This document shows positions 1-64,000 of a DNA stretch of 64,000 nucleotides, one piece after another. Origin of the DNA: a virus; the IMG/VR virus record IMGVR_UViG_3300032268_001483, positions 1-64,000 of that record. One strand, written 5' to 3'. How positions within the stretch are numbered: position 1 is the stretch's first letter; every line of letters starts with the position of its first letter. The notes below the pieces were generated by a model. The model searched no databases and had not been told where the DNA came from. It saw only the letters and a list, made by a program, of their open reading frames with translations. A program made the translations under genes and the position numbers.

Positions 1-4
1 TATT

Positions 5-2167
5 TTATTTAAATGATTTCATAATTTCTTCTAGTGATTCATTGAAATCTTTCAAATCTGCACCAAATTCACCCATACCTCCATAAAATCCTTCACCTTT
101 GAATTGTAAACTTCTTTTTGCAAATCGAGCTATTTTTTCTGCTACACCTGATCTCCCAGCGCTTGTGGATATTGAGGATAAACCTTCTTTGTAAAGCGGA
201 CTAACTGATAGAGTTTTTGAGTATTTACCATATAAAAATTCATAAATTTCTTTATATAATTCTATTATGTATTCTTTTACTTTTCTATGATCGTGACCCT
301 CATTTTTTTCTAGATTCTTACCCTTTACACTAACTCTATCTAATATTGGATCTAAGAAATCAGTATCAATGGCAATACCTTTCTCCTTTGAATCTTTTAG
401 TATTGTCATAGCCTTTTGTATGTTTTTGAAAGCTTGGATTAGATGTTTTTCATCTGACATAATTTCTGCTCTCCTTGTTGTACCAAATCTCTTTTCAAAA
501 ATCATAAAGCTATCAATAAAAGCTCCATGATTTCTTCTTTCTTTAACAGTAACTGAATCAACTGTTACCATAGCACTTCTTAGAGCTTTTAGATTTTTAA
601 CCATTAGATAATATAGTTTGGAGTCTACTTTCTTATCGTCCTCTTTGTCATCTGTTTTATCCTTATCAATATTTTTTCCTCTATCATCACCATCCGGTGT
701 ACCACCTTCTTTACCAGAGTCATCAGAATAATCTTCTTCGTCATCAATATCTTTCTCATCCACTTCCACAGGTAATAATGATTGATATAAATCGTTCAAT
801 ATTTTTGCCCTGGAACTTCTCAGACCCTTCATCCTTGCCAATTTAAGTGTGACAGCACCAACAATTAAAGATATTCCAATAGTCGCTAAAACTGGTGCGA
901 GTGCGATGATTTTAGCACCCAATGCAGTTGTAACGACAGTCTTTCCGCCTTGTTTTATAATAACCTTTCTTGTTTCAGTAAAAAGCTTTTTAGCAATTGC
1001 GGTTGTAGCACCACCATTTTGATTATATAGAAATCCGTCACCCCAAGTTCCTTCAAGTCGATTAAAAATATCCCCGACGTTTTTGTTAGTTGGATCTGAT
1101 AATTGTTTCAATAAATCTTCTGCTGATACCCCTCTAGCATTTGGATTTATGAATTGTAACATTGCCTCAGCACCCTTTTTTTCATCACCACCACCATAGA
1201 ATTTGAAAGCTTCTTTCAAATTACCAACAGGTTGGTCGAAATTTAATGACTTGCCGGTTTCCTCCATGAATCCATTATTTTGAATAGTATAAGACCATCC
1301 GTTCGGGTCTACTTTGACATTTCTATCTACAATAGATTTAAAAGTTTTTTCGCCAAATTGATCTGGCTCTTCAATTACCTTAGTAAAGAATTCTTTGAAC
1401 CATTCAGTTTGTGCAATCCAACCTAAAATACCAAGTGTCGCGCCAAGACCAGCTAAAATCAATGGTAGTTTATTAGACTCCAATCCTTTAATTCTATCAC
1501 TTGCGAAATTCTTTTCACCAGAAGTTTTCTGAAATTTAGATGATTGAGTATTAGATGTTTTTTGTTCCCTATCAGACCCTTTTCTAGCACCAAACAACTT
1601 ATCACCAATCCATCCGATTATTTCTTCCTCTTCTTCATTAATTGACTGGTAATCAGAATATAAGCTTTGTTGGAGTTCATTAACTTCTTCTTCCGTAATT
1701 TCATCTCTTCTTGATTCAAAAGTTGTGTAAATTGCTTTTAAATCAACATCTAAATGTTTTTTAACAACTTTTCTCAAATCACCAATTATTTCATTGACAA
1801 CATCTGGAGCCAAATATCCTTCTTCTTTCGGATCTTTTTTAGCTGCAGCTACAAGTGAATCATAAAATTGTCCATACATTAAAACACCTTTCAAAAAAGT
1901 GAATTTTTTTCTATCATTTGGAAATTCGGGTGCCTCAATCAAAACCTCACCATATACTTTCTTTAGAAGTTCATTGGATTTTTTTGACATGATTTTCTTG
2001 ATTTCTTCTCTAGATTGAGCATCAACTTTCTTTTTACCGAATATCTTTCCACCAGCTTTATATCTACCAAGTTTAGATAGACCATATTTTATATCCTCCC
2101 AAAAATTTTCATTTAGAGAATCCAAATTTTGATTATCAAATTCGGAAAATTTTACTAATTTATTCAT
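5..2167 (-). CDS. Large hypothetical membrane-associated protein with N-terminal tag variant (putative virion/ejected protein)
   Basis: 720 aa ORF; starts MNKLVKFSEF..SLNE; two hydrophobic segments (LPLILAGLGATLGILGWIA; IIALAPVLATIGISLIVGAV); acidic linker; TAATATATA box at 2187-2195 (minus strand). Confidence 0.55.
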   Translation of the reverse strand: MNKLVKFSEFDNQNLDSLNENFWEDIKYGLSKLGRYKAGGKIFGKKKVDAQSREEIKKIMSKKSNELLKKVYGEVLIEAPEFPNDRKKFTFLKGVLMYGQFYDSLVAAAKKDPKEEGYLAPDVVNEIIGDLRKVVKKHLDVDLKAIYTTFESRRDEITEEEVNELQQSLYSDYQSINEEEEEIIGWIGDKLFGARKGSDREQKTSNTQSSKFQKTSGEKNFASDRIKGLESNKLPLILAGLGATLGILGWIAQTEWFKEFFTKVIEEPDQFGEKTFKSIVDRNVKVDPNGWSYTIQNNGFMEETGKSLNFDQPVGNLKEAFKFYGGGDEKKGAEAMLQFINPNARGVSAEDLLKQLSDPTNKNVGDIFNRLEGTWGDGFLYNQNGGATTAIAKKLFTETRKVIIKQGGKTVVTTALGAKIIALAPVLATIGISLIVGAVTLKLARMKGLRSSRAKILNDLYQSLLPVEVDEKDIDDEEDYSDDSGKEGGTPDGDDRGKNIDKDKTDDKEDDKKVDSKLYYLMVKNLKALRSAMVTVDSVTVKERRNHGAFIDSFMIFEKRFGTTRRAEIMSDEKHLIQAFKNIQKAMTILKDSKEKGIAIDTDFLDPILDRVSVKGKNLEKNEGHDHRKVKEYIIELYKEIYEFLYGKYSKTLSVSPLYKEGLSSISTSAGRSGVAEKIARFAKRSLQFKGEGFYGGMGEFGADLKDFNESLEEIMKSFK

Positions 2168-2288
2168 AAAATAAAGTTTTTATTTCTATATATTAAAAAA
2201 ATTATTTATTTTTTAATTTTTGAGTCGAAAAAAAAATTACTAAACTTTATTTGATTTTATCTTAAAATTTAAATCAAATCTATACCAA

Positions 2289-3518
2289 ATGGACTTCAAT
2301 ACGATTTTAAATACCGGCTTAATATTTTCAGCTATCACCTACTTGGGATATCAATTAAGAACAATTCCCGAACTAATATGGAGTTTCATCAAAAGAAAGA
2401 TTACCTTCAACTTAACAATAGTAGAAACTGATGAACTCTACATCTATATGGAAAGATGGCTTCTACACAATCATAAAAATTCATATAGAAATGTAGAAGC
2501 TTCACTTTCTCCACAAAAGTTCAATTCAATGGACATATCACATGAAGAAACATCCGACCCAACAAAAGATGAAGATAAGCTACATCTTTGGCAATTTTCT
2601 GATAATTTCTTTATTCACTATCGCAATAGAAGAATCCTAATATCAAAAGGTAGAGAAAAATTAGAAGGGGCAAAAGATTTAAGAAATGCCTTTCTAAATA
2701 GCTTCACTATCAGTGGTATCTTCGCTAAAAAATCTATACTAAAGTTAATAGAAGAAGTAATACAATTCAACCAACAATTCAAAAAAGAAAGATTCCCAAG
2801 AATCTATACAAATACAGATTGGGGTGAATGGCAATTCTCTGGTGACAATTACTCTAAAAGTTTTGATAACATCTTCTTTAAAGATAAAGAACTTCTTATA
2901 TCAGACATAAATAACTTTTTAGAGAATAAGACGTGGTATCAGAAAAGAGGTATACCCTATAAAAGAGGTTATCTTTTTTATGGTCTTCCAGGAAATGGCA
3001 AAACTGCCATCGTTCAAGCTATTGCTAGGCACTTCAAAAAAGACATCTATTATATCTCACTTGGTAATATAGAAAGTGATTCTAATTTATCAAGACTTTA
3101 TTCAAATATGAAGTTTGGTTCCCTAGTAGTATTTGAAGATGTAGATGCTTACTTTGAAGGTAGAAAAAACAATAAAGAAAAGGGAATTTCTTTTTCGATG
3201 CTACTTAATTGCCTAGATGGTATATTTTCACAATCTGGGACAATTACGATTATGACTACTAATCATCCAGAGAAATTAGATCCTGCCTTAATCAGACACG
3301 GTAGAATAGATGTTAAAATGGAAATTACTAATCCGAATGGTGAGGAAGTTAAAAAGTATCTTCAAAACTTTTATGAAGTTGAATCTATCCAAGATTTAAG
3401 TTATTTAGATGGTAGTTTATCTATGGTGCAAATTCAAGATATTTGTTTATTGAATAAAGACTCATTAGAAAATACCCTAAATACAATCAACCAAATGATT
3501 GTCGCAGAATTGGTTTAG
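2289..3518 (+). CDS. BCS1-like AAA+ ATPase
   Basis: N-terminal TM segment and BCS1_N-like region; RGYLFYGLPGNGKT (Walker A), FEDVD (Walker B), TTNHPEKLDPALIRHGRID (SRH). Confidence 0.85.
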   Translation: MDFNTILNTGLIFSAITYLGYQLRTIPELIWSFIKRKITFNLTIVETDELYIYMERWLLHNHKNSYRNVEASLSPQKFNSMDISHEETSDPTKDEDKLHLWQFSDNFFIHYRNRRILISKGREKLEGAKDLRNAFLNSFTISGIFAKKSILKLIEEVIQFNQQFKKERFPRIYTNTDWGEWQFSGDNYSKSFDNIFFKDKELLISDINNFLENKTWYQKRGIPYKRGYLFYGLPGNGKTAIVQAIARHFKKDIYYISLGNIESDSNLSRLYSNMKFGSLVVFEDVDAYFEGRKNNKEKGISFSMLLNCLDGIFSQSGTITIMTTNHPEKLDPALIRHGRIDVKMEITNPNGEEVKKYLQNFYEVESIQDLSYLDGSLSMVQIQDICLLNKDSLENTLNTINQMIVAELV

Positions 3519-3577
3519 TTATTTTTATATATAGATGTATGAAATAGATAAATTTCACCATAAAAATAAAAATACAA

Positions 3578-3883
3578 ATGAAAAAAATAAAAGATTGGAA
3601 AAAATTCAATGAATCTTTTGAATCCGATGAATTAGATGAGTTATATGACCAGGGAGCTGAAGCAATTAGTGCTGCCGCTGATTACTTAGCCACTCAAGGC
3701 ACTGAGGAATGGAACGATATAAATAATGGTGATCCATTCATTGTGATAAATATGTTAAGAGAGGATGGATCGGAGGAAGCTTTAAGTATTGCTGACGAGA
3801 TTGAATCTATTAATAATCAAATAGCAGAGATAGAGGGAAATTTGGATGATGATTATTATGATGAAGATTATGATAATGAATAA
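3578..3883 (+). CDS. Acidic hypothetical protein with N-terminal tag
   Basis: MKKIKDWKKFNESF start; D/E-rich; TTTTATATATAG at 3523-3534. Confidence 0.6.
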   Translation: MKKIKDWKKFNESFESDELDELYDQGAEAISAAADYLATQGTEEWNDINNGDPFIVINMLREDGSEEALSIADEIESINNQIAEIEGNLDDDYYDEDYDNE

Positions 3884-3898
3884 CTATTTTGTAAATAT

Positions 3899-4342
3899 AT
3901 GAAACACTTAAAACTATTCGAAAGTTTTGAACAAACGATTTTTGAATTAAGGGATGTGAATGTAATTATGCACATCAATGGAATTATCAAGCTAAGTGTA
4001 GAAAAAGATCCATCTATCAATATCTACAATACAACGACTCAAGGAAGACATTGTATTGTTACTTTCAGACAAACTAATTTAGATGAATTCAAACCGATTT
4101 TAGAACCACTTGGTTATAAAATTAATCCTTCAATTACAGGATGTCCGTTCGAAAAAGAAGAAGAAAATTATAGCAAAATTAACCTGAGAAAGAAAATGTT
4201 GTTTATACATGATATAGGTGACTATTGGTATATACTCAGTTATTATGATTTAAATAAACTAATTCAACTACACTTTTTAATAGATGAAAAAGTCAATCTA
4301 ATAGATAAAATAAAAGAACTGACATCGGATGAGATTTATTAA
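3899..4342 (+). CDS. Hypothetical protein with N-terminal tag
   Basis: MKHLKLFESF start. Confidence 0.65.
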   Translation: MKHLKLFESFEQTIFELRDVNVIMHINGIIKLSVEKDPSINIYNTTTQGRHCIVTFRQTNLDEFKPILEPLGYKINPSITGCPFEKEEENYSKINLRKKMLFIHDIGDYWYILSYYDLNKLIQLHFLIDEKVNLIDKIKELTSDEIY

Positions 4343-6242
4343 ACTATATGAGCAGTTTAGAAGTGGTAGCAATCTTTCACTACTTTTAGAAGCTGTTCTT
4401 AACTTAGATGTAAATATACAAAATGCCTTAAAGTCTATCAAAGATGATAAGACATCAGATCCTACTTTTGCAAAATTATCTGAGTTAATTCTTAACTCTA
4501 TTCAAAAAGAGTTTCCAAAATTAAAATACGATAATGTCTATCTGAACCCTGAGAAGAAGAAAGATTTCCCACTCAAGGGTAAGATTGGTAAACAGGAAAC
4601 CGAACAGAGTGTTACAAGAGTAATCAATAATGTAATATCAAGTATTTACGATAATAATAAAATCCTACCGAAATACTTAATCAAAAAGGATGGTGGTAAT
4701 TCCAATATTCCAGCACCAAATACATTTTTAAGAGAAGATGAGTATTTGCAAATCATGTCAAAATTTTCAAAAGAAGAAATCGAATCTAATAAGAAAAAAA
4801 ATTCACAAGAAAAATCAAAATTTATTATTGATAATTTAACTGGTGGTGCAATTATAGATGAATTCTCAAGAATTTTAGGTGTTAAACTTTCTGAATCAAC
4901 GGTAGTGTCGACTGATACAATAAAATTAGTTTCTGGTGGTGAAATATTGAAGTGGTATAATAGTGATAATACAGAAACTGCAGAGCATACAACCTTGGCT
5001 AATTCTTGTATGAGAGGGGATGATAAAAATAACTATATGAAACTTTATTCAGATAATCCTGAAAAAATTAAGTTAGTAATTAAATTAAATAGTGATGGAA
5101 AATTGGTTGCAAGAGCTTTAGTTTGGAAGCTTGATTTTTCTCAAGGTGAATTTGATTATTATATGGATAGATGTTATTATAATGTAGAAGAAGATGTAGA
5201 AATTCTCTTTACTTGGCTAAGAAAACAACCAGGATACCAAAATTCAAATCGAGCAAGTAATCCTGAGAATATGATTGTTAAACTTGAAAAAGTGAATTTC
5301 AAATATTATCCGTATGTCGATACTTTTAAGAATTTATTCATAGAAACTAAATTGGTTGAAAGAGCTAATACGCCAGAAAATTTGAAACTACCAAATATCC
5401 CGGATTGGGAAAAGAACTCTTGGTTCTATCAAGATATAGTTTTGTCTAACAAAGGATTTCTTTCAAACTTAACATTTGCTGAAATATTAGCTGATAAAAA
5501 TCTGGTTAGCAGTTTAGAGAATATAGACATAATAATTAAAGATTACTATCTAAGAAGTAATAAAGAGCCTATATTCGCTCAGACATATCTTGATTTCAGA
5601 CTTCAGAGTACACTTGGTGAAAGAAAGGCAAACAAGGAAAACTTTAAAAATTTTGACATAGGTCCTGAAGTAGACGTGGTTACACTGAAGTCAAAATTAA
5701 ACATTTCACCAAGTACAAATTATTTAGTGGAATTAGATAATTTATATAAAATCAGTAAATTAGCACACCGAGATGGTACTCCTGAAGACATTTTTGATAT
5801 AGAAAAAAAGCAGATTAATGATAATTATATAAGAATTTTAGGAAAATATATGATTAGTAAAGATTTAACTTCTGATGTCAAGGATTGGGGCGGATTGGAA
5901 GTAATAAATGGTTGTAGATTATTTTTCTATAATGTCAAAAATAAATTAGGTATAAAAGAAGTATCAGATAAATTGAACCCATCAGAATATTCTTTTTATA
6001 GATATCGCAATTGGAATGATTCCTCACTTGATTATTTTGTTTCCGCACTAGATTTAGATATACTTGGAATTTTACATCATTTCAAAAAAATGAAACCAAC
6101 ATATTTTAGTTTCTCAACAGCAAAAGAATTTTTAGAAAAAAATTCTGAATTCATATCAGAATCTTTAGAGGGGCAAGAACTCACAACATCCAAGAAGGAA
6201 TTATTAGAAAGAAGAAAACTTTTTGTTTCAGATGAGGATTAG
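4329..6242 (+). CDS. Tagged protein with conserved SCM..RALxW..DRxY..YPYxD domain (paralog 1)
   Basis: MRFIKLYEQF start; NSCMRG, ARALVW, YMDRCY, YPYVD motifs shared with 46308-47729 and 40171-41856. Confidence 0.65.
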   Translation: MRFIKLYEQFRSGSNLSLLLEAVLNLDVNIQNALKSIKDDKTSDPTFAKLSELILNSIQKEFPKLKYDNVYLNPEKKKDFPLKGKIGKQETEQSVTRVINNVISSIYDNNKILPKYLIKKDGGNSNIPAPNTFLREDEYLQIMSKFSKEEIESNKKKNSQEKSKFIIDNLTGGAIIDEFSRILGVKLSESTVVSTDTIKLVSGGEILKWYNSDNTETAEHTTLANSCMRGDDKNNYMKLYSDNPEKIKLVIKLNSDGKLVARALVWKLDFSQGEFDYYMDRCYYNVEEDVEILFTWLRKQPGYQNSNRASNPENMIVKLEKVNFKYYPYVDTFKNLFIETKLVERANTPENLKLPNIPDWEKNSWFYQDIVLSNKGFLSNLTFAEILADKNLVSSLENIDIIIKDYYLRSNKEPIFAQTYLDFRLQSTLGERKANKENFKNFDIGPEVDVVTLKSKLNISPSTNYLVELDNLYKISKLAHRDGTPEDIFDIEKKQINDNYIRILGKYMISKDLTSDVKDWGGLEVINGCRLFFYNVKNKLGIKEVSDKLNPSEYSFYRYRNWNDSSLDYFVSALDLDILGILHHFKKMKPTYFSFSTAKEFLEKNSEFISESLEGQELTTSKKELLERRKLFVSDED

Positions 6243-6604
6243 ACTTTTACCGAAGAATTTAAAGGTATAATATTTCTCCTTTCATCGAAGTAAATTTCTA
6301 AATCCAATATGAATAGATAAGGTTCAAAATAATCTTTTTTAACTTTCTTTGGAAGTTTATAACCAGCTAACTTGACATCTTCAATAAACTCATCAATTAA
6401 TTTCTGTTTGAATTCTGGATCGTTATAGATTTTACCTACACCTAAATTAAAGTAAGCAGAAAGTCCCTGCTCAAGTTGATACACTTCACTTGTCTCTTCA
6501 CCTATCATTTGTCTAAGTGAGGCATAAGTTGGTTGTGACTGAGTTTGTGACTTTACTAAAAAGTTGATACTGAGTAAAAAAAGTAGAATAATAAATTTTT
6601 TCAT
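6239..6604 (-). CDS. Hypothetical secreted protein
   Basis: Signal peptide MKKFIILLFLLSINFLVKSQ; TAnnTTTG box at 6643-6650 upstream. Confidence 0.6.
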   Translation of the reverse strand: MKKFIILLFLLSINFLVKSQTQSQPTYASLRQMIGEETSEVYQLEQGLSAYFNLGVGKIYNDPEFKQKLIDEFIEDVKLAGYKLPKKVKKDYFEPYLFILDLEIYFDERRNIIPLNSSVKV

Positions 6605-6670
6605 AATTTGTGATTTTTTTAAAGTTATAAAATATATATCAACAAATATATGAAAAGAGACTTAAAAAAG

Positions 6671-6710
6671 ATATGACTTAAATCCTATTTTCGAGTGATT
6701 TAAGTCATAT
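6671..6710. terminator. Inverted repeat / likely terminator
   Basis: 14 bp arms atatgacttaaatc / gatttaagtcatat, 12 nt loop, intergenic. Confidence 0.55.
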
Positions 6711-6714
6711 TAAT

Positions 6715-6954
6715 TTAATTTTTATTTCGATTTACACAAAATTTACAATTGCCTTTGTGTGTGATAACAGCCGAGTTGAAACCTATATTACTGACTACAT
6801 ATTCACAACTATCAATCTCGTAGATTTCGAATCTACCAATTATATTAGTGATTTTTGGTTGTTCCCGATTTTTGTACTCATTTATATCAATTTCACTCGG
6901 ATTTACACAGCTTGTAAATAAAAATATCAACGATAGAAAACAAAGATTTTTCAT
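6715..6954 (-). CDS. Hypothetical lipoprotein
   Basis: MKNLCFLSLIFLFTSC lipobox-like signal. Confidence 0.6.
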   Translation of the reverse strand: MKNLCFLSLIFLFTSCVNPSEIDINEYKNREQPKITNIIGRFEIYEIDSCEYVVSNIGFNSAVITHKGNCKFCVNRNKN

Positions 6955-6972
6955 TGTAGTTTTATTTTGGTG

Positions 6973-7098
6973 TTAAAAAATGTCTGACTGTTGAATATAG
7001 AGTTCTTCCCAGACTAATTCTTCTTGTCGTTGATAAATAAATTCATCACTTTGAACATATTCATTGTGTAGTCTTTCGAGTAGTTCTTCCATAATCAT
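6973..7098 (-). CDS. 41 aa acidic micro-protein (not in ORF track)
   Basis: Hand translation MIMEELLERLHNEYVQSDEFIYQRQEELVWEELYIQQSDIF*; ATG overlaps upstream stop (ATGA). Confidence 0.5.
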   Translation of the reverse strand: MIMEELLERLHNEYVQSDEFIYQRQEELVWEELYIQQSDIF

Positions 7099-7223
7099 TT
7101 CTTTTTCTTTTTAGAGATTCTTTTTAGTAAAATTCTTTTTCTTCGTTTACGAAGATTCCATTTTAATTGGTCTTCAAATCGCCTTCTTGTCTTTTTTGAA
7201 AACTCAAATCGTCTTCTTTTCAT
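7095..7223 (-). CDS. 42 aa very basic micro-protein (not in ORF track)
   Basis: Hand translation MKRRRFEFSKKTRRRFEDQLKWNLRKRRKRILLKRISKKKKK*. Confidence 0.5.
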   Translation of the reverse strand: MKRRRFEFSKKTRRRFEDQLKWNLRKRRKRILLKRISKKKKK

Positions 7224-7477
7224 TATATAATGATAGTAATTTTTATTTAGAATTCAAATTATTTTTGATTAATTCTTCGATATAAGATTTCATTGTTTGA
7301 TTTTTAGTTAATTTATCTTTGAGTTCATTAATCAATTCCCTGTTCAATTGAACATTTACATTTTCCTTATTATACTTATCACCATAAATTCTTTTGGACT
7401 CATAGACTTTTTTATCATTTTTATTCATAGGGAAAATAATATTTTTTATATATATTATTATAGTTAAAAATAAAGTT

Positions 7478-8776
7478 ATGTTTATGAATAATAGTAGAAT
7501 AACATACATATATGGATTATATGAAGTTGGAAAAGAGGATGAAATAAGGTATATTGGTAAAAGTGATAATCCTAAAACTAGAATATGTTCACACATAAGT
7601 GTTAGTAAAAAGAGCAAATCAAAGCCAACACACAAAGAATGTTGGATAAGAAAAGTTATAGATAGTAAAGGCGAGATAGGATGTAAAATATTAGAAGAGG
7701 TAACTTACGAAAATTGGTCAGACCGAGAAAGATATTGGATATCTAAAACGGAAAACTTAACTAATACATCACCCGGTGGTGAGACTGGTATAACTGGAAA
7801 ACTATTTGAAATATCATATAATGACTATAAAACTTGGATTAATAATAACTATCCAAACTTAAAAAGTATCAAAGATTTCAGAGAAGTAAATAAATATTTT
7901 CCCGATTTTATACCAAAATCGCCTAATACCGTTTTTAAAAATTATGGTTGGACTAGTTGGCAAGAACTTCTTAATACTGATTTTGTAACATCCAAACAGA
8001 AAAACAAAAAATACTTATCTTACATGGATTGTAAAAAATGGATTAATGATAATTATCCAAGTATAAGTTCATGGAATAGAGTTAAGGAGAACTTACCATG
8101 TTTTATACCAAAAAGACCTTATATTGTATATAAAAATTCGGGTTGGACTAATTGGTTTGATTTTATTGGAGTTGATTTGTCACCAAAAGAAAATTATTTA
8201 GATTTTACAGAGGCTAGAAATTATGTTAGAGATTTGAAATTATCATGTTCAAAAGAGTGGTTTAATCACTATAAGTTAAATCATAAAAAATCAGAGTTTC
8301 CAAACATACCAAAAAATGCAAATTCATTTTATCGAAAAAGTGGTTGGATTAATTGGACAGACTTTTTGGGATCGAGTGTAAAACCAACCGATATAAACAG
8401 AAATAAACTATCATATGATGAATTAGTTAAATATGTTAGTAATAATTTGAGTCATGTTAAAAATAAAAGACAATGGATTGAATATATAAAAAACAATATA
8501 TCCGTTCAGATACCCAAACATCCAGATATTGTCTATGTAAATGAATGGGTTAGTTGGAATTCATTTTTAAATAAAAAAGAATACAAAAGAAATAAACAAT
8601 TTTACACATTCATAGAGTGTAAGGAAATCATTAAAAGAAATAATATAAAATCAAATAAACAATGGAGAGAGTGGGTAAAAGGTGTAGAAGGAATACCAAA
8701 GAATCCTGAAAGTTACTTCAAAGATGAGTGGATAGACTGGTATGATTGGTTAGGAAAACAAAAGAGTGTGAACTAG
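7478..8776 (+). mobile_element. Free-standing GIY-YIG homing endonuclease with phage-integrase-repeat-like units
   Basis: N-terminal YIYGL..RYIGKS..R..H..E GIY-YIG module; about 5 repeats of xIPKxPxxxYKxxGWxxWxDFLG. Confidence 0.8.
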
Positions 8777-8794
8777 TTCACACTCTTTTGTTTT
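8755..8794. terminator. 40 bp perfect palindrome, probable bidirectional terminator
   Basis: aaaacaaaagagtgtgaact|agttcacactcttttgtttt between converging genes; contains the endonuclease TAG stop. Confidence 0.75.
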
Positions 8795-9535
8795 TTACTT
8801 CTTAAGAACTTCTTTTGTGTAATAATCTTCGAATCCATCCAAGTAGTTACTAATTGATTTATCTCTATCTACACCAATAATCTCATCAATTAGTCCGAAT
8901 TTCAAAGCTTCGTCACTAAAGAACCACTTATCATTTCTTGATATTTCAAATACTTCATCGAATGTTTTACCACAATTTTCTGCTAGTATTTTAAAAAGCA
9001 TATAATTATACTTTTCAGCCTCAATCTGATTAATCCTTGTATCTTGAATATTTCCCTGTGATCCGTGTGAAACCATATGAGTCATAATTTTTGAAAAAAT
9101 CAATGAAGATCTCTTTCCTTTACATCCGCTTGAAACGAGAATACTTCCCATACTCGCGCACATACCAACATTAATAGTAGCAATATCACAACTTACATAG
9201 TTCATAACATCTCTTATACCCAATCCAGCTAAAACAGAACCACCTGGTGTATCTAGATGTATTGTAATGTCTCTCTTTTTATCAACCGAATCTAGAAAAA
9301 TTAATTGCGCTTGAACAACCGATGACATTCTCCCATCGACAGGTCCCGAAACCCATAATATCCTATCCATCATGAGTCTATCAAATACTGACATTTGTGT
9401 AGCTCTGAGTTCTCTTTCTTCCAATACCATTGGTGTTAAAGATGACTGATAATCAATAACAGCATCAACCGTTGTTCCATTTATGCCCTTATGTTTTGTT
9501 GCATATCTTCTAAATTCCTTCCCTAAGTTTTCCAT
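8795..9535 (-). CDS. clpP: ATP-dependent Clp protease proteolytic subunit
   Basis: SVFDRLMMDRIL, DTPGGSV, GMCASMGS (catalytic Ser), IMTHM (His), DKWFFSDEALKFGLIDEI. Confidence 0.93.
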   Translation of the reverse strand: MENLGKEFRRYATKHKGINGTTVDAVIDYQSSLTPMVLEERELRATQMSVFDRLMMDRILWVSGPVDGRMSSVVQAQLIFLDSVDKKRDITIHLDTPGGSVLAGLGIRDVMNYVSCDIATINVGMCASMGSILVSSGCKGKRSSLIFSKIMTHMVSHGSQGNIQDTRINQIEAEKYNYMLFKILAENCGKTFDEVFEISRNDKWFFSDEALKFGLIDEIIGVDRDKSISNYLDGFEDYYTKEVLKK

Positions 9536-9538
9536 ATT

Positions 9539-9910
9539 TTAACTTTTTTTAATTTTACTATATTCTTCATCAGACAGAGTTCTTATCCATCCAATATCAT
9601 TTCTTAGCTTACCGGGTTCTCCAGTAACTTCGCAGATTGTATAACTTTTTTCTTCTGACTCGCCTATTCTTTTGAAAACTTCATCAGAAGATTCGTTAAT
9701 ATAAAATCTTAGTCCGCCAAATTTTTCTTTGACTTGACAAACTTCCTTATTCCAACCCAATTCAATTATGTCTTCAATTAAGTCTTTGATTAATTGATTC
9801 CAACCAATACTTGTGTCAAAAAAATCAGAACTAAGGATTCTATCCCCAGTCCAACCATTAATTAATCCACCGATTGATTCAAGATAAATATCTAATTCCC
9901 TATTGCTCAT
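9539..9910 (-). CDS. Conserved phage hypothetical protein
   Basis: QVKEKFGGLRFY and S..ICE..G.PG motifs typical of a widespread phage family. Confidence 0.6.
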   Translation of the reverse strand: MSNRELDIYLESIGGLINGWTGDRILSSDFFDTSIGWNQLIKDLIEDIIELGWNKEVCQVKEKFGGLRFYINESSDEVFKRIGESEEKSYTICEVTGEPGKLRNDIGWIRTLSDEEYSKIKKS

Positions 9911-9925
9911 GTTTTTTTATTTTAA

Positions 9926-10004
9926 AAAAGTAGTCAGTGGCATCGGGTATCACTCCTTAATGATAGACATTCGCGACTGCTATTAAACGTGCTTGACTAC
10001 TCTA
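9926..10004 (-). ncRNA. Candidate structured leader RNA (unassigned)
   Basis: Nested stems GUAGUCA/UGACUAC, GCA(G)UCG/CGAUGC, UAUCAUU/AGUGAUA followed by a U-run, in an otherwise AT-rich intergenic gap. Confidence 0.4.
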
Positions 10005-10030
10005 TGTTATATAATATTAGAAAGGGAAGT

Positions 10031-10348
10031 TTAATAACGATCCCTCCAAAAATTGAAATACGGTTCTTCTGCTATATCACATAATTTTTGGTAAGGGCAA
10101 TCATCATCACCTGCTTTTTCCCAAGTCCAATTATCTATGAAGGCATTTTGTTCATCGGTATATTTGGACTTATCCCATTGAAGTTCTTCAAGATGTAGGT
10201 AGTCAGCACCAGCGTCGTAGCTTTTAGCACCCCACCATTCATATTCTCCGATTCCATCGTTTTCGACTTTGAAATCTGATAGGTTTGCAAATATTTCTAC
10301 TTCACCGATAGTTGAAATTTCAACAAAAGTCTTGATTTGCGTATTCAT
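10031..10348 (-). CDS. Hypothetical protein
   Basis: 105 aa ORF, acidic and W-rich. Confidence 0.55.
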   Translation of the reverse strand: MNTQIKTFVEISTIGEVEIFANLSDFKVENDGIGEYEWWGAKSYDAGADYLHLEELQWDKSKYTDEQNAFIDNWTWEKAGDDDCPYQKLCDIAEEPYFNFWRDRY

Positions 10349-10394
10349 AGTTTTTTAATTGTTTATATATAGATTACTAAACAACACAAATGTA

Positions 10395-10754
10395 ATGAAA
10401 GTTCTCGTAATTCTGCTTTTATTTATAACAAATTTTTGCTATTCTCAGTCTTTTTATTTTGACTGTTATAGTCACACATCAAAGTCTAGCTATAGCGATT
10501 ATAGTAGATCTATGATAGGTATAGATGGTAAAATTTGGATAGACACCACAAAAAAGACTATACATATACAATCTGGTAACGTAATTAAGAATTTTGGAAT
10601 AACTAAGTGGGATAGATCGGAAGAATTTATAGAATGTGGTGATACTTATTTCTGGTTTAAAGATGAAGAGATAATAGTTAGAAAATGGATTGATGACAAA
10701 TATAGTTTGGGATTTATACAATTACATTTTATTTCAAAGGGATATAACTTGTGA
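10395..10754 (+). CDS. Hypothetical secreted protein
   Basis: Signal peptide MKVLVILLLFITNFCYSQ if started at ATG 10395 (track start 10359). Confidence 0.55.
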   Translation: MKVLVILLLFITNFCYSQSFYFDCYSHTSKSSYSDYSRSMIGIDGKIWIDTTKKTIHIQSGNVIKNFGITKWDRSEEFIECGDTYFWFKDEEIIVRKWIDDKYSLGFIQLHFISKGYNL

Positions 10755-10757
10755 TTT

Positions 10758-11192
10758 TTAATATTCATCAAATCTAATTGGAACTATCATTTTAACGCTT
10801 GTTTCTACACCATTTGAAAAACCAGGAGTCCATCTTAAGGTGGATTCGGCGATGGATTTAATCACTCTTAGTGCTTCTTCTTTTAGTCCACACCCATCTG
10901 TATTATCTTTGACTAGGGTTATGTCAGCCATTGTGCCGTTTGGTCTTATTATAAAACTGATTTCAACGATACCTTGGCAACCCATTTCTTGTGCCTGTCT
11001 CGGATATTTGATATTATTTTGAATAAGTTGTACGAATTGTGAGTTAGTACAGTTTAGTTGGTCGAATTTATCTATCAACATTTCACATCCGGGAAATATT
11101 GGCAATTGGTTTATATTGGTCAATTCCTGGTTGGTTTGAGCTGATAAATTAATAGTGAGTCCTAAAAGTGTGAGTAGTGTAATTTTTTTCAT
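10758..11192 (-). CDS. Secreted TonB C-terminal domain protein (Bacteroidota type)
   Basis: Cleavable signal peptide; PIFPGC..IKYPRQAQEMGCQGIVEISF..EEALRVIK..WTPG..V.M.VPIRF TonB_C pattern. Confidence 0.8.
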   Translation of the reverse strand: MKKITLLTLLGLTINLSAQTNQELTNINQLPIFPGCEMLIDKFDQLNCTNSQFVQLIQNNIKYPRQAQEMGCQGIVEISFIIRPNGTMADITLVKDNTDGCGLKEEALRVIKSIAESTLRWTPGFSNGVETSVKMIVPIRFDEY

Positions 11193-11211
11193 AGACTTTT
11201 TTGTTTAGAGG

Positions 11212-11817
11212 TTAAAAAATAAGTGAGTTTGGTAAGTAAAGCAAAGTTGGATTCTTCTTTTGTATATCTACTTTAGGATATTTCTTTTGAAATTCCATAA
11301 CATCGAATCTCTTGGTGATAAGGTGAAAACCATTTTTAGTAGGTATTTCTGCAATTATTTTATCTTCGCCAAAAGGTTGGCAACTATCAATCTGTAATTT
11401 GATATCTAAGAGTTCTTTAGTATCTTTGGTATCAACATCTACAATCCACCTTTTCTCATAAGTTTTGAGTTGACCTACAACAGAGTCAAATAAACCTTTT
11501 TGATTATGATTGCCATTCTTTATACGTTCTGCTAAAGCCATCATCATTTCTAGTGAAACATCGTGATGATTTTGTTTTTGTATATGAATATAGGCACGAG
11601 CCTTAAACATTTCACACAAATCAACAATCTCATTGAATCTTTTGTCTAAGTATTCTAAACTTTCAACAGTATAGGATTTAATAGTTCTAACTGATTGATG
11701 ATTATCTCTTTCATCTTCTGGTTGGTCTTTTTTACGTTTAAAAACATAAAGCATGTAGAAGTCACCAGGTTTTGAGAAATCTAATAGTGGTTTGATTAAG
11801 TCTATATTATTTATCAT
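11212..11817 (-). CDS. Hypothetical protein, possible AEP/prim-pol-like fold
   Basis: WIVDVD (DxD) and PTKNGFHLI (xxGxH) motifs; TAnnTTTG box at 11836-11843. Confidence 0.45.
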   Translation of the reverse strand: MINNIDLIKPLLDFSKPGDFYMLYVFKRKKDQPEDERDNHQSVRTIKSYTVESLEYLDKRFNEIVDLCEMFKARAYIHIQKQNHHDVSLEMMMALAERIKNGNHNQKGLFDSVVGQLKTYEKRWIVDVDTKDTKELLDIKLQIDSCQPFGEDKIIAEIPTKNGFHLITKRFDVMEFQKKYPKVDIQKKNPTLLYLPNSLIF

Positions 11818-11898
11818 TTGTTTTTAATTTGAATACAAATATAGGTAAATTTTTTGATTCAAACAAATTTAATATATAAATAAAAATAAAAATATTTT

Positions 11899-12681
11899 GT
11901 GAGAAGAATAAAAAATTGGAAAACTTGGATTACAGAATCTTTAGAACAGAATCCACTTACAAATTTACCAGATGGTGTCACATTGTATACTAATCGAATA
12001 GAAGCAACTGAAAAAAAAGAACAACTCTTTTTTGACAAAAGACAAAATAAAAAAGATAAGAGAGAAGAGTGGAATACATCACAAAGTGACTACTTGGGAA
12101 TATTGAAACTTTCAAAAAAATATAATCTGAAGCTAAGAATTGATAAATACACGTTATATGTTGAATCAAATGTAGGCGTCTTTTCAATAATCAAAATATC
12201 AGATTATTTTTATTGGTTAGAAAAACTTTCAAATTTTTTTGGTGCTAAATTACTTTCTTTTGAAATAGATCAATATGATTCATTAATATCATTAATAATA
12301 CAAATTTTAGAATCGGGTGATACATCACCAGAAATTTCCAAAGAGATATTTGATGAGGCAGAGATTGCTCAATATCATAATGTAGCTTGGCAAGAAAGAC
12401 AAGCAGATAATATCGATGATTGGAAAGGAAATTGGACTGATGAAGAAATTGAAAAATTATCTAATGTTTCTGGAGAATTAAGAGAAATATTTACAAATCA
12501 TTATAATTTCTTTAATGGGATTTTTCAAATATATGCAAGAAATAATACATTTATTTTAACTAAACTATCGAACAATGAATATTGGATAGAAAAAGATGCG
12601 TCTGGGAATGAAACGAAAGATAGATACTTTTTAGTTACAGGGATAAATAGTCTAGTATCATTTATCAAGACAATAATTTAA
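11899..12681 (+). CDS. Hypothetical protein with N-terminal tag
   Basis: GTG start, MRRIKNWKTWITES; TAATATATA at 11870-11878. Confidence 0.6.
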   Translation: MRRIKNWKTWITESLEQNPLTNLPDGVTLYTNRIEATEKKEQLFFDKRQNKKDKREEWNTSQSDYLGILKLSKKYNLKLRIDKYTLYVESNVGVFSIIKISDYFYWLEKLSNFFGAKLLSFEIDQYDSLISLIIQILESGDTSPEISKEIFDEAEIAQYHNVAWQERQADNIDDWKGNWTDEEIEKLSNVSGELREIFTNHYNFFNGIFQIYARNNTFILTKLSNNEYWIEKDASGNETKDRYFLVTGINSLVSFIKTII

Positions 12682-12708
12682 AAAAAACACTCATTTGAGT
12701 GTTTTTTT
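12681..12708. terminator. Bidirectional intrinsic terminator
   Basis: A7-CACTC-ATTT-GAGTG-T-run between converging genes. Confidence 0.7.
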
Positions 12709-12709
12709 T

Positions 12710-13408
12710 TTATCTTTTTACTTTAACTTTTACACCGAAATCTTTTTTACTACTATTTCGGTAACTACTTTTTTGTTCATTTACTTTAACAGTTACCTTT
12801 TTAGAAACCTTTACTTTAAATTTATCTTCCCAAGGAACAAATAGATTTCCTTCAGCAATAACTTCAAGTCTAATGTCACCAACTTGACCTTCTTTCAAGA
12901 TACTTAGTTTTTTAAGTGGTATAATACATTTACCACCTTTTAACTCACCATAAAACATAAGTGTCCAATCTCCTGATTCCACAACAAGTCTGGCTTGAGT
13001 TTGTTTTGGATCGGCACCTTGAATTGAAATATCACAGATAAAATTTTCTGATTTATCTGCATACAAATTATAGAAGTTCTCATTTTTCGATTCATCAAGG
13101 AATTCTTCTTCCGTTACTTCCTCCTCTTCCTCTTCTATTTTTTCGTAACTAGGTTCATAATCAATTTCTTGTTCTGAGTCCTCATATGAATCTTCTTCAC
13201 TTTCTTCTGAGTCTTCTATATTGTCAGCCATAAATGATTCATAGATTGAAGTTTCCTCTTCTTCAGAACTTTCTTCTGTTTCGTTAGAATACTCTTCAAT
13301 TTCTTCTTCCTTTTCTTCTGATTCTAATACAGAATATTTCTTTTTTGAGATTTTATTGAATTTATCTTCATTAAGAAAATCACCGAATTTAAAAATATTA
13401 TCTTTCAT
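12710..13408 (-). CDS. Tagged protein with acidic N-half and beta-rich C-domain (putative virion protein)
   Basis: MKDNIFKFGDFLNE; long E/D/S tract. Confidence 0.55.
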   Translation of the reverse strand: MKDNIFKFGDFLNEDKFNKISKKKYSVLESEEKEEEIEEYSNETEESSEEEETSIYESFMADNIEDSEESEEDSYEDSEQEIDYEPSYEKIEEEEEEVTEEEFLDESKNENFYNLYADKSENFICDISIQGADPKQTQARLVVESGDWTLMFYGELKGGKCIIPLKKLSILKEGQVGDIRLEVIAEGNLFVPWEDKFKVKVSKKVTVKVNEQKSSYRNSSKKDFGVKVKVKR

Positions 13409-13426
13409 AGAAATATATATTTTATT

Positions 13427-13762
13427 TTAAAAGTCAACTTTGACATTTATTGATTCTTTTATAAATCTTTCAAATTCATTTGTAGAAATTTTGATATTAT
13501 TATCATCTACTTCTCTTGATTCATCAAATTCTAAGTTATTCAATTTACAATATACACTGATTACTTTTTTGGTTTTTTCTTTACCAATTTCTTTATTTAG
13601 TTGTTTCCAGGGGTTGTTATCTACATATTCTTTATAACCATAACCGCCCCCACCTCTGATAACTTTTTCTACTTCAATTAGCAAAACAATTTCTTCCCAA
13701 AGTAAGTCAATATTTTCCCAATTAACATTCAAATCTTCCCATTTTATGTAAATTTTTGACAA
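13427..13762 (-). CDS. Hypothetical protein
   Basis: 111 aa ORF; TAATATATA at 13811-13819 (minus strand). Confidence 0.55.
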   Translation of the reverse strand: MSKIYIKWEDLNVNWENIDLLWEEIVLLIEVEKVIRGGGGYGYKEYVDNNPWKQLNKEIGKEKTKKVISVYCKLNNLEFDESREVDDNNIKISTNEFERFIKESINVKVDF

Positions 13763-13852
13763 TTTAGTAACTTATTATTTTTTGAGATATTTCAACAAAA
13801 CGATGTTTCATATATATTAAATAAATATGGCTTTGCTAAAAAAACTTAAAGC

Positions 13853-15352
<1,500 letters not shown>

Positions 15353-15393
15353 AAAAAACTTTAAAAAAATTATAAAGTTTGGAACAAAATCAA

Positions 15394-15401
15394 TATATTT
15401 G
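15394..15401 (+). promoter_or_regulatory. Bacteroidota-type -7 promoter box (TAnnTTTG), representative site
   Basis: TATATTTG here; others at 6643(-), 11836(-), 21526(+), 23276(-), 25249(-), 30374(+), 36618(+), each shortly upstream of an untagged gene. Confidence 0.65.
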
Positions 15402-15426
15402 TAGTTTTAAAAACAAAAACTTATTT

Positions 15427-16716
15427 ATGATAAAGCCAGTAGAAATTGTAACAATCTCAAAATTAACACCTATCTTCAAAGATGGACAAGAAGCAAATTC
15501 AATCGCCGTTGCAAATTTCAACTTCGAAAACGGAGATGAATGCGCCTATAATGTAATCTGTCAAAAATCATTCTATAAAATCGGTGATAAGGCAATCTAT
15601 ATTCAACCTGATTACTGCCTAAGTGAACTCACAATTTTTGATAGCTTCACAAAACCAGAGGACAATCCAAAGAAATCTAAATTAGGTGCACACAACAGAA
15701 TTAGAGCAATCAAATTCAATTTCTCTTTCTCCGATAGTAGCGACCCTATTTACTCTTTTGGTATCTTAATGCCTATTTCTGAAGTTAAAGAATTCCTAGG
15801 TGATAATTATGATGATACCAATCTTGTTGACTTACTACAAATCAAGAAATTTGAAGAACCCGAAACAGGTGGATCTGGTTTGACTGCTGGTGACTTTCCA
15901 AGTTTTATGTATAAAACTGACGAAGAAAACTCCGCAAATCTAAAAACTAAAATCAGTCAACTTTGTGATGGTCAAACCGATATGGGATTCACTATCAAGA
16001 GAGATGGTTCTAGTATCACAGTCTACTTCAAAAGAGATGAAAATGATGAATGGACCTGGGGTGTTTGCTCAAGAACAATGGAAAAAAAGAAGGAACAATC
16101 TTATGTCAGCAAATATATTAGTGAAAGTATGACTTTGACTAAATATTTGAATAGTGAAACTAAAGAAATGGGTTGGTTTGATAATGAAACTAAAACTTTC
16201 TATACTCAATCCCAAGTTGATTCTCTTGTTGAGGGAGGTGAAGTTTTAGAAGAAAGAACTGAAGTTAAAGATTCTTGGATTGAATTAGCTAAGAATTCTG
16301 GACTTATTGAAAGAGGTATGAAATATTGCCAAGACAATAATGTTCAGTTAGCATTCAGAGGTGAGATTTACGGACAAGGTTTGAAAGGTTCTGGAAACAA
16401 ATTAAATCCAGACTCTAATGGAAAACAATCTATCTTAATTTTTGGTATAGATTCATTGGATGGTGGTTTTTCTCTTCGTCAAAACTATGGAGATAAACAT
16501 AACTTACAATGGGTTTGTGAGGCTATTGAAATCAACTATACCAAGTCTATTTGGGCGAGACCTACTTCTTATGAACACTTCGGACAAATTTGTGATGAGA
16601 TTATTAGTTTGGAAAAAACTTGTGGTAGAGTAATCGAAGGTGTTGTAGTTAGAACAAGATTTAGTAACAAACTTTCTTGTAAATGGATGAACTCAGAGTA
16701 TGATGCAAAAAAGTAA
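15427..16716 (+). CDS. RNA ligase, Rnl2/DRB0094-like with N-terminal OB-type domain
   Basis: KRDGSS (motif I), FRGEIYG, EGVVVR, KWMNSEY; likely ATG at 15427, since the track TTG start 15379 lies upstream of the promoter box at 15394-15401. Confidence 0.85.
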   Translation: MIKPVEIVTISKLTPIFKDGQEANSIAVANFNFENGDECAYNVICQKSFYKIGDKAIYIQPDYCLSELTIFDSFTKPEDNPKKSKLGAHNRIRAIKFNFSFSDSSDPIYSFGILMPISEVKEFLGDNYDDTNLVDLLQIKKFEEPETGGSGLTAGDFPSFMYKTDEENSANLKTKISQLCDGQTDMGFTIKRDGSSITVYFKRDENDEWTWGVCSRTMEKKKEQSYVSKYISESMTLTKYLNSETKEMGWFDNETKTFYTQSQVDSLVEGGEVLEERTEVKDSWIELAKNSGLIERGMKYCQDNNVQLAFRGEIYGQGLKGSGNKLNPDSNGKQSILIFGIDSLDGGFSLRQNYGDKHNLQWVCEAIEINYTKSIWARPTSYEHFGQICDEIISLEKTCGRVIEGVVVRTRFSNKLSCKWMNSEYDAKK

Positions 16717-16730
16717 TATATAATAATGAT

Positions 16731-16934
16731 ATGGAAGAAAAAGATAAAATAGATTTAACTTTCCGAGAATTGAAGATGAATATCAATTCAATGTATGGTA
16801 ATACAGGAAGAAATGGTCGTGTATATAATCAAATAGATATTGCAGCTGAAATCGAAAAATTCAAGAAACTGAGAAACTCTTTGATGATACAAACAGAAAG
16901 AGCAGAAAAAATTGATATCATTCTAAAAGATTAA
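16731..16934 (+). CDS. Small protein with C-terminal tag
   Basis: Ends ERAEKIDIILKD; contains KMNINSMYG. Confidence 0.55.
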   Translation: MEEKDKIDLTFRELKMNINSMYGNTGRNGRVYNQIDIAAEIEKFKKLRNSLMIQTERAEKIDIILKD

Positions 16935-16945
16935 ACATAAATAAA

Positions 16946-17161
16946 ATGAGAGAAGAAAAAAACTTTGACCACGAAATAAACAAGGATCACATCAATACGA
17001 TCAAAAATATAATGGACAAATTGTCCGGTGAAAGAGTTACTACTGAGACTTACAGGGAGTCATTAAAAATGCTTGACTCTTTGTATCAAGAAAGACTAAG
17101 TTTAAAAAATTCTTTGAACCGTGATGAAAAAATTGACATTATATTAGATGGAATGGATTAG
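16946..17161 (+). CDS. Small protein with C-terminal tag
   Basis: Ends NRDEKIDIILDGMD. Confidence 0.55.
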   Translation: MREEKNFDHEINKDHINTIKNIMDKLSGERVTTETYRESLKMLDSLYQERLSLKNSLNRDEKIDIILDGMD

Positions 17162-17378
17162 TGTAAAAGAAAGGTTACCTGACTGCACTTCTCAACATAG
17201 AAACCACTATGGTAGTGGATATCTACTTGGTTATACAAAGTATAATGAAGTAGAAATTACACAACTTTGGAAAGTATATACCGAAGATTCAGTGATATAT
17301 GAATGGGAAGGGCAAGATGGCGAAGATGATTATATTACACATTGGATGCCGATGCCGAAATCTCCACTAAAAGATTAG
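17148..17378 (+). CDS. DUF551-like phage protein
   Basis: MEWISVKERLP ... ITHWMPMPKSP. Confidence 0.8.
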   Translation: MEWISVKERLPDCTSQHRNHYGSGYLLGYTKYNEVEITQLWKVYTEDSVIYEWEGQDGEDDYITHWMPMPKSPLKD

Positions 17379-17390
17379 TGGAGATTTTTT
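17358..17390 (+). terminator. Intrinsic terminator
   Basis: 13 bp stem aaatctccactaa/ttagtggagattt plus T-run. Confidence 0.7.
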
Positions 17391-17402
17391 ATATATAGAT
17401 TC

Positions 17403-18113
17403 ATGAAATATCTTAAAACATTTGAATCTCACTCAAATAATTATTTTGATTTAGACTTTTCGAAAATAGAAACCACTGATACAAGAGGGTATTACTCTAT
17501 ATTGGAAATTCTCAAAACTAAAGAATTAGACCTACAAGAATTTTTGAGTGATGTTCGTTTTAACCTACTTCAATTCGGTCTAATAACAGAATCAACTAAT
17601 TTTAAATTAATAGGTACTGGACAATATGGTATCGCCTTTTCATTCTATGACAAAGTTTTAAAAGTTACTACTTCCAAAAAAGAATTTGATACTTCTTATG
17701 AATTCATTGATATGGAATATGAAGGAGCTGTTAGATACTATTTAGCCTTTCAGTATTTGAATTTACCATTATGGATTATTATCCAAGATAAGTTGAGTAC
17801 ATTACCTAAAATGGAGAGAGATATTTATACAACACTCTATTATTTAGGGGCGAACGATATGGATAACCCTGAATTTAGTAGTGTAGAAGAGTTGATATCT
17901 GCACTACAAAGACGATTAAAAAATCCAAACGAAGAAGATGAGCTACCATCTTATGAAATTAGAAAGCGTGATTTAAGAGAATATTTTAGAAAATATTCTG
18001 AACTTAGAGATAAATTGATAGCAAATGGTATATCAGTAGATGATTTACACGGAGAAAATATTGGATTGAAAGATGGACAAATAGTTCACTTTGATATAAT
18101 GAAAGTTGATTAG
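17403..18113 (+). CDS. Protein kinase-like (ePK/APH fold) protein with N-terminal tag
   Basis: MKYLKTFES start; IGTGQYGIAF (Gly loop), VLKVT (Lys), DLHGENIG (catalytic loop), HFDI. Confidence 0.75.
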   Translation: MKYLKTFESHSNNYFDLDFSKIETTDTRGYYSILEILKTKELDLQEFLSDVRFNLLQFGLITESTNFKLIGTGQYGIAFSFYDKVLKVTTSKKEFDTSYEFIDMEYEGAVRYYLAFQYLNLPLWIIIQDKLSTLPKMERDIYTTLYYLGANDMDNPEFSSVEELISALQRRLKNPNEEDELPSYEIRKRDLREYFRKYSELRDKLIANGISVDDLHGENIGLKDGQIVHFDIMKVD

Positions 18114-18532
18114 TTTATTACACCAAAACCTCTCATTATGTTTAGTAATTCCTCATGTAGATTTCCGATTTTTCTCGGTGTACTTTTAGATAAATAAAGT
18201 TCTACGTTATTTGGTGAAACCCAAGGTGTTACACCATTATCATCAATTTGTAATACATATTTTATTTTTGAAAGAGCCTCTGCAATTTTCCTTTCATCTC
18301 TTGAGTTTGCAGCATTTTTCAAAAGTTTGAGATGTATAGTTAGTGCTTCTACTTCTTTTTCAAACTTACTTAGAAACATGGTTTTAATTACATTTCTATA
18401 GAATACAAATAACTTGTCTGAATTTAGTTTATTCGTGGTAACATCTATATTCATAAGGAATTTCTCCAGATTAAAAACTTTATTATCTGACATAAAATCT
18501 TCGAATAGTTTAATATAATTTGTTTTTTTCAT
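18110..18532 (-). CDS. Hypothetical protein with N-terminal tag
   Basis: MKKTNYIKLFEDF. Confidence 0.6.
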   Translation of the reverse strand: MKKTNYIKLFEDFMSDNKVFNLEKFLMNIDVTTNKLNSDKLFVFYRNVIKTMFLSKFEKEVEALTIHLKLLKNAANSRDERKIAEALSKIKYVLQIDDNGVTPWVSPNNVELYLSKSTPRKIGNLHEELLNIMRGFGVIN

Positions 18533-18540
18533 AAGTGTTA

Positions 18541-18801
18541 TTATTTTTTCTTATTGATAAATTCTTCTACTTTACCTTTTATATCTTGGTTTTTCAGTTT
18601 TCCACTAATAACACTTGATGCAATAGAAAATAGTGGGTCTTTTTGATAACGAATTGCCCATTTTTTTCTATCTTCCTTCATTACTTTATAGTTTTTGAGC
18701 ATATCATTTACTTTCTTAACCATATCAATAACTTCTTGTGAATCCTTTTTTGATTCAAATATATCTCCGGAGAAATTTTCAAATAATTTTAAATGTTTCA
18801 T
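18541..18801 (-). CDS. Hypothetical protein with N-terminal tag
   Basis: MKHLKLFENF; TAATATATA at 18817-18825 (minus strand). Confidence 0.65.
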   Translation of the reverse strand: MKHLKLFENFSGDIFESKKDSQEVIDMVKKVNDMLKNYKVMKEDRKKWAIRYQKDPLFSIASSVISGKLKNQDIKGKVEEFINKKK

Positions 18802-18838
18802 AATTAATTTTATTTTTATATATTAAATTTCTAAAACT

Positions 18839-20824
18839 TTAATTAACAGTTACTGTCCATCCGAGTCCGACTAAGTTCGTTTTTGCAGTTTCTCCCGCAC
18901 CAGTCGGTGCTTGATTTGTACCACCACTTAAATCTAAAGTAGTTGGTGTTACACCGGAAGATTCAAGAGCTATCAGTATATTGTTTACTGTGGTTTCAGA
19001 TAGTGCATTATTGGCAAAATTATAAGTTGCCGCAGCAAATCCAGAGGCTCCTATGACTAAATCTGTCAAAGAAGTATTTGAATTAATTCCACAATTCCCA
19101 ACTACCGTTTGTAGAGCTGAGAGATTCAAAGCTGTCAATCCAGCTAAGGTATATAATTCTAAATCATCTCCGACTGTTGTCAAAGAATTTAAATCAATAG
19201 TAACTAAATTGTTTTGACCGTTCATATTTAATTCTCCACTAACTGTTCCTAATAACGGTAAATTTACAGTCGTTAAACTAGTATTTGAATAAATTTGACA
19301 ATCACCGACTATATTTACTAAAGAAGGGAAATCTAATAAAGTTATATTTTCATTCGAATAAATATTGTTGCTCGAACCAATAGTTTGTAAAGAGGAAAAA
19401 TCCACTGATGTCAAAACACCATTCGAATAAATGTAATTATCAGAATTGATTCCAGTTAATTGTGGTAAACTAATTGTCTCTAATGAAGGATTGTTATTAA
19501 TAGTGCTATAACTATTTATTATTTCTAATAATGGAAGACTCAATGCTGTTAGACCTACATTATAAATTTCATTCGCTCCTTGAATATACTTCAAATTTGA
19601 AATACTCAAATTCAACAAATTTGGATTATCGTAAAGTCCATTATTATTACTAACTGTACCTAAACTTGATAAATCTATTGATACAAGTGCAGGATTATTA
19701 AAGATACTATTATTGGAATCAACAAATAATAAATTTGAAAAATCTACTGTTTCTAAGTAAGTGTTTTCATACACGGAATTTTCACCAACGACTACTTCTA
19801 AAGATGGCATACTTAGTGCTGTTAATCCAAGATCTCTAATTTTATTTTCTCCACCAATATATTTCAAATTTTGAACATTGAGAGTTGTTAATAGTGGATT
19901 CGTAAAAATTTGATTGTTTGAACTTACAGTTCCTAAAATGGATAAATCTATAGATATAAGTGATGGATTATCATTAATTACATTAAGTCCTACATTTTTT
20001 AACGCAGATAGATTTATCGTCTGTAAATTTGCATTTCCATATATTTGATTATCAGTGTTCAGTGACTCCAAAGACGATAAATTTAAATCCGTTATCGAAT
20101 TAGAATATATTGCATTACTATCAGCAATTTTTAGATTCGATAGATTCAAATTCGTAAGTGATGAATTGGTATAGATACTATTGCTCGTTCTAACATATTC
20201 AAGCGAAGATAAGTCTAAATCTGTTAGATTTGTTTCAAATATAGTATTACTACCATCTACACGCTGAAGAGATCCAATTAGTAAATTAGATAAGTCACTT
20301 ATTGCATTACTACCTACATACAATAATGATGATAAATCAACAGATAAAGAAGCATTATTATCAGCAAATGAATTGTCTGAACTAATATATTTCAAAGAGC
20401 TTAAATCGATTGTTGTTAGTTCGGTATTTCCTATAATGAGGCTATCGTGTCCGATTGATTCTAAGTTTGATAAATTCAAATTAGTCAGAGATAGGTTATT
20501 TTGAATAGAAATCAAATCTCCACAAGTTTTTAAGTTAGAAATATCCAAATCTGTAATCTCTGTGTATGAAGCCTCAATTTTATTAATTACGGTTTGAGTT
20601 GTAGAATCTGAAATTGAACCAGTTCCAAAAATTTTGTAATTTATTACAACCTGGCTATCTGTACTATCATTAAATTTATTAGGTATTGGTAAAGTGACAA
20701 CCGAACTAACAGTAGCACCAGATTTCACTGAAGCTGAATTATTTTCTATTCCAAAATATTTATATCCTGATGGTGCGTTTCCTGTACTTGTCAATCCGTT
20801 CTCTTTCAAAATAATCTTTCTCAT
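18839..20824 (-). CDS. Receptor L-domain-like leucine-rich repeat protein (putative fibre/receptor-binding protein)
   Basis: More than 20 repeats of ~22 aa (LxxLxxVxxxNxIxxNxxLxxIx); C-terminal ..LDLSGGTN..G.TAK..L..GWTV. Confidence 0.65.
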   Translation of the reverse strand: MRKIILKENGLTSTGNAPSGYKYFGIENNSASVKSGATVSSVVTLPIPNKFNDSTDSQVVINYKIFGTGSISDSTTQTVINKIEASYTEITDLDISNLKTCGDLISIQNNLSLTNLNLSNLESIGHDSLIIGNTELTTIDLSSLKYISSDNSFADNNASLSVDLSSLLYVGSNAISDLSNLLIGSLQRVDGSNTIFETNLTDLDLSSLEYVRTSNSIYTNSSLTNLNLSNLKIADSNAIYSNSITDLNLSSLESLNTDNQIYGNANLQTINLSALKNVGLNVINDNPSLISIDLSILGTVSSNNQIFTNPLLTTLNVQNLKYIGGENKIRDLGLTALSMPSLEVVVGENSVYENTYLETVDFSNLLFVDSNNSIFNNPALVSIDLSSLGTVSNNNGLYDNPNLLNLSISNLKYIQGANEIYNVGLTALSLPLLEIINSYSTINNNPSLETISLPQLTGINSDNYIYSNGVLTSVDFSSLQTIGSSNNIYSNENITLLDFPSLVNIVGDCQIYSNTSLTTVNLPLLGTVSGELNMNGQNNLVTIDLNSLTTVGDDLELYTLAGLTALNLSALQTVVGNCGINSNTSLTDLVIGASGFAAATYNFANNALSETTVNNILIALESSGVTPTTLDLSGGTNQAPTGAGETAKTNLVGLGWTVTVN

Positions 20825-20842
20825 TACGACTTTTTTTATTTA

Positions 20843-20858
20843 TATATATTAATATATA
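20843..20858. promoter_or_regulatory. Back-to-back T[AT]ATATATA putative late-promoter boxes
   Basis: TAATATATA on both strands between divergent genes 18839-20824 and 20879-21085; the same 9-mer precedes about 20 starts. Confidence 0.5.
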
Positions 20859-20878
20859 AATAAAAATAAATCTTATTT

Positions 20879-21085
20879 ATGAATCTAAAAGATAAATTTC
20901 TATGGATCTTAGCTTTCATCTGGACAAATATCCTTCCACTTCTACTTGTTGTTGGATTTTGTATTGGAGTATTTTTCAATCTTGCTTATGTACAAAATCT
21001 ATCATTCACCTTATCATTGATTATTACAATCGTTGGTGGTGTCGGATTAATATTCGGATTTGGAAAATTATTACAAAAATGGTAA
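20879..21085 (+). CDS. Small membrane protein
   Basis: Two hydrophobic helices. Confidence 0.55.
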   Translation: MNLKDKFLWILAFIWTNILPLLLVVGFCIGVFFNLAYVQNLSFTLSLIITIVGGVGLIFGFGKLLQKW

Positions 21086-21471
21086 TCTTATTTATTCTTT
21101 CAGCAATTCTCATATCACTTGGTAAAGCTATTGCTGATATTGTTTCAGACGAATCAAATTGGCAAAAATCTATTTTTTCAACTTATAAAATAGAGAGTTT
21201 CTTCGGTTGCAAAGACAATACTTGGAAAAGAAAATACAGAGAAGATAAGTTATGGAATTATCTATTCTCAACGATATTGGTTTTCACAACTGATATATGG
21301 CACTTTGCAAATACAATATCTAAGATTGGATACTATTTAGGTTTATTAACAATATTGTTTTTGTCTCCTAATATACTTGCGAATATATTACTTATTTTTG
21401 TACATTTAGTTTTGAATACTTCTCTTTTTCATATTTTTTACCACCACATTTTGAGAAAACCGAATAACTAA
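21079..21471 (+). CDS. Membrane protein
   Basis: Likely start MVILFILSA at 21079, overlapping the previous stop; FTTDIWHFAN motif and TM helices. Confidence 0.55.
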   Translation: MVILFILSAILISLGKAIADIVSDESNWQKSIFSTYKIESFFGCKDNTWKRKYREDKLWNYLFSTILVFTTDIWHFANTISKIGYYLGLLTILFLSPNILANILLIFVHLVLNTSLFHIFYHHILRKPNN

Positions 21472-21576
21472 TTTACATCACCATTATTGTGAATCTAAGT
21501 CATCACGATTTTCGTCTACTTTTTATACTTTTGTGAATATATAATTTATATTCAAAAATTAAAAAATCACAAAATT

Positions 21577-22050
21577 ATGAAAACAAATTTATTTTTACTC
21601 GCAGCAACAATCTTTACTCTTCTTTTCACAAGTTGTAAAAAAACAGAAGAAATCACACCACTACAAAAAAACTTAACTACACTACAACAAACCTCGTGGC
21701 AAGTTATCTCAGTAACTTCACCAGAAAAAGAAGTCGAAATTACTTGGGAAACAAAATTTCCAAAATTCAATTTCGGTAGTGATTATGTAGAAATGAAACT
21801 CGGTAGAGATATTTGTACAAAATATTTCTCAAACAACTCAAGTCAAATACAAGTAAATAATTTAGGTACTTGCCAAATCACAAATCCAGATCATCAAATG
21901 TTATCAAATTTACTTGAAGGGGAATTCACAGTTAATACCACCGCTTCTGGGGATATAATTCTCAAAAATAATTTAGATACAGAGATTCTACTTAGACGTA
22001 TAAACCAAATAAATACGACCACAACACAAGGTACAAATATTATCTTGTAA
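21577..22050 (+). CDS. Lipoprotein, META/lipocalin-like
   Basis: LLFTSCKK lipobox; TACTTTTG box at 21526-21533. Confidence 0.6.
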   Translation: MKTNLFLLAATIFTLLFTSCKKTEEITPLQKNLTTLQQTSWQVISVTSPEKEVEITWETKFPKFNFGSDYVEMKLGRDICTKYFSNNSSQIQVNNLGTCQITNPDHQMLSNLLEGEFTVNTTASGDIILKNNLDTEILLRRINQINTTTTQGTNIIL

Positions 22051-22080
22051 AAAAAAATCCTCTTTTCAGAGGGTTTTTTT
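22050..22080 (+). terminator. Intrinsic terminator
   Basis: A-run, tcctct-tttc-agaggg, T-run. Confidence 0.65.
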
Positions 22081-22113
22081 CATAAAATTTTATATATAGA
22101 AATAAAAGTTAAA

Positions 22114-22515
22114 ATGAAACACATAAAAAAATTCGAATCATTTGAACCAGGACCCGCTCCAGAAATAGATATTAAGACATCTCAAATAACTGGGAAGATA
22201 AATTATGTTAAAGGTATCTATTCACAAAAATTAAGAGATATATTAAATGAGTTAAAATCTAAGGGAGATGAAGTTGCTTATTTTCTACTATGGGTAGAAG
22301 ACGAGTTACAAAATGATGGTTACGAATTGATCGACATTGACACTGACTCGGTTCGACCATACTATCTTGAGATAGAAATTGATGAAAAGAAGACTTGGAA
22401 GAAAATTGATGAGTGGACTAATCAAATATATAGTGAGAAAAGAGATGGTAGATTCGGTAGTATAGAAATGGATAAATTTATGAAAAATTATGTTTCTTTG
22501 ATTAAAGAACTTTAA
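22114..22515 (+). CDS. Hypothetical protein with N-terminal tag
   Basis: MKHIKKFESF; TTTTATATATAG at 22088-22099. Confidence 0.65.
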   Translation: MKHIKKFESFEPGPAPEIDIKTSQITGKINYVKGIYSQKLRDILNELKSKGDEVAYFLLWVEDELQNDGYELIDIDTDSVRPYYLEIEIDEKKTWKKIDEWTNQIYSEKRDGRFGSIEMDKFMKNYVSLIKEL

Positions 22516-22541
22516 TTAGATCCCATAGTATAATTTGTACT

Positions 22542-22745
22542 ATGAAAGAAAAAAAACCATTTCAATTTAAATTAGAAACAGATCCACTGATGCACTTTTT
22601 TTCAATTTGTTCATCAGTGGTTTTTTCATATTTTTATTTTCCCGGGAATTTAGCTTCTCCTGTTACATTAGTTGCACTACTCATCAGTAATTTTATTTCT
22701 GTAAACATCGTGAGTAATTTTATGAGATATATAAAAGGAGAATAA
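22542..22745 (+). CDS. Small membrane protein
   Basis: Two hydrophobic segments. Confidence 0.45.
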   Translation: MKEKKPFQFKLETDPLMHFFSICSSVVFSYFYFPGNLASPVTLVALLISNFISVNIVSNFMRYIKGE

Positions 22746-22752
22746 GAAAGAT

Positions 22753-22947
22753 TTATTTCAAAATAAACCCATCCACGACAATAATTCTATCGAATTTCAG
22801 AATAGAAATGTCTTTCAAATATTTACTTTCTAATCTATCATATTCTTCAACTGATAAATTACTAAACTCAAGTTCATCATTCAGCTTATCCAAATCCTTT
22901 CTACTTTCTTGAGCTTTTTTTACCATTTCTTGATACAGTTTTATCAA
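22753..22947 (-). CDS. Hypothetical protein
   Basis: 64 aa ORF in a same-strand run. Confidence 0.45.
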   Translation of the reverse strand: MIKLYQEMVKKAQESRKDLDKLNDELEFSNLSVEEYDRLESKYLKDISILKFDRIIVVDGFILK

Positions 22948-22986
22948 ATCTTCTGCTTTATCTGATAAGTAACATATATCTATTGT

Positions 22987-23253
22987 TTAAGCTATTACAA
23001 AATCATTAAAATAAAAACAAGCAGTTTCAACTAATTCATCATATCTTGAATCAACCCAAATATCAACAACTAACCCAAAGTTGTCATCACTTACTTTAAC
23101 ATCTACGATGTTTCCTGGTTCAGCAATATCATTAATAAAATCATTTACGCAATCAACAAAGAATAGTGATTCGGTTTTATCATTATCTAAGTTTGTGATG
23201 ATTGTATTATCAAAAAATAAATTACCTTTTTGTATAGTTAAGAAGTTGCTCAT
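22987..23253 (-). CDS. Hypothetical acidic protein
   Basis: 88 aa ORF; TATCTTTG box at 23276-23283 (minus strand). Confidence 0.55.
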   Translation of the reverse strand: MSNFLTIQKGNLFFDNTIITNLDNDKTESLFFVDCVNDFINDIAEPGNIVDVKVSDDNFGLVVDIWVDSRYDELVETACFYFNDFVIA

Positions 23254-23320
23254 AGTATTTGTATTTTTAGTGATACAAAGATAAGGCTAAAAATTGAAAA
23301 ATCAAATATTTTTTGAGTTT

Positions 23321-23839
23321 TTAATTAGAAATTTTCAAAAATTCTTCAATCAATTCATCTTGTCCATAAAAGGTAAACAAATTATTCTCCTTTAAGAAAT
23401 TTTTAATTTCTTCTTTAGCTTCAACTTTTGAAAAAAATTCACTCATATATAAATCTATTAGTTTGTCTAAACAAGCAGTTACACACTCTGGATGTGTATG
23501 AAAGTATTCACTATAAAATATAGTTGCCTTTGATTCAATAATGAATTGCCAATTACTATCATCCTCTTTTTTGACATCATTATGGTAACCATTATCAATG
23601 AAGAATTTAAAAGCTTGTTGTAAAAGTGGAGCACTAACAACGACATCTAAATCTGGTTCCCACATATCAATATATTGAGACTTTGTCCACTTTGAAATTG
23701 ATTCATCGGATTTGACTCTTACCACATTTTGTTGATTGTTTGAATTGTAATAACCCAAGCACGGTTTATCAAATCCGATTTTTTCGAGATTGTAAGATTG
23801 ATTGTAGTTACAGAATTCTGAGTCAAAATTATAGTACAT
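23321..23839 (-). CDS. Hypothetical protein
   Basis: 172 aa; L.KIGFDKPC.GYY..APLLQQAF.FF pattern. Confidence 0.55.
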   Translation of the reverse strand: MYYNFDSEFCNYNQSYNLEKIGFDKPCLGYYNSNNQQNVVRVKSDESISKWTKSQYIDMWEPDLDVVVSAPLLQQAFKFFIDNGYHNDVKKEDDSNWQFIIESKATIFYSEYFHTHPECVTACLDKLIDLYMSEFFSKVEAKEEIKNFLKENNLFTFYGQDELIEEFLKISN

Positions 23840-23868
23840 TCTAAGTAAATTTATTTGTATATCTATTA

Positions 23869-24099
23869 TTAAAGATTATGTTTAGATAAGAGATAATCGG
23901 TAGCCCTGATTTCTCTATCAAACCATTCACCCGGAAATTTTTCTTCAGATTTTAATATATCTAACCTATTCCTCCAATCCAATAGTTCATCAATCGTAGG
24001 TAATATTGAAGTATGGATATAAGTAATGTATAAAATACTAGAATCAATATCTAATTCTCTAGCAATTTTATCTTCTTCAGCACTTTTCAATCTAAGCAT
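23869..24099 (-). CDS. Hypothetical protein
   Basis: 76 aa ORF. Confidence 0.45.
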   Translation of the reverse strand: MLRLKSAEEDKIARELDIDSSILYITYIHTSILPTIDELLDWRNRLDILKSEEKFPGEWFDREIRATDYLLSKHNL

Positions 24100-24298
24100 A
24101 AAAAAATCTCCTATACTATATATAGAAAATTTTCTATTATTCTGTGTCTAAAAACCCTAAAAAATAAAAAATTAATAACATTGCTAAGAGCACAAATAAA
24201 AGACTTGTTGTCATAATCGATTTGTAATTTTTTTAATTATTTCTATTTCCACATTCCCAATTTTTTTACTATTACAATTTTCATGTTCCTATTATTCT

Positions 24299-24409
24299 TT
24301 AGACAAATGGAAGAATAATTAAACAAATTAAAATGATTAAAAGAGAGAATCCAATAATTCTCGCTGAATCAACATATTGTTTTTCTTCCCTACTCAATCT
24401 CTTTTTCAT
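24299..24409 (-). CDS. 36 aa single-pass membrane peptide (not in ORF track)
   Basis: Hand translation MKKRLSREEKQYVDSARIIGFSLLIILICLIILPFV*. Confidence 0.45.
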   Translation of the reverse strand: MKKRLSREEKQYVDSARIIGFSLLIILICLIILPFV

Positions 24410-24432
24410 TATTTTTTTGATTTGGTTAAAGT

Positions 24433-24715
24433 AAAAAAAACCTCACCTGAGATTCCGGTGAGTAGATTTTAGCTGGTTTGTTTGCTTTCAAAAAACCAAT
24501 TAGTGTCTTACCACATTTAAAACAGTCAAGCTACTGGGAGACTCTGCTACCTGCCTTATTTCCCAAGACCCCGTTTATAAGACCTGTTCGGGGTTCCAGC
24601 CACACCTTTTTTTAGTAACGGTGCCAAATCTTTAGGTATCTCTTACCTATCAAAAAAAGATTCACACCTATCCTTGCTTTATTTCTAACCTGGGGAGTTT
24701 CAGTGTGAATTCTAC
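24433..24715 (-). ncRNA. Candidate ~280 nt structured non-coding RNA with its own terminator (unassigned)
   Basis: No ORF of 60 aa or more; hand count 111/270 GC (41%); at least six stems and CUCACC/GGUGAG + U8 terminator. Confidence 0.6.
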
Positions 24716-24724
24716 AATTATATT

Positions 24725-24973
24725 TCAATCTAAAATTTTGTTTATTGAATTCTCTCTATTTTCTATGATTTGTTCCAATTCCCATTCTTCTTTATGAAAA
24801 ATCTTATTTGCTAAGTCGACAATACGCTCCAAAGCATCATCTGGGTGAATCATACCACCCCAATATTTATCAATATCATCTCTATCTATAGAAGTCAGAA
24901 TGCCGATAGCCGCGATTAATATTTTTCCTTCATCAGAATTATTAATATCACATATTTTTTTAAAATTAATCAT
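24725..24973 (-). CDS. Small protein with C-terminal tag variant
   Basis: Ends NRENSINKILD. Confidence 0.55.
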   Translation of the reverse strand: MINFKKICDINNSDEGKILIAAIGILTSIDRDDIDKYWGGMIHPDDALERIVDLANKIFHKEEWELEQIIENRENSINKILD

Positions 24974-25230
24974 TAGAAAAGAAAAAATTTAGATGAATTA
25001 AAAGTGTATTTTGATTTTCTTTTTTGGTGAAATTGATAACATTTATTTTTCTTCTCTGATTCAAAAACTTTGGTAAAGGTTTCAATGTGCGCATTTGACA
25101 TTGATTCCTTATTTTGTTTCATAAAGTTGTTGAAAAGATTATGGCAGGTATCAAGTTGCACAGTAGTCTGACAAGAATCGAGCACTTTAAGAACCCAGCA
25201 ATATTGATTTAGTATTTTTCTTTCTAACAT
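24973..25230 (-). CDS. Hypothetical protein
   Basis: 85 aa; TATATTTG box at 25249-25256 (minus strand). Confidence 0.55.
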   Translation of the reverse strand: MLERKILNQYCWVLKVLDSCQTTVQLDTCHNLFNNFMKQNKESMSNAHIETFTKVFESEKKNKCYQFHQKRKSKYTFNSSKFFLF

Positions 25231-25312
25231 AGTTTTTATATTTAGCTACAAATATAATACAAAGCTTTGAAACCACAAAATTTTTTAAATAAAAAAAACA
25301 CAAATTGTGGTT

Positions 25313-26665
25313 TTATTTAAGTATGGTTATAATTTCTGTATACCATTCACAAACTTCTTCTATCTTTTCTGGATATCTAAATTGCGAAAGCACATATCTT
25401 ATCGCATTTAATCTACCAATCTTTTTATCATTCGAGTTAACAATTATCCAAGGAGCCTTCCTTGTCGATGTCTTATTAAACATTTGAATTTTATATTGAG
25501 TAATAAGGTCATATTTAGTAAGGACCTTAGCATCATTTGGCGAAAATTTCCAAAACTTAAGTGGACTAGTTTGTCTTAACTTAAATCTTTCTTTTTGCTT
25601 TTCTTCTGTTATAGAAAACCACAATTTTATCAAATGTATACCAGAATCAATTAAGGAAGCTTCCCAATCATTTACACCTTCCATAAAAGTCATATATTCT
25701 TCTTCAGTACAATAACCATTTACTGGCTCAACTACTGCTCTGTTGTACCAACTTCTATCAAAGAAAACAATTTCTCCTTCTTTTGGCATGTATTGTTCAT
25801 ATCTTCCGAACCAATTTGCTCTTTCTTCTGGTGTTGGAATCGGTAAACCAGCTACAATTCTCGATACTCCAGGTATCCCAAAAGTAGTAAATCTTTTAAT
25901 AGCTGAACCTTTACCGGCAGCATCTCTACCTTCGAAGACAATAGCTAATTTTTGTTTTTTAGCACCTGGAACAATTTCAAATTGATAGATTTGAGTAGTG
26001 TCTAAACCTTCAACTTCCTTTAAAAATCTACGACGAGTACCTTCACCTGGACTCGTATTTTTACCCAATGCTCTTTGTTCTTGTTGCCAATCCTTTATTT
26101 TTTGTCTATATGCCTCATTAGCTTGAGAAGTTTTAACCCTTCTCCCTCCCTTAACCCAACATTGTAGTTTGATTAGTTCATCTTGTAAGGCTTCTTCTTC
26201 AGGATTATAAACGGAAGCTTTTATTAGGGAAGCTTCTCCTTCTTCAATATCAAAGTGTTCCCATTCTTGTCCACGCACACCACCTTGACTAATTTTGTCT
26301 ACACGTTCATCTAAATTGTCTAAATAATCAGAAAACTCTCTCTTAATAAGTTTAGCTGTATCTTTTCTTTGAAAGTCCAAGATGTGACTAATCTTAACGA
26401 GGAAAGTTTTCAAATTTAAATCAATTACTACATCCCTACCGAATTCTGATTCTAATTCAGATAATACATCAATAAAAGTAAAAATTGATTCGTCTTTATA
26501 CTTGACACTATCTGATTTCTGTATAATGTTATCAAGAATTTGATTCTTGTAACTTAGAAATTTTGAGCGCAAATTGACTTTTAAGTCCTCTATGTTTTGA
26601 GGTTGCATTTCCTCAATTCTGAGCTCTTCGTTGATAAATCTGATATAATCTAATAATCTTTTCAT
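25313..26665 (-). CDS. ppk2: Polyphosphate kinase 2 with tagged N-terminal extension and internal insertion
   Basis: LQDELIKLQ, IVFEGRDAAGKGSAIKR, FDRSWYNRAVVEPV, KLWFSI, PLKFWKFSPND; N-terminus MKRLLDYIRFINE. Confidence 0.92.
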   Translation of the reverse strand: MKRLLDYIRFINEELRIEEMQPQNIEDLKVNLRSKFLSYKNQILDNIIQKSDSVKYKDESIFTFIDVLSELESEFGRDVVIDLNLKTFLVKISHILDFQRKDTAKLIKREFSDYLDNLDERVDKISQGGVRGQEWEHFDIEEGEASLIKASVYNPEEEALQDELIKLQCWVKGGRRVKTSQANEAYRQKIKDWQQEQRALGKNTSPGEGTRRRFLKEVEGLDTTQIYQFEIVPGAKKQKLAIVFEGRDAAGKGSAIKRFTTFGIPGVSRIVAGLPIPTPEERANWFGRYEQYMPKEGEIVFFDRSWYNRAVVEPVNGYCTEEEYMTFMEGVNDWEASLIDSGIHLIKLWFSITEEKQKERFKLRQTSPLKFWKFSPNDAKVLTKYDLITQYKIQMFNKTSTRKAPWIIVNSNDKKIGRLNAIRYVLSQFRYPEKIEEVCEWYTEIITILK

Positions 26666-26691
26666 ATATCTATATATAAAAAAGCTATCTT

Positions 26692-27201
26692 TTAAAAATC
26701 ATCATCTTCATCTTCATCATAATCTTCTATATCAATTATTCTAATATCATAAGAACTTAAGGCAACAACTACATCTGATTCAAATGTATCTAAAATAAAA
26801 TCAAAGTCATCAGTTGATAATTTCATTTTCTGATCTGAAAATACCTTTAATAAATCAACTTGATTTGAAAAAAGTTTAGGGGGTTGCATGTCCTCAAGTG
26901 TACCTTCTATTTCTAATTTCGTGAAATTCTTATAGAAAATATTATCTTTGACAATTATGTCTTGCTCATCCCAATCTACTATGACTTGCAAAATAAATGT
27001 TTTGAGTCCTAAATTGATAGCTTGTCGATAGTCACTATATTGTTCAGAAAAAGGAATTTCACCCTCAACCTCATCAAGTTCACCACCTTCTTCAAGAATT
27101 TCGGCATCTTCCATTTCGAAATCATCGATTATTTGTAGAGCTAATTCTTTTAGTTTATTCCAATCAGTTGAATATTTCTTATAAAAATTTAATTCAATCA
27201 T
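26692..27201 (-). CDS. Highly acidic hypothetical protein
   Basis: 169 aa, D/E-rich, ends EDYDEDEDDDF. Confidence 0.55.
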   Translation of the reverse strand: MIELNFYKKYSTDWNKLKELALQIIDDFEMEDAEILEEGGELDEVEGEIPFSEQYSDYRQAINLGLKTFILQVIVDWDEQDIIVKDNIFYKNFTKLEIEGTLEDMQPPKLFSNQVDLLKVFSDQKMKLSTDDFDFILDTFESDVVVALSSYDIRIIDIEDYDEDEDDDF

Positions 27202-27248
27202 TTTATTAATTTTGTTTTTAGTTATAGTTTTTAGATTCGATTAAGTTT

Positions 27249-27479
27249 CTAATTTTTGAAATCTGTTACGAATTGAAACGCTTCTTCTAATTCGGTAAAA
27301 CCTAATTCAGTAAAATCTTTTGATTCTCCGGTTTTAGAATTAGTTGCTTCTATTCGCCATTTAAAACTCTTTCTAAAAATTGAAAATTGAAATCCCAATT
27401 TTTTTGATTTCCAAACATTATCTTTAAAATTTTTTGGATTTCTCGTAAATGTAGTACCATTCCAAACTTTTTTATCCAT
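27249..27479 (-). CDS. Hypothetical basic protein
   Basis: 76 aa ORF. Confidence 0.5.
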   Translation of the reverse strand: MDKKVWNGTTFTRNPKNFKDNVWKSKKLGFQFSIFRKSFKWRIEATNSKTGESKDFTELGFTELEEAFQFVTDFKN

Positions 27480-27601
27480 GATTTTTTATTTCATATAATA
27501 TATATTTATAATAAAGTTGAAAAATTTATACTTTTTTAGTTTATATACAAAATAAAATTATTCGGAGGTTGATGTAGCCGACTTGTTTTAATATATAAAG
27601 T

Positions 27602-28660
27602 ATGAAAAAGCAACAAATTATATCAAAAGAAGAAAAAGATCGTAAATTAAATTTTTTAATTAACTTGGGTTATACATGCGAAGAATCTCAATCAATGCAT
27701 AGAAAAATATCATCTTGCAACTCATACTTATACTGGATGTATAAATATGAATTATCAGAGGAAGAAGCAAAAATAAAAGTATCAAATTTTCAAAAATTGA
27801 AATCCCCAAGATGTTTGGAATATTGGACACATAGAGGATTCGAAATAGAAGAAGCTAAATTGAAAGTTTCTAAGCATCAAGATAAGGTTTCCTTCAAAGA
27901 GGGACAAGATATAGAAGAATATTCAAAAAAATGTGAAAATAGAAGAATAAACAAAGAAAAATACATCAAGCTTTATGGAGAGGAAATTGGCTTAAAAAAG
28001 TGGTTAGATAAAAAAGAAAAGTCCAAAGTGACTTTAGAAAACATGATAAGAGTTTATGGTATCGAAATAGGTGAGATAAAATGGAATAATTATATAGAAA
28101 ATCAAAAAATTAGTCAAAGTGAAAATAAATTAATAGAAAAACATGGAACAGAAAAAGCAAATCAAATTATAAGCCATAGAAAAAATTTAAATAAGTTTTG
28201 TGTTGATAAATATAAAATGACAGGAGATAATAAATATCTCAACAACAGTTATTCTAAATCTTCTCAAAAACTATTTTGGTCCATTTATGAAAAATTACCT
28301 CAAAAATTGAAAGATAAATGTTACTTCAAAGAACTCAACAATGAATTTGTATTAATTTTAAATTCTGGTTTATGTTATTTGTTTGATTTTGTAATATCGA
28401 ATATTGATTTTTGTATAGAGTTTAACGGTGATATTTGGCATGCTAATCCCAAAAAATATAGCTCGGAAGATTTGATATTTGAAAGAAAAGCATCAGAAAT
28501 ATGGAAAAAAGACAAAGAAAAAATTGAAGCCTTGAAAGAAATGAGAGGAATAGATACTATAGTTGTGTGGGAATCTGATTGGATAAAGAATAAACTAGAG
28601 GTTGAAAAAAATTTAATAGACTACATAAATAATAGGTTTGAAAATCTAAGCACTGAATGA
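27602..28660 (+). mobile_element. Free-standing Vsr/PD-(D/E)XK-type homing endonuclease
   Basis: N-terminal EEAKxKVSxxQ and YGxExGxxKW repeats; C-terminal DFVI..IEFNGDIWHANP..VVWESDW. Confidence 0.75.
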
Positions 28661-28972
28661 TATGCCGCAAGAACAACTTCTTGTGGCATTCGGATTCTCC
28701 CACTGAAAACCTTTACCATTCAATCCGTCGGAAAATGTTAACTCAGTACCGAATAAATATAATATGCTTATTTTATTACATAAAATTCTCACACCTTTAT
28801 CCTCAAACTCCTCATCATCTGAGTTTTTTATGTTTGTAAACTCCATCAAATATTGAATTCCAGCACATCCACCTCCCTTGACACCAACTCTCAAAAAGTA
28901 AGAATTGTCTAATTTTTCATGTTCCATTAAAGACAAAATTTTTTCCTTTGCCTTTTCTGAAATTGTTATCAT
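28646..28972 (-). CDS. iscA: Fe-S cluster assembly A-type carrier (HesB/IscA family)
   Basis: LRVGVKGGGCAG and NPNATRSCSCGISF. Confidence 0.92.
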   Translation of the reverse strand: MITISEKAKEKILSLMEHEKLDNSYFLRVGVKGGGCAGIQYLMEFTNIKNSDDEEFEDKGVRILCNKISILYLFGTELTFSDGLNGKGFQWENPNATRSCSCGISFSA

Positions 28973-28989
28973 ATCAAAAAGTTTAGTTT

Positions 28990-29724
28990 TTATTTAAAAA
29001 AGTCTGCAAATTTAATAATACTTTCTTTTACTATTCTGATAAAATCAAATTCATCATCAAAATCTTTACCGTCTTTTTTATATCCAGCTAAAGACTCATC
29101 TTCTGCTTCTTTAGTCCACTGATAAGACCAAAATAGTTCATTAGGTGTTTTGAATCCATAGAAGTCCATTACTTTCTTTTCTAATTTTATAGCTTCTTCA
29201 CCATTCCAATTATGTCCCACTGATATAACACCAATATCAATATTTTCTACGATATTTTTTTCACCTAAAGCATTATGTCTATTTTCTATCCAAGTGAGTC
29301 TTTCCATTAATTTGGCATAAACCGCATTTAACTTACCCCATCTAATTGAACCAAATATAACAACAGCATCAGAGAGTAACAATTCATTAGTAACCTTCCA
29401 CAGTTCATCATCAGGATGGTTATAAGAAGCCCAACATCTCAATTCTCCTGTTTTATCATTCCCGTTTTTTAGTAAGGCACCTTTTACACCACAGTTATTA
29501 CCGTTTCTACCTGAGACATTACCTTCACATTCATAAATTTTGAGCTTAGATACATCTATAATAGTGACAGAGGTGTTACCGAGTTCTTCTTGCATTTTAT
29601 AAGCAAGTAGTGAAGATTTAGGAATTTCATTTTGACCTTCCCAACGATTAGAGGTTGTCAAAAAAAGAATTTTATTTTTCTTTTTTAGATACTCTATTGT
29701 TTTATCAAATTTCTTTTTAGACAT
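28990..29724 (-). CDS. Flavodoxin-fold NAD(P)H-dependent FMN reductase-like protein
   Basis: ILFLTTSNR, IYECEGNVS..C..RCWAS, DAVVIFGSIRWG..KLMERL; TAATATATA at 29731-29739. Confidence 0.75.
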   Translation of the reverse strand: MSKKKFDKTIEYLKKKNKILFLTTSNRWEGQNEIPKSSLLAYKMQEELGNTSVTIIDVSKLKIYECEGNVSGRNGNNCGVKGALLKNGNDKTGELRCWASYNHPDDELWKVTNELLLSDAVVIFGSIRWGKLNAVYAKLMERLTWIENRHNALGEKNIVENIDIGVISVGHNWNGEEAIKLEKKVMDFYGFKTPNELFWSYQWTKEAEDESLAGYKKDGKDFDDEFDFIRIVKESIIKFADFFK

Positions 29725-29883
29725 ATAAATTATATATTAAAAAATTTTTTTGTCTATTTCTAAACTTATTAATTAAAACTATATATACAAGCAGAAAATT
29801 AAAATTCTGAAACTGACAATTTGTCACAAAAAATTTCTGGCACAGAATTAGATTATTTAACAATAAAAAAAATTATTAAAACT

Positions 29884-30309
29884 ATGAGTATGAAAAACTT
29901 TTTTGACGAATTTGAATCATTCTTTAATGAATTCGACCACTATTTCAAATTTAAACCACTTAAAGTCGTTGGTGAAACTAAAACTGAAAAAGGGAGTGAC
30001 GAAAACGGTGAGTGGATAAAACAAACTTTCACATCCAAAGATGGTAATTATCAAGTTTCTACTTTCTATAGAACTTCTTCTAAAAAAACAACTTCATCGG
30101 AAACTAAAGATTTACAGAAAGAACTAGAGGATTGTATAGAAAAACAAGAGTTTGAAAAGGCTGCTCAACTTAGAGATAAAATCAAAGCTCTCAAAGAAAA
30201 TCAGAAACATATTGATTCTTTGAAAAAACAAATGGAAGAAGCAGTTAAGAATCAAGAGTTTGAAAAGGCTGCAGAACTTAGAGATAAAATCAAAAGTTGT
30301 CAGAACTAA
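29884..30309 (+). CDS. Protein with two UvrB/UvrC (UVR) coiled-coil motifs
   Basis: Two copies of L..AV.xQEFEKAAxLRDKIK spaced 36 aa; likely ATG at 29884. Confidence 0.8.
   Translation: MSMKNFFDEFESFFNEFDHYFKFKPLKVVGETKTEKGSDENGEWIKQTFTSKDGNYQVSTFYRTSSKKTTSSETKDLQKELEDCIEKQEFEKAAQLRDKIKALKENQKHIDSLKKQMEEAVKNQEFEKAAELRDKIKSCQN
30145..30294 (+). repeat. Direct repeat of the UVR coding segment
   Basis: 42 nt copies at 30145-30186 and 30253-30294 differ at only 2 nt; period 108 nt. Confidence 0.85.
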
Positions 30310-30344
30310 AAAAAAAATATCACCTTTTGGTGATATTTTTTTTT
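30308..30344 (+). terminator. Intrinsic terminator
   Basis: A-run, tatcacc-tttt-ggtgata, T-run. Confidence 0.75.
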
Positions 30345-30413
30345 AAAGATTTTGAATTATTAAAAAATAGCCATATATTTGTATTATTAAATAATATATA
30401 AATAAAAAAAACT

Positions 30414-30944
30414 ATGAGAAACTTAGTCACAACAATCTTTTTATTTTTTGTTATCGTCAATACATCGTTTTCTCAAACTATTACTGCATATTCAGAATTA
30501 GAACAAAAGTCCTTTGAAGTAGAAATTCCAGATTCTCTTTTTGTAGTTTTTGGTGAAAGAATCGAAGGTACAAATAATAGCTACATAGACCAAACTGAAA
30601 TTAGTTTAGGTTTCGATATACTTCTTATGAATGAACCTTTGACTCGCATCAAATATTTCGAAACTCAAGATGGTATGTCAACTGAAAAAAGAATCGATTT
30701 AGAATCTGTGACTGAGGCATTTTTTGGTGAAGATTTTACACAGGATTTCAAATTGAAGAGTGAGTCAGAGATAAATAGAATGTTATCAAAACAAGTTTCT
30801 ACTAAATTTGGTATAATTGAAACGTTTGAAATCAAGACTATAAAATTAATTTTTTTAGACATCTATGGTCGCAGAATATCTGACTTCGATTATTATGACA
30901 ACAAGTTTCTACTAAATAAAATAATCAAATTAGCCAATAATTAA
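30414..30944 (+). CDS. Hypothetical secreted protein
   Basis: Signal peptide ending ..NTSFSQ; TATATTTG at 30374-30381. Confidence 0.6.
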   Translation: MRNLVTTIFLFFVIVNTSFSQTITAYSELEQKSFEVEIPDSLFVVFGERIEGTNNSYIDQTEISLGFDILLMNEPLTRIKYFETQDGMSTEKRIDLESVTEAFFGEDFTQDFKLKSESEINRMLSKQVSTKFGIIETFEIKTIKLIFLDIYGRRISDFDYYDNKFLLNKIIKLANN

Positions 30945-30974
30945 AAAAAAGAGGATTTAAAATCCTCTTTTTTT
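30943..30974. terminator. Bidirectional terminator
   Basis: A8-gaggattt-aaaatcctc-T-run between converging genes. Confidence 0.7.
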
Positions 30975-32510
30975 ATTTTGTCTGAAATTTTCAAAAGTTC
31001 TTAAATATTTCAAAGATTCCTTTTTTATTGTAATACCTCTACGAAGGTTTGGATCGGATAAATCAGTTTTAGTTTCTACTTCAGCAGTTTTAGTTCTGAT
31101 TTTATATTTAGTTTCACCAACTTTTACTCTAGTCTCACCAGTTTCTACTTTTTTGATTGGTTTTTTCACATCTAATTCCTTTCCTGGAAGACTTCCTGTT
31201 CCGTGAACCGCGGATTTTTTGGGTTTGAAGTTATCTACAAAATCTTGTACTTTTTCATCTATATTAAATTCTTCTAAAATTTGTTCCTTTGATACTCCTG
31301 TTTTCTTAGTAATACCGTCAACAAAATTTAGAAAACTTTCTTTATAATCACTCATCGCCTTTTCAACAAATTCTTTCATAACACTTTGTCTTTCGTCCTC
31401 TGTTTTAGCTGATTTGAATTTATTTAAGTATGATTTAATTTCATCTTTGTTCATTTTTTTTACTTTAATATCCATGTCTTTTATAGAAGAACTTAAATCT
31501 TTCGGTATCAATAAGAAATCATACAAAAGATATAGTTGACCGTCAACTATATCTATAATGTTCTGTTCTCTAGCCTCACCCAAATTAGTAGCCTTTCTGA
31601 GTCCAGATCCACCAATAATTATATCATTCATATTTGTTAAATTGTCGACATGCACACCGTCTTTAATTACTGGAGAATTTTTCCCAAAAATTCCTTGAAA
31701 TAAGAATAAATCCGCATCACCTGGTATTTTACCACTTTTGATAATATTTTCATAGTGTTCGGTACCTAATTGAAATGCAACGTGTATAGTTTCAAATTTC
31801 AATTCTTTATCCGCTGTAGTTCTAATCGAAACATAATCCGTATCTTTGAAATTTCCCTCACTATCTACAGCCGCACTCTTCATTTCAAGTACATTAAGTT
31901 TAATAAAATTTTTATTGCCTTTATCCAAATGAGATTGATTATTGGCAGCAGTTCTTACCAATAAGTATAATCCATTTCCAGAGGCAATAATTTTTTTATT
32001 TTTCCCATCTCCTAAAGTCAATGATATTTTACCAGATTCATTTACAACCTCACCATCTATACTTATGAAGTCAGTAATATCAGTTCCCAAGTTATTAACC
32101 TTCTTTTTAGCACCAGCTTTTTTCGCCTCTGCTTCTGATATATATTTGCCTTTTCCAACAACTTCTGACGAAGTGCGTATAGCCTCCTCAATATCTTTTT
32201 GATAAATTTCTACATAGTGAGTTGGTACACCAGCTTCTGGTGATGTGGGTAGATTTTCTTGTATATCTTTTATATTATGAGCCGGATTGGGTAAATTATA
32301 ATAAACCTCATGATCCGATGTTCTCGCAACTCCAAATTCAATAGTTAATGTAGATTGTTGCATTGCTTGTTGAAGACTAATTGTGTATGGTGATGCTACT
32401 TGACCAGTTGCTGTAATTGCCTGCATTATGAGCGCAATTTGCTCCATTGATACTTCTTCATTTATCATTTCACTTTCGAACTTTTTCAAGTGTTTCAATT
32501 CTTTTTTCAT
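30957..32510 (-). CDS. Large protein with the tag at both termini
   Basis: N: MKKELKHLKKFESEMINEE; C: KESLKYLRTFENF; TAATATATA at 32531-32539. Confidence 0.6.
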   Translation of the reverse strand: MKKELKHLKKFESEMINEEVSMEQIALIMQAITATGQVASPYTISLQQAMQQSTLTIEFGVARTSDHEVYYNLPNPAHNIKDIQENLPTSPEAGVPTHYVEIYQKDIEEAIRTSSEVVGKGKYISEAEAKKAGAKKKVNNLGTDITDFISIDGEVVNESGKISLTLGDGKNKKIIASGNGLYLLVRTAANNQSHLDKGNKNFIKLNVLEMKSAAVDSEGNFKDTDYVSIRTTADKELKFETIHVAFQLGTEHYENIIKSGKIPGDADLFLFQGIFGKNSPVIKDGVHVDNLTNMNDIIIGGSGLRKATNLGEAREQNIIDIVDGQLYLLYDFLLIPKDLSSSIKDMDIKVKKMNKDEIKSYLNKFKSAKTEDERQSVMKEFVEKAMSDYKESFLNFVDGITKKTGVSKEQILEEFNIDEKVQDFVDNFKPKKSAVHGTGSLPGKELDVKKPIKKVETGETRVKVGETKYKIRTKTAEVETKTDLSDPNLRRGITIKKESLKYLRTFENFRQNKKRGF

Positions 32511-32608
32511 ATTAATGGTTTATTTTATTGTATATATTAAAAATAAATTTCATTTTTTAATTTTTTTTTTTTTAATTATTTTAATATATATAAAAAAAAG
32601 AAAACAAA

Positions 32609-33631
32609 ATGCGTTTAAAATCATTTGAAAACTATTTAATAGATGAAGAATTAATCTATAATCCCGAAGGCGTTAAACCAACAGGTACTGAGACTTCAAC
32701 TTTTTCGAACAGACTTGTTTATTGGAATAACTTACCTAAAAAATTTAAACAAGAAACTCTAACAGAAGAAGAGAAAAAAGATTATAATAGAATTCTTAAT
32801 GCGAGAACTTGGTGGTTGATGACTGATTTGGAAAATTCAAATATAGACGAAAAGAAAAAGAAAGAATATCAAAAACGTTTCAAAGATTTTGAGGAGGCTT
32901 TGGATAGAGCATACAAACAAATACCCGATGATTTCTTTGTTAGAAAAAATAAAAAACACATATCAAGTTCACTAAGAAGAAGTTCTTTAAAAGGACCTGA
33001 AAAAAACATGAAATTTGAACCGACTTCATATAGCAAAATCAAGGTGAAAAGTTTTGCTAATGAAAAATTGAACTACACAGCACCTGTAAGACCAAAACCA
33101 AAAGAAGTTTCAGAAGTTTTACAAAAATTTAACGATTGGTTAGAAACTGTAGAGATGCCTTGGAATGAAATATCTTCATATTTGGGTGTAATAACAAAAA
33201 TAGATCAAAAAGAGAATCCAAGCTATGATACTGGCGAGATACCCAAATTAGTTGGAAAAACACTAAACATGCTAACAGATTTAGTACAATATTCTTCTGA
33301 ATTGGCTGTTGGAGATGATTTTAATATGTCAAAAAGCGAATATGAGGAAGCCAAATCACCTTTTGGTAGAGCAAAAAATGATGCGATGACTAAAATTGAA
33401 AAAATTGAAGAATACCTATATAGTGACTATTATATACCAAGAGGCGGTGAAAAGTATCGAGGTTTGATAGAAAATAAAATAAGAGAAATAGAAAGAACAT
33501 TCAAAACAAAAGATGCGGATTCCGTATTGAAATTAACCGAAGAACTTAAGAAATTAATCAATGAAGCCGACTTTAGATTCAAACAAAATGAAAGTTTGAA
33601 TAACATACTTAGATTTAATCAATTCGGGTAA
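32609..33631 (+). CDS. Helical protein with the tag at both termini
   Basis: N: MRLKSFENYLIDEE; C: NESLNNILRFNQF; TAATATATA at 32582-32590. Confidence 0.6.
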   Translation: MRLKSFENYLIDEELIYNPEGVKPTGTETSTFSNRLVYWNNLPKKFKQETLTEEEKKDYNRILNARTWWLMTDLENSNIDEKKKKEYQKRFKDFEEALDRAYKQIPDDFFVRKNKKHISSSLRRSSLKGPEKNMKFEPTSYSKIKVKSFANEKLNYTAPVRPKPKEVSEVLQKFNDWLETVEMPWNEISSYLGVITKIDQKENPSYDTGEIPKLVGKTLNMLTDLVQYSSELAVGDDFNMSKSEYEEAKSPFGRAKNDAMTKIEKIEEYLYSDYYIPRGGEKYRGLIENKIREIERTFKTKDADSVLKLTEELKKLINEADFRFKQNESLNNILRFNQFG

Positions 33632-33633
33632 TA

Positions 33634-34839
33634 TCAAAAAACTAGAGGTAATTCTTCCCAGGAAGTAGTATAATTCTTTGAAAGAAAATCTCTTCTTGTC
33701 ATCCATTTTTGAGATTCTACTTTTGGGACTATTGCCTCCTCAAAACTTTCATAGATTAAACTTTCCTGTTTAATTTCCTGTGGACTTAAACTATGTAAGT
33801 TGATACCTGCCTTATAATACAATCTAAGTGGCATAGAATCTAAATAATAAGAAATTTGATTCCATATTTCCTTTATATCCGAGGTTTGTTCTAATAGTCT
33901 GAGTGTTACACTCCAAACAAAGTAATTTTCATCAAAACGATTAGTAGTTGCAAATAAAGTAACTTTATACGATGTTAAATTTTCTCTTACTAATTTTAGA
34001 TGACAATTTTCTAAGAATGTCCAAAAGGCATTTTTAACTTGTTCGTGCTCCCAAACTGTGCTACCGAAAGTTCTTGATGAAGTAATCATCTTTGGTTTTT
34101 TAAAGTTTGTTTGTACATCATAACAAAGACCACCATTTAACTCAAGCCAAGTTCTTAGTCCAGTAACGTGTAAAAACTTTCTGACTATACCTGGATCTAA
34201 TTTAGTAAAATCTACAACATTAATTACCTCTAACTTTTGCAATCTTTTCTTATAGTTCCTACCAATACCCCAGACTTCATCTATATCAATTTGTTTAAGT
34301 AATTGTATATCTATATCATAGTAAGAACAAACACCACCATATTCTTCTCTTTTCTTTTTAGAAATGAAATTGCAAAGTTTAGCTAAGGTTTTATTAGGAG
34401 CAACACCAATAGAAACTGGTATTCCAGTTTGTTTTTGAATTGTATCTTTAATTTTTTGACACTCTTCCCAAACTTTATCATCTGAAATATGACTTAAATC
34501 TAAAAAGGATTCATCAATAGAATATACTTCAACTTTTGGAACCAATCTTTTTAAGATAGTTGCAATTCTATCAGAGATATCACCATAAAGTGTATAGTTA
34601 GAAGAGAATTTTTTTATTTTGTCTTTGATGGTTTTATCTAATTTAAAAAGTGGCTGGCCCATCTTAATACCCATATCTTTTACTTCTTGACTTCTGGCAA
34701 TAATACAACCGTCATTATTAGATAATACGACGGTTGGTTTGGTGTCAAATTGAGGATCGAAAAGTCTTTCACAGGAGCAATAAAAATTATTGGCGTCGAT
34801 TATTGCTATTTTTTTATTTGATTTTATATGCTCAAACAT
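33634..34839 (-). CDS. umuC: Y-family DNA polymerase (Pol V catalytic subunit-like)
   Basis: IDANNFYCSCER, VVLSNNDGCIIARS, YSIDESFLD, PVSIGVAPNKTLAK, C-terminal LSKNYTTSWEELP. Confidence 0.92.
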   Translation of the reverse strand: MFEHIKSNKKIAIIDANNFYCSCERLFDPQFDTKPTVVLSNNDGCIIARSQEVKDMGIKMGQPLFKLDKTIKDKIKKFSSNYTLYGDISDRIATILKRLVPKVEVYSIDESFLDLSHISDDKVWEECQKIKDTIQKQTGIPVSIGVAPNKTLAKLCNFISKKKREEYGGVCSYYDIDIQLLKQIDIDEVWGIGRNYKKRLQKLEVINVVDFTKLDPGIVRKFLHVTGLRTWLELNGGLCYDVQTNFKKPKMITSSRTFGSTVWEHEQVKNAFWTFLENCHLKLVRENLTSYKVTLFATTNRFDENYFVWSVTLRLLEQTSDIKEIWNQISYYLDSMPLRLYYKAGINLHSLSPQEIKQESLIYESFEEAIVPKVESQKWMTRRDFLSKNYTTSWEELPLVF

Positions 34840-35147
34840 TACTTTTTAATTTGTGATAATACCCAGGTGACTACTCCCCATACATTAGTTTGTGAATTAA
34901 ATTTTTCTAAAATAATATTATCTTCTTTAATTAGGACTAAATCATCTTGTGAGGGATTTAAGGATTTGTCTACTACTAAAATATCACCGGTTTTTGCACC
35001 ATATTTTGAGGTACCTTCATATTTAAAATAGTAAGTAGTGATAATATCTTTTGGAATTAATCGATTTAAGTCCAATCGATTTTGAACATAGTTTTCTGCG
35101 GGAGACCCAAATCCTGTTGTTTTAGTTTTGACTTCTAATTGTTCCAT
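34839..35147 (-). CDS. umuD: Shortened, divergent UmuD-like protein
   Basis: TGFGSPAENYVQNRLDLN, GDILVVDKS, VWGVVTWV; adjacent to umuC. Confidence 0.75.
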   Translation of the reverse strand: MEQLEVKTKTTGFGSPAENYVQNRLDLNRLIPKDIITTYYFKYEGTSKYGAKTGDILVVDKSLNPSQDDLVLIKEDNIILEKFNSQTNVWGVVTWVLSQIKK

Positions 35148-35347
35148 TTTTGTAATAATTGATCGATGTTGGTAATACAGTCATTAGCAAAAGCAAGTTC
35201 TTCGATTTGCTTTCTAAGTTCTTCCATAACCTGTGGATGCTCACCGATACCAGCAGCATTTGTAAGATAAACTTGAATTGTTTCTTCAGCTTCCGCAACT
35301 CTGGCTTCGTAGTGTTTTTTGGCGGCTTCTAATCTACTTAATTTCAT
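35135..35347 (-). CDS. Conserved phage hypothetical protein
   Basis: I.VYL.N.AGIGEHPQVMEE motif. Confidence 0.6.
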   Translation of the reverse strand: MKLSRLEAAKKHYEARVAEAEETIQVYLTNAAGIGEHPQVMEELRKQIEELAFANDCITNIDQLLQKWNN

Positions 35348-35448
35348 TTTTAATAAAGTATTTTCTTTTTTTTATAATACTGACACATTAAAGTTTAATA
35401 AATAAGGAGAGTTTTAGTATGATTTAATAAAAATAACCTTGAATTTTT

Positions 35449-35781
35449 ATGACAATTATTAGACTAATAAGCTATTTAGAGGATACCTCTAGAACACTAA
35501 GTGAATTTGGTGTAAACGTGGAAAGAATACCGATTAATACTGGAACAAGATTTCATAATAAATTAGGCGTCTCTTTCAATATTAAAATATTTAATCAAGA
35601 CTATTCAATTGGATTTTATCAAGAGACTATCGATAAAGAGAATTGGAAATTTTCAGAGACTAAGTTAAAATCTTGGTGCAAAAGAAATTCTGAAAAATAT
35701 TCATCAAAATCTTTATATTACTTATTGGAAAACTTCAAGACAATTAGTAGAAATCGAAAGATTAATCAAATATTGAAATGA
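35449..35781 (+). CDS. Small protein with C-terminal tag
   Basis: Ends SRNRKINQILK. Confidence 0.55.
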   Translation: MTIIRLISYLEDTSRTLSEFGVNVERIPINTGTRFHNKLGVSFNIKIFNQDYSIGFYQETIDKENWKFSETKLKSWCKRNSEKYSSKSLYYLLENFKTISRNRKINQILK

Positions 35782-35811
35782 AAAAAATCCATCTTTTTAT
35801 CGATGGATTTT
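35781..35811. terminator. Bidirectional terminator
   Basis: aaaatccatc...gatggatttt stem between converging genes. Confidence 0.65.
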
Positions 35812-35847
35812 AGAGAGAAAAAAAAAATAAATGAAACACTTAAAACC

Positions 35848-36102
35848 TTAAATCTTTTCGATTTCTTCAACAAGTTCGAAATCTTTTTTTGTAATTATAT
35901 CACCTCTATCGTGAGTTGTTGTTTTTACTTCAACAGTATTATAATTAATTATTATAGTTGGATGATGTTTTAATTCGCTAGCAATTTTAGCTACTTTATT
36001 TACAAAGTCGATTGATGAGTCAAAATCTCCAAATTCAAATTTTTTATAAAGGTAGTTATTAATTTCTAACCAATCGTTTTGGATTTGTGAAAATCTTTTC
36101 AT
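35848..36102 (-). CDS. phhB: Pterin-4a-carbinolamine dehydratase
   Basis: KKFEFGDF..FVNKVA..HHPTI..V.V.TTTHD..TKKDF; likely ATG at 36102. Confidence 0.85.
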   Translation of the reverse strand: MKRFSQIQNDWLEINNYLYKKFEFGDFDSSIDFVNKVAKIASELKHHPTIIINYNTVEVKTTTHDRGDIITKKDFELVEEIEKI

Positions 36103-36222
36103 ATCTTTATATATTGAAATATAAAAGGTCACAATATCTATTTTGAAAAATAAATTATAAAAAATTTCGATTTTATAAAGTATTTTATTATCTTTACATA
36201 ACAAACATTAAAACAAAAAAAT

Positions 36223-36573
36223 ATGAACTTAATATTAATCGATTTGAAACAATATAATCATCCTAAATTAAAGGAATTAGCTGAACATTTTGATTTTAAT
36301 GCTGAATCTTTAGTTTTGTTCAAAGATAATGGTGTTGCAAAAATATGGGTTGATTTAGATACTAAAGATGTAGTTACTTTTACTATAAAAAAAGATAACA
36401 CTATTAGATTGGGTGACCAGTTTATGGAAAAACTTCTCTCTTTGAAAGCCTTTGAATTACCAAAAAAACCTAAATCCCTTTCTTTAGATTCTATATTAGA
36501 AAAAATATCTAATCTTGGAATTAACTCACTAACAACTGATGAGAAAAATTATCTCGATAATTTAAATAAATAA
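36223..36573 (+). CDS. Hypothetical protein with DUF6576-like C-terminus
   Basis: LDSILEKISNLGINSLTTDEKNYL. Confidence 0.6.
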   Translation: MNLILIDLKQYNHPKLKELAEHFDFNAESLVLFKDNGVAKIWVDLDTKDVVTFTIKKDNTIRLGDQFMEKLLSLKAFELPKKPKSLSLDSILEKISNLGINSLTTDEKNYLDNLNK

Positions 36574-36653
36574 AAATAAAAAATCAGTAAAAAATTGTTT
36601 AATTAAATTTTAATCACTATATTTGTACTATTAAATTGTAAAAAAAAAAAATT

Positions 36654-36845
36654 ATGAAATCAATAAAATTCACCAATCGCGAAAAACTTTTACTACACAT
36701 TACTAATTTAGTAATTGGATTCTTTATATTCTACTTAATGGGTATATTAACTATATCTGGCTCTTTTTTATTGTTAGTAACCGTTTTATTGAGTACGGAA
36801 TTGGGATTTTTTTTACTTCAAAAAAATAAAAAAATGAATCAGTAG
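36654..36845 (+). CDS. Small membrane protein
   Basis: Two TM helices; TATATTTG at 36618-36625. Confidence 0.55.
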   Translation: MKSIKFTNREKLLLHITNLVIGFFIFYLMGILTISGSFLLLVTVLLSTELGFFLLQKNKKMNQ

Positions 36846-37003
36846 ACACCCAACAAATAAAAAAAAAATTAAAAATCAAAAAAAATCAAAAAATCAATTT
36901 TTTGATTTTTTTTTTGTTATATATAGATTATAAACCTTCAGGGAGAATTTAAAAATTTATTATCTTGAAAGTTTAATAAAATAACAAAAAAAAAAATTAT
37001 ATC

Positions 37004-37711
37004 ATGAAACATCTAAAAACCTATGAATCATTTAATTATGATGTTTATTCATTGAATGAAGAGGAAGAAATACTCGGTTTTCTTAAAAAAGTTGGATCTA
37101 CGATTGCTAGCGCATTCTCTTCTGTCGTGAATTTTTTCAAGAAAATGTTTAGTAAACTATTCACTTTCAACGTATCTGCTTATAAAGCAAAAGCAGAAAA
37201 ACTTGTAGAAGACGTTCAAAAGACTGAACAGTGGAAAAAATTCATCGAATCTATGGTCGGTAAATTAAGTTCTGAGCAAGTAGCAAATCTTGAGTCAACT
37301 GTCAAAACTACACAATTTTCAGAGACAGAATGTGAAAATATGGGAGAGGCAGTTAAATCACTCACAGGCGCACAAGAAAAAGTTGAAGAAGTAACAGAAA
37401 AATTGAGATCTGGGCTCATCACAGAAAGCAGAGGATATTATTTGCTTAGAGAGGCACAAGAACAAAAAGAAGATGCTGAAAAACAATTGAGACAGGAAAT
37501 TGAGAAAAAGATGGGTAAACTTCAGGCTGGTGTCTTCATAACTGGTCTTTCAGCTTTCATTGTGACTACTATTGGTCTTTTATCAGGTAGTTTTGCAGTT
37601 GCGGTAATCGGAGCAGGTGTATTAGTTGCTGGTCTTATAGCTGCAGCTATAGCTGCTGTTGCAATTGTAGCAAAGGGCGCAAAAACAGGTGAGTTACCAA
37701 GAGGTTTGTAA
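37004..37711 (+). CDS. Tagged protein with amphipathic N-helix and C-terminal TM hairpin
   Basis: MKHLKTYESF..SLNEEEEILGFLKKVG; long Ala/Gly/Ile-rich hydrophobic C-terminus. Confidence 0.65.
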   Translation: MKHLKTYESFNYDVYSLNEEEEILGFLKKVGSTIASAFSSVVNFFKKMFSKLFTFNVSAYKAKAEKLVEDVQKTEQWKKFIESMVGKLSSEQVANLESTVKTTQFSETECENMGEAVKSLTGAQEKVEEVTEKLRSGLITESRGYYLLREAQEQKEDAEKQLRQEIEKKMGKLQAGVFITGLSAFIVTTIGLLSGSFAVAVIGAGVLVAGLIAAAIAAVAIVAKGAKTGELPRGL

Positions 37712-37749
37712 ATTAATTTGACTTTAATAATAAATTAATTACAGTAAAT

Positions 37750-37786
37750 AAAAAGAATAAAAGGGAATTACCCTTTTATTCTTTTT
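37750..37786 (+). terminator. Intrinsic terminator
   Basis: 16 bp arms aaaaagaataaaaggg/cccttttattcttttt, 5 nt loop. Confidence 0.75.
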
Positions 37787-37827
37787 AATTTAAAATTTAA
37801 ATATATAATAAAATTATATGTTTAATA

Positions 37828-38346
37828 ATGAATTTCCTAAACTTTCTCTTAAACAACTCAGTTTTTTTGCTAGGATTAGCCACTTTGACAAAAGCTGTAT
37901 GGGAATATTCTCAAAAAAGAAGATTCGAAAAGGATCTTTTTCTACACCAACAGTTAGAAAGATTCTTCGCCATTGAAGAAGTTCAAGTTGTACATAGAAT
38001 TTTAGATTGGAACTCTATGAAAGTCACCTATCAATGCACTGACTACTATTTAGATGATGCAATTATCCTTGAAGGTATCAAAACTCACGATAAGAAAAAT
38101 AAGTTCAGTGAGAGGGAAGTCATGATTAGAAAAATATTCGATAGATACTTTGACGAATTGAATCACCTTATTATTCTTAAAGACTGTAATTTAATAGATG
38201 AAAAAAATCTTAGAAGATTCTTAAGATATTGGATTGATATACTTAGAGGTTCTAAGAAAAACAAATCGGACATAGTTATAACTTCTATACACCAATATTT
38301 AACATTCTATGATTATAAAGAAGTTAAAAAATTTATTCTAAAGTAA
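37828..38346 (+). CDS. Hypothetical protein with N-terminal TM
   Basis: 172 aa ORF. Confidence 0.55.
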   Translation: MNFLNFLLNNSVFLLGLATLTKAVWEYSQKRRFEKDLFLHQQLERFFAIEEVQVVHRILDWNSMKVTYQCTDYYLDDAIILEGIKTHDKKNKFSEREVMIRKIFDRYFDELNHLIILKDCNLIDEKNLRRFLRYWIDILRGSKKNKSDIVITSIHQYLTFYDYKEVKKFILK

Positions 38347-38529
38347 TTAATTCTTTCCGAGTTTTTCCTGAGCCATTTCTATAAGTTCAGGAAGTGAGTA
38401 ACCGTCATAATGACCGCTTTCTTGCCACCCATAAGCTAATTCAAGTACCTCTTTTGATGGTTCTTTTTTTGATGACCTCTTTTTTTCTTGTTCGTTTTCA
38501 AATACTTTAAATGATTTCAAATTTTTCAT
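38347..38529 (-). CDS. Small protein with N-terminal tag
   Basis: MKNLKSFKVFENE. Confidence 0.55.
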   Translation of the reverse strand: MKNLKSFKVFENEQEKKRSSKKEPSKEVLELAYGWQESGHYDGYSLPELIEMAQEKLGKN

Positions 38530-38545
38530 ATTTTTATAATTTTTA

Positions 38546-40174
38546 TTAACTTATAAATCTTATAACAAAAGTTCTAAACATTTCTAAGTCACTATTCAAT
38601 TTTCCCAAATCTTCACTCATTATTGAGTTTATAAAACTATCAGTATGATAAGTATATCCACACAAATTGTTAATTACACGTCTTATATATGCAAATTTTC
38701 GACTACCGTTAAATCCTGCTCTGATAGAATTAATTTTATAAAACAAAAATTCAGTATCATCAAAGGTATTTATTTCCTTCTTTTTAAGAATTTCATAAAA
38801 TTCGTTGAAAACTGCTTTCAATTTATCAACAAACTCGATATAAACTTTAGGATTATTTTCATTTGGCGAAGGCAACGAATTATTTGATGCCCTTTCCTTA
38901 ACAGATTTCTTGAATGTGTCAATACAATTTTCAAATTCTAAACTAAAGTTATTATTATTAGATATTCTAGTTTTGATAAGATTTATTAAATACCTTTGAT
39001 AATATTCTTTATCATCATCATCGATGAATAAATATAAATAATTTACGAATTGATTGAAATCATTAGTACTACCTGAGAGTGCAAAAGCTAATGCCTTTGG
39101 ACCACCACACATTTTTAGGACCGCACCTTTAAGATTCTTCAACTCTGGGTCGATTTGGACTCTTTTAGAAATTTCTTCGATGTATCTATTAATGTTTTTA
39201 GATTTAATCTGTTGGTCAGTCATAAGAGCAAGTGCTCCCTTTTTTCCAACTTCTCTTTCTTTTGAAGTATCACTCTTTTTTTTGTAGTCAGACTTTTGCA
39301 AATCTAGGTAATTCAAGACAATAGCAAAACTAGCTTTTTTGATTAGTGGTTCTATGTCACGATGTATTTCGACTTTCAAATATTGGTTCAAAATTCCATT
39401 CCATAGATAAGGATTCACTTCTTTGACAATATTTTCTTTAGTTTTTATTGGCTTAACTAGATAGGGTTCACCCGAATAATTATTAGTACTTGAAATTTGC
39501 CAACTACAATTACCATATTTTTTCCACTCATATCCAGAGGGTGACGAACCACAATATGAATTCTGTATCATATAAACACCATATTCTCTGTATACGGTTG
39601 CTATAAGGAGACTACCCCCGTTTTCTAATTTTATCAAAACTTTATCTCCAGTTTTCAACTCACTTAAGTCCATTAAACTAAGTGTTTTTACTTTTGTATA
39701 GTTTTCTATATTATCAGTGTTCTGAGCTTCCCTTATACTTCCATCAACACCAGTATATGTGATATAATTACCTTTAGTGTCAAACCAAAATTTTATCCAT
39801 TTCAAATTTTTTACTGATGACGGCTGAACACCGGTTCCTTTACAATTAGGGCACTCTACCATTCTTGTGCCGCTACCCCAGTTTCTTTTAATCTTACCCT
39901 GTTGACAGAATTCTCCCCTAATACCATTCTCGAATAACCCGAAACTTTCTGCTTCACAAGGCTCATCCTCATAGTTGATATTTAATTCGAGTGCCTTTTT
40001 AAAAGGTAAATATTGAAAAAAATCATCAGAAAATTGTGACATAGGAAAATCTATCCTACTTGCAATATTTTTTAGTTGATATAGGAATTGTTCCTTTCCG
40101 GTTGGAGAAAGAAATTTCATTGTTTTTCCTAAAATCTGAGATTCAAATGCTTCAAATAACTTTAAATATTTCAT
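38546..40174 (-). CDS. Large tagged protein with CxxC zinc-ribbon-like motif
   Basis: MKYLKLFEAFES; FCQQG..ECPNCKGTG. Confidence 0.6.
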   Translation of the reverse strand: MKYLKLFEAFESQILGKTMKFLSPTGKEQFLYQLKNIASRIDFPMSQFSDDFFQYLPFKKALELNINYEDEPCEAESFGLFENGIRGEFCQQGKIKRNWGSGTRMVECPNCKGTGVQPSSVKNLKWIKFWFDTKGNYITYTGVDGSIREAQNTDNIENYTKVKTLSLMDLSELKTGDKVLIKLENGGSLLIATVYREYGVYMIQNSYCGSSPSGYEWKKYGNCSWQISSTNNYSGEPYLVKPIKTKENIVKEVNPYLWNGILNQYLKVEIHRDIEPLIKKASFAIVLNYLDLQKSDYKKKSDTSKEREVGKKGALALMTDQQIKSKNINRYIEEISKRVQIDPELKNLKGAVLKMCGGPKALAFALSGSTNDFNQFVNYLYLFIDDDDKEYYQRYLINLIKTRISNNNNFSLEFENCIDTFKKSVKERASNNSLPSPNENNPKVYIEFVDKLKAVFNEFYEILKKKEINTFDDTEFLFYKINSIRAGFNGSRKFAYIRRVINNLCGYTYHTDSFINSIMSEDLGKLNSDLEMFRTFVIRFIS

Positions 40175-41856
40175 ATTACTGGTCCAATTGTTTCTATTTT
40201 AATTCCCTTAGATTTAAGTGAATTAATATAATTCTTGTTTTCTTTTCCTGATGCTAAATCACCAGAAATAACTATTTTCTTAAGTTTCAATCCTTCAACA
40301 ATACCTTTGAATTCAATGAAATCTACCGTATAAATTAAGTGTAATTCCTCTAAATTTTTGAATACCGAAATATCTCTTCCTTCCAGTTCACAATTTATAA
40401 ATTCTAGTGATTTTATATTTGGGCAATTTTGATTCAGATCAGATAAAATTTCATTTTTAAATTGACATTTATCAAATGAGAATGTATTTGATTTCAAGTT
40501 TTTGAATGGATCTAAACTATTTAATTTCAAATATCTAAATCGGGTAATTTTTGGATCCAATTTCAAATCAAAAAAGTTTTGAGGCAACATAGTTGTATCT
40601 ATATTCATTTCCTCAATTCTTGCTTTTGGTGATATAATACATTGTGACCAATCTGAATCTTGAGCGAATGTTATTGATTTTGCATTAATACCAATTAGTT
40701 TTCTTCTTTTGATTCCGAGTCTGTCCATATAAGGATCATCTATATAATTTATATCTTCTGGTATATCAGGTGAGAATATATACGTATCGGCTCCTCCTCC
40801 TGTTGATGACTCCATTCCTGTGTACTTTTGAATTATCTCATTCATCAATAACTGCATTCTATCCGGATAAGCTCTATCAAAATATAATCGAAACTTTTTA
40901 TCATCTTTAGATTGAGGCATATCGATATTTCTAATCATCATTCTACTCAAAGGCAATTGTTCAGAAATCAGTACACCTTTAGAATCCAAAATTGGACTAT
41001 CAAAAATTAAGAAAGCCGGAACAGAATTTGGATCGAAGACATTTCCCATAACTTGAGTTCTATATCCACCTCTATACAAATGTTGACAAGAACCATAAAA
41101 TCTCGAAACAGACATATTTAAAATATCTTTTGCATTATGTTTAATAGAAAGGAACATATCTCTAGCATATACATCGACTTCTACAAGGTAACTATCACCA
41201 CCAAAATCTTCCTTAGAAGCAGAAATTACTCTCAACACTTCGCCAGAAGAGAATTTGAAAGCATCAACTGTTTTATCAGGATATAATCTATTATAATCTT
41301 CTACAAATCCATTAATATTTACTAAGTTTTTCGAGAAAATAATCTCATCTTTCTCTCTTTTTCTTTTTATTGGTTTCTTAGTTTCTTCATCAAGTATAGG
41401 TCTACCACTTTCATCTCTAATCATGATTTCGTCAGCTTGAGTTTCACTCATAGATATTTTTTTAAAAATATTTTCTGAAAGAACTGAGATTTGATTAATT
41501 GTTGGTTTATGTATATCAAAATTATTTAAAATTTTTCTAAACTTATCATTATCGTTTTTGATTAAGTCTAAATCTATAGATTTTTCTAAACACTGTTTGA
41601 ATTGATTCGGTAGTCCACCAAAGAATTCATATACAACATCTAATCTAGCACTAAAAAAGGTAGAAAGAGCTTTGATCTTATCTTCTTCTGTCAATTTCCA
41701 TTTACCTTGTATAATATTATCGGTTGCTTCGATTTCTTCTAAATCTAAAATCCTTTCACCCCAGAGAGCTTTCACTACTTCTTTTTGTGGTGGTAAAATA
41801 GAATCTCCGATTTTAGCCTCGCTTAAAAATTTTTCTCGAGATTTAATCCACTTCAT
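40171..41856 (-). CDS. Tagged protein with SC..DRxY domain (paralog 3) and C-terminal LRR-like region
   Basis: MKWIKSREKFLSE; GSCQHLY, SRMMIR, YFDRAY, PYMDR; LxxLxF repeats at C-terminus; TAATATATA at 41879-41887. Confidence 0.6.
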   Translation of the reverse strand: MKWIKSREKFLSEAKIGDSILPPQKEVVKALWGERILDLEEIEATDNIIQGKWKLTEEDKIKALSTFFSARLDVVYEFFGGLPNQFKQCLEKSIDLDLIKNDNDKFRKILNNFDIHKPTINQISVLSENIFKKISMSETQADEIMIRDESGRPILDEETKKPIKRKREKDEIIFSKNLVNINGFVEDYNRLYPDKTVDAFKFSSGEVLRVISASKEDFGGDSYLVEVDVYARDMFLSIKHNAKDILNMSVSRFYGSCQHLYRGGYRTQVMGNVFDPNSVPAFLIFDSPILDSKGVLISEQLPLSRMMIRNIDMPQSKDDKKFRLYFDRAYPDRMQLLMNEIIQKYTGMESSTGGGADTYIFSPDIPEDINYIDDPYMDRLGIKRRKLIGINAKSITFAQDSDWSQCIISPKARIEEMNIDTTMLPQNFFDLKLDPKITRFRYLKLNSLDPFKNLKSNTFSFDKCQFKNEILSDLNQNCPNIKSLEFINCELEGRDISVFKNLEELHLIYTVDFIEFKGIVEGLKLKKIVISGDLASGKENKNYINSLKSKGIKIETIGPVI

Positions 41857-41927
41857 TTTTATTATTTGAATTTAATTCTATATATTAAATTATTTTTTTC
41901 AAAACTTGTATTTTTATATATACATCT

Positions 41928-42743
41928 ATGAATATTAGAAAACTATCAGATAAAAAACCTAAAATATTATTATTTCAGGGTTCTCCAAGGAAAATTGATT
42001 CCTGCGCAAATCAAAAATCTAAATCAGAACGAGTTATAGAATACATTTTAGATAAATGGATGCCCTTTGTAAACTTCCAAGTCATTGATTTAGGTATCAG
42101 TGATGTCAGAATACAACCCTGTAAAGGTTGTGTATCAACTGCTAACGGAATGCATTGTCATTGGCACTGTGATTGCTTTGCCAAAGGAATGGAAGAAAAT
42201 CCGGATTTAATGCACGAAGCTGATATCTACACCAAATTAGAGGAATGTGATGGATTCATCGTTGTTTCACCAGTTCACTGGTATTCAGTATCTTCACAAG
42301 TAAAAGCTATGTTTGATAGATTAGTTTGTGCTAACTTAACTTTGACTAAAGAACAAGCTAGAGAAATATTCGGAAAAGGTAATACCAAAAATTCAGATTT
42401 AACTGGTAGAGCAGAATTATCAGGTAAATATAAACACTTACTAAAAAATCATTTAGAAGGGAAATGGGCAGGATTCATAGTTCACGGTGATAATGGAGCC
42501 AATGATTATGGTAATAATCCGCCTGATATTGGAGACCAGTTTTGGTCTGTGAGAAATAATGTAATGCCACTTGTTTATCAATGTAGATTTTCGGGAATCA
42601 ATTGTCCAGATGACCTAGTTGAGGCAATTTATATGAATGAGGGAATGCCTTATTATCAAGCTAATTTGTCACCATTGGATCAGTTATTTGAATTATCAGA
42701 TGGTGTTGTAGAGAGAATGATAGATTATATTAATAATTTTTAG
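41928..42743 (+). CDS. Flavodoxin-fold iron-sulfur flavoprotein-like / NAD(P)H-dependent FMN reductase
   Basis: FQGSPRK, PCKGCVS..HCHWHCDC, DGFIVVSPVHWYSVSSQVKAMFDRL. Confidence 0.85.
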   Translation: MNIRKLSDKKPKILLFQGSPRKIDSCANQKSKSERVIEYILDKWMPFVNFQVIDLGISDVRIQPCKGCVSTANGMHCHWHCDCFAKGMEENPDLMHEADIYTKLEECDGFIVVSPVHWYSVSSQVKAMFDRLVCANLTLTKEQAREIFGKGNTKNSDLTGRAELSGKYKHLLKNHLEGKWAGFIVHGDNGANDYGNNPPDIGDQFWSVRNNVMPLVYQCRFSGINCPDDLVEAIYMNEGMPYYQANLSPLDQLFELSDGVVERMIDYINNF

Positions 42744-42784
42744 TTTACTAAAATAATATATACTTAAAATTAAATATTTAAATT

Positions 42785-43360
42785 ATGGCTTTAGATTTAG
42801 CAAACGGTTACATAAGAAAAGACGGCTCATCTGCCTCAAACGTTTATTTTGGTTATAGTTATAACCAAAATGCTGGTGATAATGATAAAGTCTTCGCAAT
42901 AAGAAAAGTCTCAACAGTTGCTGGTGTAGAAACAATAACTTGGACTAATGGTACGCAACAATCATACATAAATGATTGGTCAGGTAGAACTTATAGTTTT
43001 TCGGCACCTGCTGGAAGTCTTGGTTTGACTTATGCAACAACTACATTAACAGAAACTGTTACTTCTGGTTCTTATTCATTTACATTTGCTAAGTCAAGGT
43101 TTGCATCTTTTACTTGGTCAACTATAAATGGTGTTAGTAAATATTTAATTACATCAAAAGACGGATCCGGTAACCTCCTGAATGTGGATGGGGCTCCCTT
43201 AAGAGGTCAATATGTAACAAGAAATTACACAACAGAAGTATTCAATTTAACGAGTTATTCACAGGGATATTTAGATGCAGGTACTTATACCTTGACAGTA
43301 ACAGCAGTTAATGTCGCAGGTTCAATTTCTTCTACGGCTACTTTTAATTTTGCGCTATAA
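42785..43360 (+). CDS. Ser/Thr-rich beta protein, putative virion structural protein
   Basis: S/T/G-rich; FN3/Ig-like C-terminus (GTYTLTVTAVNVAG); TAATATATA at 42754-42762. Confidence 0.5.
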   Translation: MALDLANGYIRKDGSSASNVYFGYSYNQNAGDNDKVFAIRKVSTVAGVETITWTNGTQQSYINDWSGRTYSFSAPAGSLGLTYATTTLTETVTSGSYSFTFAKSRFASFTWSTINGVSKYLITSKDGSGNLLNVDGAPLRGQYVTRNYTTEVFNLTSYSQGYLDAGTYTLTVTAVNVAGSISSTATFNFAL

Positions 43361-43362
43361 AT

Positions 43363-43911
43363 ATGAAATATATTTTACTATTCGAAAACTTTTCTGATAA
43401 TACAATTTATGGAGAAGATTGGAAAAAATTTGTACCCGATAGCTTAGTAGTCATCAAAGGAGATACTACAGATCTAAATGGTTATATCTTAGATGCAAAA
43501 ACAAGAAAACCAACAAATCAATTGTGTAAGTATAAGCTCGGTAATTTAATGGCAAATCAAGTATATCAGATTACTTACGACAGAGATTTTGATATTTTAG
43601 GAATACCCGATACACTTGAAATGGATGTCTCAATATTAAACTCAGATGATGGAAAATTTAAACTTTCGGTTGAAATTACTTTTGGTGACTTAGTCGCATC
43701 AGGATTCACAGTCCAAAAACCGAATAAAGTTGATATTTTTGAGTATACATCATATCACTCACAAGGCGATCCTAGCGATACAGTTTTCGCCTTCAGTGAA
43801 AGTAGTCTAAAAAAGTTAATTCCGTTCATAAATCATTTTGATGGATTAAACGTTACAAGAGCTGATTTGAACTTTTTAGATAATAGAAGATTTAGTTATC
43901 GACCTAAATAG
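43363..43911 (+). CDS. Hypothetical protein with N-terminal tag
   Basis: MKYILLFENF. Confidence 0.6.
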   Translation: MKYILLFENFSDNTIYGEDWKKFVPDSLVVIKGDTTDLNGYILDAKTRKPTNQLCKYKLGNLMANQVYQITYDRDFDILGIPDTLEMDVSILNSDDGKFKLSVEITFGDLVASGFTVQKPNKVDIFEYTSYHSQGDPSDTVFAFSESSLKKLIPFINHFDGLNVTRADLNFLDNRRFSYRPK

Positions 43912-45166
43912 GAAGATCATCACAATCTATACTAACCCATCTAATATCATTTTCACTTCTAAAAATTTTACCAACTTTATTTCTTGAATCAGTTATTATA
44001 TTTTTTCTAACAGATAACTCTAACAATAATAAATTCATATCATCATCCAAATCTAAATCTAAATCAAGTTTATTTTTTTCCAAAACTGAAATAGCAATGA
44101 TTGGATCATTCTTGAACTTGTCGATAATAGTATTTACCCATTCAAATTGTTGTGAAATTGTAAATCCTTTTATATTTTTAACTATCAGTGGTGCGTGATG
44201 TATTAATCTCGCTAGTAAATAAATCTCATCGTTACTTACTCCCTTATCTAAGTATTCACTAATTGAAAATTTTTTATCAATGATAAGATTCAAATTCAAC
44301 CAAATCAATTTTTTTGTATCTTCATTTTGAATGTTTCTATAATAATACATAAAGTCATCTGGCATGAATCCACTATTTTTCTTAAAATCCATTATTTCAC
44401 CGATTGGCTCTAAACAATAAATATTATCTTCAACACCATAGAGTGATTTTATATTTTTTTCTGAGTCTAAATCTCTATCTAATTTAAATTTATCTCCTAA
44501 AATATCGGAGAATTTTTCAAACTCGAGTTTATACTTCTCCTTGAATCTATACTTTTGAACATTCATTATATTTTTATATTTTAGGACATATTTTGCTATC
44601 CCAAATTCATCTTCATTGACATTTGCCCCTAATTCAACTTTCTTTTTAGCTAATCTGATTGCTGTATGAGCAGGTGTTCGTAAATCAATTATTTTGATTT
44701 CTCCTGTATTTAAAAATTCAATGAATTCTTTCGACCAATAAAATTTATTTTCAGATAAATCATATCCAACTTGGCAACAATTCAAATCAAATGAATCAAT
44801 TATAATTTGAGGACTTTTTGTATCTGAACAGTAATAGATTTTATTAAAAATGTCTTCTCTAACTGAATCCTCTATGTAATATTTGATTTGATTCCTATAA
44901 CCGAATCTAATACCGTTATAGTCCTCTGAAACTTCTTTGGTGACAGTCTTAGCTGTAAATTTATTATAAAGGTACATATTACTCATATTAGTTTGTAATT
45001 CCTTTAAAATAAAAATATCAATATCATTAATAATAGCTTCTTTACCAGAAACTTCTTCCCAAATTAGGTTTGCGATTGAACCACCAGCTAAAAATCCTTC
45101 AGTGGGTAAAGTGAATTTTGATTTTAGTTTTTCTAAAGCTTTTGAAAAAATTAGATTTGTATCCAT
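43904..45166 (-). CDS. Pol-beta superfamily nucleotidyltransferase (tRNA nucleotidyltransferase-like head)
   Basis: FLAGGSIAN..DIDIF and IIDSFDLNCCQVGYD motifs. Confidence 0.7.
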   Translation of the reverse strand: MDTNLIFSKALEKLKSKFTLPTEGFLAGGSIANLIWEEVSGKEAIINDIDIFILKELQTNMSNMYLYNKFTAKTVTKEVSEDYNGIRFGYRNQIKYYIEDSVREDIFNKIYYCSDTKSPQIIIDSFDLNCCQVGYDLSENKFYWSKEFIEFLNTGEIKIIDLRTPAHTAIRLAKKKVELGANVNEDEFGIAKYVLKYKNIMNVQKYRFKEKYKLEFEKFSDILGDKFKLDRDLDSEKNIKSLYGVEDNIYCLEPIGEIMDFKKNSGFMPDDFMYYYRNIQNEDTKKLIWLNLNLIIDKKFSISEYLDKGVSNDEIYLLARLIHHAPLIVKNIKGFTISQQFEWVNTIIDKFKNDPIIAISVLEKNKLDLDLDLDDDMNLLLLELSVRKNIITDSRNKVGKIFRSENDIRWVSIDCDDLPI

Positions 45167-45203
45167 GACTTTTTTGATTTAGTTGTCATGATATTTAGAA
45201 AAG

Positions 45204-45626
45204 TTAAGAAGTTGGTAATTCCAGTAAAGTTTTTGAAGATAAATATCCTAACACTTCTTCCCATTCATCAGCTTCATAATATTTGTATTGAGGGTCTTCC
45301 GGAAAATCATCTTCATCATATAGCCTTAATATTTGAGTTATGATGTAACGATCGTCACCTAATTTTCTTATCAAGATTTCTTCTGGTATATCCGAATTTA
45401 GTGACAAAATTGACATCCACATTTCACTTGGGCTAAAGCCTAAACCATCTTTGGGATAAAGATAATCATCTACTAATCTTCTATTTTTTTCCACTAATTG
45501 TACAAAAAAATTTTTCTCAGTTTCTAAAAATTCCTCTCTACCAAATAAATTCAATTTTGTTCCTACTTCACCACTGGTGATCTGACTTGGTTGCCTAAAA
45601 GATTCAAATAATTTCAAGTATTTCAT
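45204..45626 (-). CDS. Hypothetical protein with N-terminal tag
   Basis: Likely start MKYLKLFESF at 45626 (track extends to 45677 through the promoter palindrome). Confidence 0.65.
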   Translation of the reverse strand: MKYLKLFESFRQPSQITSGEVGTKLNLFGREEFLETEKNFFVQLVEKNRRLVDDYLYPKDGLGFSPSEMWMSILSLNSDIPEEILIRKLGDDRYIITQILRLYDEDDFPEDPQYKYYEADEWEEVLGYLSSKTLLELPTS

Positions 45627-45627
45627 A

Positions 45628-45641
45628 TTAATATATATTAA
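45628..45641. promoter_or_regulatory. Palindromic bidirectional putative late promoter
   Basis: ttaatatatattaa carries TAATATATA on both strands between two divergent tagged genes. Confidence 0.55.
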
Positions 45642-45659
45642 ATAAATTAAATTAAAACT

Positions 45660-46022
45660 ATGATAAGATTTACACAAATTTTAGAAAACAATAACTCCTA
45701 CGTAGAAGTAAAATCTCAACCACTCAATACTGAGCTAGTTTATATCTGTGAGTCAGGTGGACAAGTTGGTAGTCTTCTACTTGTTTTCAATGGTAGAGAA
45801 GCTTCTATCTATTCAGTAGAAGTCCTTCCTACACATAGAGGTAAAGGATATGGTAAAAGATTAGTTGAAAGTGCTATTGAAGCTTGTAAACAAAAAAGCT
45901 GCAACTTTATTGAATTGAATACAGAAGTAGATAATACTGTAGCAAATAATCTCTACCAATCTCTGGGATTTGAATTGATGGGAAATAAATTTACATTTAA
46001 TAACTATAGAAAATATTTATAG
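45660..46022 (+). CDS. GNAT acetyltransferase with tag-like N-terminus
   Basis: VLPTHRGKGYGKRL (motif A), N..A..LYQSLGF (motif B); MIRFTQILE. Confidence 0.88.
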   Translation: MIRFTQILENNNSYVEVKSQPLNTELVYICESGGQVGSLLLVFNGREASIYSVEVLPTHRGKGYGKRLVESAIEACKQKSCNFIELNTEVDNTVANNLYQSLGFELMGNKFTFNNYRKYL

Positions 46023-46247
46023 TAATTTATCTATCTTAAAGTCTCTTAATTCAACAGTCAAATAATCAATAATTTCTTGACTATTCCTCGATGAAATTAT
46101 GACTTTATCAGATGAGTCAGTTATTAGTATTTTACCACTCATTGTAGATGATGCTTTATATAGAATTTCTCCTCTAAATGAAAATGTCCATATATCAGAC
46201 CAGCCTAATCCATAAAGTTTAAAACCAAGTGGTTCAAGGAAATTCAC
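46017..46247 (-). CDS. Small protein with C-terminal tag
   Basis: Ends LRDFKIDKLL. Confidence 0.55.
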   Translation of the reverse strand: MNFLEPLGFKLYGLGWSDIWTFSFRGEILYKASSTMSGKILITDSSDKVIISSRNSQEIIDYLTVELRDFKIDKLL

Positions 46248-46307
46248 AAAAAACTTTTTCTTTTTATACTAAAATTTAATACTTAGTTTTTTAATATATA
46301 CTCTATT

Positions 46308-47729
46308 ATGAATAAAATATTCAACTTCCAATCATTTTTAGAATCGGTATCTTCTGGTAAATCTCACCTCTTTTATTCAGAGAGATTTAGAAATCTAATC
46401 GGCAAAATAGCAATGTCAAAAGATCCAGTTGCACAATTCCTAAGACAAAGTGAGTGCAGGGAGGACTTTGAAGATGATATCACTTTTATTGATATTACAG
46501 ACAAAGAAGATATGGTATCTTTTATTCAAGTAAATAGATTAGATAGATTACGCCAAAGTGACAGAAATTTTTACAAAAATATTGTATATCATAGTTCTGA
46601 TAAATATGACTTAACACCGATACCAGAGCTCGATAAATATATTCAGAGAGTTTGGAAGGCAACACAGAAAAATTTAGAGCATGATAGCTGGAAAAAACAG
46701 AGAACTGAAATAGGAATTGGTAGATTTGTAAATAGAGTTTCTTCTTTACAATTAATTACTATTAAATCCGAACAATTAGAAAAGTTTGTTAATTCTTATA
46801 AAGCGCATTGGAAACAATTAAATAAAATAGAAGAGAATTTTGAATTGGTAAGTGGAGAAGAAATTAGAAGGTGGTATCACCAACAAAATTATCAAGAGTC
46901 TAAAGGACAATTATTTTCTTCTTGTATGAAATATCCGGATTGTCAACCTTATTTTAATATCTATGTTGAAAATCCAGAAGTTTGTCAACTTTTAATATTG
47001 AAAGACAAAGATCCGGATAAAATTTCTGGAAGAGCCTTAATATGGACACTTACATCTGGTGAAAAATATATGGATAGACCCTATACTAATCACGACGCTG
47101 ATATAAATTTATTTAATGATTACGCTAGGAAACATAAAATTAAAACCAATGCTTACGATTTAGAAGTAAAAGTAAAAGCTAAAGATTATGGACAATATCC
47201 ATATATGGATTCTCTTCATTATTTTAACCCTAAGACTGGGATTTTAACTACTGATGATGATGTTTATCCACATCCTGATTGGATTATGTTAAAGAAGACT
47301 GATGGTTCATATCAATCTGGTGAATGTGTTTTCTCTAAATACCTTGATAGATATATTCTTGAGGAAGAAGCGGTGTGGGCAGAAGATTTAGAGGACTGGA
47401 TTACTAAGGATGATGCAGTCTATGTTGATTCGGAGGATGCATGGTATTCAGAAGAATACATGGATAATTCAAAATCTAATGTAGTCTATTGTAGTTGGGC
47501 AGATGTAAATGAATTTGAAGATAAGTGTATTTATTCAACCTATTTGAATAGTTGGTTGATTAAAGATGATTCAAAAGAAGTTTGGGTAAATAGAAGTCAA
47601 GAAGAGTGGGTACCAAAAACTGCAAGAAGATATCTGTCAACAGTGGTAGAAATAGATGGTGAAATGAAAGATTGTTTGGTTAGTGCAATAATTCAGGATG
47701 AAAATGGTAAATGGAAATTTAAATCTTAA
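46308..47729 (+). CDS. Tagged protein with SCM..RALxW..DRxY..YPYxD domain (paralog 2) and acidic C-terminal repeats
   Basis: MNKIFNFQSFLES; SSCMKY, GRALIW, YMDRPY, YPYMDS; TAATATATA at 46292-46300. Confidence 0.65.
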   Translation: MNKIFNFQSFLESVSSGKSHLFYSERFRNLIGKIAMSKDPVAQFLRQSECREDFEDDITFIDITDKEDMVSFIQVNRLDRLRQSDRNFYKNIVYHSSDKYDLTPIPELDKYIQRVWKATQKNLEHDSWKKQRTEIGIGRFVNRVSSLQLITIKSEQLEKFVNSYKAHWKQLNKIEENFELVSGEEIRRWYHQQNYQESKGQLFSSCMKYPDCQPYFNIYVENPEVCQLLILKDKDPDKISGRALIWTLTSGEKYMDRPYTNHDADINLFNDYARKHKIKTNAYDLEVKVKAKDYGQYPYMDSLHYFNPKTGILTTDDDVYPHPDWIMLKKTDGSYQSGECVFSKYLDRYILEEEAVWAEDLEDWITKDDAVYVDSEDAWYSEEYMDNSKSNVVYCSWADVNEFEDKCIYSTYLNSWLIKDDSKEVWVNRSQEEWVPKTARRYLSTVVEIDGEMKDCLVSAIIQDENGKWKFKS

Positions 47730-47760
47730 TAAAAAGTAAACTTTTCTATAGACTTTTTAT

Positions 47761-48012
47761 ATGTATTTAAATTTAAAAAAAATGAAATACCTATTAGTAA
47801 CTCTATCTTTACTGACTTTGTCTTGCACTCAAAAAGAATTCAAGTATAAAATCCACAATCCCAAATACTTGGATTATAATAACTCTGCCACTTTTTTTAC
47901 AGATACAGTCCAATTCAAATCTGATACTGCCTTCTACATTAACTCAGACAACTCAATTGTTATCATTTCAATTGATAGTTTAAAAGATTGTAAAATTGAC
48001 ACTTTAAAATAA
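47761..48012 (+). CDS. Hypothetical lipoprotein
   Basis: MKYLLVTLSLLTLSC lipobox-like signal. Confidence 0.55.
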   Translation: MYLNLKKMKYLLVTLSLLTLSCTQKEFKYKIHNPKYLDYNNSATFFTDTVQFKSDTAFYINSDNSIVIISIDSLKDCKIDTLK

Positions 48013-48018
48013 TTAAAT

Positions 48019-48441
48019 ATGCAAAATAAAATTAATGGTTTTTTTGGAAAGTGGCGATTCCTATCTAACTTTTGGGAATGCCCTATAACATTCGAGGGTC
48101 TTGAGTATCCATCAGTTGAAAATGCTTATCAAGCAGCAAAAACTTTGGATATAGAAGTTAGAAAACAATTTCAAAATATCACACCTAAAGAATCAAAATC
48201 TTTAGGAAAAAAAATAGGAATTAGAGGGGATTGGGAAATGGTAAAACTTGATATAATGTTGAATTTATCATTAGAAAAATTTACAAGACATCCCCACTTA
48301 GGCACACAATTAATCGAAACAGATGATTCCTATTTAGAGGAATCTAACTGGTGGCGAGACACCTTCTGGGGAACACATAATGGTATTGGTGAAAACAATT
48401 TAGGAAAAATACTTATGAAAGTAAGAGATATTATAAAATAG
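48019..48441 (+). CDS. NADAR (YbiA-like) family protein
   Basis: FLSNFW, PSVENAYQAAK, DTFWG, GENNLGKILM. Confidence 0.9.
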   Translation: MQNKINGFFGKWRFLSNFWECPITFEGLEYPSVENAYQAAKTLDIEVRKQFQNITPKESKSLGKKIGIRGDWEMVKLDIMLNLSLEKFTRHPHLGTQLIETDDSYLEESNWWRDTFWGTHNGIGENNLGKILMKVRDIIK

Positions 48442-48449
48442 TAAATGAA

Positions 48450-48662
48450 ATGAACGCACAAGTAATAAATAAAATAGAGGATTTGATACAAACATTGAAT
48501 CAAAAACAACAGATGATTGCTAATAAAATTAAGTTAGAAAAAAATTATCGTTTTTTTGAATCATTAGTTAGGGGCAATTCAGAAATATTTTTTGAGGATT
48601 TATCTACAAAGAATATTTATCATTTAGTAACGCACATAAAAAACACCTGTCAGTGTGATTAA
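48450..48662 (+). CDS. Hypothetical protein
   Basis: 70 aa ORF in operon context. Confidence 0.45.
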   Translation: MNAQVINKIEDLIQTLNQKQQMIANKIKLEKNYRFFESLVRGNSEIFFEDLSTKNIYHLVTHIKNTCQCD

Positions 48663-48718
48663 AAACAAAACTCTTTTTTTTTAATATAATTTTTATCAAA
48701 AAAATAATAGAAAAATAA

Positions 48719-49207
48719 ATGAGAATTTTTATAACACCAGAAGACATAGTCAAAAGATGTCTCTACGATAGTTGGGCATACTATATTGTTGGTTCGGATA
48801 AAGAGGCAGAAAGACTATTGAAAGAGAATACCGAGTTTGAACTAAGTGAAAGAGATGCTATTGTAATTGGACTACTCAAAGTAATTGAAACAGATAACCT
48901 AATTCATAGATTCAATGACTATCTAACTCACTTCTTAACTGTAAGAGCAGTAAAAGAAAAAGAAACTTTCTTAATTAGAAAGAAATCTGTAGAAACAAGT
49001 ATTGAAAAATTTCTTGATAAATTCCCAGAAAGTTGGGAAGCAGAAATGTCTTATAAAAATGCCCTAAAAGATTTGAAAGTGTATGTTGAGGAACTTAACA
49101 AGAATCTTTTAAAATTAGACATTATTAAACTTACTATTCAAAACATTAATTATGAATTTTATAATGCAAATAATATAAAAAAACTTCTAAATTTTAATAA
49201 CTACTAA
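48719..49207 (+). CDS. Hypothetical protein
   Basis: 162 aa ORF directly upstream of grpE. Confidence 0.6.
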   Translation: MRIFITPEDIVKRCLYDSWAYYIVGSDKEAERLLKENTEFELSERDAIVIGLLKVIETDNLIHRFNDYLTHFLTVRAVKEKETFLIRKKSVETSIEKFLDKFPESWEAEMSYKNALKDLKVYVEELNKNLLKLDIIKLTIQNINYEFYNANNIKKLLNFNNY

Positions 49208-49208
49208 T

Positions 49209-49682
49209 ATGGAACAAGAAGAACTATTCGAAAATTCAGATAAAAACAATATTGAACCTACTAAAATCTATACACAAGAACAATTTGACGAAGTAAAGAA
49301 GGAGGGGGAAGATAAATACCTCAGACTTTTAGCCGAATTCGATAACTATAAAAAAAGAATTTCTAAAGAAAAGGAGGATTTAAAAATTAATACAAAGACT
49401 CAAATGCTTTCTACAATCTTGGATATGGATTCTGATTTAGCACTGGCTAAAAAGAATATTAAAGAAGAAAATGAAGGGTTGAATCTAATTCTTTCTAAAT
49501 TTGATAGTTTTCTAAAATCTTTAGGTGTGGAACCTATTCAAACCGAAACTTATGATTCTGATTTACACGAAGTAATATCCGTCATTGAAATCGGTGAAGA
49601 AAAAATCGTCGATGTTATATCAAAAGGATATACGATTAATGGTAAACCATTCCGATATCCAAAAATTATCTTGGGTAAATAA
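49209..49682 (+). CDS. grpE: Nucleotide exchange factor GrpE
   Basis: YLRLLAEFDNYKKR, YDSDLHEVI, KGYTINGKPFRYPKI. Confidence 0.9.
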   Translation: MEQEELFENSDKNNIEPTKIYTQEQFDEVKKEGEDKYLRLLAEFDNYKKRISKEKEDLKINTKTQMLSTILDMDSDLALAKKNIKEENEGLNLILSKFDSFLKSLGVEPIQTETYDSDLHEVISVIEIGEEKIVDVISKGYTINGKPFRYPKIILGK

Positions 49683-49687
49683 AATAA

Positions 49688-49710
49688 AAAGTCCGATTTA
49701 GTCGGACTTT
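49688..49710. terminator. Bidirectional terminator
   Basis: aaagtccgat-tta-gtcggacttt between converging genes. Confidence 0.65.
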
Positions 49711-49719
49711 ATCTATTTT

Positions 49720-50361
49720 TTAATATCTGTTAAATTTTTTGTATCGGTATCCGATAGACTCATTACTTTTTTGGTATTCGTTAAATAAATCTTGCACTAT
49801 TTGTTTACCTTCTTCTTTAACTTCATTTACATCAGTCAACTCTCCATATCTCAAGTAGTCACGAGTTTTTCCCTTTTCTTGTAAACGGTTTAAAATTCTT
49901 GCAGATAAATCATCCGCAGCACCTACTAATTTATCTAGTTGCCTAAAATCTAAATCCTCCCCAAATTTTGATTTAAGATACCTTTCAATATCTTCTGCCT
50001 TCACACCCTTTAATAGTAAAGACTTATAAATTGTAGCTGGTTTACCATATTTTTGACACCAATCCATCCACATTTTGAAATTGGCATCATCAGTCGGAGC
50101 GTTTTTGAGAGCATACCTGTCGTAGCCACGATTCAACATCCAAACCACAAAAAAGTCGATGTCCGCTAAATTTATTTTAGAGTTACTTATTGTTTGTTCA
50201 ATCGGATCTTTATCATTCACCACATCTTGTGCAATTGTATTTGCAACGGGACCCATTAATCCAACTGATAATGCTGCTCCGATTAGCCATTGTTTTAGAC
50301 CCTCGTCTACCGATTCAAAATCTTGATAGGAAAAATTCTCATACGTTTTTAAATGTTTCAT
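49720..50361 (-). CDS. Tagged protein with internal hydrophobic segment
   Basis: MKHLKTYENF..VDE followed by GLKQWLIGAALSVGLMGPVA; C-terminal NESIGYRYKKFNRY. Confidence 0.6.
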   Translation of the reverse strand: MKHLKTYENFSYQDFESVDEGLKQWLIGAALSVGLMGPVANTIAQDVVNDKDPIEQTISNSKINLADIDFFVVWMLNRGYDRYALKNAPTDDANFKMWMDWCQKYGKPATIYKSLLLKGVKAEDIERYLKSKFGEDLDFRQLDKLVGAADDLSARILNRLQEKGKTRDYLRYGELTDVNEVKEEGKQIVQDLFNEYQKSNESIGYRYKKFNRY

Positions 50362-50375
50362 GTAATTATTTTTTT

Positions 50376-51176
50376 TTAGGCTAATAAAGCTATAAATTTT
50401 TTAAATTCCGATTGTCTGTGAGCCAAACCATTTGTACCACCATTTACTCTTTTTGTAAGAGCCAACACGTTTTCATCAGATGATCCCGCATCACAAATTG
50501 GCCAAAGCTTGTTGCTATCAAAGAAGTATGCAGCTGATGATAAGGGATATTTAGTAGCTACTAAATCGGGATTCGAAACTAAGTCAACTCCAAGAAAAGC
50601 ACCAAGTCTTTTATAATTCTCTTTTCCGGTGGTTTGTAGATAACCTCTTCCTCGGAATTTCCAACCTTCTTTTGAAGTCTCATCACCATTACCTATTCTA
50701 TTACCATAAACACGAGAAGCAATCATCTCTGGTTTGAAAGCATATGATTCAGCCAAATTACCCGGAAAATATCCACCAAAAATTTTCATTAATCCATCTT
50801 TCGAATAATTCAAATTTTCAACAACAGCTTTGAAATTACCAGATTCGTGGGAACACTGAGAGAGGAAATGCGCCAAACGAAGGTTTGTAATTAGATTGAA
50901 TTTCTCAGCAATTATCCCAATTTCTGCAATTACTGAATCAGGAATATGTCCCTTTAATTTATCAGTTTTTAGAACCTCTTTTTCTACTTTTGGTAGAGAG
51001 ATTCCTAATTTTGCCATTGTGGCTTCACCTACAATACCATCAGCAATCAATCCATTTTTTGATTGCCATTCTTTTACAGCCCCTTCAGTACCAGGCCCAA
51101 AATTACCATCAGCACTAATACCGAGTTTTTGTTGAAGTAGCCTAACTAATTCACCTTTAGAACCTATTTTTAACAT
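50376..51176 (-). CDS. Endolysin: peptidoglycan-binding domain + glycoside hydrolase family 19
   Basis: DGNFGPGTE..VKEWQ..GL.ADGIVG (PG_binding_1); FLSQCSHES, FRGRGYLQTTG, KRVNGGTNG. Confidence 0.92.
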   Translation of the reverse strand: MLKIGSKGELVRLLQQKLGISADGNFGPGTEGAVKEWQSKNGLIADGIVGEATMAKLGISLPKVEKEVLKTDKLKGHIPDSVIAEIGIIAEKFNLITNLRLAHFLSQCSHESGNFKAVVENLNYSKDGLMKIFGGYFPGNLAESYAFKPEMIASRVYGNRIGNGDETSKEGWKFRGRGYLQTTGKENYKRLGAFLGVDLVSNPDLVATKYPLSSAAYFFDSNKLWPICDAGSSDENVLALTKRVNGGTNGLAHRQSEFKKFIALLA

Positions 51177-51192
51177 AATTTTTTATTTTTAT

Positions 51193-51543
51193 TTATATAT
51201 TAACTACCGTAATCAATATTTTTCTAAATTTACCACACTTTAACTCAAGAGCCATCTGTGCAGACTCCCAAGATATCAAAATATTTCTTTCAAAGTTCGT
51301 CGAGTTCGTAACTATCCAAATCTTAGTGTCTAAAAAATCTACTCCATCTGTAATTTTGTCATATTTTAAAAAGAATATTTTACCAGAATATCTCTCTATT
51401 CTGAAATCTAATATCTTAGTCAAGGAGTTGGATTCAATTGCTAGTTTGTGACCCTTATAGATGACATCTCCTTCAAAATCCACACCTTCTTTATAAAGTC
51501 TAATCTCCTGTCTACCTTCGGCTTTTAAAATTATATAATTCAT
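51193..51543 (-). CDS. Hypothetical protein
   Basis: 116 aa ORF. Confidence 0.5.
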   Translation of the reverse strand: MNYIILKAEGRQEIRLYKEGVDFEGDVIYKGHKLAIESNSLTKILDFRIERYSGKIFFLKYDKITDGVDFLDTKIWIVTNSTNFERNILISWESAQMALELKCGKFRKILITVVNI

Positions 51544-51616
51544 AAATTTTTTAACTTCAACAAAAGTTGTTTTTTTTAATATATTTATATATCAAAAAAA
51601 TTTTTACATCATTTAT

Positions 51617-52657
51617 ATGGATTATTATGACATTTTAGGAGTAACCAAGGGAGCGTCACCCGATGAAATAAAACGGGCTTTTCGAAAAAAAGCTGTTGAA
51701 CATCACCCGGATAAGGGCGGAGACGAGTCTAAATTCAAGGAAATATCAGAAGCTTACGAAACTTTATCCGATGAAACAAAACGTGGAGAGTATGATAGAT
51801 TCGGAAAATCTGGAAATCCATTCTCAGGGAGAGGTGGGGGACACGGGTTCAACATGGATGATATCTTTAGTCAATTCGGAGACATGTTTGGCGATGGATT
51901 TGGAAGACAACAACATCAACACCCACCAAAAAGGAGGGGTAATGATTTAAGAGTACAGATTCAAGTCACCATCGAAGATATACTTTTTGGATCTTCTAAA
52001 AAATTAAAATTTAAAAGACAAACACCCTGTCAACCTTGTGGTGGAAAGGGTGGCACTGGTAAAAAATCTTGCCCACATTGTAATGGATTCGGTAGAAAAA
52101 ACATCACACAACATACACCCTTTGGTGTAATCACTTCTACCCAACTTTGTAATAATTGTGAAGGCACTGGACAAGTGATTTCAAATCATTGCCAAACCTG
52201 TAAAGCTTCTGGTACAAATGCAGTCGAAGAAACAATCGATATTAATATACCAAAAGGTGTTAGTAATGGAATGTCATTAATCATGGATGGTTATGGTAAC
52301 CACGTAAGAGACGGTATACCTGGAAATCTACAAGTGATTATTAGTGAGGTTCCGGATCAGAAATTCAAACGCGAAGGGAATGATATAGTCTATGAACATT
52401 CAATTACAGTACCTCAAGCCGTTTTGGGTTCTAAAGAAACTATCCAAACATTAGAAGGCAATTTATCAGTAGATGTAAATCCAGGATGTGAAAGCGGTAA
52501 AGTATTTAGTTTTCCTGGAAAAGGAATTCCAATTTTATTAAACAATGGAACAAATAGTGGTAGAGGCGCTCTCTATGTGAAGGTAAATGTTAAAATTCCT
52601 AAAAATATTTCAGAAGAACAAAAGGCACTTTACCTACAATTAAGTAAATTTGACTAA
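51617..52657 (+). CDS. dnaJ: Class A J-domain chaperone
   Basis: J domain with HPD, G/F-rich linker, four CxxCxGxG motifs, C-terminal domain. Confidence 0.95.
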   Translation: MDYYDILGVTKGASPDEIKRAFRKKAVEHHPDKGGDESKFKEISEAYETLSDETKRGEYDRFGKSGNPFSGRGGGHGFNMDDIFSQFGDMFGDGFGRQQHQHPPKRRGNDLRVQIQVTIEDILFGSSKKLKFKRQTPCQPCGGKGGTGKKSCPHCNGFGRKNITQHTPFGVITSTQLCNNCEGTGQVISNHCQTCKASGTNAVEETIDINIPKGVSNGMSLIMDGYGNHVRDGIPGNLQVIISEVPDQKFKREGNDIVYEHSITVPQAVLGSKETIQTLEGNLSVDVNPGCESGKVFSFPGKGIPILLNNGTNSGRGALYVKVNVKIPKNISEEQKALYLQLSKFD

Positions 52658-52694
52658 AAGAGATTTAAAAAGTTAATATATACTTTATATCTAA

Positions 52695-52771
52695 AACCAC
52701 ATTTTAGGACCGTGGTTACGCACCGGGCAGGTGTCAGCTAAAAACCCAGACTTCGCTCCTCTGGGTTTTTT
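52695..52771 (+). promoter_or_regulatory. Candidate structured leader/attenuator with intrinsic terminator upstream of the guaC operon
   Basis: Overlapping stems AACCAC/GUGGUU, CCGUG/CAC(C)GG, GCACC/GGUGU, then AAAAACCCAGA/UCUGGGUUUUU; TAATATATA at 52674-52682. Confidence 0.45.
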
Positions 52772-52835
52772 CATTTTAAAACTTTTTTAAATTTATAAAT
52801 ACATTTAGTACTATTATTAACTTAAATATTATTTT

Positions 52836-53144
52836 ATGAAACACGAATTGAAAATTGAATTCAAAGAAAAGAGTCAACTCGAAGAAGTAATCCAAGGTTC
52901 CTACTTTAACGAATCCAACAACGGTAAACTAATTGGAAAAAAACACTCAATTAATATAAACCAAGAAGATCCACTTTTTATAGCCTTTAAAGGGCTAAAC
53001 AATAACACTGTCAAACTAATTAATGAAGAAATGATTGAGGGTTCTATGCGATGTATAGTAGTACAAGAAAATGACTCCTACATCGAATTATTTCCAATCA
53101 ATAACTACTGCATCATTCAAGAAAAAAAATACTCATTCTATTAA
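52836..53144 (+). CDS. Hypothetical protein
   Basis: 102 aa ORF. Confidence 0.55.
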   Translation: MKHELKIEFKEKSQLEEVIQGSYFNESNNGKLIGKKHSININQEDPLFIAFKGLNNNTVKLINEEMIEGSMRCIVVQENDSYIELFPINNYCIIQEKKYSFY

Positions 53145-53151
53145 AAAAATT

Positions 53152-54090
53152 ATGAAATTCGATTTTAACGACATTAACCTAAAACCAAGAAAGAGTATAG
53201 TTGACTCCAGAAGCCAATGTGATACATCTCTAAAACTTGGTAAATACACGTTTCAATTACCAATTGTTCCTGCAAATATGCAAGCCATAATTGATGAAGA
53301 TATTGCTATTAAACTATCTGAAGGGGGATATTTTTATATACTACATAGATTTGATATTGATGTAGTTGAATTCATCAAGACAATGAAATCATATAACTAC
53401 CCAACATCTATATCAATTGGTGTAAATAGTGATTCATACGAACTAATTAACCAATTAGTAGAATTGGATTTAATACCAGATTTTATTACCATAGATATAG
53501 CACACGGACATTCCATCAAGATGGAAAAAATGTTGCAGTTTCTAAAAGAAAAATTACCACAAACATTCTTAATTGCTGGAAATATTTCCACACCAGAAGG
53601 GGTAGAAGATTTACAAAATTGGGGAGCAGACGCACTGAAGATAGGAATTGGCCCGGGGAGCTCCTGTACAACTTATCCAGCAACCGGTTTTGGTTCAAGA
53701 AATTGTCAAGCTTGGACTATCTATGAATGCGCAAAAATAGCTAAAGTTCCAATTATCGCCGATGGTGGAATAAAAGTACCTGGGGATATCACTAAATCAC
53801 TTGTCTTAGGTGCAACTATGGTAATGGTAGGTGGAATGTTAGCTGGTCAGTTAGATTCTCCAGGCAAAACTGTACAGATTGATGGTAAACCCCACAAAGA
53901 GTTTTGGGGAAGTGCTTCATCACATCAGTCGGGTAAGAAAAATAGAATTGAAGGAAAGAAAAATTTAATACCACTAAAAGATAAGACAATTTCACAAGAG
54001 ATGAATTATCTAAAGGAGTGTTTACAGTCTTCTATATCTTATGCAGGTGGAAAAAACTTAACTGTTTTTGAAGAAGTAAGTTGGTTTTAA
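53152..54090 (+). CDS. guaC: GMP reductase
   Basis: MKFDFNDI.L.P, PANM, IDIAHGHS, KIGIGPGSSCTT, IADGG, WGSAS, LQSSISYAGG; likely ATG at 53152. Confidence 0.9.
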   Translation: MKFDFNDINLKPRKSIVDSRSQCDTSLKLGKYTFQLPIVPANMQAIIDEDIAIKLSEGGYFYILHRFDIDVVEFIKTMKSYNYPTSISIGVNSDSYELINQLVELDLIPDFITIDIAHGHSIKMEKMLQFLKEKLPQTFLIAGNISTPEGVEDLQNWGADALKIGIGPGSSCTTYPATGFGSRNCQAWTIYECAKIAKVPIIADGGIKVPGDITKSLVLGATMVMVGGMLAGQLDSPGKTVQIDGKPHKEFWGSASSHQSGKKNRIEGKKNLIPLKDKTISQEMNYLKECLQSSISYAGGKNLTVFEEVSWF

Positions 54091-54094
54091 AAAT

Positions 54095-54487
54095 ATGGAA
54101 AGTATGATATTACCAGAAAACACAGAAGAGAAATTTCTATTTATGAAGGAGAAAATTGAAGAAAGATTTTCCAAAGTAAATGCCTCATTTCCATTCACAA
54201 AGCCCGAGATTGATGAAGAAACATCAAATACATTAAAGTATATATCTAATTTCTGGCAAGTCTATTATTATACAGATAGACCTTTTATTCAAGATTCAAT
54301 TAACGATCGAATTCTATCTTGCTCAACACTCCCAATTGGTGGTTTTGAATTTCTTATAAACAAAAATAAAGATAAGTTATTTGTTTTTTATTCGTCTACA
54401 GGTAGTTATATACGTGGTGAATTTATCCAATCACCCGAAGTAATAAATAGACATAGAGATGTGACTATTGATAAATTATTGGATTAA
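54095..54487 (+). CDS. Protein with C-terminal tag variant
   Basis: Ends HRDVTIDKLLD. Confidence 0.55.
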   Translation: MESMILPENTEEKFLFMKEKIEERFSKVNASFPFTKPEIDEETSNTLKYISNFWQVYYYTDRPFIQDSINDRILSCSTLPIGGFEFLINKNKDKLFVFYSSTGSYIRGEFIQSPEVINRHRDVTIDKLLD

Positions 54488-54975
54488 ATTTTTCTAGCTT
54501 CTAATGAATATGTAGTCTTGCACTCATAAACTGAATTCCAAGCAAATCTTCTTATCTCGTAACCAAATCGCTCTATTTTTTGTAAAGTCAATTCTAAGTC
54601 TTCTTCGAATTGACTTTTATCTTTATTGTCAAATTCTTCAGTTAATTGTAAACCAATATGTATTGCATATGAAAACTGGACTGATACATGGCCTTTTCTA
54701 TCTTCACTACCATAACTACCACTTATTAAATCATAGACACTCAGATAATATTTGTCAGCTAGTTCAACCATCAAATCCTCAATCAAGTCCCTATTATCTT
54801 CGGAGAGATTTTCATTTATGAATTCTTCAAATCTAAGTATGACAGACTCTTTCTCTAAATGAGTCCATTCTTCACCCCAAACCCATTTCCATTTTTTTGG
54901 TGTCTTAGATTTGGTTTTATATTTTCTTCTGATTGCCCAAATCAATCTTAATTGTTTTTCACTTTTTGCTGGCAT
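54484..54975 (-). CDS. Protein with MPAKS..Q module followed by an internal tag copy
   Basis: MPAKSEKQLR..; KESVILRFEEFINE. Confidence 0.55.
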   Translation of the reverse strand: MPAKSEKQLRLIWAIRRKYKTKSKTPKKWKWVWGEEWTHLEKESVILRFEEFINENLSEDNRDLIEDLMVELADKYYLSVYDLISGSYGSEDRKGHVSVQFSYAIHIGLQLTEEFDNKDKSQFEEDLELTLQKIERFGYEIRRFAWNSVYECKTTYSLEARKI

Positions 54976-55731
54976 TTACTTTAACAATTTTATTATTTGA
55001 TTTATAATTGCCGATTTACTTCTTCTTGCATCAGTTTTTGTAAATACTTCTATGATATTATCAGTTAAACTTCTATTGATTTTATCATGACTTTTCGTAT
55101 AGTAATTTTTATATTTAGTCCAGCCCTCTGCCCAATGTGTACCACCTTTTACTTGGTCACCAAGTTTTTTTACTGTTTTCTTAGGTATATCAGTCCGTTT
55201 TAATTTACCACCACTACCACCAATCATAGCTTCTACTAACTCTATCAACCTCCTCTTTTTTGATTCAGAAAACTCACAATCTTCACTTTTCAAATCTTTT
55301 AATATTTGTTCCAAAGGTTTTATCCCATGATAATCAATTCTTCTTTCATGTGACTTCTTCAATAGTTCTTGACTTTTCTCAAAGTCATTTGATGGTACAA
55401 GGACAAAAACATTTTTATAATCCTTAATTAATTTTTTTACATCACCTTGATAGATGTGTCCTCCACCGAAATCTAATATACTCGGTTTATTATATTTTTC
55501 AAAATCTTCTGATAGAACATGCTCCACACATTTGATTTCATTTTCGTTACCATACCCGAAATCTGGTTGTAGTCTATCTAAAGATATTACTTCTAAACCA
55601 AGTTTTTCACCTAATTCTTTTGAAATAGTTGATTTTCCAATAGTTGGCGCACCTAAAAGAATAATTCTATCTTTTTGGCAATATTTCTGATTTTTTGACT
55701 CAAATACTCTGTATGATTGTAAATATTTCAT
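54976..55731 (-). CDS. Tagged P-loop kinase, shikimate-kinase-like
   Basis: MKYLQSYRVFES; IILLGAPTIGKST (Walker A), ISLD, LDFGGG. Confidence 0.7.
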   Translation of the reverse strand: MKYLQSYRVFESKNQKYCQKDRIILLGAPTIGKSTISKELGEKLGLEVISLDRLQPDFGYGNENEIKCVEHVLSEDFEKYNKPSILDFGGGHIYQGDVKKLIKDYKNVFVLVPSNDFEKSQELLKKSHERRIDYHGIKPLEQILKDLKSEDCEFSESKKRRLIELVEAMIGGSGGKLKRTDIPKKTVKKLGDQVKGGTHWAEGWTKYKNYYTKSHDKINRSLTDNIIEVFTKTDARRSKSAIINQIIKLLK

Positions 55732-55777
55732 TTTTAATAATTTTTTTTTAAACTATATAATTCGAATGTTTCACTTC

Positions 55778-56539
55778 TTAGATTTCGAAATCATCATCAT
55801 CATCCTGTGTCTGCTCGTTTATAAAATTGATTAGTTTTATAAAATCACTCTTTAATTGACTATCAAATAAAATTTCATTAAATTTATCAACGGCTATATT
55901 TACAGCTGGTAATAATTTATCATAGTCAAATTCATTTCCCTCAAATTTATACTTCTTACTATATCCACTCACAATTCTTTTATTAAAATCACCAACATTA
56001 AAGAACATCTCAGGAATAATACTAATCTCATTTATTTCTTCATCCATCGAATTTTCACTAACAAACAATATTAATGAGAAGCGTATATAAATATTATCCG
56101 AATTTATTTCTCTAATGAATTTATATGAACCATCTTCAAAAGACCCAATACTCTTATTTTGACGCACAGGAATCAAAGGACTACTAATTTGTCTATATTT
56201 AGGTATGTCCATCTTAAAATCTATATCAGAAAAATTAGAGAAATTTTCAACCTTTAAATGATTTATAATTAAATCAATTAGTTCTTCTAATGTAATAGAA
56301 GAACATCTCAAAATATTATTTATGTTATTAACAATTAAAGTATATCCACTTCTTTTATCACTCACATCATAATAATCTTCACTTCCAATCATGTTCAAAG
56401 CCAGTTCAATACTTTCTTGGTTTTCGGATAAAAATAGTTTGAACAAGTTTTCTACCTCATACTTATCAAATTTTTCATCTCCATCAAAAGATTCAAACAG
56501 CAAAAAATCTTTAAAATTTTTAATCTTTTTCATTTTCAT
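55778..56539 (-). CDS. Hypothetical protein with N-terminal tag
   Basis: MKMKKIKNFKDFLLFES. Confidence 0.6.
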   Translation of the reverse strand: MKMKKIKNFKDFLLFESFDGDEKFDKYEVENLFKLFLSENQESIELALNMIGSEDYYDVSDKRSGYTLIVNNINNILRCSSITLEELIDLIINHLKVENFSNFSDIDFKMDIPKYRQISSPLIPVRQNKSIGSFEDGSYKFIREINSDNIYIRFSLILFVSENSMDEEINEISIIPEMFFNVGDFNKRIVSGYSKKYKFEGNEFDYDKLLPAVNIAVDKFNEILFDSQLKSDFIKLINFINEQTQDDDDDFEI

Positions 56540-56916
56540 ACATTATTTTTTTTGTTTATATAAATCGAATATAACATATTTTTTTCTTCACTAAAATCAA
56601 AAGGATTCACAATTTTTTTTAAATAACCCCAAGTATTTATCTCTATATAATACCCAAATCTTTTAATTCTCTCAATTACTAATGTTAATTCCTTTTCAAA
56701 TAAAGTCATATCTATATTGGTATTTGTTATTCTAATAACAGTAATAATCCCAGTATCATATAAGGATATATTTATATGACCATTTTTATCTAATTCTGAA
56801 TCTAAACTGAAATTAAAATCATCAGAAAGAAAAACAAAGGTATCCTCTATTTGCAACCTATCATCTTCTGTCAAAGATTCATTTATTCTGTAATATTCCA
56901 AATATTTCATTTTCAT
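56536..56916 (-). CDS. Hypothetical protein with N-terminal tag
   Basis: MKMKYLEYYRINES. Confidence 0.6.
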   Translation of the reverse strand: MKMKYLEYYRINESLTEDDRLQIEDTFVFLSDDFNFSLDSELDKNGHINISLYDTGIITVIRITNTNIDMTLFEKELTLVIERIKRFGYYIEINTWGYLKKIVNPFDFSEEKNMLYSIYINKKNNV

Positions 56917-56918
56917 TT

Positions 56919-58076
56919 TTATTTATATTTCCAAATAAATCCATTTGAATGTTTATATTTACCCACACAACACATTTGAATACAACTACCTCTACTTCCT
57001 GTTTTTTTAGCAGCCTCTACAATTGAATCAAATTCCATTATGAAGTTACCATCTAAATCATACTGACAAACAGATTTTAAAGTCTTATTTGAATATTTTT
57101 TAGGTGGATTATCACCATAATATCTCCATATATATTTACCTGCAGATTTGTATTTTCCTCTACAACACTCACCTATATTACCATGATTTATACCAGTAAC
57201 TTCCGAAGCCCCAAACATTGAATCAAAATCTCTAATCCAATTACCATCTAAATCATACTGACTAACCTTTTTAGAATTTTCATCTAACTTATCCAGATTT
57301 AAATCAAACCACTCATCCTTATATCTCCAAATAAATCCACCACAAGTTTTTTGTTTTCCAATACAACAACCAGAAACATAGAGATTCAAATCTTTTTGAA
57401 TCCTTTCCGCACTCTCCCACTCACCTACTAAATTACCCACTAAATCATACTGTAAGACTACCTTTTGACCAGTAGCGAGCTGTTTCATCCACTCAGATTT
57501 ATCTTTCTCTATTCCCCATTCCTTTAAACTTCTGAATACTTTTGTCTCACTACAATTTAACTTCTCTGATATCTTTGGCATTGATAAGTTTTCCACAATG
57601 TAAAGTTCATATAATAAATCTTTATCAATAAATGTTTTTGGTCTATTATTATAGCCAGGTGTTTCTAAATATTTTTCTTTTAACTTTTCAGAAATTTTTT
57701 TCTTATGTTCATCAGAAAGTTTTACACCTCTTTTAGATTCACTCATTCTTTTCTTGGTTTCTTCGGTGTGTGAATATCCATTACCACCTTGTCCACCCTC
57801 AGTGAGATTTGTGAGATTACATCCTTCATTTCTCAATTTTTCTATCCAATATTTTTCCCAGTATTCCCAATTATCCTCTTCAACAGTATCCAATGTAGAT
57901 ATTATGGGTCGCTTTTCATTTTTTAATAGTGATTTGATCCATGATATTTTATGTGACTTTCTACCTGAATAACACTCTTTTATGTGGGAATATAATCTCT
58001 GTTTCAAATATTGTTTTGTCTTACCCACATATCTTATTTCACCAGATTCATCTGATAGTGCATAAATAATTACCAT
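56919..58076 (-). mobile_element. Free-standing GIY-YIG homing endonuclease with NUMOD3 and NUMOD1-like repeats
   Basis: IYAL..RYVGKT..RL..H..E..N; HTEETKKRMS (NUMOD3); repeated VxQYDLxGNxIxxFxS..C..K.K.AGxxIWRY. Confidence 0.88.
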
Positions 58077-58118
58077 AATATAATATAATATTTTTATTTA
58101 TATATTAAATATGGTAAC

Positions 58119-58877
58119 CTATCTTTTTATCATTACAAAAAACGACGAAGTCGACATCGCTTTTATATCCTCTTCTACCTTCCCCATTTCTTCTTTCCCA
58201 TCTGACACCAAATCAGCACTATTGTAGGTAATTCCACCGGGAAGTGTAAAATTAAATTGACCTAATAATCTACCTTGTTGCATCTTAGCCCACCCAGTAC
58301 AATATCTCAGAAAATAATGATCAGCCATTAAAGTCTCCAAAGGAATATTGACATAAGCTTCTAATATTAAGTGGTGTTCTACATTTGTTAAAATATTCAA
58401 TCTATGAGTTAATTGATTGAAGTGAAATTTAGTAGTATATAAATTCAATTGATTCAACATATCCGCCATTGAGTCAATCTGTGTTTTGTAAATACCCAAC
58501 TCACCGATAGTTGTTATATAGGATGAAAGATATGGTTGATTTGTAACTCCCAGATTTACAGACAAGTTAGGAACATTGATGCCCAGCTGTAAAAGATTTT
58601 GATTGCTTAATTTGTAAATCCAAGTTACCGATTGAATTTCACAAGGTAACTCTATATACTTATAGTTGACGTATTCAGCAGTCGAAAAAGCTGTTTTGTC
58701 AATGAAATAATACATTTTACCTACTGCATATTGGTAGTTTTGCCAAAACCATTTTGCGGCTCTTGTTTCTACGAATTGTCTGATTGAATGATCTGGTAGA
58801 TTTTTTGGAAGAGCTCCCCCAACCGTAACATCGGTTTGAACTAAATCTATAAATTCTTCGATAGTAATTTGACTCAT
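58119..58877 (-). CDS. Neck / head-completion protein (T4 gp13-like)
   Basis: C-terminal AKMQQGRLLGQFNFTLPGGITYN..EGKEEM pattern resembles gp13 K.QWG..L..LPGG.T.NG; TAATATATA at 58898-58906. Confidence 0.7.
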   Translation of the reverse strand: MSQITIEEFIDLVQTDVTVGGALPKNLPDHSIRQFVETRAAKWFWQNYQYAVGKMYYFIDKTAFSTAEYVNYKYIELPCEIQSVTWIYKLSNQNLLQLGINVPNLSVNLGVTNQPYLSSYITTIGELGIYKTQIDSMADMLNQLNLYTTKFHFNQLTHRLNILTNVEHHLILEAYVNIPLETLMADHYFLRYCTGWAKMQQGRLLGQFNFTLPGGITYNSADLVSDGKEEMGKVEEDIKAMSTSSFFVMIKR

Positions 58878-58950
58878 AAAATATTTTTAATTTATAGTAT
58901 ATATTAAAAAATTAAAGTAACATAAACTCCAATTTTAGATATATAGTAGT

Positions 58951-60759
58951 ATGAATACGATACTTCAAGATATAACTAACAGAACTTCCAATATAGGGTC
59001 ACTTGTACTCCTGGTAAAAAATAATTCTGAATACTTAGATTTTATTAATCATAATGTTCCAGAATCTATTTTAGATAGACAGCTATCTGAAAAAATTTAT
59101 TATTTAGTTAATAATATAAACACACCTCAGTTATGTAGATGTGGAAAACATCTATCTTTTATTGGCTTTAAAAATGGTTATAGAAAGAGTTGTGGTGATA
59201 GGGAATGTTATGTGAGTTCAAGAAAAGAAACTTGTATTGAAAAGTTTGGTGTAGATAATCCAAAAAAATCTAAAGAAATTTTGGAGAAAGAAAAAGAGAA
59301 CATTCGTAAAAAATGGAATGGTGAACATTTCATGCTGAATAAAGACATAAAAGATAAGTTTAAGAAAACAATGATTGATAACTGGGGAGTTGAATGGGCT
59401 CAACAAAACAAATCTATTAAAGATAAATCCCTAGAAACTTGGAATAATAATCCAGAAAAGGTGAGTGTAATAGAATCGAGAAAAAATAAATTATTGAAAA
59501 AATCCGATGAGGAGAAAAGTATCATAGAAAATAAAAAAAGAGCAAAGATAATTGATAAATTCAGTACCTATGAAAACTTCATAAATTTCAGAAAAGAAAA
59601 GATTGAAGAGGCTTCTATAGAAAAGTATGGAACTCAACACCATCTTTCTTCTCCAGAAGTAATTAAATTGAGAATTGATAAATATAAAGAAAAAATCACC
59701 CAAAAGATTTTAGAGAAATTACCCAATACTTTAACTTATTTAGATAGGTTTCATAATAAGAATCTTACTGACCACTACATTAAATTGCATTGTCAAAATT
59801 GTGATAGTGAATTTTCTATAACAAGACAATTATTAGTAAATCGAATTAACTCCGGAATAGAAGTGTGTTTGAATTGTAATCCAATATTAGTTGGTAAGTC
59901 TAAAGGAGAAGAAGAAGTATTTGAATTTATATCATCAATTTATAGTGGACAAATTTTACAGAGATATAGAATTGATGGAAAAGAAATTGACATTTACTTA
60001 CCGGATTTGAAAATAGGATTTGAATATAATGGACTATTTTGGCATTCTAACTTACACAAAAGCTCACAATTTCATTTAGAAAAAACAAAATTTTTTGAGG
60101 AAGTTGGAATTAAATTAATTCATATTTGGGAAGATGATTGGTTATATAAAAGGGAAATTATAAAATCAATAATATCAAATAAGATAGGTGCTACTAAAAA
60201 TAAAATCTTTGCAAGAAAATGTCAGGTAAGAGAAGTTGATAATAGTCAAGTTCGTAGTTTCTTGGAAAGTAATCACATACAGAGCTTTGTGGGCTCACGA
60301 GTTAAACTTGGACTTTTTTATAAAGATGAATTAGTTAGCATAATGACTTTCGGTAGTCTTAGAAAATCTTTAGGTTATAACAATGTCGAAGGCAATTGGG
60401 AATTGTTGAGATTTTGTAATAAATTAGATTGTTCTGTAGTCGGTGGTGCCTCTAAATTATTCAATTATTTCTTGAAAGTATGGAAGCCAAGTCAAGTCAT
60501 AAGTTTTTGTGATTATAGTAGATCAGATGGGAATATCTATAAAACTTTAGGATTCGAGTTACAACATCTTTCAACTCCTAACTATTACTACATCGTAGAT
60601 AGTGTTAGAAGACATAGATTCAATTATAGAAAGGACAAATTAGTTACTAATGGATCTGATTCTAATCTAACAGAATCACAAATTATGCAAAATTTAGGTA
60701 TAAATAAAATTTATGACTGTGGTATGCAGAAATGGATTTTTATCCGAATTGAAAGTTAG
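58951..60759 (+). mobile_element. Hef-like homing endonuclease (Vsr/PD-(D/E)XK core with C-terminal GNAT-like domain)
   Basis: FGVDNP/YGT..H repeats, CxxC motifs, EIDIYLPDLKIGFEYNGLFWHS, HIWEDDW, VGGASKL, YDCG. Confidence 0.75.
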
Positions 60760-62246
60760 CCAAACTACAAATCTTACCTTTTACAAGTCCTTTTTCACAA
60801 CAAGTTCTAACTAGTTGAATTGAGGCTACAACTAAAAGTGTATATTTCAAAATAGTTAAAACTGGGCCGATTTGTGTTTCTAAAATTGCTACCAAACTTG
60901 CACCTATAATTGGAGCAACTACTTTAGCAAATCCGCTAAAAATAGACTTTAATTTTTGATTTTTATTTATCGATACTTCACCAGCCTGTTCAATCGATTC
61001 CTGTGCTTGTTGAGTAGGATCACCCTCATCTTCTGCCTCTCCCGAAATAATTTCATCTACTTTAGGCAAAACTTTACCAAATGCTTTATATTTATATGCT
61101 TTATCTAATCCCCTTCTAGCAACTCCTGATATTAGATATAGAGCGCCATTTGTTCCATACTTCAAAGCCTTCAAAACAAGATAGTCTATAGGTCTAATAA
61201 TTAATTTAAAACATTCTAAAACCCAACCCATTACACCCATTCTACCTTTAACTGCCTTTTCTTCACCACCCTTTTCACCAGATGATTTTGAAACTATATC
61301 ACCTTTCTCTTTGTAGAATTCATTTTCTTCTTTATCTTTAAAATAGAATTTATCACCTTCTATCTTTGTTATTTCTTTTTCTATTTCTTCTCCAGTTTTA
61401 GATTTATATTTTACTTTATCACCAACATTATATTCTTGAGCTTCTTGTACCTCATTTATTATCATATCAACATCACTCAGATTACCACCTTCAACTAAAA
61501 AACCTTTGAGTGAATAGTAAACTCTTTCGAAATTAAATTTACTATAAAGATTGAATGAGTCCTTAACTAAATCTTCAATTTTATCTAAATCATCAACTGC
61601 ATCATATTCTGATGCCTCCTCTTCTAATTTCTTTTTTACTTCATCAGAGGTGTTACCTATCTCACCTTTTGAAAATCTACTTTTGATACCGTTCAAGTCT
61701 GATACAACTTCACCTGTTTCAGTTGAGAAAGTTTCATCTAAAATAATTTCAGATAAGGCTTCTACTGATGGATTTTTTTGATTTTCTATTATCCATCCAC
61801 CTACACTTTTAACTAATGTGATCCCGGCAGTTTTTGTGATTTCCCAAAGAGCTATAAATACTTGACTTATTTTTTTAAAGATATTTGATATGGTATCTTT
61901 TATATTTTTTAAAAATTCAGTAAAACTATTATAAGCTTTTCCAACAATATTAATACCGCCTTCCCAAGCATTTTTTGTTGCGTTCCATATTTTACCAAAA
62001 ATATTTTCTTCTTCTAAAATTGAACTATCACTATTTAAAAAACTTCCATAAATTTCTTTAATGATAATTTTATCTAATTTTTTAAAATTTATATTTTTTT
62101 TTGAATTGTGTCACGTCAATTCTTTCTGATATAAGACAACTTTCAAAAATTGATTTATTCGATTCTCTACCTATATTATAAAAATAGTATAGATTATCAA
62201 CCTTTCTACTTTGACTAAAACTTGAATAATTTTTTATATATCTCAC
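60740..62246 (-). pseudogene. Tagged membrane-associated protein split by a frameshift at an A9 run (about 501 aa if joined)
   Basis: GTG at 62246 overlaps the paaA stop and gives [10 protein letters not shown].. (54 aa, stop 62082-62084); the +1 frame is open 62110-60740 with no ATG/GTG/TTG for its first 138 codons; T9 at 62094-62102 on + strand. Confidence 0.7.
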
Positions 62247-63178
62247 GCCTTTTTCATTCTTTTTTTCTCTGCAAATACACTCGCAGCTTCTCTAACCCAT
62301 TCACCTTCATCATATGCCCTCTTTCTTGTCTTTAGTCTTTGTTTATTACAAGGTCCGTTTCCCCCAACGACTTTCCAAAATTCATCCCAATCAATATCTC
62401 CGAAGTCATAGTGTCCCCTTTCTTCATTCCACTTCAACTTTTCATCTGGAAGTTCAACTCCTAAATAATCAGCTTGTTTAACGGTTGCATCTACAAAATC
62501 CTGTCTTAACTCATCGTTGGATTTTCTTTTTATTTTCCAATCCATAGATTTTTGAGAATGCACCGATTGGGAATCATTAGGACCAAACATCATTAAGGCA
62601 GGCCACCACCATCTATCAACAGCATCCTGTAACATCCCCCTTTGTTCTTCATTACCTTGACTCAATTTTACAAGAATTTCATAACCTTGCCTTTGATGAA
62701 AACTTTCTTCTTTACAAATTCTAACCATTGCCCTTGCATAGGGCCCATAGGAAGTTCTACATAACATGACTTGATTCATAATGGCAGCGCCGTCAACTAA
62801 CCAACCAATTGCACCAATATCTGCCCATGTTAGGGTAGGATAATTAAAAATACTTGAATACTTTGCTGAGCCATTTAGGAGTTGTTTATAAAGTTCATCT
62901 CTACTTATGTCTAATGTTTCTGCTGCACTATAAAGATATAGTCCGTGACCAGCTTCATCTTGAACTTTGGCTAATAGACCGACTTTTCTTCTGAGAGTTG
63001 GTGCTCTAAGTATCCAGTTTGCTTCTGGTTGCATCCCAATGATTTCAGAATGTGCGTGTTGGGATATTTGACGAATTAGATTCCTTCTATATTCGTCTGG
63101 CATCCAATCTTTTGGTTCTATTTTTATGTCAGCATCAATCTTTTTTTGAAAAATTAATTCGGTAGATTTTGTTTCCAT
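62243..63178 (-). CDS. paaA: 1,2-phenylacetyl-CoA epoxidase subunit A
   Basis: [64 protein letters not shown]; full length 311 aa. Confidence 0.95.
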
Positions 63179-63180
63179 TT

Positions 63181-63906
63181 TTAAATCTTCTTTAATTGAA
63201 CTACAACTTGATTATCACCACCAGTGAGTTCACATCTAAATCCACCTTGTGTCACTCTTGTTGCCCACTGAATTAGATCAGCATCTCTGGTAGCATCTAA
63301 TTGATTATTAAAAGATCTCCTAATTTTTTGATTAAGTGCATAATCGTTTCCATACAATCCACCACCTTTTACAGGTGTTCTTATTTCTAACCAATTAGAA
63401 CGTTTTAGATTTACTTTTTTGTAATTATATTTTGTTTTCAAAATTATTTCTAATTCTTTCAGAAAATTTTCTATTTGTTCTTTTACATCAAATTCAGAAC
63501 TTTCTACAAGTCCACCAACTATGTAAAATTTTATTTCTAAATCTTCCCAACTTGGTTTAACTCGGAAGTTTGGAGACTCACCGCTTCGATGATAAAATTG
63601 TTCGATTTCTGATAAAATTTTGGAAAGTACTTTAATATCGGTCAAACATCTACCACCACCACTATGAGGCTGGATACCATCAGCTACACCTTTTAAATTA
63701 ATTGTAATTTCTTTACATTTTTTTGTATCTTTTTTTACATTAGCAACATCAGTAAAAAATCTATTATCAGAAGAAACAAATCCTTCTACAAGTCTAAATT
63801 GTTTATTGTCAACGTAGTCGATAAATAGATCTTCTATATCTTCGTTATCTAATTTGAAACTTTCAAATAGACTTTCAAAGTTGTTAAATTTTTTTAATTT
63901 TTTCAT
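63181..63906 (-). CDS. Hypothetical protein with N-terminal tag
   Basis: [16 protein letters not shown]. Confidence 0.6.
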
Positions 63907-64000
63907 GACTTATATTTTCCTCCTCTTTTTTTCCTTTTACAATATTGCCTTTGAGAAAAGCCTAAATTAGGGTTACTACAATTTATTGATTTTTTGTATT

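What the first reader, a model, noticed from the sequence alone, without database searches (positions are those of the whole stretch)
5..63906. Greatly expanded T4-like capsid-targeting peptide on about 27 unrelated proteins: a candidate virion cargo-loading system
SEEN: the first 10-20 aa of these ORFs share one pattern while the rest of each protein is unrelated. Examples: MKHLKLFESF (3899), MKHLKLFENF (18801-), MKHIKKFESF (22114), MKHLKTYESF (37004), MKHLKTYENF (50361-), MKYLKLFEAF (40174-), MKYLKLFESF (45626-), MKYLKTFES (17403), MKYILLFENF (43363), MRFIKLYEQF (4329). Variants end in Glu: FGDFLNE (13408-), YIRFINE (26665-), WKTWITE (11899), WKKFNE (3578), REKFLSE (41856-), FQSFLE (46308), YYRINE (56916-), FENYLIDE (32609). 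Further variants are at 2167-, 18532-, 32510-, 38529-, 45660, 55731-, 56539-, 62246- and 63906-. Codons vary synonymously (CAC/CAT, TAT/TAC, TTA/CTA/TTG, TTC/TTT), so selection is on the peptide, not on a DNA repeat. ESTABLISHED: T4 internal protein IPIII carries the N-terminal capsid-targeting sequence MKTYQEFIAE ([FY]xxF[I]xE), which the prohead protease gp21 removes after Glu. INFERENCE: this phage uses a homologous tag to package dozens of proteins, roughly one per 2.5 kb here versus a handful in T4. None of the clearly secreted or lipoprotein ORFs carries it.
Basis: partly seen in the sequence, partly recalled or inferred. Interest (0 to 1): 0.92.

Follow-up and report, generated by a model that had tools for sequence, protein, structure and literature searches.

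The report
Expanded T4-like capsid-targeting tag
About one gene in five in this fragment of a huge uncultured phage starts with a short peptide that matches both the signal phage T4 uses to load proteins into its head and the repeat unit of the head scaffold in related phages. The phage therefore probably pre-packs dozens of unrelated proteins for injection, though packaging has not been measured.

Summary
In the window, 19 ORFs (29 of 149 in the whole 117-kb record) begin with one of two forms of a 10-14-residue tag, and about 6-8 more carry weaker variants. Controls give almost none: shuffled N-termini, spurious ORFs and internal positions. Synonymous codons vary, so the selection acts on the peptide.

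The record is a fragment of a Mahaphage-clade megaphage. A complete 642-kb relative carries the tag on about 157 of 994 ORFs.

Four results tie the tag to the T4 capsid-targeting sequence (CTS):
- A profile built only from the megaphage tags ranks T4 IPI, IPII and IPIII in the top 5 of 1580 T4 ORF candidates.
- The conserved aromatic pair matches the T4 residues shown to drive targeting, and [LIV]-x-Glu sites are 3-4 times enriched.
- Relatives have a T4-type portal, protease and capsid gene module.
- The protease-scaffold protein of these relatives carries 10-14 tandem copies of a heptad nearly identical to the T4 CTS core. The one relative without these repeats (Lak) has no tags.

Packaging and cleavage remain untested, and the head genes are missing from this fragment. 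The scan noted the same tag before on other huge-phage DNA.

The parts
3899..4342 (+). type A tagged ORF, 147 aa
   Evidence: score 27 bits, tag at residue 1
17403..18113 (+). type A tagged ORF, 236 aa
   Evidence: 22 bits; promoter-like TATATATA 5 nt upstream
18110..18532 (-). type A tagged ORF, 140 aa; tag starts at residue 5
   Evidence: 15 bits
18541..18801 (-). type A tagged ORF, 86 aa
   Evidence: 25 bits
22114..22515 (+). type A tagged ORF, 133 aa
   Evidence: 27 bits
30957..32510 (-). type A tagged ORF, 517 aa; tag starts at residue 6; a second tag-like copy lies at residues 501-510 near the C-terminus
   Evidence: 20 bits N-terminal, 23 bits C-terminal copy
32609..33631 (+). tagged ORF, 340 aa, short form ending in Ile-Asp-Glu
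   Evidence: 13 bits
37004..37711 (+). type A tagged ORF, 235 aa, with a C-terminal hydrophobic anchor (residues 205-223)
   Evidence: 27 bits; hydrophobic segment
38347..38529 (-). type A tagged ORF, 60 aa
   Evidence: 18 bits
38546..40174 (-). type A tagged ORF, 542 aa; member of a conserved megaphage family
   Evidence: 24 bits. At least 169 homologs, nearly all of the 120 listed keep the tag; E8, F10 and S12 are invariant. In the AF2 model the fold is confident but residues 1-12 are unstructured.
43363..43911 (+). type A tagged ORF, 182 aa
   Evidence: 16.5 bits; tagged homolog in the 642-kb relative
45204..45626 (-). type A tagged ORF, 140 aa from the ATG at 45626
   Evidence: 23 bits
49720..50361 (-). 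type A tagged ORF, 213 aa
   Evidence: 27 bits
54976..55731 (-). type A tag on a P-loop nucleotide-kinase-like protein, 251 aa
   Evidence: 18 bits. The match to solved adenylate and shikimate kinases begins at residue 21-23, so the tag precedes the fold.
62082..62246 (-). type A tagged small ORF, 54 aa, GTG start
   Evidence: 15 bits
63181..63906 (-). type A tagged ORF, 241 aa
   Evidence: 20 bits
11899..12681 (+). type B (T4-like) tagged ORF, 260 aa
   Evidence: type B pattern at residue 7
12710..13408 (-). type B tagged ORF, 232 aa; its motif closely resembles the end of the T4 gp23 propeptide
25313..26665 (-). type B tag on a PPK2 polyphosphate kinase with a 235-aa N-terminal extension, 450 aa
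   Evidence: PF03976 E 4e-66 at residues 235-435; type B pattern at residue 7
3578..3883 (+). weaker tag variant, 101 aa
   Evidence: 6.5 bits
4329..6242 (+). weaker type A variant, 637 aa
   Evidence: 9.7 bits
40171..41856 (-). weaker variant ending Leu-Ser-Glu, 561 aa
   Evidence: 6.3 bits
46308..47729 (+). weaker variant, 473 aa
   Evidence: N-terminus read; below both thresholds
55778..56539 (-). weaker variant, 253 aa
   Evidence: 11.1 bits
56536..56916 (-). weaker variant ending Ile-Asn-Glu, 126 aa
   Evidence: 11.5 bits
5..2167 (-). weak variant, 720 aa
   Evidence: N-terminus read; below thresholds

Best explanation
The shared N-terminal peptide is a capsid-targeting sequence of the T4 type. 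It acts as a short linear motif outside the folded body. Its two aromatic residues, three positions apart, bind the prohead scaffold core. In many copies a following [Leu/Ile/Val]-x-Glu site lets the head maturation protease cut it off. In this lineage the scaffold part of the protease-scaffold protein is built from 10-14 tandem 14-residue repeats, each containing the same motif and cleavage site. The tag therefore most likely works by imitating one scaffold repeat: tagged proteins co-assemble with the scaffold, and the protease that dismantles the scaffold then frees them inside the head. Dozens of unrelated, soluble, mostly orphan proteins (plus a few enzymes) would then be delivered into the host with the DNA. 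Shown here: the tag, its peptide-level selection, its statistical link to the T4 sequence, the head module and the scaffold repeats in relatives. Inferred: binding, packaging, cleavage and injection.
For: (1) The tag is real, N-terminal and selected as a peptide. (2) A profile of tag positions 5-14 was scored on all 1580 Met-initiated ORF candidates of T4. It ranks gp61.1, IPI, IPIII and IPII in the top 5 (12.8-17 bits), and the next candidate scores 4.6 (T4 sequences read). (3) In T4 IPIII, targeting depends on residues 4 and 7 and processing on residues 8 and 10 (PMC9026906). The best-conserved tag positions are the aromatic at 7 and the Phe at 10, with [ILV] at 11 and Glu at 13 in the long form. 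(4) [LIV]-x-Glu with the Glu at positions 8-16 occurs in 53-68% of tags against 14-18% of controls. T4 gp21 cuts after L/I-x-E. (5) The closest genomes are the 634-735-kb Mahaphage genomes. The 642-kb genome has a T4-type portal (E 1e-58), a head maturation protease (phrog_207, E 6e-28) and a gp23-like capsid protein (E 4.5e-28) in T4 order. (6) Scanning that whole proteome with the type B tag pattern at internal positions puts the protease-scaffold protein first, with 11 matches against 2 for the next protein. The repeat heptad shares 5 of 7 residues with the T4 CTS core. The same motif also ends the 65-residue T4 gp23 propeptide. (7) The repeats are kept in 77 of 80 related IMG/VR loci. (8) Repeats and tags go together. 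The 642-kb genome has 11 repeats and about 157 tags. The 735-kb genome has 14 repeats and 70 tags, 59 of them type B against 5.5 expected. Lak-A2 has no repeats and no tags above chance. (9) In the 542-aa family the tag is the most conserved segment across homologs of 31-81% identity, yet AF2 leaves residues 1-12 unstructured. On the kinase it precedes the first strand of the fold. (10) In the 642-kb genome, tagged genes with their own upstream gap carry the [AT]ATATATA motif that also precedes the head genes: 54 of 69 against 136 of 468 untagged genes. Only 1 of 162 tagged proteins has a membrane segment, against 121 of 772 untagged. (11) The strict pattern is almost absent from 596 Gb of prokaryote genomes (106 stretches, nearly all singletons) but common and clustered in viral contigs.
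Against: There is no virion proteome or cultured relative, so packaging and cleavage are unobserved. The head module is not on this record. Its presence in this phage is inferred from synteny with relatives, where the protease lies 7-10 kb from homologs of the record's 97-111 kb region. In this record, unlike in the 642-kb relative, tagged genes are not enriched for the promoter-like motif (7 of 16 against 35 of 95), and that motif also precedes UvsX and GlmS. About a third of the tags lack an [LIV]-x-Glu site. Some tagged bodies are odd cargo: PPK2, a P-loop kinase, a primase-like protein, and the tail-anchored protein at 37004-37711. Tags on 13-16% of all genes would be an unprecedented cargo load. 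T4 gp61.1 has a CTS-like start and, to my knowledge, is not a known virion protein. The repeat-tag co-variation rests on four genomes.
Confidence: 0.6

Rival explanations
1. The tag is a conserved linear motif read by a phage partner for a purpose other than packaging. Examples are timed destruction by the head protease or another protease, chaperone hand-off, or docking to a different intracellular assembly.
For: The tag is conserved but unstructured. It sits on enzymes that would be expected to act in the cytoplasm. It is carried by 13-16% of genes in a complete relative.
Against: This does not explain why the motif equals the T4 targeting sequence at the experimentally mapped positions. It also does not explain why the motif is the repeat unit of the head scaffold, or why tags vanish in the relative that lacks the repeats.
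Confidence: 0.17
2. The shared start is what remains of common descent or cassette shuffling. Tandem arrays of fast-evolving paralogs would keep only their 5' ends, perhaps as short recombination anchors as proposed for T-even internal-protein loci, with no targeting role.
For: The relative has long tandem arrays of tagged small genes, including one body family of 22 and one of 7. Some ORFs are fusions with two tags.
Against: There are 117 singleton bodies, and the tag sits on unrelated folds: PPK2, P-loop kinase, SET, GNAT and HNH. Synonymous sites differ, so the DNA identity is too low and too short for efficient recombination. The tag is held invariant across a family at about 35% identity.
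Confidence: 0.1
3. The motif reflects a constraint on the first codons for translation initiation of mRNAs without a Shine-Dalgarno site or without a leader.
For: In the relative the promoter-like motif ends 4-8 nt before the ATG of most tagged genes, which suggests nearly leaderless transcripts. Lys AAA at codon 2 and a few other codons are mildly over-used.
Against: All synonymous codons are used, including both Ser and both Leu codon families. 64 untagged genes have the same 4-8 nt spacing. Spurious ORFs and shuffled N-termini lack the motif. In homologs the tag can sit 2-7 residues after the start. The same peptide recurs inside the scaffold protein.
Confidence: 0.04

Closest known systems
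Capsid-targeting sequence (CTS) of phage T4 internal proteins IPI, IPII, IPIII (Mullaney and Black; reviewed in PMC9026906 and PMC3012670)
   Same: Both are N-terminal peptides of about 10 residues on otherwise unrelated proteins. Both have two aromatic residues three apart, followed by [Ile/Leu]-x-Glu and a small residue. A profile of the tags retrieves the T4 internal proteins. In both cases the phages carry a gp20/gp21/gp23-type head module.
   Different: T4 has three or four such proteins; here there are about 30 in 117 kb and about 157 in a complete relative. The common form has three extra residues before the T4-like core and often lacks the processing half. The bodies are mostly acidic rather than basic. 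The scaffold is fused to the protease and is built of tandem copies of the motif, which T4 gp22 is not. Packaging is unproven here.
Propeptides of inner-body and ejection proteins of phiKZ, 201phi2-1 and SPN3US, cut by a gp21-like protease at S/A-x-Glu (PMC9026906, PMC5694885, PMC7411985)
   Same: Large phages that pack tens of different proteins into the head. The proteins are processed after Glu by a diverged T4-type prohead protease.
   Different: Those propeptides are long, variable and not a shared address peptide. They are known from virion mass spectrometry. The phages belong to a different lineage.
Cargo-loading peptides of encapsulins, and scaffold-mimicking cargo loading in general
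   Same: A short conserved peptide on unrelated cargo docks it to the inside of an HK97-fold shell.
   Different: Encapsulin peptides are usually C-terminal, bind the shell protein itself and are not removed. This is an analogy only; there is no sequence relation.

Membership tests
T4-type capsid-targeting sequence | Located at the extreme N-terminus of the protein | tested here: met
   24 of 25 profile hits in the record and 133 of 144 in the 642-kb relative lie in the first 30 residues. In homologs up to 7 residues may precede the tag.
T4-type capsid-targeting sequence | Two aromatic or hydrophobic residues three apart that carry targeting (T4 IPIII residues 4 and 7) | tested here: met
   Tag positions 7 ([FY]) and 10 (F) are the most informative non-Met positions. 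The T4 mapping is from PMC9026906.
T4-type capsid-targeting sequence | A following L/I-x-Glu site for the prohead protease (T4 residues 8-10) | tested here: inconclusive
   Present in 15 of 22 tags here, 73 of 138 in the relative and 119 of 178 in IMG/VR loci, against 14-18% in controls. It is absent from about a third, and its position varies (Glu at 8, 11 or 13).
T4-type capsid-targeting sequence | Sequence-level relatedness to the T4 sequences | tested here: met
   The tag profile ranks IPI, IPII and IPIII in the top 5 of 1580 T4 ORF candidates. Some tags in the 735-kb relative share 7 of 8 residues with the T4 core.
T4-type capsid-targeting sequence | Attached to otherwise unrelated proteins | tested here: met
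   127 BLAST groups among 163 bodies; different Pfam folds.
T4-type capsid-targeting sequence | The same phage encodes a T4-type prohead (portal gp20, protease gp21, scaffold, capsid protein gp23) | tested here: inconclusive
   Not found on this 117-kb fragment. Found in the 642-kb, 735-kb, 482-kb and 462-kb relatives and in 80 IMG/VR loci. Synteny places it just beyond the end of the record.
T4-type capsid-targeting sequence | [quoted passage not shown] | not testable with these tools
   No cultured relative and no proteome.

The most novel reading that the evidence does not exclude
The tag works by mimicking one repeat of a modular scaffold. The protease-scaffold protein offers 10-14 identical docking and cleavage units, tagged proteins co-polymerise with it, and the same protease that dissolves the scaffold releases them. 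On this reading a megaphage loads 70-160 different proteins (7-16% of its genes) into the head as a pre-made injected proteome for host takeover and counter-defence. This would be by far the largest virion cargo known, and it would answer what a capsid-targeting sequence binds.
Probability: 0.4. Interest if true: 0.9.

Novelty: new variant of a known kind. Interest (0 to 1): 0.8.

Why it matters
What the T4 targeting sequence binds has stayed open since the 1990s. Finding the same motif as the repeat unit of a scaffold gives a concrete, testable answer. The largest known phages have hundreds of orphan genes. A readable address label would assign a location (inside the virion) and a likely role (delivered with the DNA) to about a sixth of them at once. 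It would also mark them as candidates for anti-defence or takeover factors. The tag could in addition serve as a tool for loading foreign proteins into capsids, as the T4 sequence already does.

Tried and rejected
- The megablast of 10 kb of the window against GenBank phages found nothing.
- The literature search for the tag strings and the scaffold heptad found no relevant paper. No paper combines 'capsid targeting' with megaphage terms.
- PF03420, PF07068 and PF07230 were not found in the record itself.
- The Foldseek search of the 542-aa model against the PDB gave no match at E <= 0.001, so that body remains of unknown fold.
- The PDB sequence search with the relative's protease gave nothing.
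- The original 10-position profile scored in register on the T4 internal proteins gave negative scores. The similarity appears only when the three extra N-terminal residues are allowed for.
- The promoter-class argument holds in the relative but not in this record, so it is used only as weak support.
- T4 gp22, gp67 and gp68 contain no strict copy of the motif. Scaffold mimicry is therefore shown for the megaphage scaffold only.
Full report
WHAT THE RECORD IS. The window is the first 64 kb of a 117,129-bp viral record with 30.5% G+C, and CheckV estimates it to be about half complete. Its UvsX-like recombinase is closest (45-66% identity) to the 634-, 636-, 642- and 735-kb uncultured phage genomes, and next to the Lak phages. 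According to Al-Shayeb et al. 2020, these are the largest phage genomes known. They form the Mahaphage clade and are predicted to infect Bacteroidetes. Only 47 of the record's 149 ORFs have a homolog in the 642-kb genome LR756502.1, at a median identity of 44%. The relationship is therefore distant.

THE OBSERVATION.
- A simple pattern hits 26 of 149 N-termini, against 12 sites in the remaining 36,700 residues.
- An iterated 10-position profile at 12 bits gives 25 hits, 24 of them N-terminal.
- A second form, [FYW]-x-x-[FYW]-[LIVF]-x-Glu, begins at residue 4-8 in 6 ORFs, where 0.6 are expected.
- The window therefore holds 16 type A and 3 type B tags, one more that straddles the window end, and 5-8 weaker variants.
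- Spurious ORFs give 0 of 261 hits, shuffled N-termini give 0.1 per proteome, and the reversed DNA pattern gives 0.
- Every synonymous codon is used at tag positions, so the peptide is what is conserved.
- With the tag removed, 163 tagged proteins form 127 BLAST groups.

SCALE IN RELATIVES. I fetched the whole 642-kb genome (994 ORFs, 95% coding under the standard code).
- It has 133 type A and 24 further type B tags, which is about 16% of its ORFs. Many sit in long tandem arrays of small genes.
- The 735-kb genome has 11 type A and 59 type B tags, where 5.5 type B are expected. Some share 7 of 8 residues with the T4 core.
In the 80 loci kept, 178 of 1102 ORFs are tagged, often as Met-Lys-His-Ile-Lys-Leu-Phe-Glu-x-Phe-[Ile/Val]-Asn-Glu-[Ala/Ser].
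- The same pattern occurs only 106 times, almost always singly, in 596 Gb of prokaryote genomes.

LINK TO THE T4 TARGETING SEQUENCE. I read the T4 internal-protein genes from NC_000866. Aligned with an offset of three residues, the tag core matches the T4 sequence. To test this without choosing examples, I scored tag positions 5-14 on all 1580 Met-initiated ORF candidates in the six frames of T4. The top five were gp61.1, IPI, a spurious ORF inside the tRNA cluster, IPIII and IPII, at 12.8-17 bits. The next candidate scored 4.6.

The literature states that only the first 10 residues of IPIII are needed for incorporation. Targeting depends mainly on residues 4 and 7, and processing on residues 8 and 10. 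gp21 cuts after L/I-x-Glu. The propeptides have affinity for the prohead core (PMC9026906; PMC3012670). In the tags, the aromatic at position 7 and the Phe at position 10 are the most conserved positions, and the long form adds [ILV] at 11 and Glu at 13. [LIV]-x-Glu sites are 3-4 times enriched within the tag.

THE HEAD MACHINERY. The record itself lacks head genes. The 642-kb relative has them in T4 order:
- a portal (PF07230, E 1e-58);
- a 699-aa head maturation protease (phrog_207, E 6e-28; weak PF03420 match);
- a gp23-like capsid protein (PF07068, E 4.5e-28).
Two tagged genes lie directly upstream of the portal gene.

Residues 300-440 of the protease protein are tandem 14-residue repeats, each containing Tyr-Ser-Glu-Tyr-[Ile/Leu]-Ala-Glu. 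An unbiased scan of the whole proteome with the type B tag pattern at internal positions puts this protein first, with 11 matches against at most 2 in any other protein. The heptad shares 5 of 7 residues with the T4 core Tyr-Gln-Glu-Phe-Ile-Ala-Glu and carries the gp21-type cleavage site. In T4 the same pattern ends the gp23 propeptide exactly at residue 65.

The repeats are kept in 77 of 80 related IMG/VR loci and in the 735-kb and 482-kb genomes. Lak-A2 has the protease but an acidic low-complexity region in place of the repeats, and it has no tags above chance. In relatives that share 55-65% identity with this record's proteins, the protease lies 7-10 kb from homologs of the record's 97-111 kb region. 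This phage's own head module therefore probably lies just past the end of the contig.

NATURE OF THE TAG AND ITS BEARERS.
- The 542-aa protein at 38546-40174 has at least 169 homologs, those listed at 31-81% identity, and nearly all of the 120 listed keep the tag. E8, F10 and S12 are invariant.
- Its AlphaFold2 model is confident (mean pLDDT 84.5), but residues 1-12 are unstructured. This is typical of a linear motif read by a partner. The body has no PDB match.
- On the P-loop kinase at 54976-55731, the tag and a short linker precede the first strand of the fold.
- Few bodies have known domains: PPK2, a P-loop kinase and DUF5872 in this record, and SET, GNAT, HNH and a primase-like protein in the relative.
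- In the relative, 1 of 162 tagged proteins has a membrane-like segment, against 121 of 772 untagged ones (p 7e-10). Tagged bodies are also more acidic.
- In this record one tagged protein (37004-37711) has a C-terminal anchor.

EXPRESSION. In the relative, 54 of 69 tagged genes with an upstream gap have [AT]ATATATA within 35 nt, mostly 4-8 nt before the ATG. The figure is 136 of 468 for untagged genes (odds ratio 8.8). The portal, protease and capsid genes have the motif about 20 nt upstream. In this record the motif is common before many genes, including UvsX, and tagged genes are not enriched for it. Secreted and lipoprotein genes instead follow host-type TAnnTTTG sites.

VERDICT. The tag is real, and it is a T4-type targeting sequence by every sequence test available. 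It is tied to the head scaffold of the clade. The mechanism of mimicking a scaffold repeat, co-assembly into the core and release by the protease is inferred, as are packaging and injection. I put 0.6 on targeting to the prohead as the main function. The rivals (another partner-mediated role, a remnant of paralogy, a translation constraint) account for less of the evidence. No paper in the searchable library describes this. This scan has noted the same tag before on other huge-phage DNA.

Noticed in passing
window 30981-31010 (-), inside ORF 30957-32510: A second, strong tag-like copy (23 bits) sits at residues 501-510, 8 residues before the stop of a protein that already has an N-terminal tag. 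It may be the remnant of a downstream tagged gene fused in frame. The 642-kb relative also has an ORF (22663-23577) with two tags.
   Followed up: partly
window-wide, e.g. 17385-17397, 26671-26683, 46290-46302; relative LR756502.1: A promoter-like motif [AT]ATATATA lies in two spacing classes: 4-8 nt and 17-27 nt before start codons. The first class implies nearly leaderless mRNAs. The head genes of the relative use the second class. The motif resembles the T4 late promoter TATAAATA.
   Followed up: partly
window 6605-6660, 11818-11870, 23254-23300, 25231-25290, 36600-36653: Host-type Bacteroidota promoter motifs (TAnnTTTG) precede lipoprotein, secreted and some small genes, but none of the tagged genes.
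   Followed up: partly
T4 NC_000866 18966-19130 (-), gene 61.1: The 54-aa hypothetical protein gp61.1 begins with a sequence that scores higher on the tag profile than the known internal proteins. To my knowledge it is not a known virion protein.
   Followed up: no
window 25313-26665 (-): A PPK2 polyphosphate kinase carries a 235-residue N-terminal extension of unknown family, headed by a type B tag.
   Followed up: partly
window 38546-41856 (-): Two adjacent large tagged proteins (542 and 561 aa). The first belongs to a family conserved across megaphage contigs. It has conserved Cys pairs (a possible zinc ribbon) and a beta-rich plus helical fold with no PDB match.
   Followed up: partly
record 116911-117114 (L003:12911-13114), contig end: The record ends in a tandem repeat coding a 9-residue unit. 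This probably explains why the assembly broke here, just before the expected head module.
   Followed up: no
relative LR756502.1 227452-229167 (L017:7452-9167): Residues 33-43 of the gp23-like capsid protein have a tag-like stretch that ends Ile-Asn-Glu. It could mark the end of its propeptide.
   Followed up: no
window 58951-60759 (+), 56919-58076 (-); record 65166-66980, 111762-113366: Several homing-endonuclease-like genes (HNH and GIY-YIG types by PHROG) occur, as in T4-like genomes.
   Followed up: no

Follow-up and report, generated by a model that had tools for sequence, protein, structure and literature searches.

A minus-strand phage RNA gene combining an SRP-like hairpin with a pseudoknotted RNA module of tRNA arrays

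The window analysed here, a stretch of 64,000 nucleotides, is the beginning of an IMG/VR virus record of 117 kb (IMGVR_UViG_3300032268_001483) that has a GC content of 30.5% and is estimated to be about half complete. Sequencing runs containing this stretch derive from freshwater and lake metagenomes. We investigated an island at 24716-24433, read on the minus strand, which is overlapped only by ORFs of 45 aa or less. The GC content reaches 0.38-0.415 at 24400-24699 against 0.21-0.30 in the flanks, which bears out the GC-richer, ORF-free island described in the first-pass annotation. The features of the locus are as follows:

24717-24744, minus strand: promoter-like site, in which a -35-like hexamer (24744-24739) is separated by 16 nt from a perfect TATAAT (24722-24717)
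24652-24716, minus strand: module A, a hairpin resembling a cut-down domain IV of SRP (4.5S) RNA, matched by RF00169
24710-24703/24667-24660, minus strand: base stem of module A, 8 bp
24437-24652, minus strand: module B, about 210-215 nt, an RNA of an uncatalogued phage family, matched by model R1
24649-24644/24638-24633, minus strand: helix P1
24624-24620/24606-24602, minus strand: helix P2
24594-24589/24573-24568, minus strand: helix P3
24565-24561/24539-24535 and 24555-24553/24542-24540, minus strand: helix P4
24514-24512/24505-24503, minus strand: helix P5
24498-24493/24479-24474, minus strand: helix P6
24462-24457/24447-24442, minus strand: helix P7
24642-24638 with 24453-24449, minus strand: end-loop pairing of 5 bp between the P1 and P7 loops, from RNAalifold and a compensatory change
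24583-24577 with 24511-24505, minus strand: candidate contact of the P3 loop with the P5 loop and its closing base, from complementarity
24525-24557, minus strand: nearly invariant block of 33 nt, consisting of the P4 apex and the following joint, in alignments A3, A4 and A6
24433-24462, minus strand: terminator-like end, P7 followed by eight U, the U-run being present in the window and in the related contig L002
24299-24409, minus strand: small neighbouring gene of 36 aa, whose product is polar and basic at the N-terminus and carries a hydrophobic helix at the C-terminus (tail-anchored type)

All seven stems proposed earlier, namely the base stem of module A, P1, P2, P3, the 24565-24561/24539-24535 part of P4, P6 and P7, were indeed present on the minus strand. 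The proposed terminator was likewise found, as the P7 hairpin followed by eight T at 24440-24433. The folding energy on this strand was no better than that of shuffled sequences (z -0.45), and the case for the stems thus rests on the comparison of homologues, in which compensatory changes preserve the pairing of six of the seven stems and of the terminator stem. The RNA was assigned to the minus strand since G-U pairs sit in the helices of this strand and the homologues are co-oriented with the tRNAs of their arrays. No open reading frame is kept across the module B homologues, in any member, and a protein-coding reading of module B was thus rejected. As judged from these sequence comparisons, the locus is a real structured non-coding RNA gene on the minus strand.

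We then scanned metagenomes with an alignment of PPK2 relatives, which yielded the loci L002-L004, while the viral contigs gave no PPK2-based locus. L002, a metagenome contig of 32 kb, shares its gene order with the window from eight genes upstream of the RNA up to the RNA itself, contains a homologue of the full 280 nt, and loses synteny after the 36-aa gene. Between the window and L002, identity is 95% over the 3' half of module B, as compared with a nucleotide identity of 62-78% for the flanking genes; this sequence comparison showed the RNA to be more strongly conserved than its flanking genes. The more distant relative L004 has other ORFs at the position of the RNA. The PPK2 gene itself (25313-26665, minus strand) lies upstream of the RNA on the same strand and encodes an N-terminal extension of about 230 aa, which is conserved in relatives (17 proteins from several sources).

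The search for known RNA families gave different results for the two parts of the gene. Rfam at gathering thresholds, together with ARAGORN, returned nothing over the whole window, and neither tRNA genes in the 117-kb record nor further Rfam matches in the rest of the genome were found. When 24300-24850 was scanned permissively with Rfam, the only significant hit was RF00169 (Bacteria_small_SRP), which matched 24716-24652 on the minus strand with 35.5 bits and an E-value of 6.8e-6, or 3.5e-7 against the whole 117-kb record. This score, like that of the L002 copy (28.5 bits), lies below the RF00169 gathering score of 40, so that module A is not a full SRP RNA. The first-pass annotation had seen no hallmarks of tRNA, tmRNA, RNase P, SRP or group I introns. 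This view stands for tmRNA, RNase P RNA and group I introns, and an Rfam comparison indeed gave nothing at 24437-24652, but it fails for SRP RNA, of which the first hairpin carries the signature, although below threshold. What had been taken for one novel RNA of about 280 nt thus resolves into two modules, a look-alike of SRP domain IV and a family RNA of about 215 nt.

Module A resembles domain IV (helix 8) of the bacterial small SRP RNA (RF00169, 4.5S RNA, ffs) from the apex downwards. A GNRA tetraloop (GAAA, 24685-24682), aligned to the tetraloop of the RF00169 model, caps a 3-bp stem. Below it lie a symmetric loop, CAGG (24692-24689) opposite AGCA (24678-24675), which occupies invariant positions of the model and is unchanged in L002, and a short stem with a C.A beside the symmetric loop. 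There follows an asymmetric loop with an A-rich, longer 5' side (24702-24697), which comprises 6+3 nt in the window and 7+4 nt in L002. The asymmetric loop of E. coli SRP RNA is smaller, with 4 and 1 nt. At its foot, module A departs from the SRP RNA, since the 8-bp base stem replaces the long helix 5 and the distal site. About 33 helix 5 positions of RF00169 are deleted in the alignment, most of helix 5 is lacking, and the module measures about 60 nt as compared with about 100-115 nt for the SRP RNA. It differs further in being fused to an unrelated 215-nt RNA and in lying on a phage in which neither an Ffh M domain nor an SRP54/FtsY GTPase domain was found within 117 kb.

In the L002 copy, the apex is unchanged and both sides of the base stem have been exchanged. 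The identical stretch covers about 33 nt and includes every SRP-specific loop. Because two copies are known, in the window and in L002, the covariation of module A rests on this one sequence pair. A scan of viral contigs with an SRP-tip pattern revealed no further SRP stubs, but instead one full-length, GC-rich SRP RNA of the bacterial type (L037, 107-203, plus strand; 53 bits), which has the same C.A beside its symmetric loop as module A. The L037 contig of 4 kb is classed as viral and could be host DNA at a prophage end.

In 4.5S RNA, the tip (domain IV) is recognised by the M domain of Ffh, while the distal helix is needed for activation of the Ffh-FtsY GTPases. The selective conservation of the SRP-specific loops therefore argues for recognition of module A by Ffh, while the lack of the distal helix speaks for a decoy or tether rather than a functional SRP RNA. 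Module A thus probably binds the Ffh of the host, as its sequence suggests.

We next analysed module B, for which a covariance model, R1, was built from six members found in tRNA arrays, without the window sequence. R1 nevertheless matched the window over its full length (model positions 1-212) with 106.5 bits and an E-value of 3e-29, and it scored 100 bits in L002, 70 bits in L008 and 46.7 bits in a second copy on L007. The window has all of the helices P1-P7 and also the pairing of the first hairpin loop with the last. In the 11-row alignment A6, 93.6% of the cells pair and both sides change in 24 of the 45 pairs, counts that are inflated because this alignment was fitted to the model structure. 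The covariation score of A6 was 0.334, as compared with 0.083 or less when the partners were slid by 1-3 columns, and none of 500 shuffles attained the observed values. The homologues and covariation by which the first-pass annotation had proposed to judge the RNA were thus both found, the former in metagenome and IMG/VR contigs and the latter, strongly, in A6.

Individual helices behave in the same manner. P2 shows a change from C-G to A-U in L002, and natural variants at 24459 and 24622 in other lake runs keep their pairs as G-U. In the divergent L007 paralogue, P4, P5, P6 and the stems of a 5' pseudoknot differ on both strands yet remain complementary. This 5' element, the second of the module, reads as an H-type pseudoknot in the tRNA-array clade, where its stems change together at fixed positions, and a plain hairpin in the clade of the window. 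Since the shuffle test of its loop pairing was individually significant in two members only, the case for the H-type pseudoknot rests on these compensatory changes at fixed positions.

The pairing between the P1 and P7 loops was predicted unprompted by RNAalifold on a plain MAFFT alignment. It is 100% intact in nine sequences, and L008 changes both sides, from U-A to C-G; the end loops of the L007 paralogue are unlike those of the main family and are mutually complementary in part only. These comparisons support a module B of seven helices closed by the end-loop pairing. A second tertiary contact is probable between the P3 and P5 loops, which are complementary over 7 bp in the window, over 4-6 bp in both L002 and L008, and only weakly in the L007 paralogue, L013 and L030. 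Members of the tRNA-array clade have a different complementary pair of 4-5 bp in these two loops. A candidate helix of 3 bp, in which the joint after P4 would pair with the bases immediately preceding P7, showed no covariation and is mismatched in L002. The pseudoknot proposed in the first-pass annotation, which would pair the first loop with 24503-24496, was rejected. Its two arms do not vary between the window and L002. The 3' arm is also the same in L008, a contig without module A, and in L011, where the 5' end is cut, and the 5' arm is the SRP-type symmetric loop; the supported tertiary contacts lie elsewhere.

The 33-nt block at 24557-24525 is nearly invariant in the main members, with one differing base each in the window and in L030. 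The L007 paralogue departs widely, as both P4 stems are changed on both sides, and its loop is still purine-rich. The block is likely to be a functional site, as indicated by its conservation, and together with the closed fold, this near-invariant apex and joint suggests that module B may serve as a binding platform.

Homologues of module B were detected in about 11 other phage and metagenome contigs (L002, L005-L014 and L030). L005-L014 were found in IMG/VR by a pattern of the invariant core and L030 by a second pattern, and they match only 24652-24437. In the same searches, the bacterial genome contigs L016-L025, as well as L015 and L026, matched by chance in the motif itself only, and were discarded. 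Among GenBank phages, blastn gave no match to the window, L007 or L012 versions. The designation as a new class of phage structured RNA therefore holds in that 24437-24652 is structured, non-coding and without an Rfam family, but the RNA is not unique to this phage.

In nine of the contigs (L005, L006, L007, L009, L010, L012, L013, L014 and L030), module B lies flush between two tRNA genes, on the tRNA strand. The RNA of these members directly follows one tRNA and leaves a gap of 3-5 nt to the next one, and P7 has no U-run. L011, the nearest to the window over the 3' half, is cut at the 5' end, and its module B is followed by three tRNAs and a GOLLD RNA; L008 holds module B without module A and without tRNAs. 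The module B of the window is not placed between tRNAs, and the window and L002 have the promoter-like site and the terminator instead. No protein neighbour of module B is conserved across these contexts.

Besides tRNAs, the arrays that carry module B contain GOLLD RNA, freshwater-1 RNA and a group I intron. The GOLLD RNA of L011 (1446-1871, plus strand; RF02032, 266 bits) is complete and lies about 1.3 kb downstream of the module B copy, while L010 (2050-2111) and L012 (2112-2173) contain matches to freshwater-1 RNA (RF02979) of about 69 bits, for which the gathering score is 72. The second module B paralogue of L007 (2439-2642, plus strand), which is highly divergent, lies between tRNA-Glu and tRNA-Met of the same array. 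The arrays of L012 and L014 further include several unusually long tRNA-like genes of 85-94 nt (for example, L012 722-815, 1821-2006 and 4472-4562), one of which was given a four-base anticodon by ARAGORN.

We then considered how the two modules are transcribed. The promoter-like site, recognised solely by its consensus match (10 of 12 positions), has a -10 element that is partly conserved in L002, and transcription from it would be predicted to start near 24711-24709, at the foot of the first hairpin. At the other end, P7, a helix of the whole family, doubles as the terminator hairpin in the window. A 184-nt contig of a lake metatranscriptome, with one difference, spans 24511-24694 and thus the A/B junction and the tract of seven U (24658-24652) that trails module A. 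As a low-depth assembly with possible DNA carry-over, this contig hints at expression and at read-through beyond the U-tract; two more contigs of the same metatranscriptome fall in the PPK2 gene. What is particular to this locus is the fusion of modules A and B, outside any tRNA array. We favour, with a probability of roughly 0.6, a single minus-strand non-coding RNA gene of about 275-280 nt, extending from the promoter-like site to the terminator, in which an SRP-tip module, predicted to act as decoy or tether, would be joined to a pseudoknotted scaffold or decoy module.

It is possible, if somewhat unlikely, that the locus instead encodes two independent RNAs, an SRP-tip RNA of about 60 nt ending at the seven U, and module B made by read-through and processing. 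In the window, the seven U directly after the base stem of module A could indeed end some transcripts. However, this U-run is missing in L002, no promoter-like site was found between the modules, and the RNA-library contig crosses the A/B junction with at least 42 nt on each side.

A second alternative, which we regard as unlikely, holds that only module B is functional, the SRP-like hairpin being a captured fragment of ffs or of a tRNA array that provides a stable 5' end or a partial terminator without any role for Ffh. It would agree with the finding that L008 and all tRNA-array members have module B but no module A, and with the below-threshold score and the two known copies of module A; where flanking tRNAs are lacking, a stable 5' hairpin would also be a plausible stand-in for the definition of the end. 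On the other hand, the apex of module A remained identical between the window and L002 while the base stem and the neighbouring genes (62-69% identity) diverged, which argues for selection on the loops and not merely on any hairpin.

The possibility that the RNA is a diverged member of a known family, such as tmRNA, RNase P RNA, 6S RNA, Y RNA, a group I intron, a GOLLD fragment or T4 rnaC/rnaD, appears very improbable. The tRNA-array context is indeed common to tmRNA, GOLLD and T4 rnaC/rnaD. However, no Rfam family was found at an E-value below 1 on module B, in either the window or the L007 member, even with lax filters, and ARAGORN detected no tmRNA. R1 reached at most 4.1 bits anywhere in the T4 tRNA region, so that homology to rnaC/rnaD was rejected, as was a Ro/Y RNA system, since neither a TROVE/Ro60 gene nor a YrlA match was found. 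Mimicry of, or antisense to, rRNA was also discarded, as no exact match to E. coli 16S, 23S or 5S rRNA exceeded 10 nt (P at least 0.13 against shuffles).

GOLLD, ROOL and freshwater-1 are structured phage non-coding RNAs of unknown function that lie beside or inside tRNA clusters (RF02032, RF02979; PMC5737381, PMC12286853). Module B shares its arrays with GOLLD and freshwater-1, but it has no sequence or profile similarity to these three RNAs and is far smaller than GOLLD and ROOL and larger than freshwater-1. It also resembles species 1 and 2 of T4 (rnaC and rnaD), stable RNAs whose function is unknown and whose genes are found at the end of a phage tRNA cluster, but differs from them in showing no homology by R1 and in its length, about 212 nt as compared with 139 and 119 nt. 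The T4 RNAs are released by tRNA processing.

The 36-aa gene follows the RNA terminator directly in both the window and L002 (5306-5416, plus strand). A role of the RNA as a cis-acting leader controlling this downstream membrane protein gene, as this position might suggest, is hardly credible, since the terminator closes module B ahead of the gene, a further promoter-like site lies between the terminator and the ORF, and nine other contigs have module B between tRNA genes with no downstream ORF. Small membrane proteins of the tail-anchored type are SRP clients in E. coli, and the presence of such a gene beside an SRP-like RNA may thus not be accidental.

Returning to the single chimeric RNA, we propose that two RNA cassettes of the kind found in the tRNA arrays of freshwater phages may have been freed from an array and given a promoter and a terminator. 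Elsewhere, module B would be excised by tRNA-processing enzymes, while here the promoter, the SRP-like hairpin and the U-tract would set its ends, and modules A and B would be transcribed as one molecule. Module A, a tip on a short stem, would bind host Ffh as a decoy or tether, without replacing the host RNA. Module B, with its compact fold closed by the end loops and braced by further loop contacts, may act as a scaffold or decoy, whose exposed 33-nt hairpin and joint is the predicted binding site for a host or phage factor. More speculatively, and in our view with a low probability, the product might be a chimeric particle, in which the SRP tip captures Ffh and the tethered module B engages a further component of the translation or targeting machinery, so as to redirect or block the targeting of membrane proteins and, perhaps, to favour the downstream tail-anchored protein.

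If module A binds Ffh, the phage would use an RNA copied from the core of the universal protein-targeting particle to interfere with that particle, a type of host takeover for which we found no published report. Module B adds a compact, multiply pseudoknotted and strongly covarying member to the orphan phage RNAs that travel with tRNA genes, of a size that suits structure determination, and since it occurs both inside and outside tRNA arrays, the making of such RNAs can be compared in a natural experiment. That modules A and B are fused in one transcription unit suggests that the RNA modules of tRNA arrays can recombine.
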